Positions 1-64,000 of a stretch of DNA of 64,000 nucleotides are shown in pieces. The notes under the pieces are model-generated. The model saw only the letters and a program-made list of their open reading frames with translations, ran no database searches and was not told where the DNA came from. Position numbers and translations under genes: made by a program. The DNA is from Eubacteriales bacterium (GTDB lineage: Bacteria > Bacillota > Clostridia > Acetivibrionales > JANLFN01), in contig JANLFN010000003.1 in the NCBI GenBank assembly GCA_024655885.1, positions 158,792 through 222,791 of the forward strand. The letters run 5' to 3'. How positions within the stretch are numbered: the first letter of the stretch is position 1; every line of letters starts with the position of its first letter.

Positions 1-484
1 TGTCTCCCGGTTTTATATCGACCGTCACCGCGTCAAGGATGACCCCCTTATCCTGGGGTCCGGCAATGGAAATACGGACCGCTGCCCTGCCTTCCTCCCC
101 CTTGCCGGGATCCTTTAAAGCCTGGGTACCGCCGCCGCTTTGAGGAGCCGCCGTTTTTTCTTTTCCGCCCGCCTCACCGGAAACCGATGGAACTGCCGTC
201 TTCACCGTTTCTTCCGAGGCGGGCCTCCGGGAGCCGGATGCGGGCAATGAGCCCTATTTCTCCGTCTTTGCGGTATCCCCCATTCCCGCCCCTCCCGCGG
301 AAGCTGCAAGCTCCGGGGCGTTATCCGGGGACTGCTGCAGTACGTTTGCCTGCGGAGGGGAAGTTTCTCCCTCCGCAGGCAGGTCCGCCTTTTGGCCTGT
401 CCCGCCGCAGGAAGCCATCAGCACCAATACCGCCAGCAGCACCGAAAGACATGGCAGCAATCCTGTTTTAACAATTCTGTTCAC
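1..484 (-). pseudogene. Lipoprotein with a low-complexity linker and the start of a DUF4430-like domain. The frame is interrupted by an in-frame TAG at 254-256, and the 3' end runs off the window.
   Basis: GTG start at 484 is preceded by AGGAGG with a 6-nt spacer. Signal peptide plus lipobox (LVLMAS|C). The ORF track stops at 254, but the same frame stays open from 253 to position 1. That stretch encodes ...GKGEEGRAAVRISIAGPQDKGVILDAVTVDIKPGD, which resembles the opening strand of the DUF4430 modules in neighbouring genes. Confidence 0.5.
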
Positions 485-542
485 GGTTATCCTCCTATCT
501 TAAGACAGGGAGAAGGGAAAAGTCCCCCTTCTCCCCGGTCTC

Positions 543-3500
543 CTATTTCTTTGCCTTCATCTCATACAGCCTGACGGCGATCACTGCCGCCATCTCGCGG
601 GTTACAGGCTCTTCAGGCCGGAAAAAGGAATTGTCCCCGGTCATGATGTTTTTATTGTACACGGCCGTAATGGACGGTCTGGCCCATTCGCCGGCGGTGT
701 CCAGGTCCGCAATGCCCGGATTTTCACTTTCTGCCTGAAGGCCAAAGGCCCTTGCCGCCATAACCGCCATTTCCTGCCTGGACACAGGCCGGTCGGGTGC
801 GAATTCCTCATCGGATACGCCTTTGATCAGCCCTTTCTCCCTTGCCTTCAGCACATATCCCGCATACCAGCTGTCCTGCCGCACATCCCGGTACACCGGA
901 CTGTAGCCGGCCATCGGCTGTTCCCCCAGGAGCCTTAAAAGCAGCACGGCAAATTCCGCCCTGGATATCTTCCTTGCGGGCTCGAACCGTTTTGCAGCGG
1001 CATCCGTGCCCTGCATCAAATGATACTGGGCCGCCTTTTGCACATAGGGCAGGGCCCAGCCGGATATGGCCTGGGTGTCCGAATACAGGTCGGCCGCACC
1101 GGCCAGTTCATACAGCCTCTTGCCGCCTTCCAAGAATCTCTTGTAGGCCGTGAGAGCCATCAGGGCCTGCTCTGTCGCCATTTCATCGCTGTTTGCGCCC
1201 TTGAGGTGGGAAAAGCCCCCGTCTTCTTTTTTAAATGCCAGCAGAGAGCTTAAAAGATCCCCCTCGGTCTTGGTGAAGGAAGCGCTCCCGGGGTCCACGC
1301 CCAGGGAGGTCAGTGCAATAATCACCTGGGAAATGCTTTCGCTGGATTCGCTGTCCCAGTTCTTAAAGCCCCCGCTTTTCAGCTGGGCCCTTGAAAGCCA
1401 GTCCACGGCCTTTGTCACCGCTTTTTTCACGTCCGCCCTGTCCTTGTAATTGGACAGGGCCTGCAGTGCCATGGCGGTGAGATCCACCCCGCTTTTCTCC
1501 CCTTTTGAAAGGCAGAATCCGCCGTCGGAGTTCTGGTATTCCAGGATCAGGCTCGCCAGCCCGTCCCTTGTCCACCGGGCATTTTCCGGTATGCCGTATT
1601 TCCCGCTGTCCAGGGCAATCAGTGCAAACACGGGCCCGGAGACTCCCTGTTTGTCCACTTTTTCAAAGTTATACAGCTTTTCAACCAGGTTGCAGCCTTC
1701 CAGGGCTTCAGGGTCCAATCCTACAGCTTTTGCCGCCAGCATGACCCTGGCGATATCCGTTGCAGTGCGGAAGGAACCCGCCTGTTCCTTAATATAATTC
1801 TTAAGGGACTCCCCATACCCGGCCGGGACTTTCTGACCGGCCTGGGCCAGCGCAAAAGCGGACCAGTCCGAGAGGGGGTCCTGTCCCAGTATTTTTTTCA
1901 CTGTCGTCTGCATATTCTCAGACAGCACCTTTTTCAGTTCTTCCTTCTGTGTCTTCGCAGAAGTCCCGGCGCTGCCCGACCCACTGCCGGCCTCTGTCCG
2001 GCCGCTGCCGTCGGTCTGGGTGCCTGTCCCGCCGTCCTCAGTGCCGTCCAGGGTCAAGGTGTAATACCACCGGACCACATCCCCGTCGCTGAGAATGTAT
2101 GTCCCGGCGCTCACATTGGGATTGATCCCGTTCACCGAGTACATCCATCCGCTTTCGGGTCCCCGGTCGAACTCAGCCAGCCCGTCGATGCTGGACACAT
2201 ACAGGCTGGACCCCGAGCCTTTTTTCGTGACCCTGCCGTTTCCCAACGCCCTTACAAGGATACTGTAGGGAGTGTCTCCGGCCTGTAGCGCAACCGTCCT
2301 GGAAGACAGGATTGTCCCTTTCTGGCTGTCTCCCGTCACCGACAGCGTTACAGTCTTTGAAGAAGGCGTGGTATCCCCGCCGCTGCCGCCGCTTCCGCTG
2401 TCGTCAGGCGGCTGGGGGGTGTACACCACAAATTTGGTGAAGTGCTTTGTCCATACCACCAGATCGCCGCCCACGTCAATTTTACCGGCTCCGTCATCCG
2501 GCAGGGCGAGAGCTGCCGCCATCGAATCCTGTGCAAGAACGGTGTCAATCGTTTGCAGGGAACCGCTGCTGCCGATAAAGCCCAGTGATTTTCCAGCCTG
2601 TCCTGGAAACACCAGTCTTACAGGTTTGTCGAAGGCCAGGGAAAAACCCGGGGCCCCCACTTCAATAACAGCGTTGACGGTGGCATTCGATACCGTAACA
2701 CTGCTCGTGGGCAAAAGGGAGGGCAGCTGTATAGTGCCATCCCAGCCTGCGGACGAGGTGATGGTGGTGTTCTGGGGAATGTCCATGGCCACGGTTCCCC
2801 CCGTCACGGCCACGTCCGCATGGATATAGGGAACGGTTGCGGCAGTTTGTCCATTGGTCACGGTTGTATTAACCTGCAAGCTGGTACTGCTGATTCCCTG
2901 ATCCACAGTGATCACTGTAGGGGCGGAAACCTCCAGTTTTTTCCCGTTTGTGCCTATATTGACCCGGTTGTCGGGACTACTGTAAACCACCGGTATGCTT
3001 CCGGTTCTCAGCAGACTGGGATAACTCCCCGGATTGTCCTTGCTCACCTTTAACCCATAGGTACCCGGCACATCCACACTGGATATCTCTACCTTTCCCT
3101 CATCGTCGGTGGTATACGTTTTTCCGTTGAAGCTTACAACAGCGCCTGCAACTTCTTTCTTATCTACCATTTGTTGCGCCGTATAATCATAATAACCGGC
3201 AGAGTAGACCGTAGCCGCCACAGATTCTCCTACCTTGGGCTGCTCGGGTTGGATGTCCACCAGGGGAATCAGCGTGTCGGGAGGATACATCCCGTAATAG
3301 AATATGATATCGTCCCCGTCGTTGATGTTATGTTCCGCAGGAACATCAGAAATTAATTCTCCATTGACCAGACACAGCCACCCATCCCAACCATGAAATT
3401 GCCCTGCCGTTTCTCCATTAATACTGCTGACATAGCCCCCGCTTTCAGCAGTATAAGGTATCTCCATAGAATCCAGCAGCTGCTTTAATGCGTCCAGCAC

Positions 3501-5159
3501 TGTCTGTTCGCTCCCTGAAGAGGAAACAGTCACATCCGTGTCTGCGATCGTTTCACTGCTTCCCTCCACCCGCACATGGACGGTTTTGGAAGCGGGACTG
3601 TAGTAAACCACCGTTATTCCGGTTCTCATCAGGCCGGGATAACTTCCCGGATTGTCCTTGCTCACCTTCAATGTATATGTACCGGCTGTATCTGCACTGG
3701 GGATAAGCACCTGTCCCTCATCATTTGTAGTGTACGTTTCACCATTGAAGCTTATCCGGGCACCTGAGACCTTAACCGGTACTTTCTCTTCTGCCTCCCC
3801 TTCCCAGTGAGAATAGCTGGAGGTAACTGTAACCGTCAAATCTTCTCCCACTTTGGGTTGGGCAGGCTGGATCTCTATCTCGGGCACCAGCGTATCCGAG
3901 GGACTCGCGGGATACGTGCCGTAATAAAATACCAGATCGTCTCCGCTCTGAAGCGCATAGGCGCCTATCCCTACGGAAGACAGCTTCCCGTTAATCAGGA
4001 AAAGCCAACCCGCATACGGTGGGCTTGCTTGTGCCTCCTCCCCGTTAATACTCGTGAGATAGAGTCCTAAAAGCGAGTCTACAATCTCATAGCTGATGTT
4101 CCGGTCATTCAGCACCTGTATTAAGGCATCCGCAGCGGTTTGCCCGTATACGGCAGATGTTACGCTGACATCCGTATCCGCAATGGTCTCGCTGCTTCCC
4201 TCCACACGCACGTGAACAGGAACCCCCGGCGGAACCGGCGATGAAGCTCCCAGCCTGGTCCACACGCTTGAGCCCTCTGCAATATCCCCGAGGGCAATCA
4301 GTGATTGTTCTGTTGCCAGGCCATTGGATTGAGTCGAATCAAGTTGAAATAAAAAGGAGCCATCCTCTCTCTGGAACCGCTTGAGAGCATCCAGCATGGA
4401 CGTTCCATCTTTTTCCCAGCTATCGGAAAATATGTTTTCTCCAGCAGCCACCAGCCCGGAGATTACCGTTGCAATGGTATTTGAATTTTCCTTTCCCTGC
4501 GAGCTGAAGCCGCCTGTACCAAGCTGCTGTTCTCTTAAAAATGAAACGGCACTACTGATGGCTGTATTTACCCCTGTCTGCTCCCTATGCCTTGACAAGG
4601 CAACAAGGGCCATCCCGGTGACATCATTATCACCATAGTCGCCGGTCAGCGCAAAGCCCCCGTCCGATTTCTGCTGGCTTAAAAGCCATGACACGGCATT
4701 TGACTTATTATAATCCCCTCCCGCAGTATCCAGGGCGATCATAGCCCATATGTGCATATTGACAGCGCCATTGCCGAAAGAGCCGTTTGTTCCTTGCTTA
4801 CCGGCCAGTTCAGAAAGCAAATTTCTTCCACCGAGAGCATTGCTCGGGTCCTCACCCATAGCCAGGAGACCGAGTATGCAGCCTGCATATTCGGTGGGCT
4901 GCACGTTCCCGGCCAGATCCCCGCCTTCCCACTGGGGCAGTGTCCACTTCCCGTCATGGATGTCCTGCCCGGCTCCCTTCAAGGCCACCAGCTCCCACCA
5001 GGAATCAAGCGTTGTCTTGTGCTGCCTGTAGTAGTCCACTGCCGCCGTGAGCATGTCCGAACCGGCATCCGCAAAAAGATTGACCGGCAGCAGTGTTATA
5101 AGCATGGATAGAACCAGCAAAAGAACTATGTTCTTCGTAAAAACTCTTTTATATCTCAT
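543..5159 (-). CDS. Giant secreted S-layer-anchored protein: two prenyltransferase/terpene-cyclase-like alpha-alpha toroid regions, three DUF4430 (transcobalamin-like C-terminal) modules, Ig-like spacers and three C-terminal SLH repeats.
   Basis: The ORF is 543..5273. The start is placed at ATG 5159 (AAGGGGGAG SD, then signal peptide MRYKRVFTKNIVLLLVLSMLITLLPVNLFA) because 5160-5273 overlaps the riboswitch terminator hairpin. Toroid repeats: QQKSDGGF, QLGTGGF, REDGSF, YQNSDGGF, QLKSGGF, KKEDGGF. DUF4430 signatures: GWLFLINGK..SGDDLVFYYG, GWLCLVNGE..DGDDIIFYYG, GWMYSVNGI..DGDVVRWYYT. SLH motifs: ISRAEFAVLLLRLLG, VSRQEMAVMAARAFG, VTREMAAVIAVRLYE. Confidence 0.85.
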   Translation of the reverse strand: MRYKRVFTKNIVLLLVLSMLITLLPVNLFADAGSDMLTAAVDYYRQHKTTLDSWWELVALKGAGQDIHDGKWTLPQWEGGDLAGNVQPTEYAGCILGLLAMGEDPSNALGGRNLLSELAGKQGTNGSFGNGAVNMHIWAMIALDTAGGDYNKSNAVSWLLSQQKSDGGFALTGDYGDNDVTGMALVALSRHREQTGVNTAISSAVSFLREQQLGTGGFSSQGKENSNTIATVISGLVAAGENIFSDSWEKDGTSMLDALKRFQREDGSFLFQLDSTQSNGLATEQSLIALGDIAEGSSVWTRLGASSPVPPGVPVHVRVEGSSETIADTDVSVTSAVYGQTAADALIQVLNDRNISYEIVDSLLGLYLTSINGEEAQASPPYAGWLFLINGKLSSVGIGAYALQSGDDLVFYYGTYPASPSDTLVPEIEIQPAQPKVGEDLTVTVTSSYSHWEGEAEEKVPVKVSGARISFNGETYTTNDEGQVLIPSADTAGTYTLKVSKDNPGSYPGLMRTGITVVYYSPASKTVHVRVEGSSETIADTDVTVSSSGSEQTVLDALKQLLDSMEIPYTAESGGYVSSINGETAGQFHGWDGWLCLVNGELISDVPAEHNINDGDDIIFYYGMYPPDTLIPLVDIQPEQPKVGESVAATVYSAGYYDYTAQQMVDKKEVAGAVVSFNGKTYTTDDEGKVEISSVDVPGTYGLKVSKDNPGSYPSLLRTGSIPVVYSSPDNRVNIGTNGKKLEVSAPTVITVDQGISSTSLQVNTTVTNGQTAATVPYIHADVAVTGGTVAMDIPQNTTITSSAGWDGTIQLPSLLPTSSVTVSNATVNAVIEVGAPGFSLAFDKPVRLVFPGQAGKSLGFIGSSGSLQTIDTVLAQDSMAAALALPDDGAGKIDVGGDLVVWTKHFTKFVVYTPQPPDDSGSGGSGGDTTPSSKTVTLSVTGDSQKGTILSSRTVALQAGDTPYSILVRALGNGRVTKKGSGSSLYVSSIDGLAEFDRGPESGWMYSVNGINPNVSAGTYILSDGDVVRWYYTLTLDGTEDGGTGTQTDGSGRTEAGSGSGSAGTSAKTQKEELKKVLSENMQTTVKKILGQDPLSDWSAFALAQAGQKVPAGYGESLKNYIKEQAGSFRTATDIARVMLAAKAVGLDPEALEGCNLVEKLYNFEKVDKQGVSGPVFALIALDSGKYGIPENARWTRDGLASLILEYQNSDGGFCLSKGEKSGVDLTAMALQALSNYKDRADVKKAVTKAVDWLSRAQLKSGGFKNWDSESSESISQVIIALTSLGVDPGSASFTKTEGDLLSSLLAFKKEDGGFSHLKGANSDEMATEQALMALTAYKRFLEGGKRLYELAGAADLYSDTQAISGWALPYVQKAAQYHLMQGTDAAAKRFEPARKISRAEFAVLLLRLLGEQPMAGYSPVYRDVRQDSWYAGYVLKAREKGLIKGVSDEEFAPDRPVSRQEMAVMAARAFGLQAESENPGIADLDTAGEWARPSITAVYNKNIMTGDNSFFRPEEPVTREMAAVIAVRLYEMKAKK

Positions 5160-5231
5160 AACCTTGCAACTCCCCCTTTTAAATTTCCAATCATGAAAAA
5201 CCCTGCCGTACTTTTTCATACTTTCCGCTAC

Positions 5232-5515
5232 AAAATAAAACCTCTCAACTGGAATTGTTAAGAGGTTTTTCATAAAAAGGCATATTTAAATGCACAAAAA
5301 AAACACCCCCTATCCTTCGTAGAGTTTTTGGTGCATGGACACAGGCAGGTCTTCTGGCTCAAGCCTCATCACCCCCCCTACCTTCCCGGTTTATCAGTGG
5401 CATTCCTGGGGGGATTCTTCTTATACAGCGGCGGGACCGCGCGGGATTCTCACCCGACTTCCCTTTTCACCGGTTCGCGATTACCCCTTAATCACAACCG
5501 GCACCTGAATCCTTT
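5232..5515 (-). promoter_or_regulatory. Cobalamin riboswitch RS1 (aptamer ~5304-5512) with terminator hairpin (5237-5270).
   Basis: The minus strand reads GGTGCC...AAGGGAAGTCGGGTGAGAATCCCGCGCGGTCCCGCCGCTGT...GCCACTG...GGGAAGG...AGCCAGAAGACCTGCC (B12 box = 5344-5359). It is followed by AAACCTCTTAAC-N7-GTTGAGAGGTTT plus a U-rich tail. Confidence 0.9.
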
Positions 5516-5781
5516 TTCAATATTTAATTTGTACGGCTGCTGTCCTCCTGTGCAGGAAAGAATTCTTTGCAGCAAATGCTGATGAACAAAACACCCTCCT
5601 GCCACTATAGACAAAACGGGATAAATCTATGTTATAGTTCCACCCCTTATATGAAAATTCTTCTAAAACAGGTTCATAGAAGGGAAGGCTCCCTAGTTTC
5701 AATTGCAGCGGAGTTCACCCTCGAGTCCCAAGCCGGATTTTCCACCCGGCTCCCCGGGCAAATTTTTCCCTTGCCAAGTAT

Positions 5782-5810
5782 ATTTTATGTAACTGTCTCC
5801 TTTATGTCAA
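5782..5810 (-). promoter_or_regulatory. Near-consensus sigma-A type promoter (TTGACA-17-TAAAAT) reading toward RS1.
   Basis: Minus strand TTGACA at 5805-5810 and TAAAAT at 5782-5787, with an exact 17-nt spacer. It lies ~260 nt upstream of the RS1 aptamer. Confidence 0.6.
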
Positions 5811-5875
5811 TACATTTTTACCCGGGCAACTCAACTTCAAATGGCCCAAAAAGCAAGAAAATCAGCAAAGCAGTC

Positions 5876-6607
5876 CTATTCCGCTTTTTTGCACAGCCTG
5901 GCACCGAGGAAGAGAAAAACAATAAAATACAGCATCAGTATTCCAAGGTGGGAAGCCATGCTCAAAGGGTCCTCACCCCGGCTTCTCAAGCCAAGGCTTG
6001 TGTGGGTGAGCGGCAAAACCCAGATCAGCTGCTTCAGTCCGAAGGGCATTTTATCCAGGGGGAAAAAAGTGCCGCAAAGGAAGGACATGGGAGTGATGAT
6101 AAAGTTTGTGAATTTCCCCATGTCCGCATGAGAATCAATAAGCAGCCCCACAGCAAAGCCTAGTGCGGAAAAGACAAAGCAGTTAAGCACTATGATGGCG
6201 ATAAAATAGGCGTCAATCCGGACTCCTGCCCTGAATGCAAGGGACAGGAGGAGGATGAGCAGTCCCGAGTACATGCCTCTCAATGCTCCCGCCGTTATCT
6301 TGCCCGCGGCATATACCATCATATTCAAAGGGGCAATCATGAATTCCTCGAAGGTTTTCTCGTAGATCCTGGAAATATTGATGCTGTTGGCAATATTGCT
6401 GAAGCTGGCCGTCATGGTGCTGAGCCCTATGATTCCCGGGATTACAAAACTCACATAGCCCGTTCCGCCTACCTTTATTTCGCTTCCAAGCCCCCATCCG
6501 AAGGCGATGAGATAGAGTACGGGTCCGACCATGGAGCCGGTGGTGGTGCTCCAGAATTTTCGTTTAAAAATCACATACTCCTGCCATAAAATGGTCATGA
6601 ACTGCAT
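5876..6607 (-). CDS. ABC-2 type exporter permease.
   Basis: 243 aa with six predicted hydrophobic segments and an ABC-2/NodJ-DrrB-like layout. It starts 1 nt after the stop of the upstream ATPase gene. Confidence 0.8.
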   Translation of the reverse strand: MQFMTILWQEYVIFKRKFWSTTTGSMVGPVLYLIAFGWGLGSEIKVGGTGYVSFVIPGIIGLSTMTASFSNIANSINISRIYEKTFEEFMIAPLNMMVYAAGKITAGALRGMYSGLLILLLSLAFRAGVRIDAYFIAIIVLNCFVFSALGFAVGLLIDSHADMGKFTNFIITPMSFLCGTFFPLDKMPFGLKQLIWVLPLTHTSLGLRSRGEDPLSMASHLGILMLYFIVFLFLGARLCKKAE

Positions 6608-6608
6608 A

Positions 6609-7448
6609 TCAGTCCCCCACCTTTCGATTGGTCAGTTTGATAAAAGTGTCCTCCAGGTTGGCGGGCCGGATGTTTACGCTTCCTTCCATTCCCGCCGCGC
6701 TTTCGATGGCCTCCTGTCTCGAATTGAAAAAGCTGGTTCTGGTTGTGCCGTGGTCGAAATACTCCAGCACGAATTTCCCCGTTTTTTCTATCAGCCTCTT
6801 CGGCGTATCCAGCTCCACCAGCCGCCCTCCGTTCATGAGTCCCACCCTGGTGCACAGCACCTCCGCTTCCTCTATATAGTGGGTGGTCAGCAGCACCGTC
6901 AGGCCGTTCTTGTTAAGCTCCTTCATCAGGTCCCACATCTTCCGCCTCACAGCGGCATCCAGGCCCACGGTGGGCTCGTCTAAAAGAAGGATCCGGGGCG
7001 CATGCATCAGCGCCCGTGCAATCATCAGCTTTCTCTTCATTCCCCCAGAAAAATTCTTCACCGGTTCATGGGCCCGGCCGGACAGGTCGGTGAACTGTAA
7101 GAGCTCATCAATGCGCTTCCTGCGGAGCTCTTTGCGCAGGCCGTAAAGACGGCCGTGGAGCTCCAGGTTCTGCCAGGCCGTCATTTCCCCCTCCAGGTTC
7201 ATGTGCTGCGGGACAACCCCGATTTTTGCCTTCAGCTCGGTGAGGTTCCGGTCCATTTTTCTGCCGTCCATGGAAATAGAGCCGCCGGTGGGGGGCGTGA
7301 GGGTGCTCAGCATCCTTATGGTCGTCGTTTTTCCCGCCCCGTTGGGCCCCAGAAGCCCAAAAAACTCACCCTCTTCTATTTTAAGATTCAGGTTGTCTAC
7401 CGCAGTTATGTCCCCGTATTTCTTTGTGAGGTTTTCAAAAACAAGCAA
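6609..7448 (-). CDS. ABC transporter ATP-binding protein (partner of the ABC-2 permease).
   Basis: Walker A GPNGAGKTT, signature FSGGMKRKL, Walker B LLLDEPT. TTG start with a GGAAGGGGAG SD. Confidence 0.85.
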   Translation of the reverse strand: MLVFENLTKKYGDITAVDNLNLKIEEGEFFGLLGPNGAGKTTTIRMLSTLTPPTGGSISMDGRKMDRNLTELKAKIGVVPQHMNLEGEMTAWQNLELHGRLYGLRKELRRKRIDELLQFTDLSGRAHEPVKNFSGGMKRKLMIARALMHAPRILLLDEPTVGLDAAVRRKMWDLMKELNKNGLTVLLTTHYIEEAEVLCTRVGLMNGGRLVELDTPKRLIEKTGKFVLEYFDHGTTRTSFFNSRQEAIESAAGMEGSVNIRPANLEDTFIKLTNRKVGD

Positions 7449-7473
7449 TCTATTCTCCCCTTCCTAAAGCTAT

Positions 7474-7534
7474 GAGACAAGGGGACGGTTCTTCTGTCTG
7501 CCAAAGGCAGACAGAAGAACCGTCCCCTTGTCTC
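7474..7534. repeat. A-type perfect palindrome A1 (29-bp arms, 3-nt loop), REP-like.
   Basis: GAGACAAGGGGACGGTTCTTCTGTCTGCC-aaa-GGCAGACAGAAGAACCGTCCCCTTGTCTC. A 26-nt core is identical to the copy at 11513-11573. No U-tract on either side. It overlaps the stop codon of the 7533..8759 gene. Confidence 0.85.
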
Positions 7535-8759
7535 AAATGAATTCGTGCAGCCTGGCGGAAGTGATTACCACCGCCCTTTCCCTTAAGGCCCCATACAGTT
7601 CAAGGGCTTTCCCGCCTGTGAAATCCCTGGTTTCAGGCGGATCATCCTCTATGATCACCAGCTTTTGCGCATACTCCGCCGCCTCCAGGTTTCTCAGGTT
7701 CTGGCTGCCGAAGGGCATGCTGCACAGGATGGTTATGTCCGCCTCCCGTATTTTTTGTATATTGGCTTCCACAGCCGAATCGCTGATATCGCAGAAGGGT
7801 TCGGCGGCGATATAATCCGCTCCGAACACCTGGGCGCACATCAAGTCGCTGTCCCCATGGCTGAACACCCCCGCCGACAGCCGGTAGCCTTTTTCAAAGA
7901 GGTAGCGTATGACGCCTGAGGCCGAGCCTCCCCCTCCGATGATGTGGACCTTTTCCTTATTCCCGCTCTGCTCCCTGTCGCTGATGTAAAAATCCATCAG
8001 CCCCGTCAGGGCATTCTGGAACACCAGGGCTTTGACCCCATAGGCCCGGTGGATGTTTTCGGGGGTAAATACCTCCCAGGGGGATCCGTCCGAAATAACG
8101 GCCCCCTCCTTCATGAGCACCAGCCTGGAGCAGTAGCGGGAAGCGATTTTCAAATCGTGCACTGCGGCAATGACGGTTTTTCCGGTCCTCTGGAGTTCCC
8201 GGGAATACTTGAAAATCTGCTCCTGGTGCGTGATGTCAAGGCTGGCGGTGGGTTCGTCCAGCAGCAGGATATCGGCCTGCTGGGCCAGCACCTTGGCAAA
8301 CAGCACTCTCTGCCTTTCTCCTCCCGAGATTTGCGTAATGGCTTTATTCTCGAATACAGTGGTATCGGTATAGGCCATGCTCTCCCTTGCAATCCTGAGG
8401 TCTTCCTTGCCCTCCCCCTGCATTCTTTTAAGATGGGGATACCTTCCCATCAGCACAATGTCTATGGACAAAAAGGGATAAGATATCTCGGTGTTCTGGT
8501 GCATCAGGGCAATCTCCCTGGCAACTTGCTTATCGCTTAGGCTTTGGATGTCCTCCCCCTTGACTTCTATCCTTCCCTGGGCCCTGCAGATGCCGTTGAT
8601 GCACTTTAAAAGGGTGGTTTTTCCTGCGCCGTTGGGGCCTATAAGCCCCACAAATTCCCCTTTATGAACCGTCAGGTCGATGCCCTTCAGAATGGGGACC
8701 CCGTTGATTTCATAGCGGAGGCCCTGGACGGCAAGGGCAATATCGCTGTTTTGCGTCAC
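7533..8759 (-). CDS. BtuD/FepC-type ABC importer ATPase fused to an extra ~140-aa C-terminal domain of unknown function.
   Basis: Walker A GPNGAGKTTLLK, ISGGERQRV, LLLDEPTASLD in the first ~260 aa. The C-terminal part begins KVHIIGGGGSASGVIRYLFEKGY. 4-nt overlap with the permease gene. Confidence 0.8.
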   Translation of the reverse strand: MTQNSDIALAVQGLRYEINGVPILKGIDLTVHKGEFVGLIGPNGAGKTTLLKCINGICRAQGRIEVKGEDIQSLSDKQVAREIALMHQNTEISYPFLSIDIVLMGRYPHLKRMQGEGKEDLRIARESMAYTDTTVFENKAITQISGGERQRVLFAKVLAQQADILLLDEPTASLDITHQEQIFKYSRELQRTGKTVIAAVHDLKIASRYCSRLVLMKEGAVISDGSPWEVFTPENIHRAYGVKALVFQNALTGLMDFYISDREQSGNKEKVHIIGGGGSASGVIRYLFEKGYRLSAGVFSHGDSDLMCAQVFGADYIAAEPFCDISDSAVEANIQKIREADITILCSMPFGSQNLRNLEAAEYAQKLVIIEDDPPETRDFTGGKALELYGALRERAVVITSARLHEFI

Positions 8760-9811
8760 AGGGCGGCACCTTCTTTCCTGGCCTTATTCAGCAGGTACAG
8801 GAAATAGGGCGCCCCCACCAGCGAGGTCACTATGCCCACCCCGATTTCGACGGGCATGAACACCACCCTGGCGGCAAGGTCGCAGCCCACCAGGAAAACC
8901 GCCCCCGCCAGGGCGCTGGCAGGCATGAGTATCCTGTTGTCCGGGCCTACGATAAGCCTCATGATGTGGGGGACAATGAGGCCTACAAAGCTGATGTTCC
9001 CGCTGACGCATACCGCCATGGCCGTTGTCACCGAGGTAAAGAACAGGAGGCGTTTTCTTGCGGCAAAGGGATTCAATCCTACCGACTGGGCCTCTTCCTC
9101 CCCCAGCAGCAGGATATTCAGGTCCCTTGAAAAGGATATCAAGATAATGACACAGAGGGCCACAGGAACAGCCGCCAGGTTGACGTGTTCCCACCTCCTG
9201 GCGCTCAGGCTTCCCACCGACCAGAAAAGGTATTCCCTCAGCTGGTACTCGTTGACCCGGGTGAGGATGAGGGAGGTAACCGCCCCCAGGAAGGTGCTCA
9301 CCGCAATGCCCGAAAGGATGAGGGTCAGTACGGGTATCTTTCCTCCCTTGGAAGCCAGCAGGAAGATGAGCCAGGCGGCCGCCAGCGCACCGGCCGTGGC
9401 AAACACGGGCATAACATATACGCTTCCCGAGGTCAGCCCCAGGGCAATGGCCGTTACGGCCCCAAGGCTTGCTCCGCCCGACACTCCGATAATGCCCGGG
9501 TCGGCCATGGGGTTCCGGAACATGCCCTGCATGACGCAGCCTGAAGCCGCAAGAGCGGCTCCCACCAGTACGGCTACCAGAACTCGGGGAAATCTCACAA
9601 AAAATATGATGGATTCCTGGCTGTCGTCAACGGAAGGGGCCTTTAAAATTCCGTAATTCTTCAGTATAATCCTGACCGTGTCCCCAAAGGGAACATAGAC
9701 GGCCCCTATGGCAGTGGCCGCCACAATTATCAGGATAAGCGCCGCAGACAAAATGAAAAGCACCCGCATATTTTTACTGCGGTCCCTCACAGCATTTGTT
9801 TTATTCAACAT
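8756..9811 (-). CDS. FecCD/BtuC-family ABC importer permease.
   Basis: 351 aa, polytopic, with the typical FecCD stretch GAALAASGCVMQGMFRNPMADPGIIGVSGGASLGA. Confidence 0.85.
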   Translation of the reverse strand: MLNKTNAVRDRSKNMRVLFILSAALILIIVAATAIGAVYVPFGDTVRIILKNYGILKAPSVDDSQESIIFFVRFPRVLVAVLVGAALAASGCVMQGMFRNPMADPGIIGVSGGASLGAVTAIALGLTSGSVYVMPVFATAGALAAAWLIFLLASKGGKIPVLTLILSGIAVSTFLGAVTSLILTRVNEYQLREYLFWSVGSLSARRWEHVNLAAVPVALCVIILISFSRDLNILLLGEEEAQSVGLNPFAARKRLLFFTSVTTAMAVCVSGNISFVGLIVPHIMRLIVGPDNRILMPASALAGAVFLVGCDLAARVVFMPVEIGVGIVTSLVGAPYFLYLLNKARKEGAAL

Positions 9812-9952
9812 GCTTTGTTTTCTCCAATCGGTCTAAAGAAAATCATCCCGCGGAAAACAGGGTTCGCCGGTCAAACCAGGCCATACCGCGGGCTTTTTTC
9901 CTAATTCAGGCGCAAAGGCCCTTGTGAAGACGGGTCCGGGGCCCCCGTCTCC

Positions 9953-10969
9953 TTATTTGAACAGCTGCGGATAGGCCGCCTTTGCGGCATCTTCCACCCC
10001 AAGGGCGATATACTGGGATATGGCGGACATGTGCTTGTCCGGCAGCAAATAAATCCTGTTGTTTTTAACCGCCTTCACCGAGGCGAGGCTCTTGTCCTTC
10101 CTGATCTCGTCGGCAAAAGCCGCAGGGTCCTGTTTTTTGTCATAGGACCACAGGGGTAAAAACAGCACATCGGGATTGATTTCTACGATTTTTTCCTTGG
10201 AAATCTGGGCGTTGGGCTCCAGCCCCGCTTGTGCAGCCGCGTTGATAAGCCCGGCCCTGGTCACGATATCGTCAAAGGTTGTCCCCTTGGAACTGGTACT
10301 TCCGTATGAATTGTAGCTTAGAACGGTAAGCCTTTCCTCCGGTTTTAAGGTTTTTACCTTTTCTTCCACCGCATTAATTCTTTTATCCATATCCTCCACA
10401 ATTTCCCGTCCCTTTGCCTCTTCGCCCACAACGCGGGCAATTTCCATCAGGGTGCTCTTCTGTTCCTCAATACTGTTGGCCGTCTTATAGCAGTACACGG
10501 GAATTTTGGCGTCCCTCATCTGCTGTATGCCCTCTTTTCTCATCCAGTCCGCTGCAAAAACAATATCGGGCTTTAAGGATATGACCAGCTCAAGGTTATT
10601 CTCCGCCTTCAAAAAAGCCCCCGCCCTGTCGGCGATGTTGGAAATTCCGTCATCCTCGGCGATCTTGCCCGAAAGCGCCTTGATCCGGCTGCCGTCCACC
10701 AGGGATAAAAGCATTTCATCCGTCCCCAGGGTCAGGGAAACAATGGCCTTAGGCTTTTTGTCGATGGTCATTTCATATCCCGTCGAATCCTTCACTTTCA
10801 GGGGAAAAGCACTTTGCTCCGCTGCCGCCGGAGTTGAGGGCTGCCCGCTGGGCTCCGCAGCGGTGGATTGGCCGGAGGTGCCTCCCTGCCGGGAACCGCA
10901 CGCTGCCAGCATCCCCGTCAACAGCAGGAGGACGGCTGCTGCCGCCGCCATTCTTTTTGCTTTTAACAT
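9953..10969 (-). CDS. BtuF/FecB-type (class 8) substrate-binding lipoprotein, first large gene after riboswitch RS2.
   Basis: Lipobox LTGMLAA|C. PBP pattern KPKAIVSLTLGTDEMLLSLV...PDIVFAADW. The start is placed at ATG 10969 (AGGAG 9 nt upstream); the ORF track start is 10978. Confidence 0.8.
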   Translation of the reverse strand: MLKAKRMAAAAAVLLLLTGMLAACGSRQGGTSGQSTAAEPSGQPSTPAAAEQSAFPLKVKDSTGYEMTIDKKPKAIVSLTLGTDEMLLSLVDGSRIKALSGKIAEDDGISNIADRAGAFLKAENNLELVISLKPDIVFAADWMRKEGIQQMRDAKIPVYCYKTANSIEEQKSTLMEIARVVGEEAKGREIVEDMDKRINAVEEKVKTLKPEERLTVLSYNSYGSTSSKGTTFDDIVTRAGLINAAAQAGLEPNAQISKEKIVEINPDVLFLPLWSYDKKQDPAAFADEIRKDKSLASVKAVKNNRIYLLPDKHMSAISQYIALGVEDAAKAAYPQLFK

Positions 10970-10995
10970 CCTAAACATCTCCTATATTATGAAAT

Positions 10996-11112
10996 TTAAA
11001 TGGACACCCCGTTTTGGGTTTCCATATAATTGCCCAGTTCCTCCAGAGAACTTGTTATGATTTCATATACAAGATACTCGGACTTTACAAATTCGATGAT
11101 GCTTTTTAGCAT
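10996..11112 (-). CDS. Possible 38-aa small ORF between the RS2 terminator and the binding-protein gene.
   Basis: ATG 11112 to TAA 10996, encoding MLKSIIEFVKSEYLVYEIITSSLEELGNYMETQNGVSI. Its only SD-like element (GAGAGG, 7 nt upstream) is the 3' arm of the riboswitch terminator. No homology evidence. Confidence 0.2.
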   Translation of the reverse strand: MLKSIIEFVKSEYLVYEIITSSLEELGNYMETQNGVSI

Positions 11113-11390
11113 TATAAAACCTCTCAACTTAAACCGTTAAGAGGTTTTTGGAATCAGCCTTTCGGCCATGCAAAAAACACCCCCTATCGCTCGTAGAGTT
11201 TCCGGTGTATGGAAACAGGCAGGTCTTCTGGCTCAAGCCTCATCACCCCCTCTACTTTCCCGTTTTACCGACGGCATTTCCGGGGGACTCCTCTTTTACA
11301 GCGGCGGGACCGCGCGGGATTCTCACCCGACTTCCCTTTTCACCGGCCGGTAATTACACTTTAATCACGGCCGGCACCTGAATCCTTGCT
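11113..11390 (-). promoter_or_regulatory. Cobalamin riboswitch RS2 (aptamer ~11178-11386) with terminator hairpin (11117-11150).
   Basis: B12 box AGCCAGAAGACCTGCC = 11218-11233. The core GGGAAGTCGGGTGAGAATCCCGCGCGGTCCCGCCGCTGT is identical to RS1, and the terminator stem is the same as in RS1. Confidence 0.9.
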
Positions 11391-11512
11391 TTCAATTTTA
11401 TACATTATAAAAACCCTTCTGTCCTACATGGACAAATTTGTTACAAACCATTCCTACGTAATTAATTACATTCTACCAATTTCAATGGCAAAACTCAAGC
11501 ATTAATCCATAA

Positions 11513-11573
11513 AAGACAAGGGGACGGTTCTTCTGTCTGACTTAGTCAGACAGAAGAACCGTCCCCTTGTCTT
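11513..11573. repeat. A-type perfect palindrome A2 (29-bp arms, 3-nt loop), REP-like.
   Basis: AAGACAAGGGGACGGTTCTTCTGTCTGAC-tta-GTCAGACAGAAGAACCGTCCCCTTGTCTT. It sits between the stop of the 966-aa SLH gene and the RS2 promoter region. Confidence 0.85.
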
Positions 11574-11583
11574 TCCTACTAGC

Positions 11584-14484
11584 TTACAGCACCAGCTTAT
11601 ACAGCCGGTACAGCATGACGGCGGTCTCCGCCCGGGTGGCATTCTTCCCGGGAGCGAAGCTCCCGTCCTCCATGCCCTTGATGATGCCTTCCCGCACCAG
11701 CGCCGCCGCGCCGGTTTTCGCCCAGGAGGCGATGTCCTGCCGGTCCGGGAAGATGTTCAGCTGCTTTTCGTCCCCCGGCCGGTACCACGCCTGCTCCAGC
11801 ACCTTGCCCATGATGGCCGCCATTTCCTGCCGCGTGATGAAGCCCTCCGGGTCAAAGGCATCCGCTGTCTTTCCGCTCACCAGCCCCTTTTCATAGGCTG
11901 CCGCCACGGCGCTATAGTACCAGCTGTCCGCCTTCACATCCTTAAAGGGCAGGCTGCCGGCAGAGGTCCCCTCATATTTCATCATCCGGCCGATCAAGGC
12001 GCAAAATTCGGCCCGGGTCACGTTGGCAAAAGGGTCGTAGGCGTCCTCTCCCTTGCCTCTGATGATTCCCTTGCCCGCCATGACCGCCACCGCGTCCCTG
12101 GCCCAGGTCACCTGCTCGGCATCCCCGAAGGTCCTGGCGCTCTCCTTCACGAAATACCGGCTGAAGTGCCCGGTGAGGAAGTTCACCGTCCTGGTCCGGG
12201 CATCGTAGATGCCTCCCACCGGCTCGGTGCTCCCGTCCTCCTTCAGCAGGAAGACCGTCAGCCGGTCGCCGTTCTTGACGCTGCCGGTGTAGGGAATGCT
12301 CACCCGCATGGGCTCCTTGAAGCTCTTGACAACGGTGCCGCCCACTCTGGCCTCCAGGTTCACGATGACGCTGCCTTTGGGCACCTGGGCCTTGGCGCTC
12401 TCGGACAGGTCGGCGTAATCCACCTTTTCGGCCGCAAGGCTGATTTCCTTCCCCTTGGCCGCCTCTCCGAAGGTTCTGGAGGTGAGGTCGAAGGAGGCCA
12501 CCTCGGTGGCGATCTCCACGGTATCCGCCTGCTTGAGCAGGCCCACCGCCTTGGCGTCCAGCTTCACCGCCACCGCGGGGGTCTTCTGCTCCGGCACCAC
12601 CAGGGTCACCTTCTTCTGCAGCGATTTCAGCTCGTCCTCGGTGAGGGTACCTGCCTTCTTTATTTTGTCCAGTTGGTCGCTGAGGCCCTTCAATGCGGCG
12701 GACAGCTCTTCGGTGCCCACCAAAGCGGTGGCTTTCCCGTTTTCCACCTTGATTTTATCCTTGCCGATTATCACCTTTCCGGCTTCATTTAAAAGGTTTT
12801 TCACCGTGTCCACAGCCGTAGTCTCTCCGGTAGTCGCAACCTCCCCCGTGGTATTCGACGCGTCGCCCTTGACGGTGACGCTGACCGTCTCAGTCTTTGA
12901 AAGGATGGGGAAATAGTAGGAGCCGTGGGTGGAGTTCTTGTCCAGCTTGACGGCATAGACCTCATAGGTGCCGGGGCTGTCCATCTTGATCTCCACTGTC
13001 CCGTCGGGCCCCGTGACGGCGCGTTCGGTGCCGCCTACATACACCGAGGCCCCTTCAATGGTCTTGGTGCTGCCCGATCCTCCGTCCCAATTGTTGTTGG
13101 TCTGGCCTGTCACCTTCACCTTGATCGTGCCTCCCGCATCCAGGCTGGTGGGGCTTACACCGATGCTGCTCCCATAGTAGGCATACAGGTCGGTATAGTA
13201 CCAATCCACCCGGTCCCCGTCCTTGATGGGCCACACCCCCGTACCTTGGTTGATGACCTTGTTATTGACCCTCACCATCCAGCCGCAGGTGATGTGCTCG
13301 TTCCGGAAGTCGAACTCCTCCTCTCCAGCCATCCGGGCCACATAGTTGTCGTTGGACTTGATGAGGTTGTCCCGGATACCGGCCTCATTCCACGCCACAA
13401 TGGTGGCCAGCAGGACGGTGGCTTTGGAAAAGCTGTGGGAATTTCCGTCCGGGTCGGTGATTTTGTATTTCCCGTCGCTGGTCCTGTACTTGGAAGGGTC
13501 GAAGACCACCGTGCTGTTGTAAATGGTTCCCTTATACCCCTCAATACGCATCTGTACATGAATGTTGCTGTCGGGAACCGGATTGCCCGGGTCATCGCCG
13601 GTGGGCTTCCCCACCCGGATGGACACCGGTACCGGCCTCACCAGGCTGCCGGAGGAGGGGGCGGTCACGTAGTAGTTGCCCTCCTTTGTTCCGGTGAAAA
13701 CGGCCTGCCCGTTTTGGTCGGTGGTCTTGGAGACGCTGTCGAAGTACAGCGTCTGACCCGCCGCCGGCGTGAGCGCAGTGCCCTGCACCTTGTTCAGGGT
13801 AGCTGTAAAAGAACCGCCCACATCCACCCGGAAGGCGGAAAGGGTGATTTTAGTGAGCACCGGGTCCCACAGCAGGTCGTCCACCAGCACGATTTCATCC
13901 TTGTCCGCCAGCAGGGCGGAGGGGAGGGTCATGCCTCCCGTGCCGTTGACCAGCCACTGCCAACCCTCCTCCCCGGAGATGGTGTCAAGCATGCCCTGGT
14001 TCTCGGTATAGGTCACGCCTCCGGCCTCCAGGGCCTTCCTTACCGCTTCCAGCAGGGTGGTCTGCCCCACCAGGATGTCCACCTGGGTCTCGGGCAGCAG
14101 GGTCTTCTGGGCTCCCTCCACCCGGACAGTGACGGTGCCGTCGGCGGAATTTTTAATGGTAAAATCCGGCGGCTGTACGGTAATGCCGTTGCTGGTCAGG
14201 ACTGTCTTATAGCTTCCCTCTTCCATGGGAAAGGTGAAGGAGTAAGCCCCGCTGCTTTTATCCGAGCGGGTTTGGTCCATATAGCACTTTTCACCGTCCA
14301 CAGTGCTCTCCACAATCAGGGATACATAGGTATCCACTGTGGTGTTGCCGGTAATGGCCACCTGCTGCCCTTCCACCTGGATGTCGGCGGTAAAGCTGTC
14401 GGATGCCAGAGCCGGCGGCACTGTCCCAAATATCAGGACCAATGCCAGCAGCAGCGGCAGAATGATTTTCTTTACGGTCTTCAT
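11584..14484 (-). CDS. Secreted SLH-anchored protein with two DUF4430 modules and Ig-like/coiled regions.
   Basis: AGGAGG SD and a signal peptide ending PPALA|SD. DUF4430 signatures GWQWLVNGTGGMTLPSALLADKDEIVLV and CGWMVRVNNKVINQGTGVWPIKDGDRVDWYYTD. Three C-terminal SLH repeats (VTRAEFCALIGRMM, ITRQEMAAIMGKVL, ATRAETAVMLYRLY). Confidence 0.85.
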   Translation of the reverse strand: MKTVKKIILPLLLALVLIFGTVPPALASDSFTADIQVEGQQVAITGNTTVDTYVSLIVESTVDGEKCYMDQTRSDKSSGAYSFTFPMEEGSYKTVLTSNGITVQPPDFTIKNSADGTVTVRVEGAQKTLLPETQVDILVGQTTLLEAVRKALEAGGVTYTENQGMLDTISGEEGWQWLVNGTGGMTLPSALLADKDEIVLVDDLLWDPVLTKITLSAFRVDVGGSFTATLNKVQGTALTPAAGQTLYFDSVSKTTDQNGQAVFTGTKEGNYYVTAPSSGSLVRPVPVSIRVGKPTGDDPGNPVPDSNIHVQMRIEGYKGTIYNSTVVFDPSKYRTSDGKYKITDPDGNSHSFSKATVLLATIVAWNEAGIRDNLIKSNDNYVARMAGEEEFDFRNEHITCGWMVRVNNKVINQGTGVWPIKDGDRVDWYYTDLYAYYGSSIGVSPTSLDAGGTIKVKVTGQTNNNWDGGSGSTKTIEGASVYVGGTERAVTGPDGTVEIKMDSPGTYEVYAVKLDKNSTHGSYYFPILSKTETVSVTVKGDASNTTGEVATTGETTAVDTVKNLLNEAGKVIIGKDKIKVENGKATALVGTEELSAALKGLSDQLDKIKKAGTLTEDELKSLQKKVTLVVPEQKTPAVAVKLDAKAVGLLKQADTVEIATEVASFDLTSRTFGEAAKGKEISLAAEKVDYADLSESAKAQVPKGSVIVNLEARVGGTVVKSFKEPMRVSIPYTGSVKNGDRLTVFLLKEDGSTEPVGGIYDARTRTVNFLTGHFSRYFVKESARTFGDAEQVTWARDAVAVMAGKGIIRGKGEDAYDPFANVTRAEFCALIGRMMKYEGTSAGSLPFKDVKADSWYYSAVAAAYEKGLVSGKTADAFDPEGFITRQEMAAIMGKVLEQAWYRPGDEKQLNIFPDRQDIASWAKTGAAALVREGIIKGMEDGSFAPGKNATRAETAVMLYRLYKLVL

Positions 14485-14499
14485 CGTTCATCCTCCTAT

Positions 14500-17400
14500 C
14501 TATTGTGCGCCGTCCGGGGCTGCGGCTCTCCCGGAGCTGCCCGAATCCCCCGAACTCTGCTGCTTTTCGAGAATGGCTTCCGACAGGGGCCTTGGCCTCT
14601 CCAACTGATCCCATACCAGCACCTTGATGCCGTATTTATCCCTGTCCGCCTCGGGTATCCTGTAGAAGCCGTTTACCTTCCCGGCCTCACCCGGCAGGAA
14701 ATCCCTGTCCACATAGGAAATATGGACCACCTTTCCGGTATCCCTGCTATAGACAATGACAATAAATACCGCTGATTTCTGTGCACCGGAGGTATTGGTC
14801 GCACTGACCCCCAGGTCCTTGCCCTGGCCGCCGGCGCCGCTGTCCGCCTTTGCAATATCAAAGTCCTTTCCGGCAACAGCAACCCGCCCCTGGCCGAAGA
14901 TCTCGGCTTTATCCTTCAAGGAGGCCGTCACGACAACCTCCCCCGGTTCAAGAGCTTTTAGCCTGGCCGCCTTGCTTTCCTCGTCTATAATGACAGACGC
15001 TGTGGCGGGATTGCTCACTTTCCATGCCACCTTGTCATCCGGCACGAAAAATCCCTTCTGGTCCTTGGCCCTGAGCCCGAAGCTCTGGCCCGCTTCCAGC
15101 ACCAGGTCCCCGGGATAGACCTCAAGAGAGGTGATGTCCTCCGTGCTCCCGGCTCCCGCGTATTTTATTTTATAAAAGATGGTAGAAACCCCTTTCGAAT
15201 AAAACTGCTTCAGGGCCGCCATGGCCTCCAGGGCCTGGTCGCTGGCCATGCCCGGATCCTCCGTTGTCATGTGCATGAATACGCCGCTGGAGGTCTGGAA
15301 GCTGAGCCATCCGGTGACGGCATTGCCCCGGCTCTTGGTAAACTGGGGACCCTGAGGGTCTATGCCCCAGGCGGTGATTCCCATGATCACCTGGGAGCAG
15401 GACTCGGAGTTGATGGTCCCCCAGGAGCCGAAGCGCCCGTCCTCCTGCTGGTTTTTGCTCAGCCAGGCGATGGCCTTTTCTCCGGCCGCTTTCACGTCCG
15501 CTCTCTCCCGGTAAGGAGCTAGAGCGTAAAGGGCCATGGCCGTCATGTCCGGGTCGGGAGTGCCGCCGCCGTAGGCCCAGCCGTTCCCGTCGGCGGTCCT
15601 GTTGTCCAGGATGTACTGGATGAACTCCTCCCGGGTATGCCTGGAGCCGGCGGGTATTTCCGCATTCGCCGCGTCCACGCCGATGAGGCCGAAGACAGCT
15701 GCGTTGATGCCCTGCCCCATGCCCGAATAGTTGAGGATATTCTCCATCAAATCAATTGCTCTATCCGCCAAAACTGTCTCCGGATCATAGCCCGCTGAAA
15801 CCACGGCGATGGCTGTGCGCTCATAATCGGTCATAAGAGTTCCCAGGTTGGCCGCATTTTTTTTCAGCCGGTCGATATAGGTCTCCCCGTTGTCCACATA
15901 GGGCTCTTTGTTTATATCCTCTCCGATGGCGTTAAGCGCGAAGGCGGCCCAGTCTCCAGGAACCCCTTGCTTGCGGAACCAGGAAAGCGTCCGGTCGATG
16001 GCCTGGTTGATTTCATCCACGCTCAGCTTCTTCACCTCGGGCAGGCCGACGGTGAGGACCAGCTTCCCTGAAATATCGGGGAACCGCTGCAGCCTGACCT
16101 TGATCTCGGCACTGCCTTCTTTGACTCCCGTAACCGTCCCGTTGCCGTCCACAGCCGCCACAGCCGGCAGGGTGCTGCCCCACTCCAGGGCTTCCCCCCG
16201 GAGGGGTAGCCCGTCTATGGCTGTTATCTCCGCTTTTACTGAAAGCGTGCTTCCGGTCAAAAGCTTGGTGGAAGGGGCCGATACCGTAAGGCTTAGACCT
16301 GTGGTACCAGGGAGTACCGAAACGCTCAGGCTGTCGGCCACGCCGGGATTTTCTCTGGATGAGACAGTGATGCTCGCACTGCCGGCCTTCCGGGCAGTGA
16401 CAAGTCCTACCTCACTCACCGAGGCCACCTCCGGATTGTCGCTCTTCCATTCCAGGTCCGCCCTGTAGACCCTCCGGCCGTCTGCGTCGGTTATGTCCAG
16501 GCTGGGGGTAAAGCTGCCGCCGGGGAGCATGGCGGCTTGCCCGTCCTCCAGCCTGAGCACCGAGGCCTCAGGTGCATAGGAGGTGTCGGTGAACTTCAGA
16601 AGGGTTGCTTTTACCGCCGTGTCGACAGAGCCTGCCAGCTTATGGCCCACGGAATACAGTTCTCCCGAAGGGCCGTAGCAGGATACCCCGGACAGGAAAT
16701 AGCCCGTGTCCCCGCTCTTCTTGACAAAGCTTCCGTCGGGAGAGAGGGCGTAGATGCTGTCGCCCATGGTCACCAGCACCGTACCGTCGCTGTCCACCAT
16801 AGGGATTCCCGGAAGCCTGCGGTTTAACACATTAAGCAGCACTTCCTCTTCGGGAGCAACGCTTTCGGTCTCCTCCCCTGTTGCGGCGTCAAGCACGTGC
16901 AGCACCTGGTCGCTTGTTACGCAGTAGAGCCTGTCCCCGAATACGGCCGGGTCGTACCAGCTCCTGTTCTCGTCCTTTATCCATTTGACCTGGCCGTCGG
17001 GGCCCATGGCCAGGAGATTATCATAAAAACCTCTTGAACCATTAACCGTTTTTCCCACACTCACATACAGCGTCCCGTCCTGCCCCACGGCCATCCGGGA
17101 TTCTCTTGTTGTATATGGATATGCACTTGAGGTATACATATAAATATATCTATTCTCTGGAAGCTGTTTATACCATTTAAGGCTTTTGGACGACGGGTCC
17201 ACCGCATTGACGATGGAAGAGCTTCCCACATAGATGGTGCCGTCGGGCGCCACCGCCGGGGTGCTGCAGCTGTAGGCGCCGTTGAGCCTCACCTTCCACA
17301 GCGCCTTGCCCGAGGTGTCGACGGCGTGGAGGTATAGGTTCCGGGTGGCCACGTAGACGGTCTGCCCGTCGGGAGACAAGGCCGGCGAGGTGCCTGGCGC

Positions 17401-17844
17401 CACTGCCCCCTCCATTTTAAATGTCCACCGCACCTGCCCCTCGGGGGATATGGAGTACAGATACCCGTCCCCTGAACCGATGTAGCTGTTGCCCTCCCTG
17501 TCGAAGACCGGCCTCTTTCCCCCGGTTTCGCTATAGGCTCCGGGCTGGTTCAAATCGACCTTCCACCGCATGATGCCGTCAGGGGCTATGCAGTAGAGGT
17601 AGCCGTCCTCCTGGGCGATGTAGGCGTTGCCCCCACCATCCACCGAAGGGCATTCGTCGTCCCTGATTCTGGTATTGGCAGGGCTGACTCCCCTATCGTT
17701 TTCAAAGGTATCCCTGTTCCAGTCCAGCGCTGCCGCTCCGCCGGCTTCTGCGGCCAGGGCGGGCACGGGAAGCTGCGCCGCCAGCAGCAGGGCCGCCAGC
17801 AGGCCTGCCAATAAAGGATAAAGCCTTTTCTGATTCTTTCTCAT
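14500..17844 (-). CDS. Secreted 1114-aa protein: PQQ-like beta-propeller, two Big_2 domains, a terpene-cyclase-like toroid, a further Big_2 and a C-terminal beta domain.
   Basis: AGGAGG SD and a signal peptide ending PALA|AE. Propeller blades GYLYCIAPDGIMRWKV, GYLYSISPEGQVRWTF, LYLHAVDTSGKALWKV. Big_2 pattern LEWKSDNPEVASVSEVGLVTARKAGSASITVSS. Toroid repeats ADGNGWAY and QQEDGRFGSWG. Confidence 0.8.
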   Translation of the reverse strand: MRKNQKRLYPLLAGLLAALLLAAQLPVPALAAEAGGAAALDWNRDTFENDRGVSPANTRIRDDECPSVDGGGNAYIAQEDGYLYCIAPDGIMRWKVDLNQPGAYSETGGKRPVFDREGNSYIGSGDGYLYSISPEGQVRWTFKMEGAVAPGTSPALSPDGQTVYVATRNLYLHAVDTSGKALWKVRLNGAYSCSTPAVAPDGTIYVGSSSIVNAVDPSSKSLKWYKQLPENRYIYMYTSSAYPYTTRESRMAVGQDGTLYVSVGKTVNGSRGFYDNLLAMGPDGQVKWIKDENRSWYDPAVFGDRLYCVTSDQVLHVLDAATGEETESVAPEEEVLLNVLNRRLPGIPMVDSDGTVLVTMGDSIYALSPDGSFVKKSGDTGYFLSGVSCYGPSGELYSVGHKLAGSVDTAVKATLLKFTDTSYAPEASVLRLEDGQAAMLPGGSFTPSLDITDADGRRVYRADLEWKSDNPEVASVSEVGLVTARKAGSASITVSSRENPGVADSLSVSVLPGTTGLSLTVSAPSTKLLTGSTLSVKAEITAIDGLPLRGEALEWGSTLPAVAAVDGNGTVTGVKEGSAEIKVRLQRFPDISGKLVLTVGLPEVKKLSVDEINQAIDRTLSWFRKQGVPGDWAAFALNAIGEDINKEPYVDNGETYIDRLKKNAANLGTLMTDYERTAIAVVSAGYDPETVLADRAIDLMENILNYSGMGQGINAAVFGLIGVDAANAEIPAGSRHTREEFIQYILDNRTADGNGWAYGGGTPDPDMTAMALYALAPYRERADVKAAGEKAIAWLSKNQQEDGRFGSWGTINSESCSQVIMGITAWGIDPQGPQFTKSRGNAVTGWLSFQTSSGVFMHMTTEDPGMASDQALEAMAALKQFYSKGVSTIFYKIKYAGAGSTEDITSLEVYPGDLVLEAGQSFGLRAKDQKGFFVPDDKVAWKVSNPATASVIIDEESKAARLKALEPGEVVVTASLKDKAEIFGQGRVAVAGKDFDIAKADSGAGGQGKDLGVSATNTSGAQKSAVFIVIVYSRDTGKVVHISYVDRDFLPGEAGKVNGFYRIPEADRDKYGIKVLVWDQLERPRPLSEAILEKQQSSGDSGSSGRAAAPDGAQ

Positions 17845-17858
17845 CGATTGTTCCTCCT

Positions 17859-20800
17859 CTACTCACCGCTTAAGGCTTGCTCAAATCTCGCGTACTCGCT
17901 CCCCGTATCCCCGTCCGCGGCGGTCACGACCACACGGTCCGCTCCGGAGGAGGGAAGCCTGATGCCCACCGAAACCTCCCGCTCACCGCCGGCCTTGAGC
18001 AGCAGCTCGGTGGCGGTAATCGCAGGCGCGTCCTGCAGCCCTGTGCTTACCGATACCGTCACGCGTTTGTCCCCGTCCAGGGTGTTCCTGACCTTGAAGC
18101 GGAGCTCCGTCAGCTTCCCGGCCTTCAGGCTGCCGCTGCCGGGGCTCAACTGTATGCCGTCCCCGTAATACGCCTTTTCGACTATGGCCATAAGTCCCAT
18201 TTCGCCGCAGGTGCCGTAGAGCACCCCATCCCCGTCCAGGGTAAGGCTCATGGGGGGCAGGAGGGAATAGCCGTCCTTGACCTGGACAGTCCTCTGCACC
18301 TTTCCCGTAGAGCCGTCCACCGCCCAGATAAAATAGCCGGTGAAGTACACCGTTCCGTTTTTTCCGGGAACAGGGGTATAGTCCACGTCCTTGAAGTAGG
18401 GCTTCTGAAGGCTGCCGCCGATGCCGCCGCCGTCCAGAACACCGCTGGATTTCAAGCTGCCGTCCGCGTCAAACACGTAGAAATAGGACCAACCGTCCTT
18501 GTCATCCTTGGGAGGTACATAGGCGTATACCCTTCCGTCGCTGCCGCAGCTCACCTTCACGTCGCCCTGGATATCCGGGCGGCTCCAGCTGGTCGAGCCG
18601 TCGGGCTTCAGGCATGCCAGGCCGTATTTTCCGTCCTTCAGCTTCTGCACCACGGCCTCTCCGGCGGGGGTGGTGCTTTTAAGCTCCACGCTCTCGCCCT
18701 CCTGGGCGGTATAGAGGGCTGTCTTCTGCCTGTCCGCGCCCACCCCGTACAGGGCTTTGCCGTCCGACGCATAGAGCAGGCCCTTTTCGGGCATCCAGGA
18801 GCCGATGGCGCTTCCCAGGTCCAGGGGGGTATCCCAGAGGGCCTTGCCGTCCAGACCGATCCTGTAGAGCCTGCCCTTTTCACTCAGGGCATAGACCGAA
18901 TCGGCCCCTGCCTGCAGCGTTTTAATTCCGTCGGTCCCGCCGCTGAACCTCCATTTCACGGTGCCGCTTGCCGGGTCCACCGCAACAACCGTGGTATTGG
19001 ACGTGGAATAGACGTAGACGCTCCCGTCCTTCCCCACCACCGGCTTTCCGAGGGAGATGCCGTAGAGGCTGCCCACATCGGCCTCCCAGAGCTGCTTTCC
19101 ACTCTTTTTGTCCAGAGCGCGCAGGGTGTTGCTGTTTATATAGAAGATCCGGCTGGAGTCCATGGCGTGCCATGCCCACTTCGCCCAGTAGACCCCGTCC
19201 AGGGGCACCGACCAGAGGGTGGACCAGTCTGCGGGGAGCACCTCCACCCGGATGGTGCAGGAAATGTCCGGATAGTTTCCAAGCTGCGCCTTCAGCGTGG
19301 TGCTGCCCGCACGCCTGCCGGTGAGGCTGGCGTCGTAGCGGACGTCCGAGCCGCTCAGGCCCTGGTAGTTCAGCATATCTGCAAGACCGGAGTCTCCCAG
19401 CGTCCAGGTGATGGGCTGCTGCTGCACCAGGCCTCCGTACTGGTCGTAAACGAAGGCGCACACCGAAGGCAGGGCCTCGCCCACGTGTCCCGATATTTCA
19501 TCAACCCTGTAGCCGCCGGCCTCCGCATCATTTCTAAGATTCATAAAACCGCTTTTTTCCTCGATGAGGTACATGCCCACCGGCACAGGGATATTTTTCA
19601 CCTCTACCAAAATTACCGCGGGGGTGATCTCGGGATGGCCCGCCACGCTCACCGCAACCGTGGCTGTTCCCGTATTGTTTGAAGAGGCGGTGAGCAGCCC
19701 ATCCGACACAGTTACAATTCCAGTGTCGCTGCTCTTCCACACAAGCTGTTCCGCAGTCAGCACGACGCCGTTTGCGTCCAGCACCCATCCATATACCCTC
19801 TCCGACTGGCCATTATAGAGCGTGAGGCTGGCGCGGTCAAGCTTTATGCCGACAGGCCCGGAGGATTCACTTTTGTTGTAAAGGCGGGCCGCTTCCACTC
19901 CCAATGTCCTGGAACCACTGCACCAAAAGCGGTACAGCAGGCCGCCGTCCCGGGAGAGTGTGAAGTTGCTGTAGCTAAAATAGGACAGGTTGCCGTAGTA
20001 ATCCTTGTAATAGGCCACTGGATTCCCCTGGCTGTCAATAATGATGTCGTTGGTATATATTGTGCCGTCCGGGGACTGGACAGCCCAGCTTGGCATTGCT
20101 TTCAGGTATTTTCGGCCATCGGCGAAGGAACCGTCACTTCCCTTTAATGCAGCGTACATATAGTCGGAAGAAGAGGTCTCCCTCAAATAGAAATAAACAT
20201 TTCCCTCCCCATCGATTAGAGGTTTTTGCCCCAAGGTCCACACATTATTCAGATACCCCACCTGCCATTTGATTTCCGGTGAGCTGCCCTGAGTGGGAGG
20301 GGTCAACGCATAAATTTTGGAAGAATTAGCGCTGGTAGCTTTTGAAAAGATGAATACCGTCCCATCTTCTCCCACGGCGGCCTGGCATTGGAGGGGTCTG
20401 GTGTCCGGCGTGGAGAACTTCCACAGGAGCCTTCCGGTAGCGCCGTCTACCGCCCTCAGCGTATCCGCCGCCACTACATATGCGGTACCCGAGTTATCCA
20501 CCGTAAAAGCGGCAAAACCCTTTGAACCTCCTGAATTGAGCAGGGCTTTTCCCTCGGATTGCAATGTCCAGCAAATACCGTCGTTCTCCTGCTTCAGGGC
20601 GTATACATTGCCGTTACTGCAGCCCACGATCACGGTTCCGTCGGGAGTGACAGAGGCAGGGGTGGCCATATCTGAAGGGAGCTGCCTCTGCCAGAGCACC
20701 GTTCCCGTATCCTTGTCAAGAGCCAGGAACATATTCCCCTGTCCCGTCAGGATCATTTCTTCCCCTCCGATTTCAGCCGCTGTCGGCTGCACGGTGACGG

Positions 20801-22184
20801 CCGGATTGGCAAACCCCGTTTTGGGACGTACGCCGGCGGAGCCGTCAGAGGGCTCAAGGGCATACAGCCTTGGGGTGCTCTCCTGCAACCCGGGATACTG
20901 CATCTTGTAATAGACCGAGCCGTCAGAGGTATTGACAGGGAAATCATAGGTTCCCGTTGAGGCGGAATTCTGTATGGGGATATTGTAATACCAGACGGAG
21001 GCCAGGGTCCAGTCGTATTTTTCCCTGATGTTTATGGTTCCGCTGCTCGACAGGTTGGAATAATAGTTTCCCGTTTTTACCTGCACCTTCACCTGCACAC
21101 TTCCCACGCCGGAGCCTGTAATTGAGGCGGTACCGTCGCCGTTATCAGTGAGTGAGGCTATATTCTGCGGGTTGCTGGTGAGGTTCCATACCAGCGGGAT
21201 ACCCGAAATTGTGCTGCCGTTGGAGTCGGTTGCCGAAGCAGACAGTCGGAAGGGCGTCCCCTTATCTATATTGGCAGGGATGACCGCAGTGATTGCTTTG
21301 GGCACCAGGCCCGTGTCAAACTGCCAGGGCCGCGGCAGACCATCGCTGCCGTCCAGGTATGCGCTTGTAAAATCCCTGCTGGTTTCGGTGCCGTCGGCGC
21401 TCTTTATTGCGCCCGCTCCGATTTTCAGCGCGTACAGCCGGTTCGTATCCAGACAGCCGTCGATGTTCACATTTACTTTACAGGGGTTTGCCGGGTCAAC
21501 CGTCAGCAAGCTGCCGCTGTAAACCGATTGATTTGACCCCAGGGAATTGTTGAGTGTAGGCGAGTTGTTCTTGTTGCAGTACAATATGGAATTGATTCCC
21601 TGCACCACCATCACCGGCTTGTTGAAGGTCAGGCTGAATGCCATGCCTGAGAGGTCGGAAATCCGGCTGCCCGATTTCGGGCTCTCGCCCACAAGCGTTA
21701 GGGGAACGGAATCCCCTGTTACCGTCACCGTACAAATTTTCTCATTGTTGCTTTCCTCGGATTCGTCTATCAAATTTTTCCCATCCGCATACGCTTTCAG
21801 GGTGTATATCCCTGGGGAATACGGAGTCCAGCCGAACAGAACCTCTTCCGTCTCCCCGGCGGACAGTTCCACTGTCTGCTCCGGCGCACTATAGACTACC
21901 ACCTCCTGGCTGTCGTATACAGCAAGTTCGACACTCACCGACTGCATGCCCGCAGCCCCGTCATTATACACCGAGGCTGTCACGGACAAGGGCAGTCCCG
22001 TCTCTGTGGTGTCCGCCGCTGTTATGGATTTTAATTCTATATCCGGCTTTGGGACCAACCCGTCCGCCCGTGCTTCCCCCAAATTCCCGGGTACGGGCAA
22101 GAGCCCTGCCAGCATAACCGCGGTGAGGAGAAAGCACAAGAGCCTTTTTGTCCATATTTTGCACCCTCCAGATTTTATATTCAT
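17859..22184 (-). CDS. Secreted ~1441-aa protein with CARDB-like end domains, Ig-like/Big_2 domains and several PQQ-like beta-propellers.
   Basis: The start is placed at ATG 22184 (signal peptide MNIKSGGCKIWTKRLLCFLLTAVMLAGLLPVPG); the ORF track start is 22238. Propeller blades MFLALDKDTGTVLWQRQL, DTLRAVDGATGRLLWKF, NTLRALDKKSGKQLWEA, TVVAVDPASGTVKWRF. Big_2 pattern LVWKSSDTGIVTVSDGLLTASSNNTGTATVAVS. Confidence 0.8.
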   Translation of the reverse strand: MNIKSGGCKIWTKRLLCFLLTAVMLAGLLPVPGNLGEARADGLVPKPDIELKSITAADTTETGLPLSVTASVYNDGAAGMQSVSVELAVYDSQEVVVYSAPEQTVELSAGETEEVLFGWTPYSPGIYTLKAYADGKNLIDESEESNNEKICTVTVTGDSVPLTLVGESPKSGSRISDLSGMAFSLTFNKPVMVVQGINSILYCNKNNSPTLNNSLGSNQSVYSGSLLTVDPANPCKVNVNIDGCLDTNRLYALKIGAGAIKSADGTETSRDFTSAYLDGSDGLPRPWQFDTGLVPKAITAVIPANIDKGTPFRLSASATDSNGSTISGIPLVWNLTSNPQNIASLTDNGDGTASITGSGVGSVQVKVQVKTGNYYSNLSSSGTINIREKYDWTLASVWYYNIPIQNSASTGTYDFPVNTSDGSVYYKMQYPGLQESTPRLYALEPSDGSAGVRPKTGFANPAVTVQPTAAEIGGEEMILTGQGNMFLALDKDTGTVLWQRQLPSDMATPASVTPDGTVIVGCSNGNVYALKQENDGICWTLQSEGKALLNSGGSKGFAAFTVDNSGTAYVVAADTLRAVDGATGRLLWKFSTPDTRPLQCQAAVGEDGTVFIFSKATSANSSKIYALTPPTQGSSPEIKWQVGYLNNVWTLGQKPLIDGEGNVYFYLRETSSSDYMYAALKGSDGSFADGRKYLKAMPSWAVQSPDGTIYTNDIIIDSQGNPVAYYKDYYGNLSYFSYSNFTLSRDGGLLYRFWCSGSRTLGVEAARLYNKSESSGPVGIKLDRASLTLYNGQSERVYGWVLDANGVVLTAEQLVWKSSDTGIVTVSDGLLTASSNNTGTATVAVSVAGHPEITPAVILVEVKNIPVPVGMYLIEEKSGFMNLRNDAEAGGYRVDEISGHVGEALPSVCAFVYDQYGGLVQQQPITWTLGDSGLADMLNYQGLSGSDVRYDASLTGRRAGSTTLKAQLGNYPDISCTIRVEVLPADWSTLWSVPLDGVYWAKWAWHAMDSSRIFYINSNTLRALDKKSGKQLWEADVGSLYGISLGKPVVGKDGSVYVYSTSNTTVVAVDPASGTVKWRFSGGTDGIKTLQAGADSVYALSEKGRLYRIGLDGKALWDTPLDLGSAIGSWMPEKGLLYASDGKALYGVGADRQKTALYTAQEGESVELKSTTPAGEAVVQKLKDGKYGLACLKPDGSTSWSRPDIQGDVKVSCGSDGRVYAYVPPKDDKDGWSYFYVFDADGSLKSSGVLDGGGIGGSLQKPYFKDVDYTPVPGKNGTVYFTGYFIWAVDGSTGKVQRTVQVKDGYSLLPPMSLTLDGDGVLYGTCGEMGLMAIVEKAYYGDGIQLSPGSGSLKAGKLTELRFKVRNTLDGDKRVTVSVSTGLQDAPAITATELLLKAGGEREVSVGIRLPSSGADRVVVTAADGDTGSEYARFEQALSGE

Positions 22185-22256
22185 TTCCCTTATTTCCCTC
22201 CTCTTATAGATTGTATATAAAATTTTAATAGTTTCCATACGCCTTTACAGCCAAAG

Positions 22257-22282
22257 GGCAGGAGCGCATTTGCGCCCCTGCC
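22257..22282 (-). terminator. Intra-operon hairpin (possible attenuator) between the 283-aa and the ~1441-aa genes.
   Basis: 11-bp stem GGCAGGGGCGC-aaat-GCGCTCCTGCC on the minus strand, followed only by CTTTGG (weak U-tract). Confidence 0.3.
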
Positions 22283-22360
22283 GGGAAGCCTCTCCGGAAG
22301 GCCTTATTGCATTTGACCCATATTGCTTAATTCATAAGGCTTATTTCAGGACCTGATGTC

Positions 22361-23212
22361 TTAATAGACCCAGTTCACCGATTCGCCGCCGGCCAGCTTA
22401 TAGATAGAAGCTGATTGGGCCGGAGGAGTTCCGCCTCCTATATTGTATTCCCAGCTCCAGCTGTCGCCGTCGATAGTGACCACATAGGTGCCCTGGTAAT
22501 CAACAGTCACATTGTTTTGTACCCAGTCCCAGTTCCAGTTCGGGTCTGTAATGTCGGAAGTGCCATGACCGCCGTTGTGCAGCTCAAGGGCATAGAGCAG
22601 TGCATGCAAAGCGGTCGGAGTCTTTTTCAGCACATCGCCGTCATCAAATCCGGAGCCGAAAACATCGTCTTTCAGGCTGAAGAGAGGGACATCGACACCC
22701 GTTAATGTGAAGTTTGTATCGGGATTACCCAGTGCATCGCCGGTGCCGTCTATCGATACGTTTACATTGTCCACGGAATCAGTCACAGTCGTCCCCTCTA
22801 CCACCACATTGATGGGGATAGTCACATCCGTGTCAATTTCATTGTCATAGTTGATGTAAATGGTAGCTTCTCCCTCTGTACTGCCGGTTGTGATGGTTGC
22901 CGTATCCGAGTAGCCGGCCGGGTTGACGGTGGCCACACTGGGATTGCTGCTGGTCCAGTGGATGTATTGATATTCATCCGAGTCAAAGCTAAATGTGTTC
23001 ATATAGGTGTTGTCCGAATAAGCGAAGACGGTAATCGGATCAAGAACGGTGTTTTGATCTGCAACAATGGTCCAGTCGTTGCCGTTCACTCCCAGGTCAT
23101 AAGCGCTTCTCGGCGGTGTGGTTGCAAACGCCGTTGTGCTGAACATGCTGAGCATCATAGCCAGGGCCATGGTGAAGCCCAGTACTCTTTTGGTTATAGT
23201 TGCTTTTTTCAT
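22361..23212 (-). CDS. Secreted 283-aa protein: Big_2-like N-domain plus a DUF4430-like C-domain.
   Basis: AAGGAGGG SD and a signal peptide ending AFA|TT. IHWTSSNPSVATVNPAGYSDTATITTGSTEGEATI (Big_2-like). The C-terminus TALHALLYALE...VVTIDGDSWSWEYNIGGG...YKLAGGESVNWVY follows the DUF4430 pattern. Confidence 0.75.
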   Translation of the reverse strand: MKKATITKRVLGFTMALAMMLSMFSTTAFATTPPRSAYDLGVNGNDWTIVADQNTVLDPITVFAYSDNTYMNTFSFDSDEYQYIHWTSSNPSVATVNPAGYSDTATITTGSTEGEATIYINYDNEIDTDVTIPINVVVEGTTVTDSVDNVNVSIDGTGDALGNPDTNFTLTGVDVPLFSLKDDVFGSGFDDGDVLKKTPTALHALLYALELHNGGHGTSDITDPNWNWDWVQNNVTVDYQGTYVVTIDGDSWSWEYNIGGGTPPAQSASIYKLAGGESVNWVY

Positions 23213-23617
23213 AACCTTTTCCCTCCTTTTTTTGATCTTTGAACATTCTGGCGGCTTGCAGCGCTCCTATTCCACAGCTCTAATCCACGCGCTGCAAACC
23301 TGCTTTCCTCATGTGGCGCTCCGGGAAATAAAAGAATCTTCGATTCTAAATCCCCGGGCACAAGGCCCGAGGTACTAAAGCGGTAGATTCTTTTGAAACT
23401 TTGTACGGCATTCATCCTGACCCACAAGGGGTCAGGTTTTCTGCCGTAGCCGTTATAAATCCCGCTGCGGAGCGCCGGTCTTCCGGAGTGCTTCCCCCTG
23501 CCCCGGAGGGCAGGCTATACCATAATTCCGGCCCCTTAGGGCGGAAATGAATGGTCCGCGTGTTGCCTTCGGCCTGCTCCGCGGTCTGCGCCGCAGGCCG
23601 GCTTGGAGCATACAAAG

Positions 23618-23785
23618 CTACAGCTCGATGGTCTTGGTCACCTCCTCCACCCGGACGGGCTCCCCGTCCTGGATGAATATTTTCAGCTCCACCTGCTGGG
23701 AACGGCGTATGATCTCCAGCAGCTTCCTCTCCTTTTTGCTCAGCTCCATTTTTATCAGCTCCAGCTTCTCCTCTTCCTCACTCAA
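23618..23785 (-). CDS. YezD-like (DUF2292-type) small protein, 55 aa, first cistron after riboswitch RS5.
   Basis: TTG 23785 has AAGGAGG 8 nt upstream. The C-terminus ERKLLEIIRRSQQVELKIFIQDGEPVRVEEVTKTIEL parallels the ORF at 40284. The longer track ORF (to 23914) would add an Arg/Ala/Gly-rich extension without a usable SD. Confidence 0.55.
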   Translation of the reverse strand: MSEEEEKLELIKMELSKKERKLLEIIRRSQQVELKIFIQDGEPVRVEEVTKTIEL

Positions 23786-24028
23786 TAAAATCTCCTCCTT
23801 TGTTCCTGCCGGTTGTTTGGCAGCTGCCTCCCGGCGGCCGGTGCTGAGGGCCGGATGCTGGCTTCGGGACGTTAGCCCTGCTTGTCCGGCTTTGCTTCCC
23901 AGCCTCCGCCTCATCCTTCAACTCACGGCTCTCCACTTTCCTCTCCTCACTTTCAACTCTCCTCTCTCAACTTTAGTTTTCAGCTCCCGGCTCTCAGCCC
24001 TCAGCTCCCCACTCCTTTCCCGTAGCGT

Positions 24029-24345
24029 AAAAAAGCCCTGGCTTCCGTTAAAGGCCGGGGCTTGCAGCACGAGACACTCTCATCCGGGTCCCGGGTGTTC
24101 ATCCCGCCCGACCCGGAGCTCACATACCGCCTTTCCACGGAAGGCTTGCGAACGCCTGCCAGGGCAGGTCTCCTGACTTGCGGCTCATGACGGCTTTTCA
24201 CCTTCCCGGAATACTCCAGTGGCTTCCCGAAAAACCATTCCCCGCTTACAGTGGCCGGACCGTCCGGGATTTTCACCCGGTTCCCGTTTAAATCCAACCC
24301 TGGTGCTGCGAAAATTCCAGCGGCGTTGCGGCAAAGCGCGCCCCT
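24029..24345 (-). promoter_or_regulatory. Cobalamin riboswitch RS5 (divergent paralogue) with terminator (24029-24061).
   Basis: The minus strand reads GGGAACCGGGTGAAAATCCCGGACGGTCCGGCCACTGTAA...GCCACTG...GGGAAGG...AGTCAGGAGACCTGCC (B12 box 24163-24178). It is followed by GCCCCGGC-N10-GCCAGGGC plus TTTTTT. Confidence 0.9.
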
Positions 24346-24432
24346 CCTTTTCAACAGCCTGCCCATGTCGGATGACCCTGACAATAGTTAGATATTCAGT
24401 TTTTAGACCTGCCCCTTTTCCCCTAATTCGAC

Positions 24433-24487
24433 AAAAAAAGCACCACCCATTTAAGGGCAGTGCTTCCGTTGTTCGGTCAGCGCCGTT
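24433..24487 (-). terminator. B-type module B1: conserved 33-nt box plus a 10-bp hairpin plus U7.
   Basis: Minus strand AACGGCGCTGACCGAACAACGGAAGCACTGCCC-ttaaat-GGGTGGTGCT-TTTTTTT. The first 33 nt (AACGGCGCTGACCGAACAACGGAAGCACTGCCC) are identical to B2. It lies ~90 nt upstream of the RS5 aptamer. Confidence 0.7.
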
Positions 24488-24569
24488 TTTATGAGGGAAG
24501 ATTGTAAAGCGGTTGCCCCATCACAGAATTTAAGTCTGGAACGGCTGCGCAACTATTTCTCCGCTGTAC

Positions 24570-24599
24570 TTTTAACACAACGTAAACTGGTTATGTCAA
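24570..24599 (-). promoter_or_regulatory. Candidate promoter (TTGACA-18-TTAAAA) upstream of B1 and RS5.
   Basis: Minus strand TTGACA = 24594-24599 and TTAAAA = 24570-24575. A transcript from here would meet B1 after ~130 nt and then RS5. Confidence 0.35.
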
Positions 24600-24840
24600 A
24601 AAGTACCGCTTTGCTCCTTACTTCATCCTCATCTGAAATTTTTCAAATTCGGTTTCACTCATTATCTTTTCTTTGGTGATTTTGCAATATATGGGGGGTC
24701 AGGAGAGCATGTCCGCTTTTCTTATTTCCTATATTTTACCTCATAAGTTAGAAAATATCAAGAGATAAAAATAAAATTATTTTTTCAATAATTAGAATTT
24801 TGCTGCATATGTTAACGTAATAAAAACACCGGAAAGGATC

Positions 24841-24866
24841 AAAACCCCTCTCCTTTTTTAGAGGGG
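24841..24866 (-). terminator. Hairpin terminator overlapping the stop codon of the TIM-barrel gene.
   Basis: Minus strand CCCCTCT-aaaaaagg-AGAGGGG followed by TTTT. Confidence 0.5.
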
Positions 24867-25853
24867 AGCCTGGTCCCCCCATCCCAGCGCCCTGTCCTGC
24901 TCCTCTATGTATCCTTCCAGAACATCCAGGGAAGGCGCCAGCAGTTCATAGACCAGGTACTCCGGCCTTACCCTGTCCATGACCCTCCGGATGGAGGAGT
25001 GGGTGAAAGGAGTGTGCCTGTCGATCTTTGAGATGTGGTGGTAAAGCTCTTCATCCCATATGGTGACCCTGTCCCTGCACCCGCTGCCGTTATTGGCGAT
25101 GCGCACCGCGTCCTTGACGTACTGCCCCGAAAGGCAGCTGTTCAAGTGCACGCCCTTGATATAGGCGGCCACTTCGCCCAGTTCGTCCAGCCGGTCCAGG
25201 ATATATTGGGAAGCCTCCTCCTCGGTGCTGAGCTCCGTGTTGGTGTTCATCATATGGCTGATGTCCAGCACAAAGCCCTTGCGGGGGTACCGGACGCCCT
25301 CCAGGAGCCTTAAGGGGACCTCCCTGTCCAGGAGGGTGAGCCCGGGCCACCACTGGTTTTCAAACAGCATGTCGAAGTCGGCCTCAAAGCCCTCCAGTGC
25401 CCCGTTTAAAAGCTCCAGGAAGGCCTCCACCACCTCCCCGTGGCTGCAGGGGAACCGGTAGGTATAGCTTTCTGCAGGCCGCACATGGCTGACATGGAAC
25501 ACCACATACTTCACTCCCATTTGCAGCGCCGTCTTAAGCTCCTCCCGGTAGTATTCCACCAGCGCCTCCGGCCTTTCCCCGCCGTAATACTGGCGGCAGG
25601 TGGAAATCTTGCCGAACTGCCTTTCCAGCTGCGGCAAATCCATCCTCCAGAAATCCAGCCAGGTGGGCCAGAACCGCATGTGAAGCCCGCCGATCAGCCT
25701 GGGAGGCACCAGGGAGGGTTTCCAGGGGTCGTACTGTATGAGCTCCAGGCCGTCCAGCCTGTGCCTTTTAAGAAATGCTTCCAGTTCTACGGGGTTGTTG
25801 TTGAAATTCTTCAGATATCCGGAATAGGTTGCCAGATTCAACAGCTTCAACAA
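24858..25853 (-). CDS. Sugar-phosphate isomerase/epimerase-like (xylose-isomerase-type TIM barrel) protein.
   Basis: 331 aa. TTG start with an AAGGAG SD. The overall pattern (GLELIQYD..., VKYVVFHVSH, GFVLDISHMM, IKGVHLN) is typical of AP-endonuclease-2/TIM-barrel family proteins. The family assignment rests on motif recognition only. Confidence 0.55.
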   Translation of the reverse strand: MLKLLNLATYSGYLKNFNNNPVELEAFLKRHRLDGLELIQYDPWKPSLVPPRLIGGLHMRFWPTWLDFWRMDLPQLERQFGKISTCRQYYGGERPEALVEYYREELKTALQMGVKYVVFHVSHVRPAESYTYRFPCSHGEVVEAFLELLNGALEGFEADFDMLFENQWWPGLTLLDREVPLRLLEGVRYPRKGFVLDISHMMNTNTELSTEEEASQYILDRLDELGEVAAYIKGVHLNSCLSGQYVKDAVRIANNGSGCRDRVTIWDEELYHHISKIDRHTPFTHSSIRRVMDRVRPEYLVYELLAPSLDVLEGYIEEQDRALGWGDQAPL

Positions 25854-25931
25854 ATTTTACCACTCCTTTATGCCAATATTATTCTATGCCGGAAGCACCG
25901 TATAAGTCAACCTATTTTTCTGCCCCGGGGT

Positions 25932-27548
25932 TTATTTGTTCAAAGCCTCCTTCAGCCGGACGATGCACCAGGAGCACTGGGCCCGGGTGGCCGGCTTTTT
26001 CGCATCAAACTCCGGGTACACCAGGCCGTGGTTTTTGGCCGCCTTGATATAGCCCTCCGGCCAGTCGCCCTCGTCCTGTGTCAGGCTTTTGGCCTCCTCC
26101 TCCAGCCCCGCGGCCCTCACCAGCATGGCCATGAGCTGTTCGCCGGTAATGCTTTCTCCGGGGGAGAAGAAGCCGTCACCGGTGCCGCCCACGTACCCTT
26201 TATCGGCGCACAGTCCTATCACTCCGTCCGCCCAGTGGTCCGGCGCCACATCCCCGAACTTGTCCGAGCCCTTCAGCGCCTTGATTTCCCCCTTCAGGCC
26301 CATGCCGTAGACCAGATACTTGGCGAACTCCGCCCGGGTCACCGGCTGTCCGGGGCCGAAGGTCCCGTCCGGCCTGCCCGACAGCACATAGTCGTATACC
26401 AGCTCCATGGTCTCGTCAAAGCCGAACTGCCCCGGCTTGTAGTCGCTGAAAAGCCTCTGCTGGGCCTGGGGCTTGTATTTCTCGTGCAGCAGGTCGTAGG
26501 CCGCCTTCCCGTTATAGGCGTCCGCCAGGCCGTACAGGCACTCGTAAGTGGACATGGCGTTGTCGTACACAGAGAGGTTGTCCTCCTCCTCCTTCAGCAC
26601 ATGGGCAAAGCTGCCGTTGGGAAGCTGGAATGTGAGCAGCGCGCTCACCGGGTTCCCCCCCGAGGGCTTGGTCCATTCCGGCCCCATGGGATCCTGGCCC
26701 ATAAGGGTCAAAGCCTGGATGACCCAGGCGCAGCTCTCGGGGTTTTCGGTGCCCCAGGATGCGAAGCCCCCGCTGTCGTTCTGCCTGCTTTTGAGAAATT
26801 GGAGAGCCTTTGCCACCGCCGGGTTTGTCTCGTCCTCCCCCAGGATGGCGAAAGCCATAAGGGCGGCCGCCGTCATGTCCACATCCGACTGGATGAGGTC
26901 ATAATCCTTGGGATCGTCAAAATATACCACGTCGAATGTAAAGCCCCCGTCCTTGTGCTGCTGCTTTTCCAGCCACTCCAGGCACTTGTCCCTGTTGGGA
27001 ATGGGCTCTCCCGCACAGTGCAGGGCAATGATGCCGAAGATGTGGGCATTGACCAGGCTGTCGCCCACAGGCCTGCCGGTCTCGTCATCCGCCACCGAAT
27101 CTGCGAAATGGCCGTTTTCCAGCATGGTGCCCTTCTCGATTTCCACCAGGTTCAGTCCCCCGAAATTCCTGGGGTCTTTTCCCGCCGCACACACTCCGAT
27201 GATGGTCCGCTGGAAATCGGTATTCGCCACCTTGTTCAGCCCGATCCCTTTCCTGACCTCCTGCTCCCTCCAGTAGGCCCCGTTTTTCCCGTCCGAAGTG
27301 GTCCATTCGGCTCCGCTGACGTCCTCACCGAAGCCGAACAGCCCCAGGGCCGGCCAGTCAAGCACACCGTTGAACTGCTCCCGGCTGAAGGTGTCGTGAT
27401 AATAGGCGATGGTCTTCTGGGCGGCCTTCAGCACGTCCTCCCGGGTAACCGGGGATTGGGCGGCCTGGGCCTGGCCCGCCCAAAGGCTGAAAGCCACAGA
27501 CAGGCACAACAAAAAAGCTGTTGATTTTGTGAACCATTTTTTTCTCAT
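25932..27548 (-). CDS. Secreted SLH-anchored terpene-cyclase/prenyltransferase-like toroid protein.
   Basis: ATG 27548 has an AAGGAGA SD (track start is GTG 27557). Signal peptide ending AQA|AQ. Toroid repeats QQHKDGGFTF and RQNDSGGFASWG. Three SLH repeats (VTRAEFAKYLVYGMG, ITGEQLMAMLVRAAG, ATRAQCSWCIVRL). Confidence 0.8.
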   Translation of the reverse strand: MRKKWFTKSTAFLLCLSVAFSLWAGQAQAAQSPVTREDVLKAAQKTIAYYHDTFSREQFNGVLDWPALGLFGFGEDVSGAEWTTSDGKNGAYWREQEVRKGIGLNKVANTDFQRTIIGVCAAGKDPRNFGGLNLVEIEKGTMLENGHFADSVADDETGRPVGDSLVNAHIFGIIALHCAGEPIPNRDKCLEWLEKQQHKDGGFTFDVVYFDDPKDYDLIQSDVDMTAAALMAFAILGEDETNPAVAKALQFLKSRQNDSGGFASWGTENPESCAWVIQALTLMGQDPMGPEWTKPSGGNPVSALLTFQLPNGSFAHVLKEEEDNLSVYDNAMSTYECLYGLADAYNGKAAYDLLHEKYKPQAQQRLFSDYKPGQFGFDETMELVYDYVLSGRPDGTFGPGQPVTRAEFAKYLVYGMGLKGEIKALKGSDKFGDVAPDHWADGVIGLCADKGYVGGTGDGFFSPGESITGEQLMAMLVRAAGLEEEAKSLTQDEGDWPEGYIKAAKNHGLVYPEFDAKKPATRAQCSWCIVRLKEALNK

Positions 27549-27600
27549 ACCGGACACTCTCCTTATCCTTGTGTTTAGCGCGTTATTTCCCGCAGCGGCT

Positions 27601-27653
27601 AAAAAGCACTGCCCAATAAAGGGCAGTGCTTCCGTTGTTCGGTCAGCGCCGTT
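27601..27653 (-). terminator. B-type module B2: conserved box plus a 10-bp hairpin plus U5, 52 nt upstream of the SLH/toroid gene and 58 nt downstream of the transposase gene.
   Basis: Minus strand AACGGCGCTGACCGAACAACGGAAGCACTGCCC-tttatt-GGGCAGTGCT-TTTTT. Confidence 0.7.
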
Positions 27654-27711
27654 GGTGGTCTGCTGTCTATAAAATTTTGCAAGGCTATCCTGAACAATTT
27701 TACCTTAAAAT

Positions 27712-28542
27712 TCAACCGATATCAATAGGCAGACGAGGGGACAGTTCTTTTGTCCGGGCCTCTCTTAAAATCTTGTGCACCCTGTCCTTGTTCAGCCCCG
27801 TAATGGCCGCAATGCGTCGGAGGGACAGGTTGGTCCTCTGCCTGAACTCCCTGATGACGTCCTCCTGCGGCTTTCCTTTAAAGCTGTCTCCGCCTTCCGC
27901 ATTTTGTCCGGCTAAAAGCCTTTTAAACAGCCGTCTGGCTTCCTCCTCGTCCATAACTTCCTTCTTTTGGGTCAAATCCATAAATTCTTCGCTGCCCTCT
28001 TCATTGATATAATTTTCATACAGTTTCTTCGCCTTTTCCCTGTCCTCTGAAAACATGTCCAGTATAAATTCCCGGTCCACAGCCCTGTTGAAATCATGGT
28101 TTTCATCCATGTAGCAGAGATAACTGCTCCACTTATACTCTGCCGCCGTTTTTACCAGGCCCGCCTTCACGGGATTGCGGTGTATATACCTCACCAGTGC
28201 CAGGGCATAGCCGTCATCCTCCACAGCCTCGCTCAAAAACCTGTCCTGGAACAAATGTCCCGTTCTTTTATACTTTTTGTTGAAATAATGGACATAGCTT
28301 ATTCCAATGCACTTCATTGCCCTGGCTATGTCCTCGGTGCCTTCCCGCAGCATCAAGTGGACATGGTTGCTCATGAGGCAGAAGGCGTTCAGAAAAAACC
28401 GGTTTCCCTGCTTCTTCTCAAAAACAGTTTCGAGAAAGCGCTGTCTGTCTTCCTCACTCAAAAAAATGTCCCTGCACTCATTTCCTCGCAGCATAATATG
28501 GTAAAAGCCGCTTTTACTTTTTATTCTTTCATGCCGTGGCAT
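27712..28542 (-). CDS. IS200-like / REP-associated tyrosine (Y1, HUH) transposase homologue with a C-terminal HTH.
   Basis: FYHIMLRGN..., HUH motif SNHVHLML, catalytic-Tyr motif VRYIHRNPVKAGL, and a C-terminal HTH-like LSLRRIAAITGLNKDRVHKIL. Confidence 0.8.
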   Translation of the reverse strand: MPRHERIKSKSGFYHIMLRGNECRDIFLSEEDRQRFLETVFEKKQGNRFFLNAFCLMSNHVHLMLREGTEDIARAMKCIGISYVHYFNKKYKRTGHLFQDRFLSEAVEDDGYALALVRYIHRNPVKAGLVKTAAEYKWSSYLCYMDENHDFNRAVDREFILDMFSEDREKAKKLYENYINEEGSEEFMDLTQKKEVMDEEEARRLFKRLLAGQNAEGGDSFKGKPQEDVIREFRQRTNLSLRRIAAITGLNKDRVHKILREARTKELSPRLPIDIG

Positions 28543-28567
28543 TATCCATCACCCAAGGTCTATTATA

Positions 28568-31126
28568 TTATCGGTACCATTTATTGTCAAGACAAGAGAA
28601 CCGTCCCCTTGTCTTTCTCACCCAGATATCCGCTATGAACAGCAGCAGCGCCAGAGGAAGCAGGATGAAATCCGGGTCCTGTCCGCTGCTGTTCTTCCTG
28701 TTTAAAGGAAGGCTGAATATGTTCGTATCCCGGTTTGCAATGCCGCCCTTCGCCAGGGAATAATAGGCATCCATGCTGCCGGCGTAAAGAGCGTACTCGG
28801 GAGAATAGTCGATGTGGATGACCCTTGTGGCGCTCTTCACCATCTGCCCGTCCTTTTTTACCCGGAGGGTCAATAAATACTCCCCGGTTTTGTCCAGGCT
28901 TGCGGTGCCTTCAAATTCTCCCGTCCTTACCTGCTCCAGCCGGACCCGGGAGGTCCCGCCTTCCTGGTCCCGTATTTCGGCCTCCGCCGCCTGGCCCTGG
29001 CCGGACAGCCCCGTCCCGGCAGACAGGGTCACATTATATCCGTTCTGCACGACGCGGAGGTCCATGTCTTCCGCCGTGCCCGGGGACAGGCAGGAGTTCA
29101 CCAGCTTTCCCCACTCCCTGGGGAAGCCGTCCCACCCGACCCAGTCCCTGCTCCATTTTCCGCTCAAATCCGGGGTCCACACCGCCACCCTGCCCAGGCC
29201 GTAGGACCATTGGGCGAGGATGGGGTCGTCGCTGTTGCTCTTTAAAATGAGGTCCGCCCCGTCCTTGATGCCGGTGCCGGTGTAGCCCTGCAGCTTAGGG
29301 AGGGCTACATTTTTGAAGAGCTCGCTCTCATCCGCCTTCTGTGGGGTGAACTCCTCGCTGTTCAGGTATTTTTTTGTGCCCAGGTAGGTCTCCTTGGTGA
29401 ATATTTCAGGCACCTCATACAGATCCCGGGCATAATAGCTCCTGCCCCCCGCCGCTTTTGCCAGGCTTTCCAGCAGCGTCCTGTCCGCGTCCTTCCCCAC
29501 GGCCACGGTGGACAGGGTGATGTTCGATTTTTTCAAAGTGTCGGTGATGCCCTCATAGCCGCTTTTTTCGGCCTGCCCGTCGGTGAGCAGGATGATGTGC
29601 TTTACCTTGGCATCCGCTCCCTCCAGGGCTTCTGCCGCTTTTTCCAGTGCGGGCAGGATGAGGGTGCCCCCCCTGGGGGCCAGCTTCCCGATGTCCTCCT
29701 GTATTTGCTCCTTACGGCGGACCTGTCCGAAGGGCACCACCCACTCCACCACGTCCGAAAACCCGATGATCCCCAGGAAATCCTCCTGTTCAAGCACCTG
29801 GGAGGACTTTACCGCCGCCCCCTTGACCAGGTCCATCTTTTTTACCCCCCCGCTGGTGTCGTCCATGCTGCCCGAGCAGTCCAGGACCAGCACCAGGCCG
29901 GTGTCGGGCTGCTGCTTTTTTCCCTTCATGGAGCAGGCCACCGGCAGCATTTCCTCCAGCCGGGTGTTTTCATACCCCCCGGGAGCAAAGGTGTTCTCCC
30001 CGCCCACCACAATGAGGCCGGTGCCCTTCTCCTTCACGCACATTTCCAGGCCGTTCTCGAATTCCGGGGACAGGTCCCCGTGGGCCGCATTGGCCAGGAT
30101 GACCTCGCTGAAGGAGGACAAAAAGCCGATGCCGCCCGGCACCTGGTCCGGCGCATAGTTTGTGCGCTTTAAGCCCAGGCTGTCCAGCAGGGCATTGATG
30201 TTGGCCGTATCCTTTTGGGCCCCCACCACCAGGACCGAAGGCGTGTCCTTTACATGCGGAGTTAGGGTAAATACGTTGTTTTTGGGGTTGGAATCCTCCT
30301 GGGAAACGATTTCCCCCTTAAAGGACGCCTGGAGGTCATGGCTTAGGGTGACGTCGAAATCGTAGGTGTTCCGGCCCTCCCGGATTTCCAGCTGCTTTTG
30401 GAGCACCGGGGTGGTGCCGTTATAGAGGTAAAAGGCGGCGGCGGTGTTTTTGTCCGAGTCCACGGCCACTTTAAGGGGCACCTTTTCTCCCCTGTGGATG
30501 CTGTCGGGCAGCTGCATGGAGGTAAGCTGCACATCCCCGCCCCGGGAGGCTTTCAAAGGGAACAGCACCGTATTGATGCCGCTTTCCTCCAGGCTGTCCA
30601 GCGCTTTGGCCGCATTGCCGCTGTTCTCCAGCCCGTCGGTGAACACCACCAGCCTTTTGTTGTCATTCCTGGGAAACAGGTCCCTGCAGTATTGAAGGGC
30701 TTTCTCAAGGTTGGTGGCCTCCGGGTCGGGCTGGGCTTCCAGCTTGACTTCCTGCCTCTCCTTCGAAAGGGGGACCTCGGTCATGGGCTCCCCCGCAAAG
30801 GACACCACACCCGCCACATCCCCGGCTTTTTTATTGTTCTTGATCTGGCGGCTGATGTACTCCTCCACTTCTCCCTTCAGCTGCGAAACGCTGAGAGAGC
30901 GGTCTACAAGGAACAGGGTGGCGGTCTCCCTGGCGGTGAAGACGGGCTTCACCCCCGCCAGGACCAGCATGAGGCACAGCAGGGCGGAAAACCTTAAAGC
31001 GGCCCACAGGATAAACTTCTTGCGGGGAAACGCCTTGTACAGCTTAAGGGCGCACAGGATAAAATATCCGGCGGCCGCCGCGCACACCGCTGCCGCAGCC
31101 ACTCCAACCGGGGTATTAAAGCTCAT
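28568..31126 (-). CDS. Membrane-anchored protein with two von Willebrand factor A (vWA) domains (BatB-like).
   Basis: N-terminal TM helices. MIDAS motifs FLVDRSLSVS and LVLDCSGSMDD. C-terminal TM helix. 11-nt overlap with the upstream gene. Confidence 0.8.
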   Translation of the reverse strand: MSFNTPVGVAAAAVCAAAAGYFILCALKLYKAFPRKKFILWAALRFSALLCLMLVLAGVKPVFTARETATLFLVDRSLSVSQLKGEVEEYISRQIKNNKKAGDVAGVVSFAGEPMTEVPLSKERQEVKLEAQPDPEATNLEKALQYCRDLFPRNDNKRLVVFTDGLENSGNAAKALDSLEESGINTVLFPLKASRGGDVQLTSMQLPDSIHRGEKVPLKVAVDSDKNTAAAFYLYNGTTPVLQKQLEIREGRNTYDFDVTLSHDLQASFKGEIVSQEDSNPKNNVFTLTPHVKDTPSVLVVGAQKDTANINALLDSLGLKRTNYAPDQVPGGIGFLSSFSEVILANAAHGDLSPEFENGLEMCVKEKGTGLIVVGGENTFAPGGYENTRLEEMLPVACSMKGKKQQPDTGLVLVLDCSGSMDDTSGGVKKMDLVKGAAVKSSQVLEQEDFLGIIGFSDVVEWVVPFGQVRRKEQIQEDIGKLAPRGGTLILPALEKAAEALEGADAKVKHIILLTDGQAEKSGYEGITDTLKKSNITLSTVAVGKDADRTLLESLAKAAGGRSYYARDLYEVPEIFTKETYLGTKKYLNSEEFTPQKADESELFKNVALPKLQGYTGTGIKDGADLILKSNSDDPILAQWSYGLGRVAVWTPDLSGKWSRDWVGWDGFPREWGKLVNSCLSPGTAEDMDLRVVQNGYNVTLSAGTGLSGQGQAAEAEIRDQEGGTSRVRLEQVRTGEFEGTASLDKTGEYLLTLRVKKDGQMVKSATRVIHIDYSPEYALYAGSMDAYYSLAKGGIANRDTNIFSLPLNRKNSSGQDPDFILLPLALLLFIADIWVRKTRGRFSCLDNKWYR
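28591..28613. repeat. Truncated A-type repeat A3.
   Basis: GACAAGAGAACCGTCCCCTTGTC matches the outer 6 nt of the left arm plus the right arm (GAACCGTCCCCTTGTC) of A1/A2. It lies inside the last codons of the 852-aa vWA gene and 49 nt upstream of the transposase start. Confidence 0.6.
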
Positions 31127-32654
31127 GTCGGTACACCTCCGGTTCCGCCGCCATCAGAAGCAGCACGGCCATAAGGAGCAGCGGCTTGAGATCATGCATG
31201 AGCGGCAACGCCGCGGCGGCCGCCTCCCCGTCCTTCCCTTCCTCCCCCGTCACAAATCCGGACGGGGGATTGGAGGGCAGGGTTTTTTCCCTGTCCTCTG
31301 ACAGCCAGCTTACGGTGCGGCGGACCAGGATGGGAAAGGCGGGAAGCATGACCAGGTTTGTCCGTGAAAGGTCCAGGGAGGAGTACACCATTCTCCTTCC
31401 CTCCTCCACCCCGGAGGTCATGACGGGTTTGCCCCCCGCCAGCAGGATGCTCCCGTAGCCCTCCCCCTGTTTTAAATAATCCCCGCCCGCCGCATAGGCC
31501 CCCGTGAGGGAAAGGCCGACGGTCAAAGCTTCGCCGCCCTGCTCCAGTGCCGCATTCTGCTCCAATTTGCCCGCCTTCATTTCCTCTCCGGGGAAGAGAT
31601 TCCATAGGCTGCAGGCGGGCAACGCTTGAGGAGCTTCCAGCTTCCGGGCCACAATGCAGAGATCGTATCCGTTCTGCATGTCCTCCGGGTTCCCGGAAGA
31701 CTCCAGCTTTATGCCGGGAATGGATTCCAGGGCCTTTTGCAGGAAGGGACTGTCCCCCAGCAGCAGCACCCGGGTCTTGTACTCCTCTCCCAGGGGCACC
31801 ACAAAGGAGTTGTCCTCCTCCAGCATGTCCTCTCCGGTGATTTTTACCGTCACCGGTCCCGGATCCCCCTGCAGTTTAAAGCTGACATAGCCCTCTTCAC
31901 TGGAGGGGAGGGTGATGCCCTCCAAGGCCTTCTTTCCTTGGCTGTCCACCGCTTCCACCCCGATATTCCTGGCGGCGGCCGAATAATTCTTCACCCTGCA
32001 CTGGAGACTCCCCGAGTAGTAGTCGTACTTTGCACCGGTAATGCCTGCGTTGTCCAGCCGGCCGCCCACCTTCACCTCTCTTGCCCCCAGGGACAGGTCT
32101 TTATCGGTGAACACCGCCTTTTCCCCGCTGTATGCCGACAGCAGCCTCCCGGCCCTTTCCACGTCCAGGCTTTCATTGGAGCAGGCCATCTCTTTAAGAG
32201 CCCGGACGGCCCCGCTTTTGTCGGCATCCGCCAGGTACTCGCCGCACTGGCTCTTCAGCACAAGCAGAGTAATGCGCGTGCGGTCGGGCAGGGTCTGCAC
32301 ATACTCCATCGCCTTTTCCCTGGCCTCCTCAAACCGGGTCTTCCCGTTTTCCCGGGCCTTCATGGAGATGGAGCAGTCCAGGGCCACCACCGCCCTTTCG
32401 CCTTGAAACCCCTCCACCCATATGGGTCTTGCCGCGGAGAGCACGATGAAAACGCCGATGAGGAGCTGAAGGACCAGAAGAAGGCTATTGCGGATTTTTC
32501 CCACCCTGAGCCCTTCCGTTTCCCTGACCACCTCCTCCCACAGCTCAAGCCAGGAAACCCTGTATTCCACCACCTGCTTTTTTTTGAAATAGAGCAGCAG
32601 GATGGCGGGCAAAAGCAGGGCCGTCAAAAAACCCAGGGGCTGCAAAAATTTCAT
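31116..32654 (-). CDS. BatA-like protein (aerotolerance-regulator N-terminal domain plus vWA).
   Basis: The start is placed at ATG 32654 (MKFLQPLGFLTALLLPAILLLYFKKKQ, a typical BatA N-terminus), forming an ATGA overlap with the DUF58 stop. MIDAS motif VVALDCSISM. C-terminal TM helix. Confidence 0.75.
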   Translation of the reverse strand: MKFLQPLGFLTALLLPAILLLYFKKKQVVEYRVSWLELWEEVVRETEGLRVGKIRNSLLLVLQLLIGVFIVLSAARPIWVEGFQGERAVVALDCSISMKARENGKTRFEEAREKAMEYVQTLPDRTRITLLVLKSQCGEYLADADKSGAVRALKEMACSNESLDVERAGRLLSAYSGEKAVFTDKDLSLGAREVKVGGRLDNAGITGAKYDYYSGSLQCRVKNYSAAARNIGVEAVDSQGKKALEGITLPSSEEGYVSFKLQGDPGPVTVKITGEDMLEEDNSFVVPLGEEYKTRVLLLGDSPFLQKALESIPGIKLESSGNPEDMQNGYDLCIVARKLEAPQALPACSLWNLFPGEEMKAGKLEQNAALEQGGEALTVGLSLTGAYAAGGDYLKQGEGYGSILLAGGKPVMTSGVEEGRRMVYSSLDLSRTNLVMLPAFPILVRRTVSWLSEDREKTLPSNPPSGFVTGEEGKDGEAAAAALPLMHDLKPLLLMAVLLLMAAEPEVYRHEL

Positions 32655-33493
32655 CCGCACACCCCCAAAGCCCTCTGCAGGATTTTCAAGGGGGCTTCCT
32701 CCGCGGCGGCGGGCACATAAAAAGCCCCCAACCGGGTGCACAGGTCTTTAAGGCCTTGAATGAAGGCCCCCACCTTTTGCGCGTATTTTTGCTTCATGGG
32801 CCCGGTGAAATGAATCCTGCGGACCGCACCCGTCTCCATATCCACCAGCTTCAGCTCCTCCCCGCAGTCGGGGTTCTTTTCGGCGGAGGCCAGCACGTGG
32901 ATGAGCACCGTTTCTTTGCCTTCCAGGCATAAAGAATTCACCAGGCTTTCCCTCTGCCCGCTGAAAAAATCCGAGACCACAAAGGTCATGTCCGCGCTCC
33001 GGTCCTCCAGCTCCCCAATTCTCTCAAAAGAGGTGATGCCGTGGGGGATAAGCCGGGACACCCTGTCCGCCAGCTCATAGAAGCATTCCCTTCCCTCGGC
33101 GCCCCTCAGGAGGAATTCCAGCCTGTCGTTTACCGTAAGGAAGCTCAAACGGTCTCCCTGTTTGAGGGTAATGTAGCTCAGTCCTGCGGCCACAAGCCGG
33201 GCCGTCTTCCATTTGCCTGGTCCGCCGAAGCCCATGGAGGCGCTGGCGTCCAGCAGCACCCTCACGTGCATCCGCCTTTCCTCCGAAAACTCTTTTATGT
33301 AGAGATTGTCGGTCCTGGCATAGGCCATCCAGTCGATTTTTCTTATATCCTCCCCCGGGGCATAGGGGGTGTGCCCGTAAAAATCCATGGAAGCACCCCT
33401 CCCATACCCCTTGTGAACTCCCGGGCCGCCTTTCAGTATGGTCTTTTGGGGTGTGATTCTCATGTTTTCTATTTGCTGGAGAAATTTTTCCAC
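32651..33493 (-). CDS. DUF58 family protein (vWA-like, the usual MoxR partner).
   Basis: GEDIRKIDWMAYARTDNLYIKEFSEERRMHVRVLLDASASMGFG is the characteristic DUF58 core. Confidence 0.85.
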   Translation of the reverse strand: MEKFLQQIENMRITPQKTILKGGPGVHKGYGRGASMDFYGHTPYAPGEDIRKIDWMAYARTDNLYIKEFSEERRMHVRVLLDASASMGFGGPGKWKTARLVAAGLSYITLKQGDRLSFLTVNDRLEFLLRGAEGRECFYELADRVSRLIPHGITSFERIGELEDRSADMTFVVSDFFSGQRESLVNSLCLEGKETVLIHVLASAEKNPDCGEELKLVDMETGAVRRIHFTGPMKQKYAQKVGAFIQGLKDLCTRLGAFYVPAAAEEAPLKILQRALGVCG

Positions 33494-33494
33494 C

Positions 33495-34466
33495 CTATTT
33501 CACCTTCTTCAGTACTTCCTCTAAAATCATGTCCGGGTCCACTTTTTCCGCCTGGGCCTTAAAATTCAGGAAAATACGGTGCCGCAGCGCCGGACGGGCC
33601 ATGGAGGCGATATCCTCGAAAGCCACATTGAACCGGCCTTCGGACAGGGCCCGCACCTTGGCGCCCAGGATGACCGACTGCACTCCCCGGGGGCTGGCCC
33701 CGCAGGCCACATACTCCCTTACCGCCGGCACCGAGGTCCTGTCGGGATGGGTTTCCAGCATGAGGGCCACCGCCTTTTTCTTCACATTGGCCGCCACGGG
33801 TACCTGCGCCGCGTGCCTCTGGGCCGCCAGGATCTCCTCCCTGGAGGCCCGCTTCTCCGCCTCCCGCCCCTCCCTTCCGCTCACCGTAAGGTCCAGGATC
33901 CTGTAGATGTCCTCCTCCCGGGGCAGCCCGATTTTGAGCTTGAACAGGAACCTGTCCAGCTGTGCCTCGGGAAGGCGGTAAGTGCCCTCCATTTCCAGAG
34001 GATTCTGTGTGGCCAGCACAAAAAACGGCCTGGGCAGGGGATAGGTTTTTTTCCCCACGGTCACCGTCTTCTCCTGCATGGCCTCCAGCATGGCGCTCTG
34101 GGTTTTGGGAGTGGCCCGGTTGATCTCGTCCGCAAGGATGAGGGAGCTGAAAATGGGACCCTCCTGGAAATCAAAGGCCAGCCCGCTTTCGGTCTTGTTG
34201 ACGATATAGGTGCCCGTGATGTCCACGGGCATCAGGTCGGGCGTGAACTGGATCCTGGAAAAGGGCAGGTCCAGCACCCTGGCAAAGGTCTTGACCAGCA
34301 CCGTCTTGCCCAGGCCGGGAGCGCCCTCCATCAGGACGCTCCCGCCGGCCAGGATTGCCGTCAGCACCTCCCGCACCACCTCCTCCTGGCCCACCACCTG
34401 TTTTTGGACCTCTCCCAGCACAGCCTCATAAAAATTCCTGAAATTTCCTAATTCCAAATCCTCCAT
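33495..34466 (-). CDS. MoxR-family AAA+ ATPase.
   Basis: Walker A GAPGLGKT, RIQFTPDLMPVDITGT, Walker B/sensor LILADEINRATPKTQSAMLEAMQE, ATQNPLEMEGTYRLPEAQLDRF. Confidence 0.9.
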   Translation of the reverse strand: MEDLELGNFRNFYEAVLGEVQKQVVGQEEVVREVLTAILAGGSVLMEGAPGLGKTVLVKTFARVLDLPFSRIQFTPDLMPVDITGTYIVNKTESGLAFDFQEGPIFSSLILADEINRATPKTQSAMLEAMQEKTVTVGKKTYPLPRPFFVLATQNPLEMEGTYRLPEAQLDRFLFKLKIGLPREEDIYRILDLTVSGREGREAEKRASREEILAAQRHAAQVPVAANVKKKAVALMLETHPDRTSVPAVREYVACGASPRGVQSVILGAKVRALSEGRFNVAFEDIASMARPALRHRIFLNFKAQAEKVDPDMILEEVLKKVK

Positions 34467-36047
34467 TCAGTTCCCCCCGTTTAACCGATTAAAATATTCC
34501 AGCACCACCGGCTTTTCCCCGGAGGGTATTTCGTATTTGGAGACATACTCCATGCCCTCCTGCTTGAACTGCCTGTACAGGCTGTCCCTGTCCATGAGCT
34601 GGCCGGCGGTTTCCGCCACCCGGTCCGACTGCTTGCTCTTTATGTCTCCCTGCCCCTCCTGCCACTTTCCTTTCACCTGGGAGGCACTGCCGCCTTCCGG
34701 AGCGGGAAGGGCGGAGGCCTCGCTCCTGTCCACCTGTCCCTCGCGGCCTTTTTCGTCCCCGCCGCTGCCGTCCGAGACGCCTCCCCCGCCCTTCCCGTCG
34801 GGGCTTCGCACGGCCGTGTTGCCGGCTTCTCCCAGGGCGGTCCCCGAGGGGCTGCCGCCTCCGGCCTCTCCGTCTTTCATTCCCGCGTTTTCACCCTCGG
34901 TGAAGGCGCTGCTCTTCCGGTCCCGCCCGTCGCTGTCAAAGCCTTCCCGTCCCTTTGCCATCAGCCTTTCCTTCAGGCTCTGAAGCTTTGCTTCCGCCTC
35001 GTCCGCCGCCTCCGGCTCCTGTTTTTTTGCCAGGGCCCCGGTGAAAGCGTCCGAAAGCTTCTGTCCGTCCAGGACCCCCTTTTCCGCCGCCGCCTTCAGC
35101 TTTTCCAGGGCCTCCCCCCGGGGGGACGTGCTGTCCGCGTCGGCAGTGCTCTGGAGCCTCCGGATATTGTCCAGCATGCGCTGCTGTTCCTCACCGGTAA
35201 GGCTGAGGGCCTGCACCGCTTTGGCCGCATCTTCCGCTTTCCCCGACTCCAGCAGGGCTCTGGCTTCTCTATAGGGGCTGCCCATGCCGTCAAAGATGCC
35301 CGCCAGCCCTTTCAGGTCCTCTCCCGCCGCCTCCTTCCGCCGGGCCTCCAATTCCTTCTGGGCGGCGGAAACGTTCAGGGCCGCCTCCTCATAGCTATAG
35401 CCTGCGGCCAGCTTTTTTTGGAGGCTGCGGAGAATGTCCGGCGTCCTGTCCCGGGAAACGCCCTCTCCGGTCCCCTCCTCTTTTTCCTGCTCCGCCTGCT
35501 GCGCCAGCCGGGCCACGTTTTCCGCCTCCTCCTTCAAGTCCTGGTGGACCTGCTGCTTCAAAGCGGCCGCCCTGGTATTGGCGGAAGGGATAAAAAAGAC
35601 GCCTGCGGACAGGGCCGCCAGCAAAAGGGCCGCCAGCAGCCTTCTCCAGCCTATGCGCAGCCTGTACCTCTCGGCGGGGCGGAAGCCCTCCACCGCGTCC
35701 CGCACCTCCTCCCTGAAGGCCTCCAGCACAGGCCCCCTCCCCTCCCTGTACTCCAGGTAGGTGGACAGCCTGTCCATGAGGCCCAGGGCGTCTCCCGCCC
35801 GGGCCGCCGCCTCCAGGCCCGGCCGCATCAGCAGGCCCGCGGCAAGTCCTGCGGAAAGGATGAGCAGGGCGGCAAAGGCGCACTTGGGAAGCACCTGCAC
35901 AAGGATTACGGCGTGGGCGGCGGCCGCGAGGGCCAGGGCGCACAGGGCCCACGCCAGCAGCGCATTTATGGAGCACCGGAGGATATGCTCCAGCCACAGC
36001 CTGTTCCTGAGTTTTTTTACCGCAGCAAACACCGGGTCCTGCTTCAT
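34467..36047 (-). CDS. Membrane-anchored coiled-coil / low-complexity protein (unknown function, DUF4175-like architecture).
   Basis: Three N-terminal hydrophobic helices, then an Ala/Glu/Lys-rich coiled region and a Gly/Ser/Glu-rich tail. Abuts moxR with a 0-nt gap. Confidence 0.6.
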   Translation of the reverse strand: MKQDPVFAAVKKLRNRLWLEHILRCSINALLAWALCALALAAAAHAVILVQVLPKCAFAALLILSAGLAAGLLMRPGLEAAARAGDALGLMDRLSTYLEYREGRGPVLEAFREEVRDAVEGFRPAERYRLRIGWRRLLAALLLAALSAGVFFIPSANTRAAALKQQVHQDLKEEAENVARLAQQAEQEKEEGTGEGVSRDRTPDILRSLQKKLAAGYSYEEAALNVSAAQKELEARRKEAAGEDLKGLAGIFDGMGSPYREARALLESGKAEDAAKAVQALSLTGEEQQRMLDNIRRLQSTADADSTSPRGEALEKLKAAAEKGVLDGQKLSDAFTGALAKKQEPEAADEAEAKLQSLKERLMAKGREGFDSDGRDRKSSAFTEGENAGMKDGEAGGGSPSGTALGEAGNTAVRSPDGKGGGGVSDGSGGDEKGREGQVDRSEASALPAPEGGSASQVKGKWQEGQGDIKSKQSDRVAETAGQLMDRDSLYRQFKQEGMEYVSKYEIPSGEKPVVLEYFNRLNGGN

Positions 36048-36766
36048 GTCCTGTTTCGCCGCCTTTCTTTTACTTGGGGATATTTTATGGAAATTGCCAT
36101 GTTGACACAGGAAAATAAGGTCCAGAACAGCAGACAGGCGGGGTACGGCATGTAGCCGCCCTGCACCTGCCCGCCGGTCTGGGCGTTCAGCAGCCCGGCT
36201 GCGGAATGCAGCGGGTTCAAAAGAAATAAAAAGGGGATGCGTTTATCAAAAACCGTAGTGATGACAGTCCGGTTATACTCTACGAAAAAGTAGAGGAACA
36301 CGGGCAAGAGCACCAGTACGGCAAAAATGAAAACTGCGAGAAGGAAGCCTTTCCACTTTTTGATACGCAGGGCTTCCAGGGCACTCTTAAAGCTCAGCAG
36401 GCCCGTCCCCCAAAGGGCCTGTACCGCCAGCACCAGCATGAAATTCACGCCGCTCAGCTTTCCCAGCACCAAAATCATGAGGATGAGGGGGATGGGGGAA
36501 AGGGTGAATACCAGCACTCCCCCCAGCATTTTCAGGTATTTTCCCCGTCCGGCCCCGCCGGTCTTCCAGAAGGGCAAGAGCACCGAAAAGAGCACAAAGG
36601 AAAACAGCATAAAGTACATGTACGCTTTCCCCCAGGCCTCGGGATCATACCCTTCCGCCCTCATGGCCACCAGGAGGAAATAGGCTGTTGAAACCACCGA
36701 GAGCAGGGCGATATAGACTGTAATGATGAGCTTGTTTTCTTTTCCTATGTTCAAAATCTCTATCAT
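36044..36766 (-). CDS. Polytopic membrane protein (about 6 TM helices), unknown function.
   Basis: 240 aa, strongly hydrophobic, with ATGA-type overlaps on both sides. Confidence 0.65.
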   Translation of the reverse strand: MIEILNIGKENKLIITVYIALLSVVSTAYFLLVAMRAEGYDPEAWGKAYMYFMLFSFVLFSVLLPFWKTGGAGRGKYLKMLGGVLVFTLSPIPLILMILVLGKLSGVNFMLVLAVQALWGTGLLSFKSALEALRIKKWKGFLLAVFIFAVLVLLPVFLYFFVEYNRTVITTVFDKRIPFLFLLNPLHSAAGLLNAQTGGQVQGGYMPYPACLLFWTLFSCVNMAISIKYPQVKERRRNRT

Positions 36767-38877
36767 GATTGGCCTCCCGCCGTCCCTTTTTCTCCCTTGG
36801 GATCATAGGCGCCCTTCAGGGAAATGTCGGGGAGGATGACCCTGGAGGCCCCTGTGATTCTTATCTTAAGAGGGCCCCCTGCTGTGCACCGGTCCAGGGA
36901 ATCCCCTGAAAGGCTGTTTCCTTCCAATTCCCGCCATGACCCCTGCTTCCGGTCAAAGACCTCCAGAGTGCCGGCGCCCTTTTCAGGCACGCCGTAGAAT
37001 TGGATTTCCTCCGCCCGGATGTCCGGGGGAAGCACATAGTACACCGGCAGCTCCTCCCCCTGCCCGGGGAGGTACTCCTTTTTCCCCGCCGGCGCCGTGT
37101 TCTCTCCGGGGTCGGGGACCGGCGCTATATAGCCGCAGGGGAAATAGACCTCCCCCTCCGGCGCATTCAGTTCCGCCGGGAAAACGTGGAGGACCGTGGA
37201 CCTTATACTCCGGGCCCTGCCGTCCACCTGCACCCTCTCGGTGCCGTCGGCAAAGCCCAAAAGCCTCCCCCCCGGGGCCCCGTCCTCCAGGCCGTAATAG
37301 TAGTGCTCAAACAGCAGCTGCTGTCCCTCCTCCATCCTGGCCGTCCTGGAAATGGTGTCCAGAAAATTGTACTCGCTTAGGCTTCTCAGGTTATGGTCAA
37401 GGCGGTACTTCACCCGGACCTCCTCCCTCCCCTCCAGGTCCCCCAGGGAAATCACCGTGTCTCCCAGGAGGAGGAAGCACTGACAGAGCTTGTAGGGAAG
37501 GGGGTTTTTAATTTTCCCCGTCAGCACCTCTCCCTGGTCCAGGTCCAGCTTGAATACGGCGGCCTCCGACGGTTCCAGGCCCATGCCGTAGGCGTAGTGA
37601 GGGCCCTTCCCCGCAAAGCCGGATTCCATCTCCAGGGGGTCCTCCACCCCCTGGTCCTGGCCGCAGTTGCACAGGAAGGAGGCTTCCGGCCACTTCAGGG
37701 AAATCTTCCCCTCCCCGCGGGGATAGACCCCTGTGAGGGTGTATCTCCTGGACGTATTTCCCTTTTCATGGATTTTGACCGCCGCCGCAGCGGCAGAGGT
37801 ATCCTGCACCCCTCCCCACAGGGCCGCTATGTAAAATATGCCGCAAAAGCCCGCCACCACGGCGGAAAAAAGCCAGTGGAGCTTTTTGTCCAGGCAGAGG
37901 GCCGTGCCCGCCGCCAGCAGGTACAGCGCCAGAAGGGACAGCAGGAAGAAAAGGGCATCGGCCGTAGGCCTGAGCCTTCCGTCCGACGCCGGATACAGCT
38001 TCTCCACCTCCCGCAGCTGCCGTGTGAGGCCGCTCTCTCCCACTATTTTGGAAATCCCATAGGGTGTGGCGTATTTTTGAAGCACCTCCTCCACAAATTC
38101 CGGCGTTTTGTTCTCCAGTCCCTCGGGTACGGGCACGATGACCCCGTCCCCCACGCTCCTGGGGCCGGTCAAGTCTTCAAACAGGCCTTTCATATTTTTA
38201 TAGGCGTACTGCCCCGCGCCCACCAGCAGGCAGTTGCCCCGTCTTATCCAGCGTTCCAGGGTTTTGCCGCTCTCCGCTGCCAGGTCCGTCCCATCGAAGT
38301 CGTCCACCAGGATAAAGTTGAAATTTTCAAGCTCTTCCCCGCTGTAGGCAAAATCCTTATCCAGCCGCACCACATGGGCTTTTTTCCCTCCCAGGGCGTC
38401 CAGGTCTATCCCCGCCGCATAGGCGAAGGTCTCGGGGGTATCGCTGAGGATGCCTATAAGCACGCTGTTTTCAGGCAGCATCTCAGGTGAAAAATCAGCG
38501 CCGGCCACCGCCTTTCCCCCGCTTTCAAGGCCGGCGGAAATTTTTGAGTCCGCCTTAAAGAAGGGAATGGAAAACACAAAGCTTTTTCTGCAATATTTTG
38601 GAATCTTTATCCCGTGGCTGTAGTTTCTTCCCTCCGCCACCACGGTCAGCGTCCCTTCCCAATCCTCTCCCGTCCCTTCTACCGAGACGGCCACCGGGTT
38701 GACTCCTCCCAGCCTGCACTTCCCGTCAAAGCCGGCTGCAATGGAAATGTTTATATTTTGAGCCCCATAGGCACAGGTGTGCGCTCCAAAAAGCCAGAGG
38801 ACCACCGTGAGAAAAATGGCCGTAAACAGCCTCAAGCCATATTTTCCGGTGATCTGTCCCGTTCTTTTACTCTCCAT
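36763..38877 (-). CDS. 704-aa membrane protein, unknown function: N-terminal exported domain, central TM pair, C-terminal beta-rich domain.
   Basis: Signal/anchor LFTAIFLTVVLWLFGAHTCAYG. Central helices FFLLSLLALYLLAAGTALCL and WLFSAVVAGFCGIFYIAALWG. The segment VLIGILSD...FNFILVDDFD...LERWIRRGNCLLVGAG is reminiscent of the GATase1-like domains in Bat/GldG-type proteins (weak). Confidence 0.55.
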   Translation of the reverse strand: MESKRTGQITGKYGLRLFTAIFLTVVLWLFGAHTCAYGAQNINISIAAGFDGKCRLGGVNPVAVSVEGTGEDWEGTLTVVAEGRNYSHGIKIPKYCRKSFVFSIPFFKADSKISAGLESGGKAVAGADFSPEMLPENSVLIGILSDTPETFAYAAGIDLDALGGKKAHVVRLDKDFAYSGEELENFNFILVDDFDGTDLAAESGKTLERWIRRGNCLLVGAGQYAYKNMKGLFEDLTGPRSVGDGVIVPVPEGLENKTPEFVEEVLQKYATPYGISKIVGESGLTRQLREVEKLYPASDGRLRPTADALFFLLSLLALYLLAAGTALCLDKKLHWLFSAVVAGFCGIFYIAALWGGVQDTSAAAAAVKIHEKGNTSRRYTLTGVYPRGEGKISLKWPEASFLCNCGQDQGVEDPLEMESGFAGKGPHYAYGMGLEPSEAAVFKLDLDQGEVLTGKIKNPLPYKLCQCFLLLGDTVISLGDLEGREEVRVKYRLDHNLRSLSEYNFLDTISRTARMEEGQQLLFEHYYYGLEDGAPGGRLLGFADGTERVQVDGRARSIRSTVLHVFPAELNAPEGEVYFPCGYIAPVPDPGENTAPAGKKEYLPGQGEELPVYYVLPPDIRAEEIQFYGVPEKGAGTLEVFDRKQGSWRELEGNSLSGDSLDRCTAGGPLKIRITGASRVILPDISLKGAYDPKGEKGTAGGQS

Positions 38878-40207
38878 AAGGTATGTTCGTCACCCCTTCT
38901 TCCGTCACCACCGCTCCAAAGCACCCCGTCAAAGCCTTGGGATTGTTCAAAAGGGTGTCTATGGCCAGCCTGTATCCCTGGAGGTCGGTGCCGGTGACCA
39001 GCCAGATGGGATTGATGCTCCCTATGGACGCTCCGTAGGCGTACACGGCCCCTGAATGGTCGTAGGTGGATATGGCCTTTCCTTTGAAGTTGAGGGCCTG
39101 CAGCTTTCGGTCTTCAAATTTGGCATAGACGCCCACCAGCTTGTTCTTGGCGTTGATGTCCTTCAGGTCCTCATTGTTTTGGGACAGCTCATCCCACACC
39201 CCCAGCAGGATGTAATACTTTTTCGGGGCCCTGATGATCCCGGGGTTGTAGGCTGCGGTATCCACCTGCTTGACCCCCTGGGCCGTCAGGCTTTCCTTCA
39301 GCTTCTGCGCATCCTCTTTGGTATCTTCGGTGTACATGATCACCGTCCCCGGGTTCTTTCCCATAAAGCCGCTCTTGAAGGGCTGGGGATAGGAGCCGAT
39401 GACGGCGGGAACAAACATGGTGAGGCTCCAGTCGTGGTAATCCCACCAGATGACATCCCCGGGCTGGGGCTTGTACTCCGCAACGCCTATGGGGGCCAGG
39501 ATGCCGTTGACCCAGTAGAACCAATCCAGCTTTTTCCGGTCCTTTCCCGTAAAGAAGGTGTATCCGGATTCCAGGCCGTTGATGGCATTCACGAAGCCTC
39601 CCCCGTAGGCCGTCTGGATGTCCAGGTTCCTGAACATGACCTCCATGCCCACTTCATCCCGGACCAGCCCCACATTTTTGGCAAAAATATTTTTGTGCCC
39701 GTAATCCCGGGTGACGATCAAATCCACATGGTACGGGCTCTCAATGTCCCCCGAGGCCTTATACTCCTTTGAGTTCTCTCCTGCGGGCCTGCCTTCCTGG
39801 TACTTGATCTCCCCCTGGACAGGACCCTTGTACCCTTTATAGGGACTGCCCGCCGCAGAGGCATCCCCGCCTTCCTTTTTCCCGGCGGCGGACCCCTTCC
39901 CCGTGCCTTCTCCCGCATTCCAGCCCGCGGATGAATCCGGACTGCCACCGGACAGGCCCGCTCCCTCGCCTGTTCCCGTGCTCTGCTGACCAGGGCCGGA
40001 GGTGTCCTCGGTACTTATCCCGCTTTCAGACAGGGCGGCCGCAGCCGTGGTTTCTCCGGCGGTTATCACCCCTGCCGCCGCGGTTTCACCGGCTTTATCC
40101 ATATTGGAAACGGTCCTAGGCTCCCCTCCCGTGCACCCGTTGATGGAAACCGCCGTCAGCACGGCTGCCATGAAAACGGCAGCCCTTTTCAAATACACTC
40201 TTTTCAT
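38867..40207 (-). CDS. Lipoprotein with a low-complexity linker, a DUF4430 (transcobalamin-like) domain and an extra C-terminal domain.
   Basis: AGGAGGG SD and lipobox AVSING|C. DUF4430 signature GFVNAINGLESG...LDWFYWVNGILAPIGVAEYKPQPGDVIWWDYHDW. Confidence 0.8.
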   Translation of the reverse strand: MKRVYLKRAAVFMAAVLTAVSINGCTGGEPRTVSNMDKAGETAAAGVITAGETTAAAALSESGISTEDTSGPGQQSTGTGEGAGLSGGSPDSSAGWNAGEGTGKGSAAGKKEGGDASAAGSPYKGYKGPVQGEIKYQEGRPAGENSKEYKASGDIESPYHVDLIVTRDYGHKNIFAKNVGLVRDEVGMEVMFRNLDIQTAYGGGFVNAINGLESGYTFFTGKDRKKLDWFYWVNGILAPIGVAEYKPQPGDVIWWDYHDWSLTMFVPAVIGSYPQPFKSGFMGKNPGTVIMYTEDTKEDAQKLKESLTAQGVKQVDTAAYNPGIIRAPKKYYILLGVWDELSQNNEDLKDINAKNKLVGVYAKFEDRKLQALNFKGKAISTYDHSGAVYAYGASIGSINPIWLVTGTDLQGYRLAIDTLLNNPKALTGCFGAVVTEEGVTNIPYGE

Positions 40208-40223
40208 CCGGCTTTCCCTCCTG

Positions 40224-40276
40224 AAAAAAACAACGGAAACACTACCTTATGATAGTGCTTCCGTTGTTCGGTCAGC
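40224..40276 (-). terminator. B-type module B3: a 16-bp hairpin plus U7 between the YezD-like ORF and the DUF4430 lipoprotein gene.
   Basis: Minus strand GCTGACCG-AACAACGGAAGCACTA-tcataagg-TAGTGTTTCCGTTGTT-TTTTT. It shares GCTGACCGAACAACGGAAGCACT with B1/B2 and ends 17 nt before ATG 40207. Confidence 0.7.
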
Positions 40277-40283
40277 ATTTACT

Positions 40284-40421
40284 CTAAAGTTTAATGGATT
40301 TTTTTAATTCCTCTACCCGTACAGGCTGTTTATCCTGTACAACAATTCTAACCTCGCCGTAGCCCGTATCGCGAATAATCCGGATGAGCTTTTCCTCCTT
40401 CTCGGTCAGGCCCCTGTCCAC
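40284..40421 (-). CDS. YezD-like (DUF2292-type) small protein, ~45 aa, first cistron after riboswitch RS3.
   Basis: GTG 40421 follows AAGAGGGGGG. The sequence LTEKEEKLIRIIRDTGYGEVRIVVQDKQPVRVEELKKSIKL parallels the ORF at 23618. The longer track ORF (to 40580) runs into the riboswitch aptamer. Confidence 0.5.
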   Translation of the reverse strand: MDRGLTEKEEKLIRIIRDTGYGEVRIVVQDKQPVRVEELKKSIKL

Positions 40422-40544
40422 ATCCCCCCTCTTTTTCCCTTTGATATCCCTTTCCCATTGGGTCTCAAAGCCGTCCCACGGCTCCAGGCAATGGCCTGCA
40501 GGCTCCTTTAAGGCTGCGGCAGGCTCCTTTTGATAAGCCACTAC

Positions 40545-40762
40545 AAGACACCCCCCTATTCCTCGTAGAGTCGATGGCATTTGGAAACAGGCAGGTCTTC
40601 TGGCTCAAGCCTCATCATCTCCCCTGCCTTCCCGGTTCATCAGTGGCATTCCTGGGGAGACTCCTCTTTTACAGCGGCGGGACCGCGCAGGTTTCTCACC
40701 CGACTTCCCTTTTCACCGGCCCGTAATTACACCTAAATCACGGCCGGCACCTGAGTCCTCCT
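40545..40762 (-). promoter_or_regulatory. Cobalamin riboswitch RS3 (no obvious intrinsic terminator).
   Basis: B12 box AGCCAGAAGACCTGCC = 40590-40605. Core GGGAAGTCGGGTGAGAAACCTGCGCGGTCCCGCCGCTGT. GCCACTG and GGGAAGG are present. Confidence 0.9.
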
Positions 40763-40787
40763 ATTCAATTTTTTGCGGTTACATTAT

Positions 40788-41603
40788 CTATCTAAATGTG
40801 GTATCCATATTGCCGGCCGTGCCCTCCTGCATGCGTGCGTCCCTGCAGTTTTTTACAAACTCCAGCACGGCGTCAATGGCATTGGCCTTGTGGCCATGGA
40901 CCACTTCGGGTCTTTCTATCATGATGACGGGTATACCCAGTTTTCTGGCCGCATTGATCTTCTCCATCACGCCTCCCGCATTTCCGCTCTCCTTTGTCAC
41001 CATTGCGGAGGCATTGCAGTATTTTAGCAGTGCGATGTTCAATTCTTCGGTAAACGGGCCTTTCATGGCAATAATGTTCTTTGCGTTAAATCCCAGTTTT
41101 TCACATCTTGCAATCACATTGCTCTCCGGAAGCACCCTCAGGTAAACCCGGTTCCTGTAGTCCGGGATTTTCACGAAGGCTTCCATTTTTCCGCTTCCCA
41201 CCGTCAGCAGGATATTTCCTTCAAGGAAACACAGCTTTTGCACCGCCTGTTCGTAGTCTTTCACTTTTACAATATCGGTGCCCGTGTACACCGTTTCTTC
41301 CCTTTCAAAGCGTATGTACGGCACGTTCCTTCTTTTACAGGCATCTACCGCATTCTGGGAGGCCTCCCTGGCGAAAGGGTGGGAAGCGTCCACCAGGCAC
41401 AGGGGCTTTGTTTCACTGAGAAGGCCCGCCAGCCATCGGAGCGTGATCCGGCCCTCCCGCACGTCCACATTCCCCAACGGTTTGAGCAGATCACCGCCCA
41501 ACCGGGTGGTGACGGTAGCAACCACTTCTATATTCATTTTCAGCAGTTCTTCAATGACCTGTCTTGCATCCGCCGTTCCTGCGACAACGAGCACTTTTGG
41601 CAT
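40788..41603 (-). CDS. cobK: Precorrin-6A / cobalt-precorrin-6A reductase.
   Basis: MPKVLVVAGTADARQV..., CLVDASHPFAREASQNAVDACKRRNVPYIRFER, LTVGSGK, RVLP, IIAMKGPFTEELN, MVTKESGNAGG and LGIPVIMIERP follow the CobK/CbiJ pattern throughout. The start is placed at ATG 41603. Confidence 0.85.
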   Translation of the reverse strand: MPKVLVVAGTADARQVIEELLKMNIEVVATVTTRLGGDLLKPLGNVDVREGRITLRWLAGLLSETKPLCLVDASHPFAREASQNAVDACKRRNVPYIRFEREETVYTGTDIVKVKDYEQAVQKLCFLEGNILLTVGSGKMEAFVKIPDYRNRVYLRVLPESNVIARCEKLGFNAKNIIAMKGPFTEELNIALLKYCNASAMVTKESGNAGGVMEKINAARKLGIPVIMIERPEVVHGHKANAIDAVLEFVKNCRDARMQEGTAGNMDTTFR

Positions 41604-41625
41604 CTTATCCCCACAGCTATCCTCT

Positions 41626-42120
41626 TTAACAGTCATTTTCACTGCACTTGTAATCCATAATCCACCACTGGGCATACAATTTCGATTTTTTTAAAAAGGG
41701 GCCGATGAAGAGTTTTTTGTCATTCAGGCCTTCAGAGTCGGTGCGGGTATTAAAGTACGCACACAAGGTGTCTTCATCGATATTATGGATCCACTGGTCT
41801 ATTACTTTTTCAAAGGGGATATCCTCGCTGAAGATGGACTGGTCCTGATAAATGCTTACAATGTTGTACAGGTACAGCTCAAGCTTCAGAAGTTCACCCA
41901 CATTCTCAATATTCATTTTTTTCTCTACAATTTCCCTTACCCTGGATGCATAGGTGTCGTAGTATGCATTCAACTTCCTGTAAAACTCCACAACCTTCCT
42001 GTAATACTCATAGAAATATACATTGTTGATTTTTACTTTTACACTGTTTTTCTGGTTAAGATATCCAATTAATCCCGGTCTATATTCGGAAAATGGTATC
42101 TGGTAAAAATAGCGCTTCAT
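41626..42120 (-). CDS. Hypothetical cytoplasmic protein (164 aa, Tyr/Lys/Asn-rich, AT-rich gene), first gene after riboswitch RS4.
   Basis: ATG 42120 has AAGGAGG 6 nt upstream (the track ORF extends to 42201). No signal peptide and no motif I recognise. Confidence 0.6.
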   Translation of the reverse strand: MKRYFYQIPFSEYRPGLIGYLNQKNSVKVKINNVYFYEYYRKVVEFYRKLNAYYDTYASRVREIVEKKMNIENVGELLKLELYLYNIVSIYQDQSIFSEDIPFEKVIDQWIHNIDEDTLCAYFNTRTDSEGLNDKKLFIGPFLKKSKLYAQWWIMDYKCSENDC

Positions 42121-42225
42121 AAAATTCCTCCTTGCAAAGCAAAAATATTGGGCACCGGCAACCCTTCCTAGGCCCGGCGGCAAACCTGTTTTCCCACACA
42201 AAAAACAGTTCCGCCCCGGATAATA

Positions 42226-42512
42226 AAAAGCTCTCCGCTTTCAACCTTACAAGAAGGAAGCGGAGAGCTCAGCAATATGCCACTAAACCCATCTCCAATT
42301 GGTCCTCCATCTCTCGTAGAGTTACACGGTATAATAAAACAGGCAGGTCTTCTGGCTTAAGCGTCATCATCTCCTCTGCCTTCCCGGTTTAGCAGTGGCA
42401 TTCTCAGGGAGACTCTTCTCATACAGCGGCGGGACCGCGCGGGATTTTTACCCGACTTCCCTTTTCATCAGCTACGGTTCTATCCGTTAAAAACATAGCT
42501 GACACCTGTTTT
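42226..42512 (-). promoter_or_regulatory. Cobalamin riboswitch RS4 (aptamer ~42310-42512) with a 12-bp terminator (42226-42270).
   Basis: B12 box AGCCAGAAGACCTGCC = 42342-42357. Core GGGAAGTCGGGTAAAAATCCCGCGCGGTCCCGCCGCTGT. Terminator AGCTCTCCGCTT-N18-AAGCGGAGAGCT plus TTTTT. Confidence 0.9.
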
Positions 42513-42589
42513 TATTATTTAATTATTATTATATTTTATCATGCTTTCGTTTACAATGCAATCTTTTATTTATTATTGTAAATTTTTAT

Positions 42590-44815
42590 TTACAGTCGCT
42601 CCGGGAGCCCGGCTGTAATCCTTTTGAGCTTATCGGCCAGCCCGGAATATCTCAGGGTTTCCCTCTCGTTGCTTATCATTTCGGCTAAAACATTTTCACT
42701 GCCCACCAGCACCACCAGGTCCCTTGCCCTTGTTACGGCCGTATAGAGCAGGTTCCGGGTCATGAGGATCCGGGGGCCGGGGAATATGGGAAGAACGGCT
42801 ACAGGGAACTCACTCCCCTGGCTTTTGTGCACGGTGATGGCAAAAGCCGGCTCTATTTCATCCAGGATGCTGTAGTCATACCGCACCACCCTGTCGTCTT
42901 CAAAAAGGACTTCTACCCTTTGCTCTTCATCGTCAATTTTGCGGATGATGCCCGTATCCCCGTTAAAAACACCCATTCCCTCACCCCTTTTACTTCCCGT
43001 TTTTTCCCACTTGAGGTTATAGTTGTTCTTGACCTGCATTACACGGTCCCCCTCCCGAAAGGTAAACCCATGAAAGACCCGCTCGCATTTCCCCTCTTGC
43101 CGGGGATTCAACACTTTTTGGAGTTCCGCATTCAGGTTCAACACGCCCGCCGTGCCTTTCCTTGCCGGTGTAAGCACCTGGATGTGCTTTATGGGGTCAT
43201 AGCCGTATGTGGCGGGCAGTCTCCTGCAGCACAATTCCACCACGGTCTTTACTATATCCTCTCCACTCCGGCGGGGCACAAGGAAAAAATCCTTGTCTTT
43301 CCTGTTCAGCACCGGGTATTCGCCCCTGTTGATCCTGTGGGCATTCAGGATGATCATGCTCTCTTCCTCCTGCCGGAATACCTCGGTAAGCCTTACGGTT
43401 TTTACGGCCCCGCTCTTTATGATATCCTTAAGCACATTTCCCGGCCCTACCGACGGCAGCTGGTCGGTGTCCCCCACCAGCACAAGCCTGGTCCCCGGGG
43501 CTATTGCCTTCAGCAGGTGGTTCATCAGCAGCACGTCCACCATGGACATTTCATCGATAATGACCACATCCGCGTCAATAGGACTGGATTCGGACCGGGA
43601 GAACACAAGCTGGTCGTCCTGGCCCGCAAAGCCTATTTCCAGCAGCCTGTGGATTGTTTTAGCCTCATAGCCGGTGGCTTCGGTCATTCTTTTCGCAGCC
43701 CTCCCCGTGGGCGCGGCAAGAGCAACCTCACAGCCCTCCCTGTGCAAAAGCATAATGATGCTTTTGATAATGGTGGTCTTTCCGGTGCCGGGTCCTCCCG
43801 TAATAACCGTTACGCCGTTTACCAGCGCTTCCCTGACAGCCGTTTTTTGATCCGGGGCCAGTACAATTCCCGCCTCTCTCTGTACTTCATCCAGCCTGTC
43901 GGGCAAAGCACTCTCCTCCTCTTCAATCCTCATAGCCGACAGTTCCGCAAGCTTGCTGCACACCCCCACCTCCGCATGATAAAAGGCGCTGAGGTATACC
44001 GCATTAAAATCCTCCCTCTTTTCCACATAAACAGCCTTGTCCAGCATGAGGGACACAAGCGCATCGGTTATATCGCGGACATCCACCTCCAGCAGTTCGG
44101 AGGTATACTTCTTCAGCTGTTCATCAGGGATAAAGGTATGCCCGTTCGCAGCCGCCTGTGAAAGCACGTACCGTATACCGCTGGAAATCCTGTATTTTGA
44201 CATGGGGTCTATGCCCATTGCCCTGGCAATCCTGTCCGCCGTTTTGAAGCCGATCCCGAAAATCTCGTCGGACAGCCGGTAAGGGTTGGCTTTGATCTCC
44301 TGAATGGTGTTTTCTCCGAAAGCCTTGTATATCTTCATGGAGTAGGTGGGGCTGATGCCGTATTCCTGGAAAAACAGGATGACGGTTCTCAGTCCGCTCT
44401 GTTCCGCATAAGCCTGTCCGATTTTAAAGGCCTTGTCCAGGCTTATCCCTTTGACCTCCGCCAGCATTTCGGGCTTGAACTGCATGATGTTCAGGGTATC
44501 CGGGCCGAACCTGGCTACAATCTTGGCGGCCGTCGCAGGTCCTATTCCTTTTATGACCCCTGAGGAAAGGTATTTTTCTATGGCGTCGGCAGTCTGGGGA
44601 AGGGCTTTCTCATAGTTCTCCACCTTCAGCTGCTGTCCGTAGTCAGGATGGTCCACCCATTTTCCCGTCACCTTTAAAACTTCCCCCACACATATAAAGG
44701 GCATATAGCCTACGGCGGTAACCGCATTTCCTTCGCACCGGATCTCGCAAACCGTATACCCGTTTACTTCATTGCAGAAAATGATTTCCTCCACTGTACC
44801 TTCCAGTGTAACCAA
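42590..44815 (-). CDS. recD2: RecD2-type (YrrC-like) ATP-dependent 5'-3' DNA helicase.
   Basis: N-terminal OB/HhH region. Walker A ITGGPGTGKTT. VIIDEMSMVD, LVLVGDTDQLPSVGPG, and C-terminal AITVHKSQGSEF...YTAVTRAR. The start is uncertain (TTG 44815 preferred; GTG 44824 or 44854 are possible). Confidence 0.9.
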   Translation of the reverse strand: MVTLEGTVEEIIFCNEVNGYTVCEIRCEGNAVTAVGYMPFICVGEVLKVTGKWVDHPDYGQQLKVENYEKALPQTADAIEKYLSSGVIKGIGPATAAKIVARFGPDTLNIMQFKPEMLAEVKGISLDKAFKIGQAYAEQSGLRTVILFFQEYGISPTYSMKIYKAFGENTIQEIKANPYRLSDEIFGIGFKTADRIARAMGIDPMSKYRISSGIRYVLSQAAANGHTFIPDEQLKKYTSELLEVDVRDITDALVSLMLDKAVYVEKREDFNAVYLSAFYHAEVGVCSKLAELSAMRIEEEESALPDRLDEVQREAGIVLAPDQKTAVREALVNGVTVITGGPGTGKTTIIKSIIMLLHREGCEVALAAPTGRAAKRMTEATGYEAKTIHRLLEIGFAGQDDQLVFSRSESSPIDADVVIIDEMSMVDVLLMNHLLKAIAPGTRLVLVGDTDQLPSVGPGNVLKDIIKSGAVKTVRLTEVFRQEEESMIILNAHRINRGEYPVLNRKDKDFFLVPRRSGEDIVKTVVELCCRRLPATYGYDPIKHIQVLTPARKGTAGVLNLNAELQKVLNPRQEGKCERVFHGFTFREGDRVMQVKNNYNLKWEKTGSKRGEGMGVFNGDTGIIRKIDDEEQRVEVLFEDDRVVRYDYSILDEIEPAFAITVHKSQGSEFPVAVLPIFPGPRILMTRNLLYTAVTRARDLVVLVGSENVLAEMISNERETLRYSGLADKLKRITAGLPERL

Positions 44816-45050
44816 TAAATTCACCCTTTTCGTAAAGTGTGCCTCAAGCCCCACGCTGAGAGGCTGAGTGAAGCCGGTGCCTCGCTGAGGGCTGAGAATA
44901 AAGTAAGCACAGCATTAACCTCAGCTTCTCAGCTCTCCGCTGGATTACCATCGCAGCTTTTCCTCCTCAGCACATGATGCGCCGCTGCGCATTATACAAT
45001 GACCCTACATAAAGTATATAGTAACTGGCGTCCCAAATCAATTTCTTAAA

Positions 45051-45076
45051 TGAAAATAGGCAGGTACCCCGCCTGC
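45051..45076 (-). terminator. Intrinsic terminator after the 125-aa gene.
   Basis: Minus strand GGCAGG-cggggta-CCTGCC followed by TATTTTC. Confidence 0.55.
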
Positions 45077-45103
45077 CCGATATTGTTTGCGCCCAGTGGA
45101 TTT

Positions 45104-45481
45104 CTACACCGTTTCAAAACCGTTAAAAACCCTTTCCTTTTCCTCCTGCTTTATGATATCTATGTACTCATATTCCTTCTTCAATGTGGACAATATCTTC
45201 AGAGTTTCATCCGTAGACCCCATATCCAGTACCGTAAGCGTGTTGTCAGGCACGAGCCGGTGCAGCAAATCACTTTTGAATATGCTTCTTACCATTCCTT
45301 CAACCGTTTCCTGCTGGTTTTTAACCGCCAGCACCAGCTTCACATTTCCGTTTTCCGGCTTGGACCTCCGGTAGATGGAGCTGAATACGCTGATAATCAA
45401 GGTCAGCGCCCCATAGACCGCCAGAAGGTAAATAAAAACCTCATAGATTATGTCCGGCATAAGCATACACCACACTTTCAA
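45104..45481 (-). CDS. Small membrane protein, unknown function (one N-terminal TM helix plus a short GT2-N-terminus-like segment).
   Basis: 125 aa. IIYEVFIYLLAVYGALTLIISVF is a TM helix. LVLAVKNQQETVEGMVRSI...VLDMGSTDETLKIL resembles the start of family-2 glycosyltransferases, but the protein is too short to be one. The start codon is uncertain. Confidence 0.45.
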   Translation of the reverse strand: MKVWCMLMPDIIYEVFIYLLAVYGALTLIISVFSSIYRRSKPENGNVKLVLAVKNQQETVEGMVRSIFKSDLLHRLVPDNTLTVLDMGSTDETLKILSTLKKEYEYIDIIKQEEKERVFNGFETV

Positions 45482-45541
45482 GTAATACAGGTTATCCTTG
45501 CCTCCTATTCCATACTATGAGGCGGCGGCCCTATCTGTTAC

Positions 45542-45569
45542 AAAAAGAAAAAAGGCAGGTCCCCCTGCC
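45542..45569 (-). terminator. Intrinsic terminator of metK.
   Basis: Minus strand GGCAGG-ggga-CCTGCC followed by TTTTTTCTTTTT. Confidence 0.75.
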
Positions 45570-45587
45570 GGTTTTCCTTATTTCAAG

Positions 45588-46781
45588 CTATATCTCCTGG
45601 GCTTCTTTCTTAAGGATTTCCGCCTTGTCCGTCTTTTCCCACGTGGCGTCCAGGTCTGTCCTGCCGAAATGGCCATAGGCCGCAGTCTTCTTGTAGATAG
45701 GCCTTCTCAGGTCCAGGGTTTTGATGATTCCCGCCGGTCTCAAGTCAAAATGCTTTTGTATGAGTTTGACAATTTTGTCTTCGGGAATCAGCCCTGTGCC
45801 GAAAGTGTCCACCAGAATAGACACGGGCCTTGCAACGCCGATGGCATAGGCCAGCTGTACCTCACACTTCTTTGCCAGCCCTGCCGCAACGATATTTTTC
45901 GCCACATACCTGGCGGCATATGCTGCGGAACGGTCTACCTTGGTGGGGTCCTTGCCCGAAAAAGCGCCGCCCCCATGTCTTGCGTAGCCGCCATAGGTGT
46001 CCACAATAATTTTTCTGCCTGTAAGGCCTGAATCCCCCTGAGGACCGCCGATGACAAACCTTCCGGTAGGATTGACCAGGAACCTGGTCTTTTCATCCAG
46101 CAGATTTGCGGGAATGGTCGGCTTAATCACATACTCGATAATATCCCTCTCAATGATGTCATGACTCATTTCAGGACCATGCTGGGTTGAAATGACCACA
46201 GTGTCCACCCGTACCGGCCTATCCCCCTCATATTCCACAGTCACCTGGGTCTTGCCGTCCGGCCTCAAATAACTAAGAGTGCCGTTCTTTCTCACCTCGC
46301 TCAAACGTTTTGCAAGCTTATGGGCCAGGGATATGGGCATGGGCATGAGTTCAGGAGTTTCATCGCAGGCAAAGCCGAACATCATCCCCTGGTCTCCGGC
46401 ACCGATGGCTTCTATCTGGGCATCGGTCATTTCCCCTGTCTTTGCCTCAAGGGCTTTATCCACCCCCATGGCTATATCCTGAGACTGCTCGTCTATTGAA
46501 GTGATGACGGCGCAGGTATCACAGTCAAAACCGTACTTCGCCCTGTCGTATCCTATTTCTCTTATGGTCTCCCTGACCACTTTGGGAATATCGATATAGC
46601 AGCTGGTGGTAATCTCTCCCATTACGAGTACAAGTCCCGTAGTAACGGCAGTTTCACATGCCACTCGTGCCATTGGGTCATTTGTGAAGATTTCATCTAA
46701 TATAGCATCGGAGATCTGGTCACAAATTTTATCAGGATGGCCCTCTGTAACTGATTCTGAAGTAAATAATTTTCTTGCCAT
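45588..46781 (-). CDS. metK: S-adenosylmethionine synthetase.
   Basis: [25 protein letters not shown]..., [31 protein letters not shown]. The start is at ATG 46781; the track ORF extends into the riboswitch. Confidence 0.95.
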
Positions 46782-46832
46782 TATTTTTTCTCTCCTTTTC
46801 TTGTATATATGCGGCCGGCACGTTTTTTGCAT

Positions 46833-46972
46833 AAAAAAACCTCTTGAAGAAGAGGTCCAATATTCTTTCCTCATCTTCCAGGACGTTATATCCTGCAGGA
46901 ATTGGCACCGATGCATCCATGCCGGTTGCCGGGTTTCATTGGGCTCAGTCCCTCCACCTCTCTTGATAAGGC
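46833..46972 (-). promoter_or_regulatory. SAM-I (S-box) riboswitch with terminator, upstream of metK.
   Basis: Minus strand CTTATCAAGAGAGGTGGAGGGACTGAGCCCAATGAAACCCGGCAACC...GGTGCCAATTCCTGCAGG...GAAGATGAGG. It is followed by the hairpin GGACCTCTTCTTCAAGAGGT plus TTTTTT. Confidence 0.9.
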
Positions 46973-47056
46973 TTTTCCAGTATTATTTTTACATATTATA
47001 CTGTAACATATACATTTCCATTAAGTCAAGCAAATTTTAAAACATCCCAGTCCTCA

Positions 47057-48877
47057 TTACGCGCTTGCGAAAAGTTCTTCAAACTCCGCTCCCTCCAATT
47101 TTTCCTTCTCCAGCAAGGCAGCTGCAATCTTATGGAGCTTATCTATATTTTCTTTGAGCATCGAAATAATTCTTCCGTAAGAGCTGTCTATAATTTTCTT
47201 GACTTCCTTGTCGATTTCGGCTGCGATCTCCTCGCTGTAGTTCCTCGTATGGCCAAAGTCACGGCCTAAGAACACCTCGTCATTTTCATTCCCGAAAATC
47301 AGGTTTTCAAGGTTGTCGCTCATACCATACTTGGTTATCATGTTCCTTGCAACCCCGTTGGCCTGCTTGAGGTCATTGTAAGCACCGGTGCTTATCTCCC
47401 CAAGCACCAGCTCCTCCGCAGCCCTGCCTCCGAGCGCAATTGCAATGGACTCCAGCAGTTGCTTTTTAGTGTGATAGCTCTTGTCTTCCTCCGGCCTGAA
47501 GGAAGTAAAGCCTCCGGCCATTCCGGAAGGAATTATGGAAATTCTGTCTACCTTATCTGTTGAAGACACCAGTTTTACCGCTATGGCATGGCCTGCTTCA
47601 TGGTAGGCCGTAAGCCTCTTTTCATTTTCGCTCATTACCCTGCTTTTCTTTTCAGGTCCCATAATGACCTTGAAGGTGGCCTCTTTTATTTCCTCCATAG
47701 TAATTTTCTTTTTGTCTTTTCTGGCAGATAAAAGAGCCGCTTCATTCAACAAATTTTCAAGGTCGGCACCCGTAAAGCCCGAAGTATTCTTCGCCAGTTC
47801 GTCCAGCTTTACGTCCGAACCCAACGGTTTTCCCCTGGCATGGACCTTCAGGATCTGTTCCCTTCCCTTGATGTCGGGCAGTCCCACCACAACCCGCCTG
47901 TCGAACCTCCCCGGCCTCAGCAGCGCCGGGTCAAGTATATCGGGCCTGTTGGTGGCGGCAAGGATAATGACTCCTTCATTCACCCCGAAGCCGTCCATTT
48001 CAACCAGCAGCTGGTTCAAGGTCTGCTCACGCTCATCATGGCCGCCTCCCAGTCCCGCACCTCTGTGCCTTCCCACCGCATCGATTTCATCTATAAATAC
48101 GATGCAGGGAGAGTTCTTTTTTGCCTGATCAAACAAGTCCCTTACCCTGGATGCGCCTACTCCCACAAACATCTCTACAAAGTCGGATCCGCTTATGCTG
48201 AAAAAAGGCACCCCTGCTTCACCGGAAACAGCTTTGGCCAGCAAGGTTTTTCCCGTACCGGGAGGTCCCACCAGCAAAACCCCTTTGGGTATTCTTGCAC
48301 CTAACTCAACAAATTTCTTGGGCGACTTCAGAAATTCCACGATTTCTTTCAGCTCTTCCTTTTCCTCGTCCGCACCGGCCACATCTTCAAAGGTCACTTT
48401 CTTCTTATCGTCGGTGCTCATCTTGGCCCTGCTTTTGCCGAAGGACATGACCCTGTTTCCTCCGCCGCCCTGGGACTGCTGCAGGAAAAATATCCAGAAC
48501 AGGACGAATATGACAATCAAGCCCAGAGTGGGAAGTATTGCAACCCACCACGGTGCCGACGGCGGGGGCTGGTTCTTAAAGGACTTGATCTGGCCGCTCT
48601 TAATGGCAGCGTTAACCTCTGTCATGAATGAAGTAATATCCTGGGATATATAAGCGGTGTACCTGTCGGTCTTTGTATTGGGCAGCGGTTTTACAAGGAC
48701 TACGGTGGCTTTATTATTCTCCAGGACAATGGATTCCACGTTGTTGTTCTCTATGTTTATGAGCAAATCGGAATAGCTCATTTCAACAGGGTTATCGGTA
48801 TTTTGAATAAAGGTCAATATAGCCAGGATTACAACAAACAGAACTATATAGAAACTTATCCCTTTAAAATATTTCAA
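47057..48877 (-). CDS. ftsH: ATP-dependent zinc metalloprotease FtsH.
   Basis: Two TM helices, Walker [24 protein letters not shown] region, and zinc motif HEAGHAI. Confidence 0.95.
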
Positions 48878-49165
48878 TTAGGTCCCTCCTTAGATTGAAC
48901 TCACACACAGTATTAAGTTTTCAGATTCCGGATAAACCATCACCTTATTGATGCGAATGATCGCATAACAAGAATATGCTCCCTGCCATTGGATTATCCC
49001 TTCCTCTGTTTTTATACGTTAAAGAAATTTCATCTAATCCGCCTTAACACTTTCTCCAAATTGTTAACATTATTATACAATACATAATATTAACATACCA
49101 TCCGCTAAAACACAATAACAGTATAAATCAGTTCTCCCTTTTTAAGGGATTTGTTTCCGGAAGAA

Positions 49166-49705
49166 TCAGTCCATATACACTTTGGGGCTTAATGTGCACA
49201 CATCCGGCAGGTTCCGGTATTTTCCCGCGTAGTCCAAACCGTATCCAACAACAAATTTGTCGGGAATGACCACCCCTTTGTACTCAATTTCTATATCAAC
49301 CTTGCGCCTTGACGGTTTGTCCAGCGCCGTGCAGATTTTTACACTCAAGGGTCCCCTGGTGTTGAAAAGCTCTTTCAGGTGTCTTAATGTGAGGCCTGTA
49401 TCCACAAGGTCTTCCACAATGAGAATATGCTTGTTGGCCACGTTAATATCGATATCCTTTATAATTCTGACTACACCGGACGTTTTGGTAGAATTGCCGT
49501 AGCTGGATACCGATATAAAGTCCATATCCACCGGAATAGTTATTTCCCTCATTAAATCCGCCAGGAAAACAAAACCGCCTTTTAAAACGCATACCAGTAT
49601 AAGGTCCTTGCCTTCATAGTCCCTGGAAATCTGCATTCCAAGCTCCTTCACCTTTTGCCGCATTGTTTCCCTGCTCACTAAAATTTCTTCAATATCCCCC
49701 TGCAT
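49166..49705 (-). CDS. hpt: Hypoxanthine phosphoribosyltransferase.
   Basis: PRPP-binding motif ILIVEDLVDTGLTL plus FVVGYGLDY. The start is placed at ATG 49705 (GGAGG SD). Sits in tilS-hpt-ftsH synteny. Confidence 0.9.
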   Translation of the reverse strand: MQGDIEEILVSRETMRQKVKELGMQISRDYEGKDLILVCVLKGGFVFLADLMREITIPVDMDFISVSSYGNSTKTSGVVRIIKDIDINVANKHILIVEDLVDTGLTLRHLKELFNTRGPLSVKICTALDKPSRRKVDIEIEYKGVVIPDKFVVGYGLDYAGKYRNLPDVCTLSPKVYMD

Positions 49706-49749
49706 CTCAAAAACCTCCAATATTTCCAAGTATTTTGCCGAAACCGTCG

Positions 49750-51174
49750 CTATGAGTGAATACAAAGTACGCCCTCTCTATAAACTAATTTTAACACCTT
49801 TTTAGTATTTTCAGTTACTTTAAATTTATCACTGGTCTTATAGCCTATAATCCAAACCACTTCATTATCTACGGCAATTAAAGGGATTTTATCCCTTAAA
49901 CTCCGTGGAACCTTACTGTCAATAAAAAACTTTTTCAATTTTTTTGTGCCGTTGGACCTGTAAGGTTTGAAGATGTCGCCATCTCTCCTGTTCCTAATAT
50001 TTATTCCCGATTTTAACATTTCGTAATCAAAAAACTGAATCATCGAATTCTGGGATGAACCTTGACCGCCGCCAAATTGTCCGCAGCTTTTTTCCACAAC
50101 CTCAGCTTCAAGAAGGCTTCCCAGGGCCTCTACCTCCGTACGCCCCGGAATGCTTATGTCTTTTTTAAAGCGGAGTTTCTCTCCCTCATTTTTTGAAATA
50201 TATATGCTTAAAGCCCCATAGGTTAAACTTGCGCGCAGGCTGCAGGGCAAGTGGACCTCCGCTCCCGTCCTGTTTTCCGATATGAGCTTTAGAATGCTGT
50301 CTATATGAACGTATTCAATCCCTTTCAAATTCCCCTTCAGGTTCTTGACAGCATATCTTAAAACCCTCCTTGTAATAGATGGGTGGTCCTTTTTTAACTT
50401 TTCCGGGTCCAGCAAAATCTCGTCCTTTTTACATTTCAGAATACATTGATTATACGACTTTATAGCAAAATCTTCAACAAAATCTATATCATCTCTCATT
50501 AAAAAGGATAACTTATAAATATTATCATTTATATTGACGTCAAACAACCCTTTTATGTAAGGAATCAGTTCTAAACGGACCTTATTCCTTGTATACAGAC
50601 TCTCCAGGTTGGAGCTGTCCGTTCTGGGTTCAAGAGAATGGTCGAAGCAATACTTCTCGATGTCGGCCCTTTCTGTGCCCAGCAGGGGCCTGATGATCCT
50701 TCCCCGCTTAAAATCCATGCCTGCAAGTCCGTCCGGACCGGTTCCGCGGATAATGCGCATAAGGACGGTTTCAACCTGGTCATTCTTATTATGGGCCACG
50801 GCGATTTTCGCCCCCCCCACTTCCTCCGCGCACCGGCTAAACTGGGCATACCGGGCCTCTCGGCCTGCTTCCTCCGGGGAGATTCCTTTCTCCCGGGACA
50901 TTCTCCGGATGTCGACGGATTTCACAAACAGCGGGACGCCTAATTTTTTGCACAGCTCAACCACATATTTCTCGTCGCCGTCCGACTCTTTTCCCCTGAG
51001 CATGTGGTTTATATGGACAGCAAAAAGTTCTATATTCAATTCATGGGCCAGCTCCTTCAGTATGTGCAGAAGGCATACCGAATCCGGCCCGCCTGAAATG
51101 CCTACAACAACACGTTCACCGTCTTCAATCAGCTTGTATTTTCGAATGGTTTCCAATACCTTTTTCTGAAGCAT
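49750..51174 (-). CDS. tilS: tRNA(Ile)-lysidine synthetase.
   Basis: PP-loop VVVGISGGPDSVCLL, AHNKNDQVETVLMR, and a C-terminal TilS domain. Confidence 0.9.
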   Translation of the reverse strand: MLQKKVLETIRKYKLIEDGERVVVGISGGPDSVCLLHILKELAHELNIELFAVHINHMLRGKESDGDEKYVVELCKKLGVPLFVKSVDIRRMSREKGISPEEAGREARYAQFSRCAEEVGGAKIAVAHNKNDQVETVLMRIIRGTGPDGLAGMDFKRGRIIRPLLGTERADIEKYCFDHSLEPRTDSSNLESLYTRNKVRLELIPYIKGLFDVNINDNIYKLSFLMRDDIDFVEDFAIKSYNQCILKCKKDEILLDPEKLKKDHPSITRRVLRYAVKNLKGNLKGIEYVHIDSILKLISENRTGAEVHLPCSLRASLTYGALSIYISKNEGEKLRFKKDISIPGRTEVEALGSLLEAEVVEKSCGQFGGGQGSSQNSMIQFFDYEMLKSGINIRNRRDGDIFKPYRSNGTKKLKKFFIDSKVPRSLRDKIPLIAVDNEVVWIIGYKTSDKFKVTENTKKVLKLVYREGVLCIHS

Positions 51175-51190
51175 ATTTTTTTATCCTAAT

Positions 51191-52522
51191 CTAATCCCTC
51201 TTCAGGTTGCCGAACTTGGTATACTCGCCGAACCACCTTAATTCAACGGTCCCTGTGGCACCGTTCCTGTGTTTTGCAATGATTACTTCCGCAATATTTT
51301 TTTTGTCGCTGTCCTCCTTGTAATAATCCTCGCGAAACAGGAACATGACAAGGTCCGCGTCCTGCTCAATGGCCCCTGATTCCCTCAAGTCGCTGAGTAT
51401 GGGCTTATGGTCTGTCCTTTGCTCGGGAGCACGGCTGAGCTGGGACAGGGTAATCACAGGTACATTGATCTCCTTGGCAAGAATTTTAAGGGAACGTGAA
51501 ATTTCCGATATTTCCTGTTGCCGGTTGTCTGCTCTTCCCCTTCCCTGCATGAGCTGCAGGTAGTCAATCACCACAAGTCCCAGGTTTTTTTCCAGTTTGA
51601 GCCTCCTGCACTTGGCCCGGATATCCATTACCGAAGACCCCGGCGTGTCATCTATATATATGGGAGCTTCAGACAGCGGGCCTGTAGCTCTCGCCAGTTT
51701 CTTCCAGTCCTCATCCTCCAGTTTTCCCGTCCTCATTTTCTGGCTGTCCACCATGGCTTCGCAGCACAGCATCCTGTTTACCAGCTGTTCCTTGGACATT
51801 TCCAGGCTGAAAATGGCCACAGGGATCTTTTTATAAATGGCCGCATATTGGGCCATGTTTAATGCAAAGGCTGTTTTCCCCATGGCAGGCCGGGCCGCAA
51901 CCAAAATCAGGTCCGAGTTCTGGAATCCCGCCGTCTTATGGTCAAGGTCCGTAAAGCCCGAAGGTACGCCCGTCACAAATCCGTGGCTGTTATAGAGCTC
52001 CTCCAGCCTGTTGTAAGTCTCCATGAGCACATCTTTTATATGGAAAAAGCTGTGCCTGTTTTTTTTCTGAATAATGTCAAAAATGCTCTGCTCCGCCCTG
52101 TCAAGGATAAAAGCCACTTCTTCCGAATCCTCGTAGCCCATGCTCACTATATCGGACGCAGCCTTAATCAGCTTCCTCAATAAGGATTTTTCCTCCACAA
52201 TTTTGGCATAGTGCTTGGCATTGGCCGTAGTAGGGACTGCCGTGGCGACGCTTGTCAAATAATCCAGCCCGCCCACACTGTCCAGGCTTCCCCTCAGCTT
52301 TAGCCGCTCCGATACCGTAACAAGGTCAATGGGCTCCGCTTTTTCAAACAGGTCTATGATGGCCTCAAATATTTCCTTGTGGTCCTCACGGTAAAAATCT
52401 TCACTTTTTAATATCTCGGTAATGACGGGAACAACCTCTTTATCCAGAAGCATCGATCCTATAACCGACTGCTCTGCCTCTACATTCTGGGGCGGTATTC
52501 TTCCCAGTGCGCCCATATCCAT
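51191..52522 (-). CDS. dnaB: Replicative DNA helicase (DnaB/DnaC type).
   Basis: PPQNVEAEQSVIGSML..., Walker A AARPAMGKTAF, VVIDYLQLM, SQLSRAPEQR, DADLVMFLFRE. Confidence 0.95.
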   Translation of the reverse strand: MDMGALGRIPPQNVEAEQSVIGSMLLDKEVVPVITEILKSEDFYREDHKEIFEAIIDLFEKAEPIDLVTVSERLKLRGSLDSVGGLDYLTSVATAVPTTANAKHYAKIVEEKSLLRKLIKAASDIVSMGYEDSEEVAFILDRAEQSIFDIIQKKNRHSFFHIKDVLMETYNRLEELYNSHGFVTGVPSGFTDLDHKTAGFQNSDLILVAARPAMGKTAFALNMAQYAAIYKKIPVAIFSLEMSKEQLVNRMLCCEAMVDSQKMRTGKLEDEDWKKLARATGPLSEAPIYIDDTPGSSVMDIRAKCRRLKLEKNLGLVVIDYLQLMQGRGRADNRQQEISEISRSLKILAKEINVPVITLSQLSRAPEQRTDHKPILSDLRESGAIEQDADLVMFLFREDYYKEDSDKKNIAEVIIAKHRNGATGTVELRWFGEYTKFGNLKRD

Positions 52523-52532
52523 AATCTACCCC

Positions 52533-52979
52533 TTACTCCTGTTCCACCTTGACCGTCAGCTTTGCGCTGACATCGGTATAAAGTTTGATCTCCACCTCTG
52601 TTGTGCCCAGAGACTTGATGGCGTCGGACATGTTGATCTTTTTCTTGTCGATATCCAGGTTAAAATCTTTTTTCAACCTGTCTGAAATATACTTGTTGGT
52701 AATGGAACCGAACAGCTTCCCGTTTTCTCCCGCCTTCGTCTTGATGACCAGCACCATGCCCTTGATTTTTTCAGCAAGGGCCCTGGCATTTGCCAGTTCT
52801 CTTTCTTTTTTGGTTTTCTCGGCCTCCTGCCTCGTTTTCATCACATGTATATTTGCGGAATTGGCTTCTACCGCCAGGCCTTTCGGGATTAAAAAATTCC
52901 TGGCATATCCGTCGCTTACCTCCACCATATTTTCTTTTTTGCCCAGGCCTTTCACATCTTCTTTTAAAATAACCTTCAT
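52533..52979 (-). CDS. rplI: 50S ribosomal protein L9.
   Basis: MKVILKEDVKGLGKKENMVEVSDGYARNFLIPKGLA. The start is placed at ATG 52979. Confidence 0.95.
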   Translation of the reverse strand: MKVILKEDVKGLGKKENMVEVSDGYARNFLIPKGLAVEANSANIHVMKTRQEAEKTKKERELANARALAEKIKGMVLVIKTKAGENGKLFGSITNKYISDRLKKDFNLDIDKKKINMSDAIKSLGTTEVEIKLYTDVSAKLTVKVEQE

Positions 52980-52986
52980 ATTTTCT

Positions 52987-54993
52987 CTATCCTTCCTTGG
53001 CGGTTTCATTTACATAGTCAATTATAACATATTTTAATTTTTCTTTTGCATCCTCTATAGAAAATCCCTGAAGCTGGGCTCCGGCGCCCGTTAAATGTCC
53101 TCCTCCGCCCAGCCTCTCAAGGATTATCTGCACATTGATATCCCCAAGAGATCTTCCACTGATAAAAACCTCATTATTCACGGAACCCAGCACAAAGGAC
53201 GCCGTTATACCCGACAGCCCCAAAAACGCATCTGCCGCTTTTGCAGCTATTAGCTGGGAATTTTTGATATTGGGGGGACAAACCGAAACAGCAATGCTGT
53301 CGTTAATGATTTCCGCTTCCTTTACTATATCCGAGATGGTGATATATGTACTCAAATCATTCTGGAACAGCTGTTTGACTGAAATGGTATCCACCCCCTG
53401 CCTTCTCAAAAATGAAGCCGCTTCAAAGGTTCTCACGCCGGTCTTGAAAGTGAAATTTTTCGTATCCATCACGATACCCGCATATAGGATTTCGGCTTCG
53501 ATGGGCTTCAATTTGATCCTGTCTTCCACATATTGCAGTATTTCGGTGACCAGTTCGCAAGTGGAAGAGGCATAGGTTTCCTGATAGGTGAGAACGGCGT
53601 TTTGAATGAAATCCGCTCCCCTCCTGTGATGGTCGATTACAACCACCTGGTCCGTATGCTCCAGGAGCTCCGGGCATTCGGTAAAGCCGGGCTTATGGGT
53701 GTCCACAATGATCAGGAGCGTCTTTTTGCTTATCTTTTCCAGCGCCTCGTTTCTTCCTATAAAAACGCCCTCATAATCTTGGGTTTTTTGTATTTTATCC
53801 AGCATATTTTCAATTGTCGGGTTGGAGTGGTTAATAACAATGTAGGCTTCCTTTCCCCTGTTTTTCACTATCCTGTACAGTCCCATGGAAGCCCCGAGAG
53901 AATCCGTATCCCCGTGCTCATGCCCCATGACCATAACCAGGGGAGACTGGTCTATCAACTCCCGAAGGGCATAGGCTATCACCCTGGCCTTTACCTTGGT
54001 CCTCTTTTCCAGTTCCCTGGTTTTTCCCCCGAAAAACCTGAAGTTGTCCCCGTCTTTGATAACCACATGGTCCCCTCCCCTGCCAAGGGCAATGTCGATA
54101 CACGCCCCCGCGTTATAAAAATTGTCCATCAGGGACTTGCCGTTGATTCCAAATCCCAGGCTGAGGGTAACGGGGATCTTGTTTCCTATATTGATCTCCT
54201 TGATGGTTTCCAATATCTCAAACTTTTTTTCTTCAAATTCTCTAAGATATTTGCCCTCAAATAGAAATAAATACTTGTCCCTTTCAAATTTCTTTGAAAT
54301 ACCCTCGGTGAAGGCCATCCACTGGGTGATTCTCTTGTCTATCTCAGCCAGCATTTGAGGGCGGTTGGCATCCTCCATACTCTGCATCAGGTCGTCGTAG
54401 TTGTCGATGACAATGATTCCGCAGGCCACCTTTTCATCACTGTATCTCTTTTTTATCGCATTAAGCTCGGTATTGTCTATAAAGTACAACAGCAGGATGT
54501 AGCTGTCCGCATTGGTTTTTCCCTCAACCTTGGCCAAATTCCCAAGAACATTGTAGTATCTCCCGTCAATGATCACCTCTTTTGAAATATTGGGGGATTC
54601 GCTCACAAAAACGTCCGGACGCAGCTCTTCAACAAACGAGCCTATGGTCTTGTCCAGCAGTTCTTCTCCCTGGAACATCCTTTTAAATGAAGAATTATAC
54701 CAGATGATGGTCCCGTCCATTTCAACCAGGGCCAGGGGCATGGGGAAATTAAGCAGCGTACCCTTCGTTGCCGTATCAATGTTAAAGGTGAGGTTCTCGA
54801 TGTATCTGATTATTTCCTTCTGCCTGTTGTGGTTTGACCTGAAATTGTAGTAAACCAAAAACAAAAGCAGGATATAGCCGGGTATGGCTACGCTTATATT
54901 TAATATTCCAATCACGATTACCAGTAAAAATATGATCCAGAGGTAGAAATTCGCGCCTGGAATAAAAATACCTGTAAACTTTTTGTTATCCAT
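52987..54993 (-). CDS. gdpP: GdpP/YybT-type cyclic-di-AMP phosphodiesterase (2 TM, PAS-like, degenerate GGDEF, DHH/DHHA1).
   Basis: N-terminal TM pair. DHH motifs VMVMGHEHGDTDSLGA and VVIDHHRR. GGGGH near the C-terminus. Conserved position upstream of rplI-dnaB. Confidence 0.85.
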   Translation of the reverse strand: MDNKKFTGIFIPGANFYLWIIFLLVIVIGILNISVAIPGYILLLFLVYYNFRSNHNRQKEIIRYIENLTFNIDTATKGTLLNFPMPLALVEMDGTIIWYNSSFKRMFQGEELLDKTIGSFVEELRPDVFVSESPNISKEVIIDGRYYNVLGNLAKVEGKTNADSYILLLYFIDNTELNAIKKRYSDEKVACGIIVIDNYDDLMQSMEDANRPQMLAEIDKRITQWMAFTEGISKKFERDKYLFLFEGKYLREFEEKKFEILETIKEINIGNKIPVTLSLGFGINGKSLMDNFYNAGACIDIALGRGGDHVVIKDGDNFRFFGGKTRELEKRTKVKARVIAYALRELIDQSPLVMVMGHEHGDTDSLGASMGLYRIVKNRGKEAYIVINHSNPTIENMLDKIQKTQDYEGVFIGRNEALEKISKKTLLIIVDTHKPGFTECPELLEHTDQVVVIDHHRRGADFIQNAVLTYQETYASSTCELVTEILQYVEDRIKLKPIEAEILYAGIVMDTKNFTFKTGVRTFEAASFLRRQGVDTISVKQLFQNDLSTYITISDIVKEAEIINDSIAVSVCPPNIKNSQLIAAKAADAFLGLSGITASFVLGSVNNEVFISGRSLGDINVQIILERLGGGGHLTGAGAQLQGFSIEDAKEKLKYVIIDYVNETAKEG

Positions 54994-55054
54994 TGTTCAA
55001 CCCCTTATACCAGCATCCTGAGGTCATTGAAAAATTCTATATTATTCCATTATT

Positions 55055-55399
55055 TCAAAATTCTTTCCTATTTGCCCTCGAACCATTCAAGTGTTTCGAT
55101 AATTCGGACAAATCCCCGTAATGTTTTTCAACATCATGGTTTTCTACCAGACCCAGCTTCACTTTATTCTCTATCTTCATTTCTATGGCCGTATACCCCA
55201 AGCCCAACCTTCTTCCAATCAGGTAGGATATCAAAATAATGTTTGCCAATGTGTCGGCCGCAGAGTCATGAATTTCCTCTTTCATCCCGTTGGCCAGTGA
55301 TTGAAAAAGGTTTGCCACATCCCTTAAAAGCTCGCTTTTCAGCCATTCAATCAGCCGGATGTTCCTGGTGATATCAATCTCTTTATCAAAGAAGCCCAT
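55055..55399 (-). CDS. Small helical cytoplasmic protein, possibly MazG-like family.
   Basis: 114 aa. The pattern EWLKSELLRDVANL...EEIHDSAADTLANIILISYLIGRRLGL resembles MazG-like helical bundles. The function call is weak. Confidence 0.4.
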   Translation of the reverse strand: MGFFDKEIDITRNIRLIEWLKSELLRDVANLFQSLANGMKEEIHDSAADTLANIILISYLIGRRLGLGYTAIEMKIENKVKLGLVENHDVEKHYGDLSELSKHLNGSRANRKEF

Positions 55400-55591
55400 A
55401 TGACCACCCTTTATGATAATTCGTTTAGCATTTAAGGTTTAAAGCTTATTGCTTATATATCAAAAAACATCAAGATTTTCAGCCATTAAACATTAAATGT
55501 TAAACAGCTTTGGTAAAAAAACTGCCATATAATTATATCACTAAAACTTCCTCATATCTTCAATTTCCCTATAAAAGGTTGGACGGATATC

Positions 55592-56812
55592 CTACAAGCC
55601 GTACAGAACATAATCATAATGCTGAACGGTCTTATTCAATACGGCCCCGTCGATCCAGTTCATGTCGGCTGCCTGCTTCAGCCATTTTATTACCTCGCTT
55701 TTTTGCATTTTTCGCCTGTAGGGCCTGTCCTCCGTAAGGGCTACCAGCTTGTCGGCCACAGCAACTATTCTTGACTCCATAGGGATCTGGTCCTCTTTAA
55801 GCGAGAAAGGATAACCTGTACCGTCCAGGTTCTCATGATGGTAAGCCGCCCACTTTTTTATCCCTTGGAATTCCGCTACCCTGTCTAAAATATGATACGA
55901 ATAATACGCATGCTGCTTGATTATGCACCTTTCGTTATAATCCAGCTCCCCCGGTTTTTCAAGTATGGATTCGGGGATGCACAGCTTGCCCAGGTCGTGA
56001 AATTTGCCCGCCACGGATATGAAAAAGCACTGCTCGCCGTCAAAGCCGAAAAGACGGGACAGGCGGCTTGAAACCTGGGATACGCTGGAAGAATGCACGG
56101 CCGTGTACGGGCTCTTGCGGTCAATCATCTTCGCGCAAAGGTCGGCTATTTGCCACAGCCCTTGATAGCTTAAGCTTATCTTCCTTGCAATACTTTCCTT
56201 CAGAATTCGGTCCATCCGCCTCTCATTGTTGATGTCAAGCCAGAAGCTCAAATTACTCGAAAGACTTTTTAAGGCCTTCAAAGCCTCCTGCGAAAAAAAC
56301 CCTTCCGGGAATCCCTGTATTTTGTTTACCACTTCTTCTGCCTGTGACAGGATATTTGCCGACTTATCGACGGCAATATCGATTCTGTCCGCCAGATTGA
56401 TAATATTCGAGCAAAGGGCCTCTCTGTCCTTTAAACCGGCTTTGACTGTTTTATACGCCTTGTGGTGGTTCCTCACCAGTGAGGAGATCCCTCTGAACAG
56501 GTCCACACCAGCAAGTAAGGCCTCACCGTCCGCACTGTGCTTTTCCAGATTGTCTTCTTCGGGATACAATCGCGCAAGGTCAAGCTTCAATTTGAAATTC
56601 TGCGCTCCGATATCGTGCAGCACAGCGGCAACAACCAGGTCACAGGGAACCGGTTCTTCAAAGACCTTTTCATAGATGTTCTTTGCAATGCAAGCTACCC
56701 TTTTGCCGTGACGGCCCACTCCGTTTTCGGACAGCTCAATGGCCTCCGACAGCATGTCCACAATCTGATACAGGTCTAAGTCCAGATTTTTTTGTAAAAA
56801 AGCCTCCTCCAT
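55592..56812 (-). CDS. Tandem HD-domain protein with an HD-GYP signature (putative cyclic-di-GMP phosphodiesterase).
   Basis: First HD: GRHGKRVA...LHDIGA. Second HD: HSSSVSQV...FHDLGKLCIP...HHENLDGTGYP. Confidence 0.75.
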   Translation of the reverse strand: MEEAFLQKNLDLDLYQIVDMLSEAIELSENGVGRHGKRVACIAKNIYEKVFEEPVPCDLVVAAVLHDIGAQNFKLKLDLARLYPEEDNLEKHSADGEALLAGVDLFRGISSLVRNHHKAYKTVKAGLKDREALCSNIINLADRIDIAVDKSANILSQAEEVVNKIQGFPEGFFSQEALKALKSLSSNLSFWLDINNERRMDRILKESIARKISLSYQGLWQIADLCAKMIDRKSPYTAVHSSSVSQVSSRLSRLFGFDGEQCFFISVAGKFHDLGKLCIPESILEKPGELDYNERCIIKQHAYYSYHILDRVAEFQGIKKWAAYHHENLDGTGYPFSLKEDQIPMESRIVAVADKLVALTEDRPYRRKMQKSEVIKWLKQAADMNWIDGAVLNKTVQHYDYVLYGL

Positions 56813-56830
56813 ATCCTCCAGCCCTTTTCC

Positions 56831-57670
56831 CTATATATTCCCATACACCGGATAGGAGCCTAAAAACTTGTAAAAAGAAGTTTTCCGCCTTACCATGGTG
56901 AGGGCATCCCTTATATCCTCATCTTCTTTATAACCGCTGATGTCCACAAAGAATATGTATCTTCCAAGCTGGTTTTTGGCAGGCCGGGATTCAATCCGGG
57001 TCATGTTGATATCCCACAGGTTGAATATGTCAAGAACCCGGTACAGGGCCCCCGGCTTGTCATCGGTGGAAAAAACAATGGAAGTCTTGTCCCATCCGGT
57101 CCTTGGGCTGTCCTCCTTTGAAACCACCACAAATCTTGTGAAATTGTTATTCACATCCTGAATATCCTGCGCTAAAATATCCAGGTTATAGACTTCGGCG
57201 GCGGCTGAGGAACCGATGGCCGCCGAATCGCCCCCGCCTTTTGCAACCTCTTCGGCCGCCCCCGCCGTACTATATACCACCCGGATTTCCACCCCCGGAA
57301 ATCTGGTATTAATATATTTCCTGCACTGGCCGATAGGCTGAGGGTGCGAGAGTATCCGCTTTATATCGCCCGCCTTCGTGCCTTTTTTAACCAGAAGATT
57401 CTGGCTCACCGGAATAATCACCTCGGATTTTATCAGGAGGTTAACCTCAGAGGCCATCATATCCAGGGTCACATTAACCGCCCCTTCCAGTGAATTCTCA
57501 ATGGGCACCACCGCCTCGTCCATTTCTCCGTTTTCCACTGCCATAATCATCTCCGCAATGGAAGTAAAATCATAGGAAGCGTAGTCCGGACTCTTTTTGG
57601 TGTATTTTTCCAATGCTTCCTGGGAAAAAGTCCCCCGGGGCCCTAAAAAACCAATTTTTTTCATAAACAC
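56831..57670 (-). CDS. pheA: Prephenate dehydratase with a C-terminal ACT domain.
   Basis: IGFLGPRGTFSQEA, VPIENSLEGAV, TRFVVV, and ESRP in the ACT region. Confidence 0.9.
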   Translation of the reverse strand: MFMKKIGFLGPRGTFSQEALEKYTKKSPDYASYDFTSIAEMIMAVENGEMDEAVVPIENSLEGAVNVTLDMMASEVNLLIKSEVIIPVSQNLLVKKGTKAGDIKRILSHPQPIGQCRKYINTRFPGVEIRVVYSTAGAAEEVAKGGGDSAAIGSSAAAEVYNLDILAQDIQDVNNNFTRFVVVSKEDSPRTGWDKTSIVFSTDDKPGALYRVLDIFNLWDINMTRIESRPAKNQLGRYIFFVDISGYKEDEDIRDALTMVRRKTSFYKFLGSYPVYGNI

Positions 57671-57773
57671 CTCGAATGAATCATGGTAATTACTATGATA
57701 GCACTAATCGACATTTTTTCCAGCCTAATCATTATGCAGAAAAAACAGACTTGAAATTGATGGCTCCTGATAG

Positions 57774-57807
57774 AAAAAAACAGCCTGCAGATGGATGGTC
57801 TACAGGC
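57774..57807 (-). terminator. Intrinsic terminator after rpsR.
   Basis: Minus strand GCCTGTAG-N9-CTGCAGGC followed by TGTTTTTTT. Confidence 0.7.
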
Positions 57808-57813
57808 CATGTA

Positions 57814-58101
57814 TTACTCGGCTGTATACGGCAGCAATGCGATGTGTCTTGCCCTTTTTATAGCCGTTGTCAGCTGGCGCTGGTGTTTTGCACAGTTCCC
57901 CGAAATTCTCCTGGGCAATATCTTGCCCCTTTCGGAAATATATTTCCGGATCTTGGCCACTTCTTTATAATCTATATCCGTCACTTTATCTATGCAAAAT
58001 GAGCAAACCTTTTTCTTTGCCCTTCTCATCCTCATGCCGCCCTTGCCTTCACTTTTGTCGTACGAATCCTTATTGCCTTTTTCCTTTTTTCCGCCTGGCA
58101 T
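57814..58101 (-). CDS. rpsR: 30S ribosomal protein S18.
   Basis: [63 protein letters not shown]. The start is placed at ATG 58101 (AAGGAGG SD). Confidence 0.95.
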
Positions 58102-58259
58102 TTCACAAATCCTCCTTCCCATCATCCGATAAATTGATCATTGGCAGTATTAAAATCTTTAAACCGGCATACAATTGACCGTGGAACAAATGCCAAACAG
58201 CCGGGCCCTACAAAGCCCTTCAGCCCTTGTTCCCCGTCAACGGTGAATTGTCAACAATT

Positions 58260-58676
58260 CTAGAACGGAAGTTCATCCCCGTCGTCTATAGGATAAAATC
58301 CATCGGCCTGGTCCGAACCGGAGCCGCCCATGGCCCTGGCACCCGTATCATCGCTTCTCTTGTTGTCCGCAAAATAGGCTTCCTCCGCGATTACTTCGGT
58401 CACATAGTGCTTTTTCCCTTCATTGTCGTCCCACGTTCTGGTCTGAATCCTTCCCACAACGGCTACCTGTCTGCCCTTTTGAAAATACTTGCCGCAAAAT
58501 TCAGCCAGTTTGCTCCACGCAACCACAGGAATAAAATCCGCCTGTTTTTCTTCTCCCTGCCTGGCAAATCTTCTGTCCACAGCGAGAGTGAAGCTGCACA
58601 CCGCAGTATTATTGACACTGGTATACCTCAGTTCGGGATCCTTTGTAAGTCTCCCCATTAAAATAACCTTATTCAT
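58260..58676 (-). CDS. ssb: Single-stranded DNA-binding protein.
   Basis: MNKVILMGRLTKDPELRYT... OB fold and an acidic C-terminal tail DDGDELPF. Confidence 0.95.
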   Translation of the reverse strand: MNKVILMGRLTKDPELRYTSVNNTAVCSFTLAVDRRFARQGEEKQADFIPVVAWSKLAEFCGKYFQKGRQVAVVGRIQTRTWDDNEGKKHYVTEVIAEEAYFADNKRSDDTGARAMGGSGSDQADGFYPIDDGDELPF

Positions 58677-58688
58677 AAACCCACCTGT

Positions 58689-58973
58689 TTAATCCTTCTT
58701 AATAACAATATACTTAATGATACCGTCGGTGATTTTATAAATTCTCTCCAATTCCCGTGGGAAGCTGGAATCGGCACTAAAATTAACCAGAACGTAATAG
58801 CCTTCATTCAGGTCGTTGATAGGGTAAGCCAGCCTTCTTTTTCCCCATTCGTCAATATTCTCCAATTGAGCCGAAGTTTCCAGCAGCTCCTTGAATTTTG
58901 CCACAAGAGCTTGAATGTTATCTTCTCCAATTTCAGGATTAATAATAAAAATCGATTCATATTTGTTTAACAT
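58689..58973 (-). CDS. rpsF: 30S ribosomal protein S6.
   Basis: YESIFIINPEIGEDNIQALVAKFKELL...WGKRRLAYPI. Sits in rpsF-ssb-rpsR order. Confidence 0.95.
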   Translation of the reverse strand: MLNKYESIFIINPEIGEDNIQALVAKFKELLETSAQLENIDEWGKRRLAYPINDLNEGYYVLVNFSADSSFPRELERIYKITDGIIKYIVIKKD

Positions 58974-59041
58974 TCGACTTCACCTCCTCCCGGACTAACG
59001 GCCCTGCATCACGAGTGCAGAGCAAGGATTTACAAAATATA

Positions 59042-59070
59042 ATTTTACCATATTGCATTCAATAATACAA
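59042..59070 (-). promoter_or_regulatory. Candidate rpsF operon promoter (TTGTAT-17-TGgTAAAAT).
   Basis: Minus strand TTGTAT = 59065-59070 and TAAAAT = 59042-59047, with a TG at the extended -10 position. A ~65-nt hairpin-containing leader follows. Confidence 0.4.
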
Positions 59071-59161
59071 GAAGCAATTTTTCATTTTTATACATTTCCC
59101 TTGCACTTCCATAATCCATGCCACCTTTCCTGGTTAGTCCCATTTCACCGTGGCAATACAA

Positions 59162-59190
59162 TTACCATTTTTGTGAATTTATGGTATACT
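59162..59190 (+). promoter_or_regulatory. Candidate promoter of the GGDEF gene (TTACCA-17-TGgTATACT).
   Basis: -35 at 59162-59167 and -10 at 59185-59190, with an upstream TG. The start codon lies 25 nt downstream. Confidence 0.4.
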
Positions 59191-59214
59191 AATACACATG
59201 AAAGGGTGAAACGA

Positions 59215-60462
59215 ATGTTATGGCGAAAATTGCCCGGCGAAAGCGGCATCCGTTATTTACTTCTATCGGTGGTTTCAATCTTGTTTGGTCTCCCCCTGGG
59301 CTACTATGCGAGCCAGCTTGCGGCCCATTTTGGGAATACTGGGGCCGGTAGCCCAAACAGCATTTATACCATGGCATTCATGGTCCTGATCTTCATAATA
59401 CTGTTTTTAACAGGAATCATCGCACAAAAAGCGGCAGAAGAACATGCACGCCTCTTTGAGTTGAAAAGCTTCAAAGAGTACGCCGATGCCCTTCACCAGG
59501 CAACTTCCGAATCGGAAGTGTATAATATTCTTTTTGCTTATATCGGTAGGATGCCTTTAATAAGGCATGCGGCTCTATACTATTACAGCGGCAAGCCATT
59601 AGACGAAGGCTTCTGTCAAAAAATTACCAAGGGAAAAGCTCCTCTTTGCTCTATGCCGCACAAAGCCTGCCCGTTAATCCAGTCCGAGACCAAAAGGATG
59701 GAGGTAAGGATAGGAAAAAGCAGTTCTTGCCGGCATCAGCTGCCCGCCTACAAATCCGGCAGCTACGTGTGCATCCCCATCATCGATGCAGGGCACCGGA
59801 AAAGCATACTCCAGGTATACAGTACCGACGAATCCCTGCTGGACCGGGTCAATATTTCAAACCTCAAGTTCTATACCGACATTGCCAGAGCGGTAATCCA
59901 CAGTCGGAGAGCCATCCATGCCTTGAGCCGGAAGGCTTCCACCGATAAGCTTACAAAGGTCTATAACAGGAGCTTCCTTGAACCCTACCTTGAGAATCAG
60001 ATAGAGGCAGCCAGCCTGTCAAACCAGCCGCTGAGCGCAATGACCATCGACATAGACCATTTCAAGCGGATTAACGATACCTACGGCCACTCGGCGGGGG
60101 ACCACGTCCTGGTCCTGTTTACCGACCTGGTGCTCAAGTGCATCCGCAAAACAGACCTGCTGGCCAGGTATGGGGGGGATGAGTTTATTGCTGTTTTGCC
60201 TTCAACGGACACCGAAACGGCCCAAGTTATCGCCGAAAGGATAAGGCAAGCCGTTGCTTCCGCACCCATTGCCCTCCCGGACGGTATGGAAATTCCGTCC
60301 ATCAGCTGCAGCATCGGCATATCCACCTACCCTTTTCACTGCAGCAGTATGGATGAGCTTTTAAAGACCTCGGATATGACCCTGTATAAAGCAAAGCAGG
60401 CCGGAAGAAACTGCGTCCGGATTTACGGGAGCGACCTGTCCCACCTGCCGACAGGCCTATAG
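59215..60462 (+). CDS. Membrane-anchored diguanylate cyclase (GGDEF domain).
   Basis: The start is placed at ATG 59215. Two TM helices and a central sensor region. KLTKVYNRSFL...DIDHFKRINDTYGHSAGD...ARYGGDEFIAVLP. Confidence 0.85.
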   Translation: MLWRKLPGESGIRYLLLSVVSILFGLPLGYYASQLAAHFGNTGAGSPNSIYTMAFMVLIFIILFLTGIIAQKAAEEHARLFELKSFKEYADALHQATSESEVYNILFAYIGRMPLIRHAALYYYSGKPLDEGFCQKITKGKAPLCSMPHKACPLIQSETKRMEVRIGKSSSCRHQLPAYKSGSYVCIPIIDAGHRKSILQVYSTDESLLDRVNISNLKFYTDIARAVIHSRRAIHALSRKASTDKLTKVYNRSFLEPYLENQIEAASLSNQPLSAMTIDIDHFKRINDTYGHSAGDHVLVLFTDLVLKCIRKTDLLARYGGDEFIAVLPSTDTETAQVIAERIRQAVASAPIALPDGMEIPSISCSIGISTYPFHCSSMDELLKTSDMTLYKAKQAGRNCVRIYGSDLSHLPTGL

Positions 60463-60605
60463 GTCCCCCTTTCTCTGAATAGACTGCGCCCATTATAGCA
60501 AGTTTTGGCATGAATATGTTATAATGTGTTATAAAATGGGTAAATAATGGTTGTTGCAAACAAAAACAATATTTATTTTTACAGAAATCAAGGGGGGGAT
60601 CTGAA

Positions 60606-61022
60606 TTGTCTTTCAAATGGAAGGAAGCATACAGCTGCAACATTGCGGAAATCGACAAGCAGCACAAGAGGTTGTTCGAGATCGGAGACCGTTTGTACGA
60701 GCTGGCTACTTTAAACGATAACTACGACCACTATGATGAAATTGTGAAAACTCTTGATGAGTTAAAGGACTATACCATCTATCACTTCGGCTATGAGGAA
60801 AAGCTCATGGAGCAATACGGTTTCTCCTATTTCGAACCCCATAAGATTGAACACGACTTTTTTGTAAAAAAACTTAAAAAGCTGGAAAGGAAAGATTTTG
60901 ACGAAAACCAGGGGGAGGCTGTTGTCGAAATGCTTCAATTCGTGGCTGACTGGATCTCAGCCCACATACTTAAAACCGACATGGAGTATAAAGATTTCTT
61001 TAACGGCAAAGGTATTTATTAA
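60606..61022 (+). CDS. Hemerythrin-like metal-binding protein (bacteriohemerythrin).
   Basis: TTG start with an AAGGGGGGG SD. FKWKEAYSCNIAEIDKQHKRLFEI, HFGYEEKLM, HKIEHDFF and WISAHILKTDMEY give the His/Asp/Glu ligand pattern. Confidence 0.85.
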   Translation: MSFKWKEAYSCNIAEIDKQHKRLFEIGDRLYELATLNDNYDHYDEIVKTLDELKDYTIYHFGYEEKLMEQYGFSYFEPHKIEHDFFVKKLKKLERKDFDENQGEAVVEMLQFVADWISAHILKTDMEYKDFFNGKGIY

Positions 61023-61036
61023 AAGGCGGAATTTGC

Positions 61037-61070
61037 AGGCATCCCCGGATAAGGGGATGCCTTATTCTTT
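61037..61070 (+). terminator. Intrinsic terminator after the hemerythrin gene.
   Basis: AGGCATCCCC-ggataa-GGGGATGCCT followed by TATTCTTT. Confidence 0.7.
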
Positions 61071-61125
61071 ATAGGATGCATTATTATTTTAATATGGTGC
61101 ATGATTATTCTGAAAAGTTTTGTGA

Positions 61126-61154
61126 TTGTACAACCCAAGCCAATGCTGTATAAT
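61126..61154 (+). promoter_or_regulatory. Candidate glgB promoter (TTGTAC-17-TATAAT).
   Basis: -35 at 61126-61131 and consensus -10 at 61149-61154, with a 17-nt spacer. Confidence 0.5.
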
Positions 61155-61205
61155 TTTAGTGAATGCAGAGGACTGCAGCGCAATACTTAATGAAGAGGAT
61201 AATTT

Positions 61206-63467
61206 ATGAACACAACGGCAAGTCTGGATGATGTTATAAAAGTGATTAATTCAGAGCACTACGACCCTTTCCGTGTTTTAGGACCTCATAGGGTGGAAAG
61301 GGAGGATAAAGGAAAAATTTTTGTTGTCCGGGCTTATTATCCAAAGGCAAAGGAAGTTTTCCTTTTGGACTGTGCCGAAAAACACCGGTATAAAATGGAA
61401 AAGGTGCACGACAGCGGTTTTTTTGAAGTCATTGTTCCGGATAAAGAAGATTTTTTCGCCTATATGCTGGCGGTTACCGACGAAACGGGCCATACCTTTA
61501 CGACCCATGATCCCTACAGCTTCCGCCGGGTTATTACAGACTTCGACCTGCACCTGTTCAATGAAGGAAACCACCATAAAATATATGAAAAGCTGGGCGC
61601 CCATCCCTGCAGGCTGGAGGGCGTGGACGGAACCCTGTTTTGTGTTTGGGCGCCCTGTGCCAAACGGGTCAGTGTGGTGGGCGACTTTAACCAGTGGGAC
61701 GGAAAGCGCCACCAGATGAGGAGCATCGGGTGTTCGGGTGTATGGGAAATCTTTTTGCCGGGAGTGGGGGCAGGAGATACTTACAAGTATGAAATAAAAA
61801 CCCGGGATAATGAACTTTACTGGAAGGCCGACCCCTATGCCTTCTATTCGGAGCTAAGGCCCGGCACCGCGTCCATTGTCTATGACATTGAGGGCTATAA
61901 ATGGCATGACCTCAACTGGATTAAGGAAAGAGACGAAGGAAATTCCTTTGCAAAGCCCGTGTCCATATATGAGGTACACCTTGGGTCATGGGCAAGGGTC
62001 ATGGAAGAGGACCAACGGTTTTTGACATACAGGGAACTGGCGGACAAGCTGGTGGGTTATGTGAAAGAAATGGGATATACCCACATCGAACTGCTTCCTA
62101 TTGCAGAGCACCCCTTTGACGGGTCATGGGGCTACCAGACCACGGGCTACTATTCGGTCACAAGCAGGTATGGGAAACCGGAAGACTTTATGTACCTGGT
62201 GGACGTTTGCCATCAGAACGGAATAGGAGTGATTATGGACTGGGTGCCCGCCCATTTCCCCAAAGACGCCCATGGGCTTGCAAGGTTTGACGGAACCGCG
62301 CTGTACGAGCATTATGACCCAAGACAGGGAGAGCATCCCGACTGGGGAACCCTTATATTCAATTACGGCAGGCACGAGGTAAGAAACTTTCTGGTAGCCA
62401 ATGCGGTGTTCTGGTTTGAGAAGTACCATATAGACGGCTTAAGGGTGGATGCCGTAGCATCCATGCTGTACCTGGATTACGGGAAAAAAGACGGAGAGTG
62501 GCTTCCCAACCGGTGGGGCGGCAAGGAGAACTTAGATGCCATACAATTCCTGCGGCAGTTGAATTCCACCGTATACAGCTACTTCCCCGGAATCATGATG
62601 ATCGCCGAGGAATCCACCTCCTGGGCCCTGGTATCCAGGCCTCCCTACGTGGGGGGACTCGGTTTTTCATATAAATGGAACATGGGCTGGATGAATGATT
62701 TTATCCGGTATATCAGCATGGATCCCATATACCGCAAATACCATCACAATAATCTGACTTTTTCCATTATGTACGCTTTTTCCGAAAACTTTATCCTCGT
62801 ACTGTCCCACGATGAAGTGGTCCACGGAAAATGCTCCATGATCAACAAGATGCCGGGAGACTACTGGCAGAAATTTGCCGGATTGCGGGTAAGCTACGCC
62901 TACATGTACGGGCACCCCGGCAAGAAGCTTCTTTTCATGGGAAATGAATTCGGTCAGTTTATAGAGTGGGACTACAAGCGCAGCCTTGACTGGCATCTCC
63001 TGGACTATGAGATGCACCGCAAGCTTCAAAATTATGTCAAAGATTTAAACAGGATGTATAAAAAGGAAAAAGCGCTGTATGAGGTGGATTTCAGCTATGA
63101 GGGCTTTGAGTGGATTGACTGCAGCGACTCGGACCACAGCGTTGTTTCATTCATACGCAGGGGCAAGGACCCGCAGGACCTGCTGATTTTTGTGTGCAAT
63201 TTCACTCCCGTAGTCTATTATGACTACCGCATCGGCGTCCCATTCCACGTCTTTTACGAGGAAGTTTTAAACAGTGACTCCCAAATTTACGGGGGCAGCA
63301 ATGTGGGAAACTTCGGGGGGGTACAGGCGGAAGACTGCGGCTTTCACGGGAAGCCGTACTCCATAAGGCTGCAAATTCCCCCGCTGGCCGCCCTTGTGCT
63401 GAAGCCAAGGCTTGAAGAGGAGGACAGCCTCCGGAACCGAATTCTATTACGGGACACTAGCGCCTAA
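61206..63467 (+). CDS. glgB: 1,4-alpha-glucan branching enzyme.
   Basis: GH13 motifs [35 protein letters not shown] and [11 protein letters not shown]. The N-terminal CBM48 region has [21 protein letters not shown]. Confidence 0.95.
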
Positions 63468-63593
63468 ACTCATAATATTTGCAATCAATGGAATGCTGTA
63501 AATATAGAGTGTAAGCACAAAGTGATGAAGCCATTTTTTGTGCAATAAAATCGTTTTGTCACTCCCTCTAAGGTTTAGAATCAATTGCAGGAG

Positions 63594-64000
63594 ATGATTT
63601 TCGATATGCTTACGGTTAAGAATCTGTACAAGCAGTACGATAAGATAATCGCCGCCAACAATATCAGCTTTGACGTGCAGGACGGTGAAATCGCCGTACT
63701 TCTCGGTCCCAACGGTGCGGGGAAGAGCACGACCATCAAATGTATTGCAGGGCTTTTAAGGTACGAGGGCAGCATCGACATATGCGGGAAACAGAACAAA
63801 AGTATAGAGGCAAAGAGGCTGTTCGGCTATGTGCCCGAGACACCCGCGCTATATGAGATGCTTACGGTATACGAGCATCTGGAGTTTATTGCGCAGGCGT
63901 ACAATCTGGGAGAGTGCAGGCAAAGGATGGAAAACCTGCTGGAAAGGTTTGAACTGGCCGATAAGAAAGACAAGCTTGGCAAAGAGCTTTCCAAAGGGAT
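63594..64000 (+). CDS. ABC transporter ATP-binding protein, 5' part only (runs off the window).
   Basis: Not in the ORF track because it is truncated. ATG 63594 (or 63606) opens MIFDMLTVKNLYKQYDKIIAANNISFDVQDGEIAVLLGPNGAGKSTTIKCIAG..., which contains a Walker A motif. Confidence 0.8.
   Translation, partial: MIFDMLTVKNLYKQYDKIIAANNISFDVQDGEIAVLLGPNGAGKSTTIKCIAGLLRYEGSIDICGKQNKSIEAKRLFGYVPETPALYEMLTVYEHLEFIAQAYNLGECRQRMENLLERFELADKKDKLGKELSKG

Follow-up and report, generated by a model that had tools for sequence, protein, structure and literature searches.

Five cobalamin riboswitches lie on the minus strand of the window, the 64,000-nucleotide stretch of DNA analysed here. The explanation that best accounts for them, and one that is highly probable as a whole, is that they would head the transcription units of a roughly 42-kb corrinoid acquisition block, with the OFF-switch mechanisms and the history set out below.

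The five riboswitches and the genes behind them

The whole window was searched with cmscan against Rfam RF00174 at the gathering threshold of 31.5 bits, which gave five full-length matches, all on the minus strand, of 88-110 bits and with E-values of 1e-20 to 1e-26, such that chance is excluded (Table 1). The five elements are genuine cobalamin riboswitches, lying where a preliminary description of this DNA had placed them, and the B12 boxes are likewise found in the anticipated positions (AGCCAGAAGACCTGCC in four, AGTCAGGAGACCTGCC in one). Across nine sequences of the subtype, base pairing is kept despite two-sided changes at 13 pairs, including P1 and the P6-P7 region. The same description had quoted a terminator stem common to RS1 and RS2 (AAACCTCTTAAC/GTTGAGAGGTTT), which is present after both, at 5238-5268 and 11117-11147, and two shared sequence blocks, each of which occurs exactly four times. 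However, it is the first, second, fourth and fifth switches in position that share these blocks, rather than RS1 to RS4, and the divergent element is not RS5 but the third, RS3, with 55-58% identity to the rest.

Table 1. Features of the corrinoid block, with positions in the window
Feature	Position	Strand	Evidence
RS1 cobalamin riboswitch aptamer	5327-5523	-	RF00174, 105 bits
RS2 cobalamin riboswitch aptamer	11201-11396	-	RF00174, 88.1 bits
RS3 divergent cobalamin riboswitch aptamer	24146-24316	-	RF00174, 109.7 bits
RS4 cobalamin riboswitch aptamer	40573-40769	-	RF00174, 104.5 bits
RS5 cobalamin riboswitch aptamer, first element of the cluster	42325-42524	-	RF00174, 104.3 bits
RS1 intrinsic terminator, sequence type as RS2	5237-5269	-	terminator scan, fold
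RS2 intrinsic terminator AAAACCUCUUAAC...GUUGAGAGGUUUU	11116-11148	-	fold, exact motif search
RS3 intrinsic terminator	24029-24063	-	fold -68.8 kcal/mol, z-score -3.5; sequence
RS5 intrinsic terminator GAGCUCUCCGCUU...AAGCGGAGAGC then UUUUU	42225-42270	-	fold, sequence
RS4 platform and small DUF2292 gene	40284-40572	-	Pfam DUF2292 26.2 bits (cutoff 22), gene calls, folds
Conserved terminator element (CUGACCGAACAACGGAAGCACU, hairpin, U-run)	40225-40278	-	fold z-score -6.7; DUF2292-DUF4430 gene interval
Behind RS5: 164-aa ORF, no assigned function	41626-42120	-	L001 gene calls
Behind RS5: cbiJ, cobalt-precorrin-6A reductase	40788-41603	-	Pfam CbiJ 1.2e-74; TIGR00715 229 bits (cutoff 130)
Behind RS4: eight-gene conserved module	28568-40207	-	Pfam; gene order common to L003-L010
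541-aa alpha/alpha-toroid and SLH surface protein; 331-aa TIM-barrel (AP_endonuc_2-like)	24858-27557	-	Pfam
Genes behind RS3	11584-23785	-	Pfam
DUF2292-like small ORF behind RS3	23618-23785	-	BLASTP to RS4 small ORF, 51% identity, E 2e-12
Genes behind RS2	5876-10978	-	Pfam, NCBIfam, palindrome
btuF-like binding protein, btuC-like permease, corrinoid-type ABC ATPase	7533-10978	-	Pfam, NCBIfam
ABC-2 ATPase and permease, past 59-nt palindrome	5876-7448	-	Pfam
Genes behind RS1	1-5159	-	Pfam, translation

The ORF count agrees with the earlier figure of about 25 same-strand genes, to which one transposase is added, and the genes headed by the switches are, as had been suggested, related to B12. To judge from predicted functions, they serve mostly corrinoid capture and uptake, not synthesis: the set comprises S-layer-anchored proteins and lipoproteins with transcobalamin-like DUF4430 domains, BtuFCD, an ABC-2 pair, cbiJ and a DUF2292-DUF4430-MoxR-VWA module that neighbours B12 genes. 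The notion of one contiguous B12 regulon holds approximately, as strong hairpins and terminators, together with a REP-associated transposase that carries its own promoter, cut four to five genes off from any cis riboswitch.

The conserved module behind RS4 encodes a 446-aa DUF4430 lipoprotein, proteins of 704, 240 and 526 aa without an assigned family, a MoxR AAA+ ATPase, and DUF58, BatA-like and double-VWA proteins. In other genomes (denoted by L numbers) B12 riboswitches head or adjoin the module in L004, L007, L009, L015, L017 and L073, and it is accompanied by CbiZ in L004, L007 and L009, by CobA in L007 and by ECF transporter genes in L004 and L007; the related genome L005 has the module with no riboswitch at the gathering threshold. 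Control of the 541-aa and TIM-barrel genes is putative because the transposase insertion separates them from RS4. RS3 is followed by genes for proteins of 283 aa, 1459 aa (CARDB, Ig-like, two beta-propellers), 1114 aa (beta-propeller, Big_2, toroid) and 966 aa (DUF4430 and three SLH domains); a PDB sequence search with the propeller proteins gave matches only to generic PQQ/BamB-type propellers. The best NCBIfam matches behind RS2 are a corrinoid ABC ATPase and BtuC, each under its equivalog cutoff, and riboswitch control of the ABC-2 pair is putative. The 1538-aa surface protein behind RS1 combines three DUF4430 domains, an alpha/alpha toroid and three SLH domains, its true start (ATG 5159) being placed downstream of the RS1 terminator, and the DUF4430 lipoprotein gene that follows starts at GTG 484 and continues past the window edge.

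Relatedness of the switches and origin of the region

The preliminary description spoke of four near-identical paralogues, a picture that has to be redrawn. Pairwise identity is 84-85% among RS1, RS2 and RS4 and 74-77% between RS5 and these three, with riboswitches of other bacterial families equally close, and in RS3 there is no counterpart to the long P2 hairpin of the other four. At the subtype-variable columns the trio is 72-74% identical, compared with 76% between the switches found at one and the same position in L007 and L073, from two different metagenomes, whereas RS5 is 52-55% identical to the trio as against 38-53% for foreign sequences. RS1, RS2 and RS4 are mutually closer than to any riboswitch found elsewhere, and within-lineage duplication is therefore real; as judged by these identities, only these three are real within-genome copies of one another. 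A tract of aptamer, platform and terminator is common to RS1 and RS2 only (292 nt, 82% identity), while the homology of RS4 with these two spans 222 nt and that of RS5 just the core of 130-160 nt. A 39-nt core block occurs in one copy in each of nine other species genomes. Other families likewise carry the platform motif CUCUACG..GAUAGGGGGUGUUUU as well as terminators of the ACCUCUUAAC type; by this distribution, the shared platform motif and the RS1/RS2 terminator type are widespread Bacillota subtype features and no evidence of recent duplication.

It is accordingly unlikely that, as first proposed, a recent duplication of an aptamer-plus-platform cassette set four near-identical riboswitches before unrelated operons and made of them one dense regulon. 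The 292-nt tract and the closeness of the trio speak for such an event, as does the cassette-like RS2-btuFCD unit, flanked by two copies of the 59-nt palindrome 4039 nt apart. The duplication of RS1, RS2 and RS4 is indeed retained, but its recency and the membership of RS5 are not, since the overall identity of only 82-85% drops at unconstrained columns to the level of L007/L073 cross-metagenome divergence, and RS5 is as distant as foreign sequences. Further points against it are the platform motif and terminator type of other families and the different output module on RS4. Nor does the claim of unusual density stand for corrinoid loci of Firmicutes, given that in L004 a distance of 126 nt separates two riboswitches, that a pair in L009 falls within 1.3 kb, and that Dehalobacter restrictus is comparable.

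A second possibility, which is distinctly improbable, is that gene conversion (concerted evolution), or selection for one corrinoid specificity, keeps RS1, RS2 and RS4 alike with no single duplication history. The three lie on the same strand within 36 kb, and in L004 (69%) and L009 (70%) the most similar pairs are also within-genome, which suggests a general tendency to same-genome resemblance. However, the homology tracts end differently (292 vs 222 nt), as fits old duplications with platform replacement, no long identical tracts typical of recent conversion are seen among the switches, and RS3 and RS5 of the same cluster have not been homogenised.

Within the duplication reading that is preferred here, RS1, RS2 and RS4 would be paralogues, with their origin in the lineage of an island that stands out in composition and was probably acquired. 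The genes left of RS4 have a GC content of 0.566 +/- 0.042 against 0.475 +/- 0.031 for core genes, and riboswitch GC divides likewise, RS5 being core-genome-like at 0.465; with this excess of about 9 points the region from RS4 leftwards looks like, and probably is, an acquired island. RS5 would go with the core-like cbiJ locus, and RS3 would have no relation to the others beyond the family core. The region encodes Gly/Ala/Pro-rich secreted proteins, from which, rather than from transfer, part of the GC excess could come.

Proposed switching mechanisms

Hairpin and U-run terminators stand behind four of the five aptamers (RS1, RS2, RS3 and RS5), which we infer to be terminator-type OFF switches. 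In promoter scans the best match for RS1 is TTGACA-17-TAAAAT (5810-5782), 260 nt upstream, and a promoter-like TTGTAA-17-TATAAT (42556-42528) lies ahead of RS5. With RS1, RS2 and RS5, corrinoid binding would stabilise the L5-L13 kissing loop and the P13 helix (CUCUA/UAGGG), and P13 formation would keep the G-run that follows away from the C/U-rich 5' arm of the terminator, allowing the terminator to form. Without ligand the G-run would pair with this arm as an antiterminator. The G-run 3' of P13 is kept in L003, L007, L011, L012, L014-L017 and L073, and a complementary C/U run is always found in the terminator 5' arm (ACCUCU in RS1, RS2, L012 and L014; GCCUCC in L016; CUCUCC in RS5; ACCCCC in L004). 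In RS1 and RS2 the antiterminator helix is short and contains a mismatch, and the alternative states of these two are not cleanly seen in plain minimum-free-energy folds, where the partner of the G-run is an aptamer strand and not the terminator arm; in the full-length fold the terminator forms. The logic proposed here is that of the repressing, transcriptional metE riboswitch of Priestia megaterium, in which the kissing loop holds P13 in place and the 3' side of that helix is, in the alternative state, paired with the terminator 5' arm as antiterminator (PMC10653944). There, compensatory mutations proved this competition of three helices, whereas here the mechanism is read from complementarity conserved across species, and the downstream genes differ. 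RS3 would employ another design, in which the 3' strand of P1 stays with its P1 partner when ligand is bound and the terminator forms, or else pairs with the terminator 3' arm as an antiterminator to give read-through. That arm, GCCAGGGC, is complementary at 8/8 positions to the P1 3' strand, GCCCUGGC, and the two are paired in the minimum-free-energy fold.

RS4 starts 19 nt past the cbiJ stop, and the promoter scan found no consensus promoter ahead of it. On both counts RS4 is probably inside the RS5 transcript, and the DUF4430-MoxR-VWA operon would thus probably lie behind RS5 and then RS4 in series. The platform consists of P13, a Shine-Dalgarno-like G-run (AGGGGGG) and a GUG at 40541, where the NCBI gene call for the DUF2292 ORF (about 50 aa, conserved core 40284-40421) begins, and folds gave no terminator between aptamer and ORF. 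The layout is repeated in L003, L007, L015, L017 and L073, and in 6/6 DUF2292-type leaders, RS4 included, a GUG or AUG follows the G-run by 7-11 nt. The G-run would act as the ribosome-binding site, with the GUG 9 nt further on as part of an extended P13, and hence RS4, as judged solely from its layout, is most likely a translational switch that hides both and blocks translation of the DUF2292 ORF. The kissing loop should then operate as in the translational riboswitches of E. coli btuB and env8HyCbl, where it hides the ribosome-binding site and start codon (summarised in PMC10653944), since in RS4 these elements are part of, or adjoin, the 3' side of P13. Unlike btuB and env8, RS4 sits in a Gram-positive genome, within an operon and directly after cbiJ, and is followed by the small ORF and then by a conserved terminator ahead of the main operon. 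This strong terminator is kept at the same position in L003, L004, L005, L007, L015, L017 and L073 and is unaccounted for by the RS4 model.

It is very improbable that the output of the subtype is instead a short leader ORF, running from just after the G-run into the terminator, with ribosomes rather than an RNA antiterminator blocking termination at low corrinoid. A start codon lies 5-11 nt past the G-run in 11/13 platforms, where shuffled sequences would lead one to expect 5.9 (P about 0.005), and in RS1, RS2 and RS4 it falls within the 3' strand of a covarying outer helix. The short ORFs end in the terminator 3' arm in RS1 (UGA), in the 5' arm in RS2 (UAA) and at the base in RS5 (UGA), and likewise at or inside the terminator in L012 and L014. 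Yet the complementarity seen across species is accounted for by the RNA antiterminator, for which there is an experimental precedent (PMC10653944). Moreover, for terminator-type platforms alone the count (6/8 against about 3.6 expected) is not significant, the leader peptides are not conserved, and L009 and L016 have no such start codon.

Uptake genes are classically repressed by B12, which speaks against the least probable reading of all, that at least one of the five is an inactive relic, or an activator rather than a repressor. Although RS2 has the lowest score (88 bits) and several non-canonical pairs in the P8-P10 region, and an activating corrinoid riboswitch is known from Alkalihalobacillus halodurans cobT (PMC10653944), each of the five spans the whole model with a score well over the threshold, stem differences within the trio are compensatory, and the 3' side of P13 is complementary to the terminator 5' arm, with the shared-sequence layout of an activator in 0/5.

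Comparison with other corrinoid systems

Organohalide-respiring Firmicutes have a similar arrangement, with several RF00174 elements per genome, each heading a corrinoid synthesis, transport or salvage operon and all with predicted terminators. Choudhary et al. 2013 are said to have counted about 18 such riboswitches in Desulfitobacterium hafniense. The window differs in that its five lie in one 42-kb same-strand block, three being paralogous and RS4 apparently translational, and in that most of the cargo consists of large S-layer-anchored binders and the uncharacterised MoxR-VWA module rather than cbi/cob enzymes. In Dehalobacter restrictus riboswitches control five corrinoid operons; operon-1 and operon-2 begin with Dehre_0277 and Dehre_0281, the former being a cbiJ-first operon and the latter a transporter/salvage operon, and cobalamin represses them 73- and 346-fold, respectively (PMC4285132). 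The proximity of these two by locus number resembles the window.

Outside bacteria, the putative binding domain has its likeness in the B12-binding beta domain of mammalian transcobalamin, intrinsic factor and haptocorrin. Modelled with AlphaFold (pLDDT 78), the 446-aa protein matches the beta domain of transcobalamin (5no0/5np4, TM 0.68-0.71) and also haptocorrin and intrinsic factor, and its DUF4430 part superposes with an rmsd of 2.3-2.8 A. The 1538-aa protein, as in the mammalian binders, has a toroid (alpha/alpha barrel) alongside DUF4430, although in reversed domain order. Sequence identity is 14-16%, and B12 binding by the window proteins is putative.

In Bacteroides thetaiotaomicron, BtuG and BtuH are reportedly riboswitch-controlled, high-capacity surface corrinoid binders beside a transporter, and the window likewise has putative surface corrinoid binders under predicted riboswitch control near a transporter. 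These surface cobamide-capture proteins, with BtuB, form the topic of PMC13616437. No sequence relationship was found between the window proteins and BtuG/BtuH, and the window binders use SLH domains and lipoboxes as anchors, with transcobalamin-like DUF4430 as the putative binding domain. Finally, for this uncultured Clostridiales bacterium, represented by a metagenome-assembled genome, the cluster is dense but otherwise an ordinary case of a regulatory design that is well known, in which each riboswitch would shut expression off once intracellular corrinoid suffices.

Five cobalamin riboswitches and their cargo

The five cobalamin riboswitches of the window, RS1 to RS5 by ascending coordinate, are, as judged from sequence, genuine and well-behaved members of the known cobalamin riboswitch system, and a response to corrinoids is predicted for them. 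An Rfam scan of the whole window returned five minus-strand matches to RF00174, each over model positions 1-189 and each at 88.1-109.7 bits against a gathering threshold of 31.5, and with E-values of 1e-20 to 1e-26 chance is excluded. The preliminary description, which had called the five from sequence alone, holds on several points: its B12 boxes are exactly placed (AGCCAGAAGACCTGCC at four, AGTCAGGAGACCTGCC at one), both sequence blocks that it quoted occur exactly four times each, and the stem AAACCTCTTAAC/GTTGAGAGGTTT is present after RS1 and RS2. Within an RNAalifold alignment of nine sequences of the subtype, 13 of the 47 predicted pairs keep pairing despite changes on both sides; RS3, whose structural support is that of the covariance-model alignment, was left out of this set. 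Each of the five occupies the 5' leader of genes related to B12 on its own strand (DUF4430 proteins, BtuFCD-type proteins, CbiJ) and has an expression platform next to it. The 446-aa protein traces the window to contig JARYLS010000004.1 of the Clostridiales MAG GCA_029907485.1, and JGI metagenome 3300038743 contains the same sequence; an exact-sequence look-up of the BtuF-like protein gave no match.

Features of the window and the genes behind each riboswitch
Feature	Position (nt)	Strand	Evidence or content
RS1 aptamer	5327-5523	minus	RF00174, 105 bits
RS2 aptamer	11201-11396	minus	RF00174, 88.1 bits
RS3 aptamer	24146-24316	minus	RF00174, 109.7 bits
RS4 aptamer	40573-40769	minus	RF00174, 104.5 bits
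RS5 aptamer	42325-42524	minus	RF00174, 104.3 bits
Intrinsic terminators after RS1, RS2, RS3, RS5		minus	terminator scan and fold
Conserved terminator element	40225-40278, 27598-27649, 24429-24483	minus	
DUF2292 (YezD-like) genes	40284-40541, 23618-23785	minus	
RS5 unit		minus	164-aa ORF without assigned function; cbiJ
RS4 unit, first genes		minus	DUF2292; 446-aa DUF4430 lipoprotein; 704-, 240- and 526-aa proteins without family
RS4 unit, later genes		minus	MoxR ATPase; DUF58; BatA-like; double-VWA protein
No riboswitch in cis		minus	REP-associated tyrosine transposase; 541-aa toroid and SLH protein; TIM-barrel protein
RS3 unit, first genes		minus	DUF2292-like ORF (51% identical to that of RS4); 283-aa protein
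RS3 unit, later genes		minus	1459- and 1114-aa beta-propeller/Ig-like giants; 966-aa DUF4430 and SLH protein
RS2 unit		minus	BtuF-, BtuC- and BtuD-like proteins; 59-nt palindrome; ABC-2 ATPase and permease
RS1 unit		minus	1538-aa protein (three DUF4430, toroid, three SLH); DUF4430 lipoprotein gene cut by the window end
Transposase	27712-28542	minus	276 aa; NF047646, 77 bits (cutoff 80)
REP-like hairpin	28590-28617		AGACAAGGGGACGGTTCTCTTGTCT
Inverted doublets of REP-like repeat	7475-7533, 11514-11572		59 nt, 93% identical
Leader upstream of RS1	5524-5810	minus	z-score -2.2
Purine-rich stretch	23900-24028	minus	about 130 nt, GGA-dense
In-frame TAG	254-256	minus	gene from GTG 484
SAM-I riboswitch	46868-46972	minus	RF00162, 89.8 bits, before metK

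Annotation with Pfam and NCBIfam along the minus strand, from 42.5 kb towards lower coordinates, gives 25 genes and a transposase, in keeping with the earlier estimate of about 25. NCBIfam has no name for the 164-, 704-, 240-, 526- and 283-aa proteins. From the genes listed and their conserved neighbours, the cargo is concerned with the capture, import and salvage of corrinoids and not with their synthesis, cbiJ being by annotation the sole biosynthetic gene among it. The DUF4430 domains qualify, by Pfam and by predicted fold, as transcobalamin-like, putative corrinoid binders. They score 156 bits in the 1538-aa, 50.6 in the 446-aa and 31.9 in the 966-aa protein against a Pfam cutoff of 23.8, and in the AlphaFold model of the 446-aa protein (pLDDT 78, built with 40 homologues) the DUF4430 part resembles the beta domain of human transcobalamin (5no0/5np4; TM 0.68-0.71, rmsd 2.3-2.8 A). 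The model also matches haptocorrin and intrinsic factor, with 4kki and 2pmv among the matched structures; a sequence search of this protein against the PDB gave no match, and the relationship is revealed only by fold comparison.

For the transporter behind RS2 the Pfam families Peripla_BP_2, FecCD and ABC_tran are all found, and the best NCBIfam scores are 343 bits to a corrinoid ABC ATPase (cutoff 537), 323 to BtuC (cutoff 461) and a weak 36 to BtuF; the position behind a B12 riboswitch supports a BtuFCD-type assignment. The propeller giants were considered as relatives of BtuG, a Bacteroides surface cobamide-capture protein, and at the level of sequence this is not supported, as a phmmer comparison with the PDB gives only PQQ/BamB-type and designed propellers. 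The true start of the 1538-aa protein is ATG 5159, because the first ATG of the ORF lies upstream of the terminator. At the left end of the window the in-frame TAG separates a good lipoprotein signal peptide, with the lipobox LMASC, from a DUF4430-like domain that continues in the same frame; stop-codon read-through, an assembly error or decay to a pseudogene could each account for it.

Relatedness of the copies and origin of the island

What is the history of these five copies? RS1, RS2 and RS4 (the trio) are true lineage-specific paralogues, and RS5 is just a fellow member of the same widespread subtype. Pairwise identity is 84-85% within the trio, 74-77% between RS5 and the trio, and 55-58% between RS3 and the other four. 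The outlier is therefore RS3 and not, as first described, RS5, the four that share the sequence blocks being the first, second, fourth and fifth, and "near-identical" is too strong a term for them. By local alignment the homology of RS1 and RS2 runs for 292 nt, terminator included, at 82%, and that of RS4 to these two for 222 nt, namely the aptamer and about 20 nt more; RS5 has only a core of 130-160 nt in common and RS3 only 44 nt.

Comparison with other genomes places these values in context. The 39-nt core block of the preliminary description occurs once in each of nine other Bacillota genomes (exact scan, one genome per species), and is thus not private to the source genome. At full length the trio is 73-75% identical to a riboswitch of a Bacillota MAG (L014) and 72-74% to those of Tepidanaerobacteraceae MAGs (L015, L017), and the identity of RS5 to the trio, 74-76% in this comparison, is on a par with this. 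With the comparison confined to columns of the alignment that are variable in a set of five foreign subtype members, identity is 72-74% within the trio, 52-55% for RS5 to the trio, 38-53% for window to foreign sequences and 30-43% among foreign sequences, with 76% for the same-position riboswitches of two metagenomes (L007 and L073). Divergence within the trio is as great as that between two organisms for one and the same riboswitch, and so the duplication is not recent. The common platform motif and terminator were rejected as proof of a recent event, since both recur in other families. The recent-looking duplication of aptamer plus platform that had been proposed does not survive these comparisons, and the earlier account of history and rarity is overstated.

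The rarity concerned the density of riboswitches, and comparable arrangements exist elsewhere: two lie 126 nt apart in a Peptococcaceae MAG (L004) and two within 1.3 kb in L009. In Dehalobacter restrictus, riboswitches head five corrinoid operons, of which the cbiJ-first operon-1 (Dehre_0277) and the transporter/salvage operon-2 (Dehre_0281) are near each other by locus number and both cobalamin-responsive (PMC4285132). The L004 pair (1565-1758 and 1884-2072 of that locus) is a true tandem heading a CbiZ - DUF4430/SLH - ECF - DUF2292 - module operon. RS5 and RS4 were tried as such a tandem and rejected, as two ORFs (1556 nt) intervene and the two aptamers do not occupy one leader. As to the single contiguous regulon proposed earlier, the run of about 25 same-strand genes stands, but cis control is broken by a transposase with its own promoter (TTGACA-17-TATAAT, read from sequence) and by strong hairpins that set the ABC-2 pair, the 541-aa protein and the TIM-barrel protein apart from any riboswitch. 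The 3' end of the VWA gene is the insertion site of the transposase, which has the REP-like hairpin just upstream of it, and the inverted doublets bracket RS2-btuFCD, exactly 4039 nt apart.

Base composition was compared between positions 1-40300 and 42590-57000. The genes from RS4 leftwards, referred to as the island, have a GC of 0.566 +/- 0.042 with a third-position GC of 0.60-0.81 (about 0.72), against 0.475 +/- 0.031 and 0.50-0.65 (about 0.57) for the core genes recD2, metK, ftsH, hpt, tilS, dnaB, rplI and gdpP. The 164-aa ORF, cbiJ and RS5 (GC 0.465) are core-like, and RS1-RS4 have a GC of 0.54-0.57. The simplest reading would be that a corrinoid-scavenging island with its own riboswitch family has been joined to a native RS5-cbiJ locus; the GC boundary near RS4/cbiJ suggests horizontal acquisition, and an amino-acid bias of secreted proteins could contribute to the difference. 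Within the core region the true metK start is at about 46781, as the longest ORF overlaps the SAM-I riboswitch.

The gene order from DUF2292 to VWA (the DUF2292-DUF4430-MoxR-VWA module behind RS4) is kept in Desulfotomaculum arcticum, in a Peptococcaceae MAG and a sister Clostridia MAG, and on several contigs from metagenomes. Caminicella sporogenes is, with D. arcticum, a cultured relative in which the module is present. The module is adjoined by CbiZ in L004, L007 and L009, by CobA/BtuR and an ABC-2 pair in L007, and by ECF transporter genes in L004 and L007; RF00174 riboswitches head or neighbour it in L004, L007, L009, L015, L017 and L073. No cobalamin riboswitch reaches the gathering threshold within 10 kb upstream of the module in the sister MAG GCA_029907445.1 (L005/L006), from the same metagenome 3300038743, where the module comes directly after an NrfD-type gene.

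Expression platforms and a conserved terminator element

Directly 3' of helix P1 in RS1, RS2, RS4 and RS5 stands the motif AACUCUACGAnnGAU(A/G)G..., followed by a G-run, and the same motif is found in L003, L007, L011, L012, L014-L017 and L073. It folds as a hairpin, CUCUA/UAGGG, in the RNAalifold analysis of the nine subtype sequences; this hairpin is predicted to be P13, and its loop L13, the kissing-loop partner of L5. The terminator 5' arm always includes a stretch of C and U able to pair with the G-run, as ACCUCU in RS1, RS2, L012 and L014, GCCUCC in L016, CUCUCC in RS5 and ACCCCC in L004, and the RS1/RS2 terminator sequence type also recurs in L014 and L012. The same arrangement has been proved by compensatory mutagenesis in the Priestia megaterium metE riboswitch (Kennedy et al., PMC10653944), which RS1, RS2 and RS5 resemble in layout, the complementarity of the sequences pointing to it here; in plain folding neither RS1 nor RS2 displays two alternative states on its own. 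RS3 would follow a different design, in which the 3' strand of P1 pairs with the terminator 3' arm: GCCCUGGC is perfectly complementary to GCCAGGGC, and this pairing is present in the minimum-free-energy fold (-68.8 kcal/mol, z-score -3.5).

With RS4, folding reveals no terminator between the aptamer and the next ORF. Nine nucleotides beyond its Shine-Dalgarno-like G-run, AGGGGGG, comes the GUG at 40541 from which the NCBI gene call begins and which lies inside an outer helix extending P13. A G-run with a GUG or AUG 7-11 nt downstream is seen in all six such leaders (RS4, L003, L007, L015, L017 and L073), the start opening either the DUF2292 ORF or a short upstream ORF that overlaps the DUF2292 start. 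RS4 would act on translation, as an OFF switch like those of btuB and env8. It begins 19 nt past the cbiJ stop and no consensus promoter was found in front of it, so that the large operon is probably placed behind RS5 and then RS4 in series. For the terminator-type switches, leader-peptide attenuation, in which short leader ORFs would relieve termination in place of an RNA antiterminator, was suggestive, and not significant with the DUF2292-type leaders set aside.

The structured 250-nt leader before RS1 folds moderately well, with a GCCGGGUGGAAAAUCCGGC hairpin resembling P4 of B12 riboswitches, and its best promoter match (TTGACA-17-TAAAAT, 11/12) lies 260 nt upstream of RS1; an Rfam search (E up to 5) gave no known family for it and BLAST against plasmids was also empty. 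The purine-rich stretch fills the space from the RS3 terminator to the DUF2292-like ORF, likewise with no Rfam family at E up to 5, and about 400 nt of structured non-coding sequence separates that ORF from the 283-aa gene.

Both DUF2292 genes of the window come after B12 riboswitches. DUF2292 precedes the module in L003, L004, L007, L015, L017 and L073, and in all of these except L004 it stands directly behind a riboswitch. Its C-terminus, ...EE.KKSIKL, is almost invariant, and structure prediction is poor (a helix and a beta-hairpin, pLDDT 60). Some 6-9 nt past its stop, in the window and in the same six loci, is a conserved terminator element, CUGACCG-AAnAA-CGG-ARGCRCU followed by a hairpin and a U-run, which includes a small CCG/CGG hairpin and a second, covarying stem. 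The element lies at a greater distance from the stop in L005 and is also found in L022 and L075, and the island has two further copies, one before a surface-protein gene and one before RS3; the window holds three where 0.02 are expected by chance. At least eight genomes, from several Bacillota families, have it between DUF2292 and the DUF4430-MoxR-VWA operon, and the Rfam search at E up to 5 was negative for it as well. With a covariance model built on the element (R1), a phage contig gave two copies, of which one immediately precedes the major head gene, and the element is therefore not B12-specific. A metagenome pattern scan was swamped by chance, with 3 of 120 matches real. A 24-codon mini-ORF (40204-40278) that spans the element and overlaps the DUF4430 start was rejected, its extent not being kept in L003 or L015 and L007 being without the AUG.

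A bold and rather improbable proposal is that the RS4 unit forms a conserved two-step relay, from translational RS4 through the DUF2292 protein of about 50 aa, or its translation, to the conserved terminator element, and that the operon thereby gated, along with the DUF4430, toroid and propeller giants anchored by SLH domains, is a Gram-positive extracellular corrinoid-capture machine, with a role like that of BtuG and BtuH in Bacteroides.

Implications for corrinoid acquisition

The riboswitches themselves are textbook examples with nothing new in them, and their value lies in the genes to which they point. Some 25 genes, most of them uncharacterised, are thereby flagged as putatively corrinoid-responsive, including the module and the giant S-layer-anchored proteins with transcobalamin-like domains. 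The diverged trio represents a natural experiment in expression-platform swapping, in that one aptamer type has differing outputs, terminators in two copies and predicted hiding of the ribosome-binding site in one, and the five switches together offer a compact panel on whether selectivity or threshold for corrinoids differs among paralogous aptamers of one cell. To our knowledge, the extracellular competition of Gram-positive anaerobes for corrinoids is poorly understood, and the genes flagged here are concrete candidates for a part in it.

Follow-up and report, generated by a model that had tools for sequence, protein, structure and literature searches.

What does a bacterial cell-wall protein do when it carries, several times over, the two kinds of domain between which eukaryotic cobalamin carriers hold B12—an alpha-toroid and a DUF4430-type beta domain? 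The question is raised by the gene for a 1538-aa protein near one end of the stretch of DNA analysed here (the window; 64,000 nucleotides from a Eubacteriales bacterium). Corrinoids are a limiting shared resource of anaerobic communities; their capture outside the membrane is essentially unstudied in Gram-positive bacteria, whereas the surface binders of Bacteroides have been characterised in detail. We argue that the 1538-aa protein is probably an extracellular capture protein for corrinoids (the vitamin B12 family), and we treat it as a candidate binder.

The open reading frame spans 543..5273 on the reverse strand, and the coding sequence is taken as 543..5159. We regard the ATG at 5159 as the real start because a Shine-Dalgarno sequence precedes it by about 10 nt, a terminator-like hairpin falls inside the longer frame, and the resulting product is identical (100%) to the NCBI protein P0001. 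The gene was described in an earlier note as lying downstream of a riboswitch, RS1, and this proved correct: the element matches the cobalamin riboswitch model RF00174 over its full length (1-189; gathering cutoff 31.5 bits), on the strand of the gene and 168 nt upstream of the start codon. Judging from the leader sequence, the terminator-like hairpin between riboswitch and gene may function as the expression platform. The features of the gene are as follows.

5782..5810, reverse strand: promoter-like site TTGACA-17-TAAAAT, upstream of the riboswitch (consensus match only, 11/12)
5327..5523, reverse strand: cobalamin riboswitch aptamer RS1, RF00174 (Rfam, 105 bits)
5231..5269, reverse strand: terminator-like hairpin at 5269-5237, 13-bp stem, then AUUUUG; candidate expression platform (leader sequence)
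About 5170-5176, reverse strand: Shine-Dalgarno sequence GGGGGAG
543..5159, reverse strand: coding sequence of the 1538-aa surface protein, stop codon at 543-545
5070..5159, reverse strand: signal peptide, aa 1-30, MRYKRVFTKNIVLLLVLSMLITLLPVNLFA then DAG after the cleavage mark (read from the translation)
4233..5069, reverse strand: toroid 1, alpha/alpha toroid, aa 31-309 (similarity to toroid 2, AlphaFold, Foldseek)
3825..4232, reverse strand: DUF4430 copy 1, transcobalamin-like beta domain, aa 310-445 (Pfam PF14478, AlphaFold, profile)
3597..3824, reverse strand: plausible beta-sandwich ('Ig-like') 1, aa 446-521 (sub-threshold Pfam; in 21 homologues)
3210..3596, reverse strand: DUF4430 copy 2, aa 522-650, opening the second repeat unit (Pfam, internal repeat)
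2964..3209, reverse strand: plausible beta-sandwich ('Ig-like') 2, aa 651-732 (internal repeat)
2385..2963, reverse strand: middle domain, all-beta, aa 733-925 (AlphaFold; present in 27 homologues)
2025..2342, reverse strand: DUF4430 copy 3, aa 940-1045 (Pfam, best stretch aa 979-1034; Foldseek matches 3u7z)
1104..1922, reverse strand: toroid 2, aa 1080-1352 (Pfam Prenyltrans and SQHop_cyclase_C; Foldseek)
546..1103, reverse strand: three SLH repeats, cell-wall anchor, aa 1353-1538 (Pfam SLH)

Every domain that the earlier note had read from the letters is thus found, and in the order it gave: toroid, DUF4430, Ig-like, DUF4430, Ig-like, middle domain, DUF4430, toroid and three SLH repeats. DUF4430 (PF14478) scores 156.1 bits in Pfam over three stretches, against a gathering cutoff of 23.8 bits, and all three copies retain the I, W, N and D residues that are invariant or nearly so in the family. 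Toroid 2 passes for both Prenyltrans (55.1 bits; cutoff 26.5) and SQHop_cyclase_C (39.7 bits; cutoff 26.1); toroid 1 is sub-threshold in Pfam, is 35-40% identical to toroid 2 when the two are compared by 120-aa chunks, and is modelled by AlphaFold as a helical alpha/alpha toroid with pLDDT >90. The SLH repeats (99.1 bits, three stretches) match the SLH domain of Bacillus anthracis Sap (3pyw/6bt4) at E 4e-9; together with the signal peptide they put the protein on the cell wall, in line with the S-layer tethering that had been suggested. The label 'Ig-like' stood only in part—two segments lie where it had been applied, but their Pfam matches are all sub-threshold (CarboxypepD_reg, E 0.009; Big_3_5, E 0.02), and beta-sandwich domains are a plausible description. 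The middle domain, with about 17 strands predicted at pLDDT ~90, has no Pfam match and no separate Foldseek match among the top 50. Toroid 1 is joined to DUF4430-1 almost without a linker, and in the family as a whole the linker from toroid to DUF4430 is short (median 7 aa); low-complexity linkers with pLDDT <50 flank DUF4430-3 (aa 926-939 and 1046-1079).

The likeness to animal B12 carriers shows in the N-terminal pair. An AlphaFold model of toroid 1 and DUF4430-1 (pLDDT 90.9, pTM 0.75) was searched with Foldseek; the first 15 PDB entries returned are all transcobalamin, haptocorrin or intrinsic factor, matched over both domains (E 2e-11 to 5e-9, 428-447 aligned columns), with terpene cyclases next at ~1e-5. 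The two-domain topology therefore matches that of the carriers, as expected from the transcobalamin-like architecture first proposed for this protein. Superposed on holo-transcobalamin, the apo model gives a TM-score of 0.41-0.45 and an rmsd of 18-19 Å, and the closed clamp is not reproduced. The superposition thus lends the clamp no positive support, although an open model is what an apo prediction would be expected to give, since the transcobalamin domains assemble only on their ligand (PMC5599065).

The two halves of the pair differ in what their sequences say. A DUF4430-only family profile, built from 29 DUF4430 domains, finds the beta domain of haptocorrin (4kki aa 346-432, E 6.2e-6), as well as those of transcobalamin (5no0, E 9e-5) and intrinsic factor (E 0.047), and 3u7z (E 5e-4). 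Against a human transcobalamin sequence, hhalign aligned the beta domain alone (Prob 78.5, E 1.7e-5). On this sequence evidence DUF4430 is homologous to the carrier beta domains (see also PMC4350170 and PMC1796856). In the AlphaFold predictions a hairpin follows a helix, as H312-322 then E327-332 and E335-341 in model 1, where the fold is a beta-grasp, and as H232-240 then E245-248 and E255-259 in model 2.

The toroids, judged by sequence, resemble squalene-hopene cyclase (SHC) and prenyltransferase and not the transcobalamin alpha domain. PF01122 is absent from the 1538-aa protein at E <= 0.01 in Pfam, and in the homologue P0137 it is sub-threshold (19.6 bits; cutoff 25 bits). A broad homologue profile matches SHC at 1e-24 and the carriers in their beta region only, with no match to the transcobalamin alpha region. 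By fold, Foldseek matches toroid 1 to both the transcobalamin alpha domain and terpene cyclases; for toroid 2, farnesyltransferase beta and terpene cyclases (E 4e-6) come ahead of the transcobalamin alpha domain (E 5e-5). AlphaFold does not predict DUF4430-3 and toroid 2 as a single unit (pTM 0.58), and the linker between them is disordered. The human transcobalamin segment with His173 and Asp176, which we take to read ...HSVDTAAMA..., was considered as the counterpart of the toroid motif D-x-D-h-T-[GA]-M-A-L, a pairing that the hhalign result, with its beta domain alone aligned, does not support.

Set beside the mammalian carriers (2BB5, 4KKI, 2PMV; PF01122 plus PF14478), the 1538-aa protein thus shares its best fold match and beta-domain homology; it differs in toroids without detectable sequence kinship and in the modelled orientation of the domains. 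It is also a multi-module, wall-anchored, bacterial protein that would feed a membrane transporter, whereas the mammalian carriers deliver to an endocytosis receptor.

Three copies of DUF4430 are partly the product of duplication. A unit of about 205 aa, DUF4430 plus 'Ig-like' segment, is repeated in tandem (DNA about 3000-4217), as had been noticed from the sequence; the shared opening VHVRVEGSSETIADTDV is present at aa 315 and aa 527, and the shared closing motif is found at aa 493-514 and 699-720. Over a global alignment, protein identity of the two units is 56% (115/205) and DNA identity 62%, with dN 0.37 and a saturated dS of 1.65; the duplication is consequently old, and both copies have been under purifying selection. 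The identical 17-aa openings of the units differ at 10/17 codons, which rules out recent gene conversion as the cause of their identity and indicates that it has been maintained by selection. The duplication is not unique to this protein—P0002 and P0017 also carry two units of DUF4430 plus sandwich, and architectures with two toroids and three to four DUF4430 domains recur among the homologues, multi-copy relatives being common. In a neighbour-joining tree (without bootstrap) the two units of each protein pair together, and those of the 1538-aa protein are about equidistant from the units of P0002; the within-protein pairing suggests recurrent duplication or conversion.

The gene stands first in an ECF importer operon. 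Beyond the 170-aa DUF4430 protein at the window edge, the source contig encodes a CbiQ-type EcfT, a fused EcfA-A' ATPase and a CbrT-like S component, whose sole significant PDB sequence match is CbrT in 6FNP_A (E 1.1e-10). Four more surface proteins in the window carry DUF4430, toroid or beta-propeller domains, and an adjacent riboswitch-controlled operon encodes a BtuFCD-like importer and beta-propeller surface proteins. Altogether the region carries four toroids and at least five DUF4430 domains (six with the small protein off the window start) in six or seven proteins. The neighbours that bear on the argument are listed here.

254..484, reverse strand: next ORF of the operon, 76 aa, carrying a lipoprotein-type signal (gene table); in frame with the next DUF4430 ORF across a TAG codon
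1..247, reverse strand: start of the 170-aa DUF4430 protein, continuing past the window edge (source-contig gene table)
14500-17844: propeller-toroid protein, in the window
25932-27557: toroid-SLH protein, in the window

This arrangement is conserved across Bacillota, from gut Ruminococcus to Paenibacillus. A closer alignment of eight sequences found 78 related loci in GTDB species genomes; these hold 53 cobalamin-riboswitch matches, every one of them on the gene strand (53/53). A riboswitch lies upstream of the match in 47/78 loci, in 37 of these within 1 kb; in the other 31/78 our in-house model detected none upstream, many of these being loci cut by a contig end or with a match off the gene start. 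Same-strand ECF genes accompany the match as EcfT in 46 loci, EcfAA' in 44 and EcfS in 40. Split forms, in which toroid-SLH and DUF4430 are encoded by separate genes alongside ECF genes, are found in Aminipila butyrica, in Sporobacter termitidis and on a metagenome contig (the layout at loci L081, L082 and L084), and the split A. butyrica locus carries a cobalamin riboswitch. Among the toroid homologues, P0193-P0207 are named by JGI as ECF-S-component fusions, and Pfam finds no transporter domain in them; our argument makes no use of these names.

How might such a protein work? Made when intracellular corrinoid is low, under transcriptional control by the riboswitch and then the terminator-like hairpin, it would be exported by its signal peptide and held on the wall by its three C-terminal SLH repeats, with five candidate ligand-binding domains projecting outward. 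The N-terminal toroid-DUF4430 pair has transcobalamin's domain order and fold, the tandem duplication of the DUF4430 plus beta-sandwich unit has supplied an extra DUF4430, and the C-terminal pair is reversed, as DUF4430-linker-toroid with a flexible linker of 34 aa. On its own, the beta domain of transcobalamin binds cobalamin and cobinamide; when expressed separately, the carrier's two domains, alpha and beta, come together only on cobalamin (PMC5599065). By analogy, each DUF4430 may be the first to bind corrinoid, which would then be capped by a toroid of its own chain or of a neighbouring toroid protein. The suggestion that toroid and beta modules could pair in cis or with neighbouring proteins gains support from that study and from the adjacent, separate toroid-SLH and DUF4430 genes of the split loci. 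Captured corrinoid would then be handed to the ECF-CbrT-type importer of the protein's own operon, and perhaps also to the BtuFCD-like importer next door. The identity of the ligand, the formation of the clamp, the number of sites and the hand-off are all what we infer from the evidence above; our literature searches found no experimental work on DUF4430/SLH/riboswitch proteins and no binding data for bacterial members.

Corrinoids might instead be held at the wall as a reservoir, withheld from neighbours and buffering the supply, with no direct delivery. The many binding-type domains of the protein (three DUF4430 and two toroids) would suit such a role, as would the four further surface proteins in the window; the Bacteroides surface B12 binder BtuJ1 has been called an extracellular reservoir (bioRxiv 10.1101/2025.07.01.662609), and animal carriers of the transcobalamin fold are said to bind so tightly that proteolysis is needed for release (PMC5997447). 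The ECF importer, co-operonic in 46/78 loci, points to an uptake path, however, and storage and delivery can coexist; we consider a reservoir without delivery unlikely. Far less probable is that the ligand is haem or another tetrapyrrole, as proposed for Lsa1839/Lsa1840 of Lactobacillus sakei, a split pair in an ECF-like operon for which docking and a deletion mutant pointed to a role in the uptake of haem (bioRxiv 10.1101/864751). FeoAB and an iron-dependent repressor do lie just past our operon, but FeoAB is on the opposite strand and outside it, a cobalamin riboswitch stands directly upstream here and in 47/78 related loci, and the S component matches CbrT, a B12 transporter.

It is also very improbable, and to our minds the least credible reading, that the toroids are enzymes or modules binding glycans or isoprenoids, in a mainly structural or adhesive wall or S-layer protein whose DUF4430 domains are incidental. 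Class II terpene cyclases have a catalytic DxDD motif, DxDDTA, which the near-invariant D-x-D-h-T-[GA]-M-A-L of the toroids resembles, and in sequence searches of Pfam and the PDB the toroids group with SQHop_cyclase, Prenyltrans (PF13243, PF00432) and the TED domain of alpha-2-macroglobulin; moreover, 48/221 homologues consist of toroid and SLH only. DxDD was sought in both toroids, however, and is intact in neither, the corresponding residues being D-N-D-V-T at aa 177-181 in toroid 1 and G-V-D-L-T at aa 1224-1228 in toroid 2 (family consensus D-x-D-[ILMV]-T). The extracellular site is far from isoprenoid diphosphate substrates; the toroid-SLH-only proteins adjoin DUF4430 and ECF genes, with a B12 riboswitch above them in A. 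butyrica; and some homologous toroids are fused, by Pfam, to BtuF-type Peripla_BP_2 binding proteins.

Corrinoid capture can be extended to a bolder reading that is possible though rather doubtful: the protein may be one element of a wall-spanning corrinoid relay with combinatorial clamp assembly, in which DUF4430 domains bind weakly and reversibly and capping toroids create tight sites. Caps would come from the protein's own two toroids, from the toroid-SLH protein (25932-27557) and from the propeller-toroid protein (14500-17844); varied toroid-DUF4430 pairings could tune affinity and selectivity for different cobamides, and ligand would pass inward to ECF-CbrT or BtuF. If true, the relay would parallel, on a Gram-positive cell, the Isd/NEAT haem relay and the Bacteroides BtuG/H/J relay. 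It would also reveal the way in which the forerunner of animal transcobalamin functioned, and ECF transporters would gain a binding protein outside the cell as a partner, of a kind generally thought absent.

To our knowledge, ECF transporters are usually described as having no soluble binding proteins; the coupling of a transcobalamin-like capture protein to an ECF-CbrT importer would challenge that picture. The EcfT, EcfA-A' and CbrT-like S component of the gene's operon have their counterparts in ECF-CbrT of Lactobacillus delbrueckii (6FNP; PMC5997447), which as characterised works without an extracellular binding protein, whereas the locus here and at least 46 related loci co-encode a large transcobalamin-like surface protein.

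The concept is already known: bacterial surface proteins combining a toroid with a transcobalamin-like SLBB domain were predicted in silico as B12 scavengers by Burroughs, Balaji, Iyer & Aravind (2007, Biol Direct 2:4; PMC1796856). What the present locus adds is its anatomy, the comparative evidence and the experiments that both open up. The 2007 proteins, like ours, fuse SLBB/DUF4430 N- or C-terminally to a toroid, carry Ig-type domains, and share operons with paralogous SLBB proteins and CbiQ/CbiO-type transporter genes; the 1538-aa protein differs in holding both orientations plus an extra duplicated unit (two toroids, three DUF4430) and in being anchored by SLH and not LPXTG. We also document a riboswitch linkage and a recognisably CbrT-like S component; in the text of the 2007 paper, riboswitch and SLH have 0 occurrences each. 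Lsa1839/Lsa1840 are secreted transcobalamin-beta-like and alpha-like proteins from an ECF-type operon, with a cleft proposed in trans (bioRxiv 10.1101/864751), and our split loci are alike; those proteins are separate, small and assigned to haem, whereas here the halves are fused, multiplied, SLH-anchored and under cobalamin-riboswitch control.

The locus, its 78 relatives and the split operons of A. butyrica and S. termitidis form a concrete, testable system, one relevant to the proposal that animal B12 carriers originated in bacteria; being modular, the DUF4430 and toroid domains might also serve as compact B12-binding reagents. A like logic is seen in BtuG, BtuH and BtuJ of Bacteroides (PMC6143338, PMC8941943, bioRxiv 2025.07.01.662609), riboswitch-controlled surface corrinoid binders that feed a transporter and occur as several paralogues per genome. 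Their folds are unrelated (beta-propeller, DUF4465), they sit on an outer membrane by a lipid anchor and feed the TonB-dependent BtuB, and we claim no homology; BtuG is a beta-propeller, and beta-propeller surface proteins are also encoded by the neighbouring operon of the window.

The earlier note had described a 1538-aa surface protein, and its coordinates are covered by a single long open reading frame on the minus strand (543..5273). Because a terminator-like hairpin falls within this longer frame, we place the start at the ATG at 5159; the product from there has the 1538 residues claimed and is 100% identical to the NCBI entry P0001, deposited as 'MAG: DUF4430 domain-containing protein [Clostridiales bacterium]'. 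The leader carries the following features:

5810-5782, minus strand: promoter-like TTGACA-17-TAAAAT, a consensus match, upstream of the aptamer
5327-5523, minus strand: full-length cobalamin riboswitch aptamer (Rfam, 105 bits against a 31.5-bit gathering score)
5269-5237, minus strand: terminator-like hairpin, 13-bp stem followed by AUUUUG, in the leader between aptamer and gene
about 10 nt 5' of ATG 5159, minus strand: strong Shine-Dalgarno sequence GGGGGAG

Running every segment as a phmmer query against the homologues gave a consistent set of domain boundaries, which begins with a typical signal peptide, as read from the translation:

aa 1-30: signal peptide
aa 31-309: toroid 1
aa 310-445: DUF4430-1
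aa 446-521: sandwich 1
aa 522-650: DUF4430-2
aa 651-732: sandwich 2
aa 733-925: middle domain
aa 940-1045: DUF4430-3
aa 1080-1352: toroid 2
aa 1353-1538: three SLH repeats

Pfam recognizes the three DUF4430 stretches (156 bits), the three SLH repeats (99 bits) and the C-terminal-side alpha/alpha toroid, which is of the prenyltransferase/squalene-hopene-cyclase type. Toroid 1 scores below the Pfam threshold; it shares 35-40% identity with toroid 2 and is modelled as a helical toroid with pLDDT >90. Pfam, the phmmer map and the AlphaFold model of toroid 1 together reproduce the domain order proposed earlier. The two segments called Ig-like are indeed present, but that label rests solely on sub-threshold CarboxypepD_reg and Big_3_5 matches. 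AlphaFold predicts with confidence that the middle domain is all-beta, and Pfam assigns it to no family.

The gene is the first in its operon; genes past the window start were read from contig JARYLS010000004.1 (GCA_029907485.1), the contig of P0001. Downstream, in order, lie:

76-aa lipoprotein-like ORF
170-aa DUF4430 protein
CbiQ-type EcfT
fused EcfA-A' ATPase
ECF S component

The sole significant PDB sequence match of the S component is 6FNP chain A (E = 1e-10), that is, ECF-CbrT, an experimentally characterised ECF vitamin B12 transporter (PMC5997447). The 76-aa ORF has a lipoprotein-type signal and shares its frame with the 170-aa ORF, the gap being a TAG codon (254-256) plus two codons. 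The two together (window 1-484, minus strand; 14676-15425 of L080, the source-contig stretch reaching beyond the window start) look like a single DUF4430 lipoprotein of ~249 aa split by a nonsense mutation or an assembly error; alternatively, translation of the 170-aa ORF restarts at a TTG with GGAG 8 nt upstream.

The transcobalamin-like architecture suggested earlier is borne out at the level of fold. A model of aa 31-445, built from an alignment of 30 toroid-DUF4430 modules (A1), has pLDDT 90.9 and pTM 0.75, and its 15 best Foldseek matches in the PDB are all transcobalamin, haptocorrin or intrinsic factor, with both domains covered (E 2e-11 to 5e-9, ~430-447 aligned columns). Terpene cyclases and prenyltransferases come next, at ~1e-5, and match the toroid alone. 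Superposed on ligand-closed carrier crystal structures, the model gives global TM-scores of 0.41-0.45 and an rmsd of 18-19 A—its predicted domain orientation differs from theirs. We read this mismatch as uninformative rather than negative, since the alpha and beta domains of transcobalamin, expressed separately, assemble only with cobalamin present (PMC5599065). The DUF4430 relationship is also seen by sequence: a profile of 29 such domains matches the haptocorrin beta domain (E 6e-6), the isolated transcobalamin beta domain (E 9e-5) and the R. gnavus DUF4430 structure 3u7z (E 5e-4), with intrinsic factor at E 0.05. All three copies in the 1538-aa protein keep the invariant Trp and near-invariant I, N and D of the family, and in both predicted models the helix is followed by a beta-hairpin, the defining feature of the transcobalamin-like clade (PMC1796856). 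In the second model (aa 733-1352; pLDDT 86, pTM 0.58), DUF4430-3 and toroid 2 do not come out as a rigid unit; a disordered linker parts DUF4430-3, which matches 3u7z by Foldseek, from toroid 2, for which farnesyltransferase beta and terpene cyclases (E 4e-6) rank somewhat above the transcobalamin alpha domain (5e-5).

By sequence, the A1 profile ties the toroids to squalene-hopene cyclase (1e-24); a relationship to the transcobalamin alpha domain is not detectable with this profile and hhalign. An intact DxDD catalytic motif is absent from both toroids. Each carries instead the motif D-x-D-[ILMV]-T-[GA]-M-A-L:

aa 177-185 (window 4605-4631): toroid 1
aa 1224-1232 (window 1464-1490): toroid 2

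The motif is nearly invariant (D in 29/30 and T in 30/30 sequences of A1; both in 20/20 of a further alignment, A2) and resembles a degenerate form of the class II terpene cyclase motif DxDDTA. In toroids that lie outside the cell and are presumably not enzymes, it is a candidate site of ligand contact.

In GTDB species genomes we identified 78 related loci, spread over Bacillota; Paenibacillus, Cohnella, Desulfosporosinus, Syntrophomonadaceae, Caloramator, Ruminococcus, Eubacterium and Ruminiclostridium are among the taxa represented. The five aptamers of the window served to build a covariance model, which has 53 matches in these loci, every one on the gene's strand. A riboswitch lies upstream of the match in 47 of the 78 (within 1 kb in 37 of those), and tblastn places EcfT in 46, EcfA-A' in 44 and the S component in 40 on the same strand; all these counts are lower bounds because contig ends cut many loci. 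The 221 homologues have modular architectures, the commonest long frame being toroid-DUF4430-(sandwich)-(middle)-DUF4430-toroid-SLH, with a median linker of 7 aa from toroid to DUF4430 and of ~43 aa from DUF4430 to toroid. SLH proteins that combine toroid and DUF4430 domains number 105; of these, 23 have two toroids and two DUF4430 domains, six (the 1538-aa protein among them) have two and three, and three have two and four. Many homologues are toroid-SLH only; in the three such loci examined, the next gene encodes a separate DUF4430 protein of ~300 aa, followed by ECF genes, and the split locus of Aminipila butyrica has a cobalamin riboswitch directly upstream. Fused and split forms of one domain pair are classic evidence of joint function, here of toroid and DUF4430. 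In two homologues the toroid is fused to a BtuF-type Peripla_BP_2 domain. Another, the 1412-aa SLH/DUF4430/toroid protein P0020, is deposited as 'hypothetical protein PF010_g2661 [Phytophthora fragariae]' and is almost certainly bacterial (Paenibacillus-like) contamination of an oomycete assembly.

We count as established the cobalamin-riboswitch leader, the export and wall-anchoring signals, the transcobalamin-type domain pair or pairs, the operon with a CbrT-type importer, and the conservation of all these across many genera. Under low corrinoid the operon would be expressed, and the wall-anchored protein would capture corrinoids through its DUF4430 domains; the transcobalamin beta domain alone binds cobalamin and cobinamide (PMC5599065). 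A toroid may cap the ligand in cis (toroid 1 on DUF4430-1, possibly also toroid 2 on DUF4430-3 through the flexible linker) or else in trans, and the ligand would then pass to the S component or BtuF. Trans pairing or a relay is plausible, if speculative, because DUF4430-2 is spare and the island holds other toroid and DUF4430 proteins.

A protein that serves purely as a reservoir seems unlikely. Haem, claimed as the ligand of a split pair in L. sakei (bioRxiv 10.1101/864751), is a very improbable ligand here, and we give scarcely any credence to toroids that act as cyclase-like or structural modules; the linkage to the riboswitch and CbrT counts against both. Corrinoid scavenging, the reading we prefer, is also what Burroughs et al. 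2007 (PMC1796856) predicted when they described the class from sequences: in bacteria, SLBB domains of the transcobalamin-like type with a toroid fused on one side or the other, associated with Ig and propeller domains, with paralogues in one operon with CbiO/CbiQ genes. The 1538-aa protein belongs to that family as a multi-module form with an SLH anchor, and our literature search found no experimental study of a bacterial transcobalamin-like SLBB/toroid protein. Beyond the 2007 prediction, we quantify riboswitch linkage over 78 loci, identify the CbrT-type partner, relate fused to split forms, add a match at the level of structure and date the duplication; the value of the locus is chiefly as an entry point to experiments.

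The motifs said to delimit a tandem duplication each occur exactly twice (aa 315/527 and aa 493-514/699-720). Compared at the DNA level, as had been proposed, the two DUF4430-sandwich units share 62% identity (56% in protein, global alignment), with dN 0.37 and a saturated dS of ~1.65; the duplication is therefore old, with purifying selection on both copies. Their 17-residue openings are identical in protein but use different codons at 10 of the 17 positions, so that recent gene conversion is excluded for this stretch. Nor is the duplication unique to this protein, since homologues P0002 and P0017 also have two such units. Placed in a simple NJ tree, the units pair within each of the three proteins (76%, 56% and 33% identity), which suggests recurrent duplication or conversion, less clearly so for the 1538-aa protein.

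The window holds five cobalamin riboswitches:

5327-5523, minus strand: cobalamin riboswitch
11201-11396, minus strand: cobalamin riboswitch
24146-24316, minus strand: cobalamin riboswitch
40573-40769, minus strand: cobalamin riboswitch
42325-42524, minus strand: cobalamin riboswitch

Aligned together, the five have a mean column identity of 79%; those at 5327, 11201 and 40573 are near-identical paralogues, which suggests that copies of the leader arose within this genome. The riboswitch at 11201 controls a BtuF-like/FecCD/ATPase importer, whose BtuF-like protein is encoded at 9953-10978, and an ABC-2 pair; the latter (ATPase and permease, 5876-7448, minus strand) follows the importer genes and is of exporter type. 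The riboswitch at 24146 controls four large surface proteins (11584-23212, minus strand):

283 aa: Big_2
1459 aa: CARDB, Ig and two PQQ-like beta-propellers
1114 aa: propeller, Big_2 and toroid
966 aa: DUF4430 and SLH

Propeller surface proteins under B12 control may, by analogy, recall Bacteroides BtuG. The riboswitch at 40573 precedes a 446-aa DUF4430 protein and a MoxR/DUF58/BatA/VWA set (28568-40207, minus strand); the three proteins after the DUF4430 protein (704, 240 and 526 aa) have no Pfam match. In Sporobacter termitidis, a MoxR gene lies directly upstream of the toroid-SLH gene. The riboswitch at 42325 controls a 191-aa protein without a Pfam match and a lone CbiJ (precorrin-6x reductase; 40788-42201, minus strand), the only cob/cbi gene seen within the window. 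A further gene has no riboswitch of its own:

25932-27557, minus strand: toroid-SLH protein, 541 aa

With these riboswitch-led importer, surface-protein, DUF4430 and CbiJ units clustered beside the toroid-SLH protein, the region is a dense corrinoid-acquisition island.

Within the region 24858-28542 (minus strand), the toroid-SLH gene has an IS200-like transposase upstream and an AP_endonuc_2 (xylose-isomerase-like TIM barrel) gene downstream. Aminipila butyrica has an AP_endonuc_2, DUF2284 and HNH_repeat operon with its own cobalamin riboswitch (L081, 1016-4539), and DUF2284 also occurs within the ECF operon of a metagenome contig (L082, 8536-9105); these genes may belong to the corrinoid regulon without having been recognised as such. 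Elsewhere in the window, a SAM riboswitch (RF00162, 90 bits) precedes metK, the S-adenosylmethionine synthetase gene (45588-46972, minus strand), an ordinary arrangement.

Follow-up and report, generated by a model that had tools for sequence, protein, structure and literature searches.

An earlier note on this DNA had proposed that a cobalamin riboswitch heads a minus-strand operon joining a DUF4430 lipoprotein to a MoxR/DUF58/BatA/double-vWA machine. The question raised by this locus is whether such a Bat-type membrane machine works in corrinoid handling. We examined the locus within the window, that is, the whole 64-kb stretch of DNA that was analysed, and in related genomes.

The riboswitch, the small ORF and the CUGAC leader

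Four features outside the large genes concern expression of the locus:
40573–40769 (−): cobalamin riboswitch aptamer (RF00174, 104.5 bits, E 4e-25, full model 1–189)
40284–40541 (−): DUF2292 (YezD-like) small ORF (PF10055, 24.2 bits)
40216–40283 (−): CUGAC leader, built of GCUGAC, hairpin P1 (4 bp) and a terminator hairpin followed by a U-run (fold, model R1)
27589–27654 (−): second copy of the CUGAC leader, just 5' of the SLH-toroid gene (R1 36.7 bits, E 4e-5; sequence CTGACCGAACAACGGAAGCACTGCCC...)

A covariance-model search gave this full-length RF00174 match, for which the gathering score is 31.5 bits, and the B12 box at 40590–40605 reported earlier lay inside it. It was one of five RF00174 riboswitches in the window. 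The aptamer started 21 nt past the stop codon of cbiJ, and no promoter-like site was found between the two; as an internal riboswitch it thus possibly belongs to a longer transcript, which, if so, may begin at the riboswitch at 42325–42524. Folding of the region 3' of the aptamer gave no significant structure.

The ORF behind the aptamer had been described as YezD-like and ~45 aa long. The family assignment stood, but the length can be 45 aa (from GTG 40421) or 85 aa (from GTG 40541, the NCBI call in L001). GTG 40541 adjoins an SD-like AGGGGGG immediately 3' of the aptamer, and the long in-frame form was seen again in L004 and L005; the conserved core is the final 45 aa. Orthologues occupied the matching position at L003/4, L005, L006 and L007. 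A paralogue lies elsewhere in the window (23621–23743).

The strong hairpin noted before the lipoprotein gene proved real. The terminator hairpin (~40225–40270) has a 19-bp stem followed by U7 and ends 16 nt 5' of the lipoprotein's ATG 40207; the 101-nt stretch containing it had an MFE of −36.3 kcal/mol (z −6.8), and none of 200 shuffled sequences was as stable. Its description was incomplete, as it forms part of a conserved structured leader. Within this leader P1 was 100% paired, with compensatory changes at three of the four pairs, and model R1 scored 77 bits at 40216–40283 and also detected non-seed copies, while no Rfam family matched. Copies were found before the toroid gene at the equivalent position in L003, L005 and L006. 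L012 and L096 carried the leader without a riboswitch, behind its own TTGACA-17-TATAAT promoter. The CUGAC leader is a putative second regulatory layer beside the riboswitch, and because it also occurs riboswitch-free, the putative B12 control of the eight window genes behind it would be indirect. A transcription start inside 40208–40283 with B12-independent expression had been named as evidence against the corrinoid link. No promoter-like site was found on the minus strand from 40208 to 40790, and the interval between terminator and ATG 40207 is too short for a promoter.

The nine-gene unit and its predicted topology

The genes of the unit, and one gene outside the system, are:
38867–40207 (−): 446-aa lipoprotein with DUF4430 (PF14478, 50.6 bits)
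36763–38877 (−): 704-aa membrane protein (no Pfam or NCBIfam match; TM map)
36044–36766 (−): 240-aa six-TM protein (no Pfam match; hhalign)
34467–36047 (−): 526-aa protein (TM map, positive-inside tally, conservation profile)
33495–34466 (−): MoxR-type AAA+ ATPase (AAA_3 204 bits, AAA_lid_2 54 bits)
32651–33493 (−): DUF58 protein, vWA-like, predicted cytoplasmic, with a DxSxS motif (PF01882, 108 bits)
31116–32654 (−): BatA-type protein, 512 aa from ATG 32654 (PF07584, 42.5 bits)
28568–31126 (−): 852-aa double-vWA protein (VWA 103.5 bits and VWA_2 103.9 bits, two stretches each; GATase1_like 36 bits)
27712–28542 (−): IS200-like Y1 transposase gene, outside the system (PF01797, 50.7 bits)
25932–27557 (−): 541-aa S-layer-anchored alpha/alpha-toroid protein (SLH 64 bits, SQHop_cyclase_C 47 bits, Prenyltrans 35 bits)

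The tight packing claimed for the first eight genes was confirmed. Neighbours overlapped by 11 nt (38867–38877, 31116–31126) or 4 nt (36763–36766, 36044–36047), with gaps of 0 nt between the 526-aa gene and MoxR and 1 nt between MoxR and DUF58. A further 4-nt overlap (32651–32654) depends on the BatA start at ATG 32654, which is NCBI's choice and gives the conserved MKFLQP start; the longest ORF would use GTG 32741. The overlapping start and stop codons indicate translational coupling. All eight genes followed the hairpin as described, but the unit continues to a ninth. In L003–L006 the toroid gene stood directly 3' of the vWA gene (identity 72–77%) and the IS200-like insertion was missing; further linked toroid genes were found at L013, L093 and L094. 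We concluded that the SLH-toroid gene is a member of the unit, parted here only by the IS200-like insertion. An exact TTGACA-17-TATAAT lies by the IS200-like gene, at 28590–28562.

A Pfam search of the eight proteins recovered the domains given for them earlier (DUF4430, AAA_3/MoxR, DUF58, BatA and two VWA). The lipoprotein consists of a disordered linker, the subfamily-A motif (YKGYKGPVQGEIKY...ASGDIESPY), the transcobalamin beta-like DUF4430 domain and a C-terminal alpha/beta domain. In family alignment A1 the extra N-terminal acidic motif was near-invariant and particular to subfamily-A lipoproteins. The core of the AF2 model had a pLDDT of ~85–95, and Foldseek on its DUF4430 domain returned haptocorrin (4kki), transcobalamin (7qbg, 4zrp), intrinsic factor (2pmv), 3u7z and BcsB. 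In the first three of these proteins, the part that the modelled domain resembles is the corrinoid-binding beta domain. Entry 3u7z is a DUF4430 structure annotated "putative metal-binding protein". The SLH-toroid protein is a candidate counterpart of the transcobalamin alpha domain. Around the unit lie numerous large SLH-anchored surface proteins, and the window also has BtuFCD-like genes and giant DUF4430/toroid/SLH proteins.

The 704-, 240- and 526-aa proteins had no match in Pfam or NCBIfam. In the first, a signal peptide or TM segment leads into an outside beta-sandwich plus alpha/beta domain, which a TM hairpin separates from a second outside domain; the AF2 model of this protein was poor (pLDDT 58). 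A profile search reached ~23 orthologue clusters and then ~2000 proteins of ~800 aa, some of which match DUF7408/DUF4350/ABC_transp_aux (GATase1-like); one relative, P0006, adjoins ABC_tran and ABC2_membrane genes. By profile similarity, the 704-aa protein and GldG-like ABC-2 accessory proteins are distantly related. None of 13 members of the 240-aa family matched Pfam, and hhalign aligned the family weakly with the ABC-2 permease beside P0006 (E 6.5e-4, probability 27%, 179 collinear columns); it is possibly a diverged ABC-2-type permease. Together, the 704/240 pair looks to be derived from an ABC-2 accessory/permease pair. The 526-aa protein has a TM hairpin, a conserved 62-aa K/R-rich cytoplasmic loop, a third TM segment and a long outside coiled-coil/low-complexity region that ends in a conserved C-terminal motif.

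MoxR, with Walker A and B invariant in 12 loci, lacks TM segments and is predicted to be cytoplasmic. BatA combines an N-terminal double-TM BatA domain, an outside vWA-like domain (DCSIS; VWA_2 19.3 bits, below cutoff), a C-terminal TM segment and a conserved EWEVYRR tail. In the 852-aa protein a TM hairpin is followed by two outside vWA domains with the motifs DRSLS and DCSGS, a GATase1-like domain, a C-terminal TM segment and a K/R tail. The MIDAS DxSxS was kept in all four vWA-type domains across the 12 loci, and three of the predicted outside domains carry intact MIDAS motifs. BatA, double-vWA, 704-aa and 526-aa proteins are thus predicted to place large domains outside the membrane, with MoxR and DUF58 inside. 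This topology agrees with BB0173, a BatA-like protein whose vWA domain is experimentally periplasmic (PMC5700661).

Conservation of the linkage across genomes

Close relatives of the lipoprotein (subfamily A) were found at ~19 loci in Clostridia, Desulfotomaculia, Peptococcia and Aneurinibacillus (the window, L003–L014, L028, which is partial, and L093–L096). At every one of them the seven partners (704, 240, 526, MoxR, DUF58, BatA and double-vWA) stood beside the lipoprotein, with identity of the 704-aa protein falling to 24–34%. C. formicaceticum had a permuted gene order and retained the linkage. A metagenome scan for the machine without the lipoprotein returned four short contigs only. The lipoprotein–machine linkage is non-random.

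RF00174 was present in cis at 12 of the 15 loci with readable upstream DNA: immediately 5' of the operon at seven (L008, L009, L011, L013, L014, L093, L095), upstream via DUF2292 at four (the window, L004, L005, L006), and ahead of the whole array at L007. It was absent at the other three (L010, L012, L096). Terminator hairpins lay 3' of these loci's aptamers, the pattern expected for OFF switches. The co-occurrence search suggested in the earlier note found DUF4430 and MoxR/vWA genes in conserved linkage. At L011 a CbiZ gene sits between two riboswitches. L007 has an ECF module upstream of the machine on the same strand, so the machine is no simple substitute for a transporter. Operons of the sister branch, subfamily B, run from riboswitch to SLH/DUF4430/toroid, lipoprotein, ECF-T/A/S and toroid genes, which by analogy is a split-transcobalamin arrangement.

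Proposed corrinoid hand-over, rival explanations and known systems

Our best reading, which we consider moderately likely, is that the unit is a surface machine of Gram-positive bacteria, induced by corrinoid starvation (B12-repressed) and driven by ATP, that captures corrinoid and hands it over. The lipoprotein and SLH-anchored toroid genes flank those of the membrane complex in a conserved nine-gene unit. When corrinoid is scarce, the riboswitch would permit expression, and corrinoid would be held between toroid and DUF4430 lipoprotein in split-transcobalamin style. Purely by conjecture, the outside vWA/MIDAS domains might dock on this binder, perhaps via the subfamily-A acidic motif, and ATP hydrolysis by MoxR/DUF58 might be relayed through the membrane subunits. 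The high-affinity trap would then be opened or unloaded and its corrinoid passed to an importer such as BtuFCD (in the window) or ECF (fused upstream at L007). Lack of a TonB system to drive release from the trap would explain why a Gram-positive cell needs a motor. Several points count against this reading: in the window the riboswitch is parted from the eight genes by a strong terminator and a distinct conserved leader, three loci have no riboswitch, and many hosts, C. tetanomorphum and C. formicaceticum among them, are known corrinoid producers for which the need to scavenge is not obvious. The joint presence of ECF module and machine at L007, the poor 704-aa model and the weak 240-aa/ABC-2 match also weigh against it. 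The tie between a Bat-type machine and corrinoid handling proposed earlier was supported by synteny, riboswitches, fold and neighbours; the suggested metal exchange was not. As the earlier note had supposed, our literature search found no paper linking cobalamin riboswitches to MoxR, DUF58 or vWA.

MoxR-family ATPases and vWA partners such as NorQ/D, CbbQ/O and CoxD/E are maturation or remodelling chaperones, and this machine might likewise insert, mature or anchor corrinoid-binding surface proteins without contacting corrinoid. We regard this as unlikely but worth weighing. The many large SLH-anchored proteins around the unit fit it, as does the repeated CUGAC leader before the toroid gene, suggesting that expression of the surface components is coordinated; but similar binders in subfamily-B operons do without a MoxR machine, so that binders are not generally dependent on it, and the near-invariant subfamily-A motif suggests a working partnership over one-off assembly. 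It is quite improbable, in our judgement, that the seven downstream genes encode a generic Bat-like envelope or stress machine under the CUGAC leader that plays no part in corrinoid handling, with the riboswitch controlling only DUF2292 (elsewhere the lipoprotein). The terminator that separates DUF2292 from the operon, the leader standing alone behind its promoter in L096 and L012, and Bat operons elsewhere that lack a defined substrate (PMC3557215) would suit such a machine. It is opposed by synteny at every subfamily-A locus even in permuted order, by translational coupling, by the want of promoter-like sites or room for one before ATG 40207, and by the riboswitch terminator immediately 5' of the operon in seven genomes.

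Uptake of another tetrapyrrole (heme or a related macrocycle), or cobalt supply for de novo synthesis, seems very unlikely. Cobalt transporters are also under B12 riboswitch control, and cbiJ adjoins the unit. Transcobalamin alpha/beta-like proteins are also encoded in an ECF operon of L. sakei that was tied to heme uptake (10.1101/864751). Against these stand the cobalamin riboswitches of both lipoprotein subfamilies, the cobinamide salvage enzyme CbiZ next to the L011 unit, and fold matches that are corrinoid-binding domains. Least credible is a chelatase-like insertion, removal or exchange of metal on a surface corrinoid or tetrapyrrole, as in CobNST or BchHID. Class I chelatases are driven by an AAA+ and vWA-MIDAS pair, MoxR gave weak Mg_chelatase and BchD matches, and 3u7z carries its metal-binding annotation; yet MoxR scored 204 bits for AAA_3 against 23 for Mg_chelatase, and NCBIfam BchD (31 bits, cutoff 500) and BchI (16 bits, cutoff 467) fell far short. 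The earlier note's view of chelatases as the AAA+/vWA pairs of defined chemistry was incomplete, since NorQ/NorD, CbbQ/CbbO, CoxD/CoxE and RavA/ViaA are others.

Compared with class I chelatases (CobNST, BchHID/ChlHID), the unit shares an AAA+ with a vWA/MIDAS protein and a corrinoid/tetrapyrrole context. The analogy was rejected: no CobN/BchH-type subunit was found among the nine genes, the ATPase is an AAA_3 MoxR, DUF58 is present, and the membrane-anchored vWA domains are predicted outside with the ATPase inside, unlike the soluble I/D complex. With ABC-2 systems (GldA/F/G; PF09822 ABC_transp_aux) it shares the 704-aa family with its DUF7408/DUF4350/ABC_transp_aux-type domains, the P0006 relative beside an ABC ATPase and permease, and the weak 240-aa alignment; the similarity is remote (permease probability 27%, window proteins without Pfam match), and MoxR is the sole ATPase, with no ABC ATPase.

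The Bat-like operons of B. fragilis, spirochaetes, Francisella and Riemerella, which have no known substrate (PMC3557215), share MoxR AAA_3, DUF58, a BatA N-terminal double-TM plus vWA, an additional membrane vWA protein and vWA domains outside the cytoplasmic membrane (BB0173, PMC5700661). TPR (BatC/BatE) and BatD-type proteins were not detected in the unit, which instead has the family-less 704-, 240- and 526-aa membrane proteins and a double-vWA plus GATase1-like protein; it is also fused to DUF4430/toroid genes under a cobalamin riboswitch, in Bacillota (Gram-positive lineages). With the B12 riboswitch and the transcobalamin-like binders, Bat-like machines gain their first clue to regulation and ligand.

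The L. sakei operon lsa1836–1840 encodes an ECF system with split transcobalamin alpha/beta-like extracellular proteins, for which heme uptake was proposed (10.1101/864751). ECF-type operons (L. sakei; subfamily B, Desulforadius tongensis L016) resemble the unit in a same-family DUF4430 lipoprotein (30–42% identity), an alpha/alpha-toroid partner, a cobalamin riboswitch at the head and SLH-anchored giant DUF4430/toroid proteins nearby. The unit differs in missing ECF T, A and S, in the 704/240/526/MoxR/DUF58/BatA/vWA block between the binder genes, and in the extra N-terminal motif of its lipoprotein. The two are no strict alternatives, as both stand in tandem on one strand at L007.

The surface lipoproteins of Bacteroides have folds unrelated to those of the unit, BtuG being a beta-propeller. 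BtuG, BtuH and BtuJ1 are controlled by B12 riboswitches, capture corrinoids at the surface and pass them to a transporter (PMC13616437; 10.1101/2025.07.01.662609), the TonB-dependent BtuB. They resemble the proposed unit in these respects and in that membrane energy transduction powers the hand-over. There, TonB and proton-motive force act across an outer membrane, whereas the SLH-anchored unit has a cytoplasmic AAA+ ATPase as its candidate motor.

The riboswitch-headed unit and its candidate binders

A covariance-model scan confirmed the cobalamin riboswitch that the earlier note had placed ahead of the unit: RF00174 matched the minus strand at 40573–40769 with 104.5 bits (gathering threshold 31.5) over model positions 1–189, a full-length aptamer, and the B12 box AGCCAGAAGACCTGCC lay inside it at 40605–40590. 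The features that flank the core genes are as follows.

Features flanking the lipoprotein and MoxR/vWA genes in the window
Ends at 40284, minus strand: DUF2292 ORF (PF10055), downstream of the aptamer
3' of the DUF2292 ORF, minus strand: hairpin with a 19-bp stem and seven U's, fold z −6.8
ATG 16 bases 3' of the hairpin, minus strand: 446-aa lipoprotein
27712–28542, minus strand: IS200-like Y1 transposase gene (276 aa), inserted between the double-vWA and SLH-toroid genes
25932–27557, minus strand: 541-aa alpha/alpha toroid protein, squalene-cyclase/prenyltransferase-like, with SLH anchors

The transposase gene has a perfect sigma-70 promoter (TTGACA-17-TATAAT, 28590–28562). At L003–L006, which are loci with lipoprotein-family relatives in other genomes, the SLH-toroid gene lies directly 3' of the vWA gene. 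The tight packing that had been described for the eight genes was reproduced overlap by overlap, and only the start of BatA had to be moved, to the ATG at 32654 (512 aa).

Pfam searches bore out the proposed domains, namely DUF4430, AAA_3/MoxR, DUF58, the BatA N-terminal domain, and two VWA domains with a GATase1_like domain. MoxR matched AAA_3 (PF07726) with 204.4 bits (cutoff 27) and AAA_lid_2 with 54.4 bits, and its Walker motifs GAPGLGKT and LADEINR were kept in 12 loci. DUF58 (PF01882) scored 107.9 bits (cutoff 23.4). The BatA N-terminal domain (PF07584) scored 42.5 bits (cutoff 25.9) and comprises two TM segments joined by a K/R-rich loop; the VWA_2 match of the same protein, at 19.3 bits, fell under the cutoff of 27, and its MIDAS motif DCS[IL][ST] is conserved. 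MIDAS and Walker motifs were kept in all loci compared. The 704-, 240- and 526-aa proteins matched no Pfam or NCBIfam family; conservation of the 526-aa protein is strongest in its cytoplasmic loop and C-terminal end.

The lipoprotein scored 50.6 bits for DUF4430 (PF14478, cutoff 23.8), and the confident core of its AF2 model spans residues 155–446. Foldseek matched the modeled DUF4430 domain to 4kki (E 6.6e-4) and also to 7qbg, 4zrp, 2pmv and 3kq4; against the structural-genomics protein 3u7z the TM-score, normalised to the target, was 0.70. As modeled, the domain thus matches the fold of the beta domains with which haptocorrin, transcobalamin and intrinsic factor bind corrinoids. When the C-terminal alpha/beta domain is taken in as well, the two domains resemble the CBD-flavodoxin pair of BcsB in Foldseek. 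Run against PDB sequences, the lipoprotein profile returned nothing meaningful and matched no solved chain. In L. sakei, the toroid and DUF4430 proteins Lsa1840 and Lsa1839 have been described as a split form of the two transcobalamin domains (10.1101/864751).

A nearly invariant segment, YKGYKGPVQGEIKY..G.PA..NS...KASGDI.SPY, lies just N-terminal of the DUF4430 domain and is found in subfamily A (the close relatives of the window lipoprotein) only. The lipobox of the window protein is atypical (I-N-G-C), and the subfamily-A "lipoproteins" at L008 (9926) and L009 (9941), as well as the single protein P0022, have no lipobox cysteine and carry a signal peptide or anchor only; not all members of the family are therefore lipidated.

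Topology was predicted from hydropathy and the positive-inside rule and was cross-checked in homologues. MoxR and DUF58 have no TM segment. The vWA domain of BatA is predicted to lie outside, as are three domains of the 852-aa protein (its two vWA domains and its GATase1-like domain), the two large domains of the 704-aa protein, and the coiled-coil part of the 526-aa protein. The prediction agrees with the BatA-like protein BB0173, whose vWA domain was found to be periplasmic by experiment (PMC5700661).

The ancestry of the other membrane proteins was traced through remote relatives. Word-indexed homology searches with the 704-aa protein, alone or as a profile, found only 5–6 proteins and understated the size of its family, as tblastn on the fetched loci and an exhaustive profile search made clear; the latter gave a family of ~2000 representatives, mostly of ~800 aa. 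Some members have DUF7408/DUF4350/ABC_transp_aux (GATase1-like) domains, and one adjoins an ABC ATPase and an ABC-2 permease. That permease matched the 240-aa family weakly in hhalign (E 6.5e-4, probability 27%); the window's own ABC-2 permease did not match the 240-aa family in hhalign, and a Pfam scan of 13 of 13 members of that family gave no match. The links of the window's 704- and 240-aa proteins to ABC-2 accessory proteins and permeases are thus remote and run through family members alone. For the 704-aa protein, an AF2 model built on 5 sequences was poor (pLDDT 58), with generic Ig/CARDB-like sandwiches as its only Foldseek matches.

Conserved linkage and layered regulation

The linkage between the DUF4430 lipoprotein and the MoxR/DUF58/vWA genes proved to be conserved in relatives. 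All four divergent relatives of the 704-aa protein (34–55% identity) had the identical gene order. The lipoprotein family comprises 171 clusters; scanning genomes with the family alignment yielded 80 loci, and tblastn of the window proteins against these divided the family into two subfamilies. Every member of subfamily A (core identity of 56% or more) adjoins homologues of the full set of seven partner genes. The hosts of this subfamily are a Peptococcaceae MAG, Marinisporobacter, 'Lutibacter sp. B2', Desulfotruncus arcticus, Paramaledivibacter caminithermalis, Aneurinibacillus aneurinilyticus, a C. tetanomorphum-type genome, C. formicaceticum, Crassaminicella profunda, Caminicella sporogenes and other MAGs. 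The machine precedes the lipoprotein, a toroid protein and a 1474-aa DUF4430-SLH protein in C. formicaceticum, so that the order is altered and the linkage kept. In the C. tetanomorphum-type genome (L093, 17426–18946) BatA was called as fragments of 53, 105, 56 and 154 aa with the rest of the operon intact, which may reflect a pseudogene or a sequencing frameshift. A metagenome scan with the 240-aa family, run to see whether the machine occurs apart from the lipoprotein, matched only four contigs of 1–3 kb.

Subfamily B (30–42% identity), a distant branch found in Bacillota, Dehalococcoidia and Solirubrobacterales, never has the machine, and RF00174 heads its operon in 6 of 6 loci tested. At subfamily-A loci a riboswitch was present in cis in 12 of the 15 that could be assessed, a count that leaves out L028 and L094.

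Placement of RF00174 at subfamily-A loci, and gene order at one subfamily-B locus
RF00174 directly upstream: L008, L009, L011, L013, L014, L093, L095
RF00174, then DUF2292, then leader: window, L003/4 (3' end of aptamer at contig edge), L005, L006
Tandem RF00174 heading a longer same-strand array: L007
Without riboswitch: L010, L012, L096
Subfamily-B locus L016: riboswitch, SLH-DUF4430-toroid giant protein, lipoprotein, ECF-T, double ABC ATPase, ECF-S, toroid

The directly placed aptamers of L008, L009, L011, L013 and L014 are followed by terminator hairpins with U-runs, which is what OFF switches would show, and L006 also has a classical terminator. At L007 (1565–21308, Peptococcaceae MAG), the array starts with the tandem RF00174, a 908-aa SLH-toroid-DUF4430 protein, a 243-aa DUF4430 protein, a double ABC ATPase and ECF-S, and continues on the same strand with DUF2292, the CUGAC leader, a subfamily-A lipoprotein and the full MoxR/vWA machine. 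The idea that the MoxR machine is a plain replacement of the ECF module is weakened, because this array has both. At L011 (8459–9944, Desulfotruncus arcticus), RF00174 is followed by CbiZ, a second RF00174 and the lipoprotein-machine operon; CbiZ is adenosylcobinamide amidohydrolase, an enzyme of cobamide salvage and remodelling.

In the window, the aptamer starts 21 nt past the stop codon of cbiJ, and no promoter-like site was found between the two. A promoter-like site at 42556–42528 and a further RF00174 (42325–42524, minus strand) head a 191-aa ORF and cbiJ. The transcript of the unit may therefore start at the promoter of that riboswitch, and two B12 riboswitches may stand in series on one transcript. 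No terminator lies directly 3' of the window aptamer. The GTG of the long DUF2292 ORF has a conserved SD-like GAUAGGGRGGUGU in front of it; for a P13-like hairpin that would sequester this ribosome-binding site, the folds were inconsistent across three loci and no better than shuffles.

The hairpin 5' of the lipoprotein gene differs from an ordinary terminator. It belongs to a conserved leader made up of GCUGAC, a 4-bp hairpin (P1) in which 3 of the 4 pairs show compensatory changes, and a terminator with the conserved 5' arm AGGCAYUAUC and a U-run. The leader recurs in the window clade, L007, L012, L028, L094 and L096, where it lies 5' of the first machine gene and of the SLH-toroid gene; a covariance model added the toroid-gene copies in the window, L003, L005 and L006 and one at 24417–24488 of the window.

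Copies of the conserved leader
Window, minus strand: 40216–40283; 27589–27654 (5' of the toroid gene); 24417–24488
L003: 242–309; 12101–12171
L005: 8539–8602; 20389–20457
L006: 614–678; 12684–12755
L007: 9928–9992
L012: 9782–9861
L028: 172–240
L094: 47–122
L096: 9902–9976

The model found no copies in subfamily-B loci, and an E-value scan of the leader region against Rfam gave only noise and no family. At L012 and L096 the leader stands behind a strong promoter, without a riboswitch; the operon is thus preceded by a riboswitch, a leader, or both. The leader may be a new attenuator or an antitermination target. The spacing from the DUF2292 stop codon to GCUGAC is conserved at 9 nt. Ribosome-mediated antitermination at this stop codon was judged unlikely, because P1 lies ~12 nt past the stop, beyond the reach of a terminating ribosome, and because the motif also occurs without DUF2292 in L012, L096 and L094.

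A corrinoid island around the unit

The 64-kb window is a corrinoid island: it has five cobalamin riboswitches, each on the minus strand. Besides the one described above, three head units within 543–24316, and the last (42325–42524, heading cbiJ) lies upstream of the unit.

Other genes of the island
543–5273: 1576-aa protein with 3 DUF4430 domains, toroid and SLH anchors
7533–10978: BtuF/C/D-like ABC importer genes
11584–23212: operon of 283-, 1459-, 1114- and 966-aa surface proteins with PQQ_2 beta-propellers, Big/CARDB, DUF4430 and SLH
23621–23743, minus strand: second DUF2292 paralogue, 51% identity over 41 residues

BtuG may have functional analogues in these propeller proteins. The second DUF2292 lies 3' of the riboswitch at 24146–24316 and its terminator and 5' of the giant surface-protein operon (11584–23212), so that in the window genome DUF2292 recurs between B12 riboswitches and surface-protein operons. 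Directly after the BtuFCD-like genes is an ABC ATPase and ABC-2 permease pair (5876–7448, minus strand), and Caminicella sporogenes has a pair like it behind a BtuF-SLH fusion (L096, 850–2427). Such a pair could be the missing ATPase partner of the ABC-2-like components, or an exporter. The S-adenosylmethionine synthetase gene (45588–46916, minus strand) has an ordinary SAM riboswitch (RF00162, 46868–46972, minus strand, 89.8 bits) upstream of it.

Proposed role and comparison with known systems

We lean, with modest confidence, towards a role of the whole unit in corrinoid capture and hand-over. This reading draws on the riboswitch in cis, the conserved nine-gene unit, the corrinoid-carrier fold, the intact motor and MIDAS motifs, and the corrinoid-related neighbours, which are CbiZ at L011, the ECF module at L007, and the BtuFCD-like genes and four more riboswitch units in the window. 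Each single step of the model is held with far less confidence than the role of the whole. When corrinoid is scarce the unit would be made, and the toroid protein and lipoprotein would trap corrinoid on the cell surface. There the vWA domains exposed outside would bind onto the corrinoid binder, and MoxR/DUF58 would power a conformational change via the membrane subunits, by which the trap would be unloaded towards an importer. A motor would be needed because very tight carriers require energy for release and because Gram-positive bacteria are without TonB-dependent outer-membrane transport. The most specific version is tentative and on the whole doubtful: cytoplasmic MoxR, acting via BatA/vWA and ABC-2-derived subunits, would mechanically extract corrinoid on the outside from a femtomolar-class split-transcobalamin trap and pass it to an importer, and the CUGAC leader would be a new attenuator class for the same operon, with or without a B12 riboswitch.

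Several other explanations were weighed against the same observations. The machine might instead serve as an assembly chaperone for the surface binders, which we consider unlikely. Set beside the linkage kept throughout subfamily A, a generic envelope machine that is a mere neighbour of a B12-regulated gene seems quite improbable to us, and we see little chance that the ligand is another tetrapyrrole or cobalt. Least credible is chelatase-like chemistry, an analogy drawn in the earlier note that did not survive the present analysis. No CobN/BchH domain was found in the unit or in the neighbouring large ORFs scanned. MoxR is of the AAA_3 type and not of the BchI/CobS type, with Mg_chelatase matching at 23 bits over 44 residues only, and the NCBIfam scores were 31 for BchD (cutoff 500) and 16 for BchI (cutoff 467). 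Moreover, the vWA proteins are anchored in the membrane with their domains predicted to lie across it from the ATPase.

Bat-like machines, transcobalamin-like binders and the B12 regulon are known kinds; their conserved union is new. Full-text literature searches returned no paper joining cobalamin riboswitches or DUF4430 to MoxR, DUF58, BatA or vWA, and a study of corrinoid starvation in Dehalobacter did not mention MoxR/DUF58/BatA/vWA proteins. A Bat-like machine conserved beside transcobalamin-like binders, mostly behind a cobalamin riboswitch, gives a specific and testable hypothesis that bears on surface corrinoid capture and release in Gram-positive bacteria. Cultured carriers are Crassaminicella profunda, Clostridium tetanomorphum/cochlearium, C. 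formicaceticum, Aneurinibacillus aneurinilyticus and Desulfotruncus arcticus, and the corrinoid island offers several more uncharacterised candidates. If the tentative version with mechanical extraction holds, the unit would be a Gram-positive functional counterpart of the TonB-powered BtuG/BtuB hand-over and would provide the first defined job of any Bat-like system.

To our knowledge, MoxR-DUF58-BatA/vWA operons are widespread and have never been assigned a substrate or task; the corrinoid relay of Bacteroides is being worked out, and we know of nothing comparable in Bacillota. Deletion of a Bat-like operon in Leptospira gave no phenotype (PMC3557215). The canonical Bat operon (batA–E, Bacteroides) includes TPR proteins of the BatB/C/E type and BatD, whereas Pfam matched neither in the nine proteins of the unit. 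Class I chelatases (CobNST/BchHID) have a soluble vWA subunit of the BchD/CobT type, in contrast to the membrane-anchored vWA proteins of the window. ECF operons with split transcobalamin-like binders encode T (CbiQ), A (ABC ATPase) and S components, none of which lies in the window at 25932–40769; such components are present at the subfamily-B locus L016 and, upstream of the unit, at L007.
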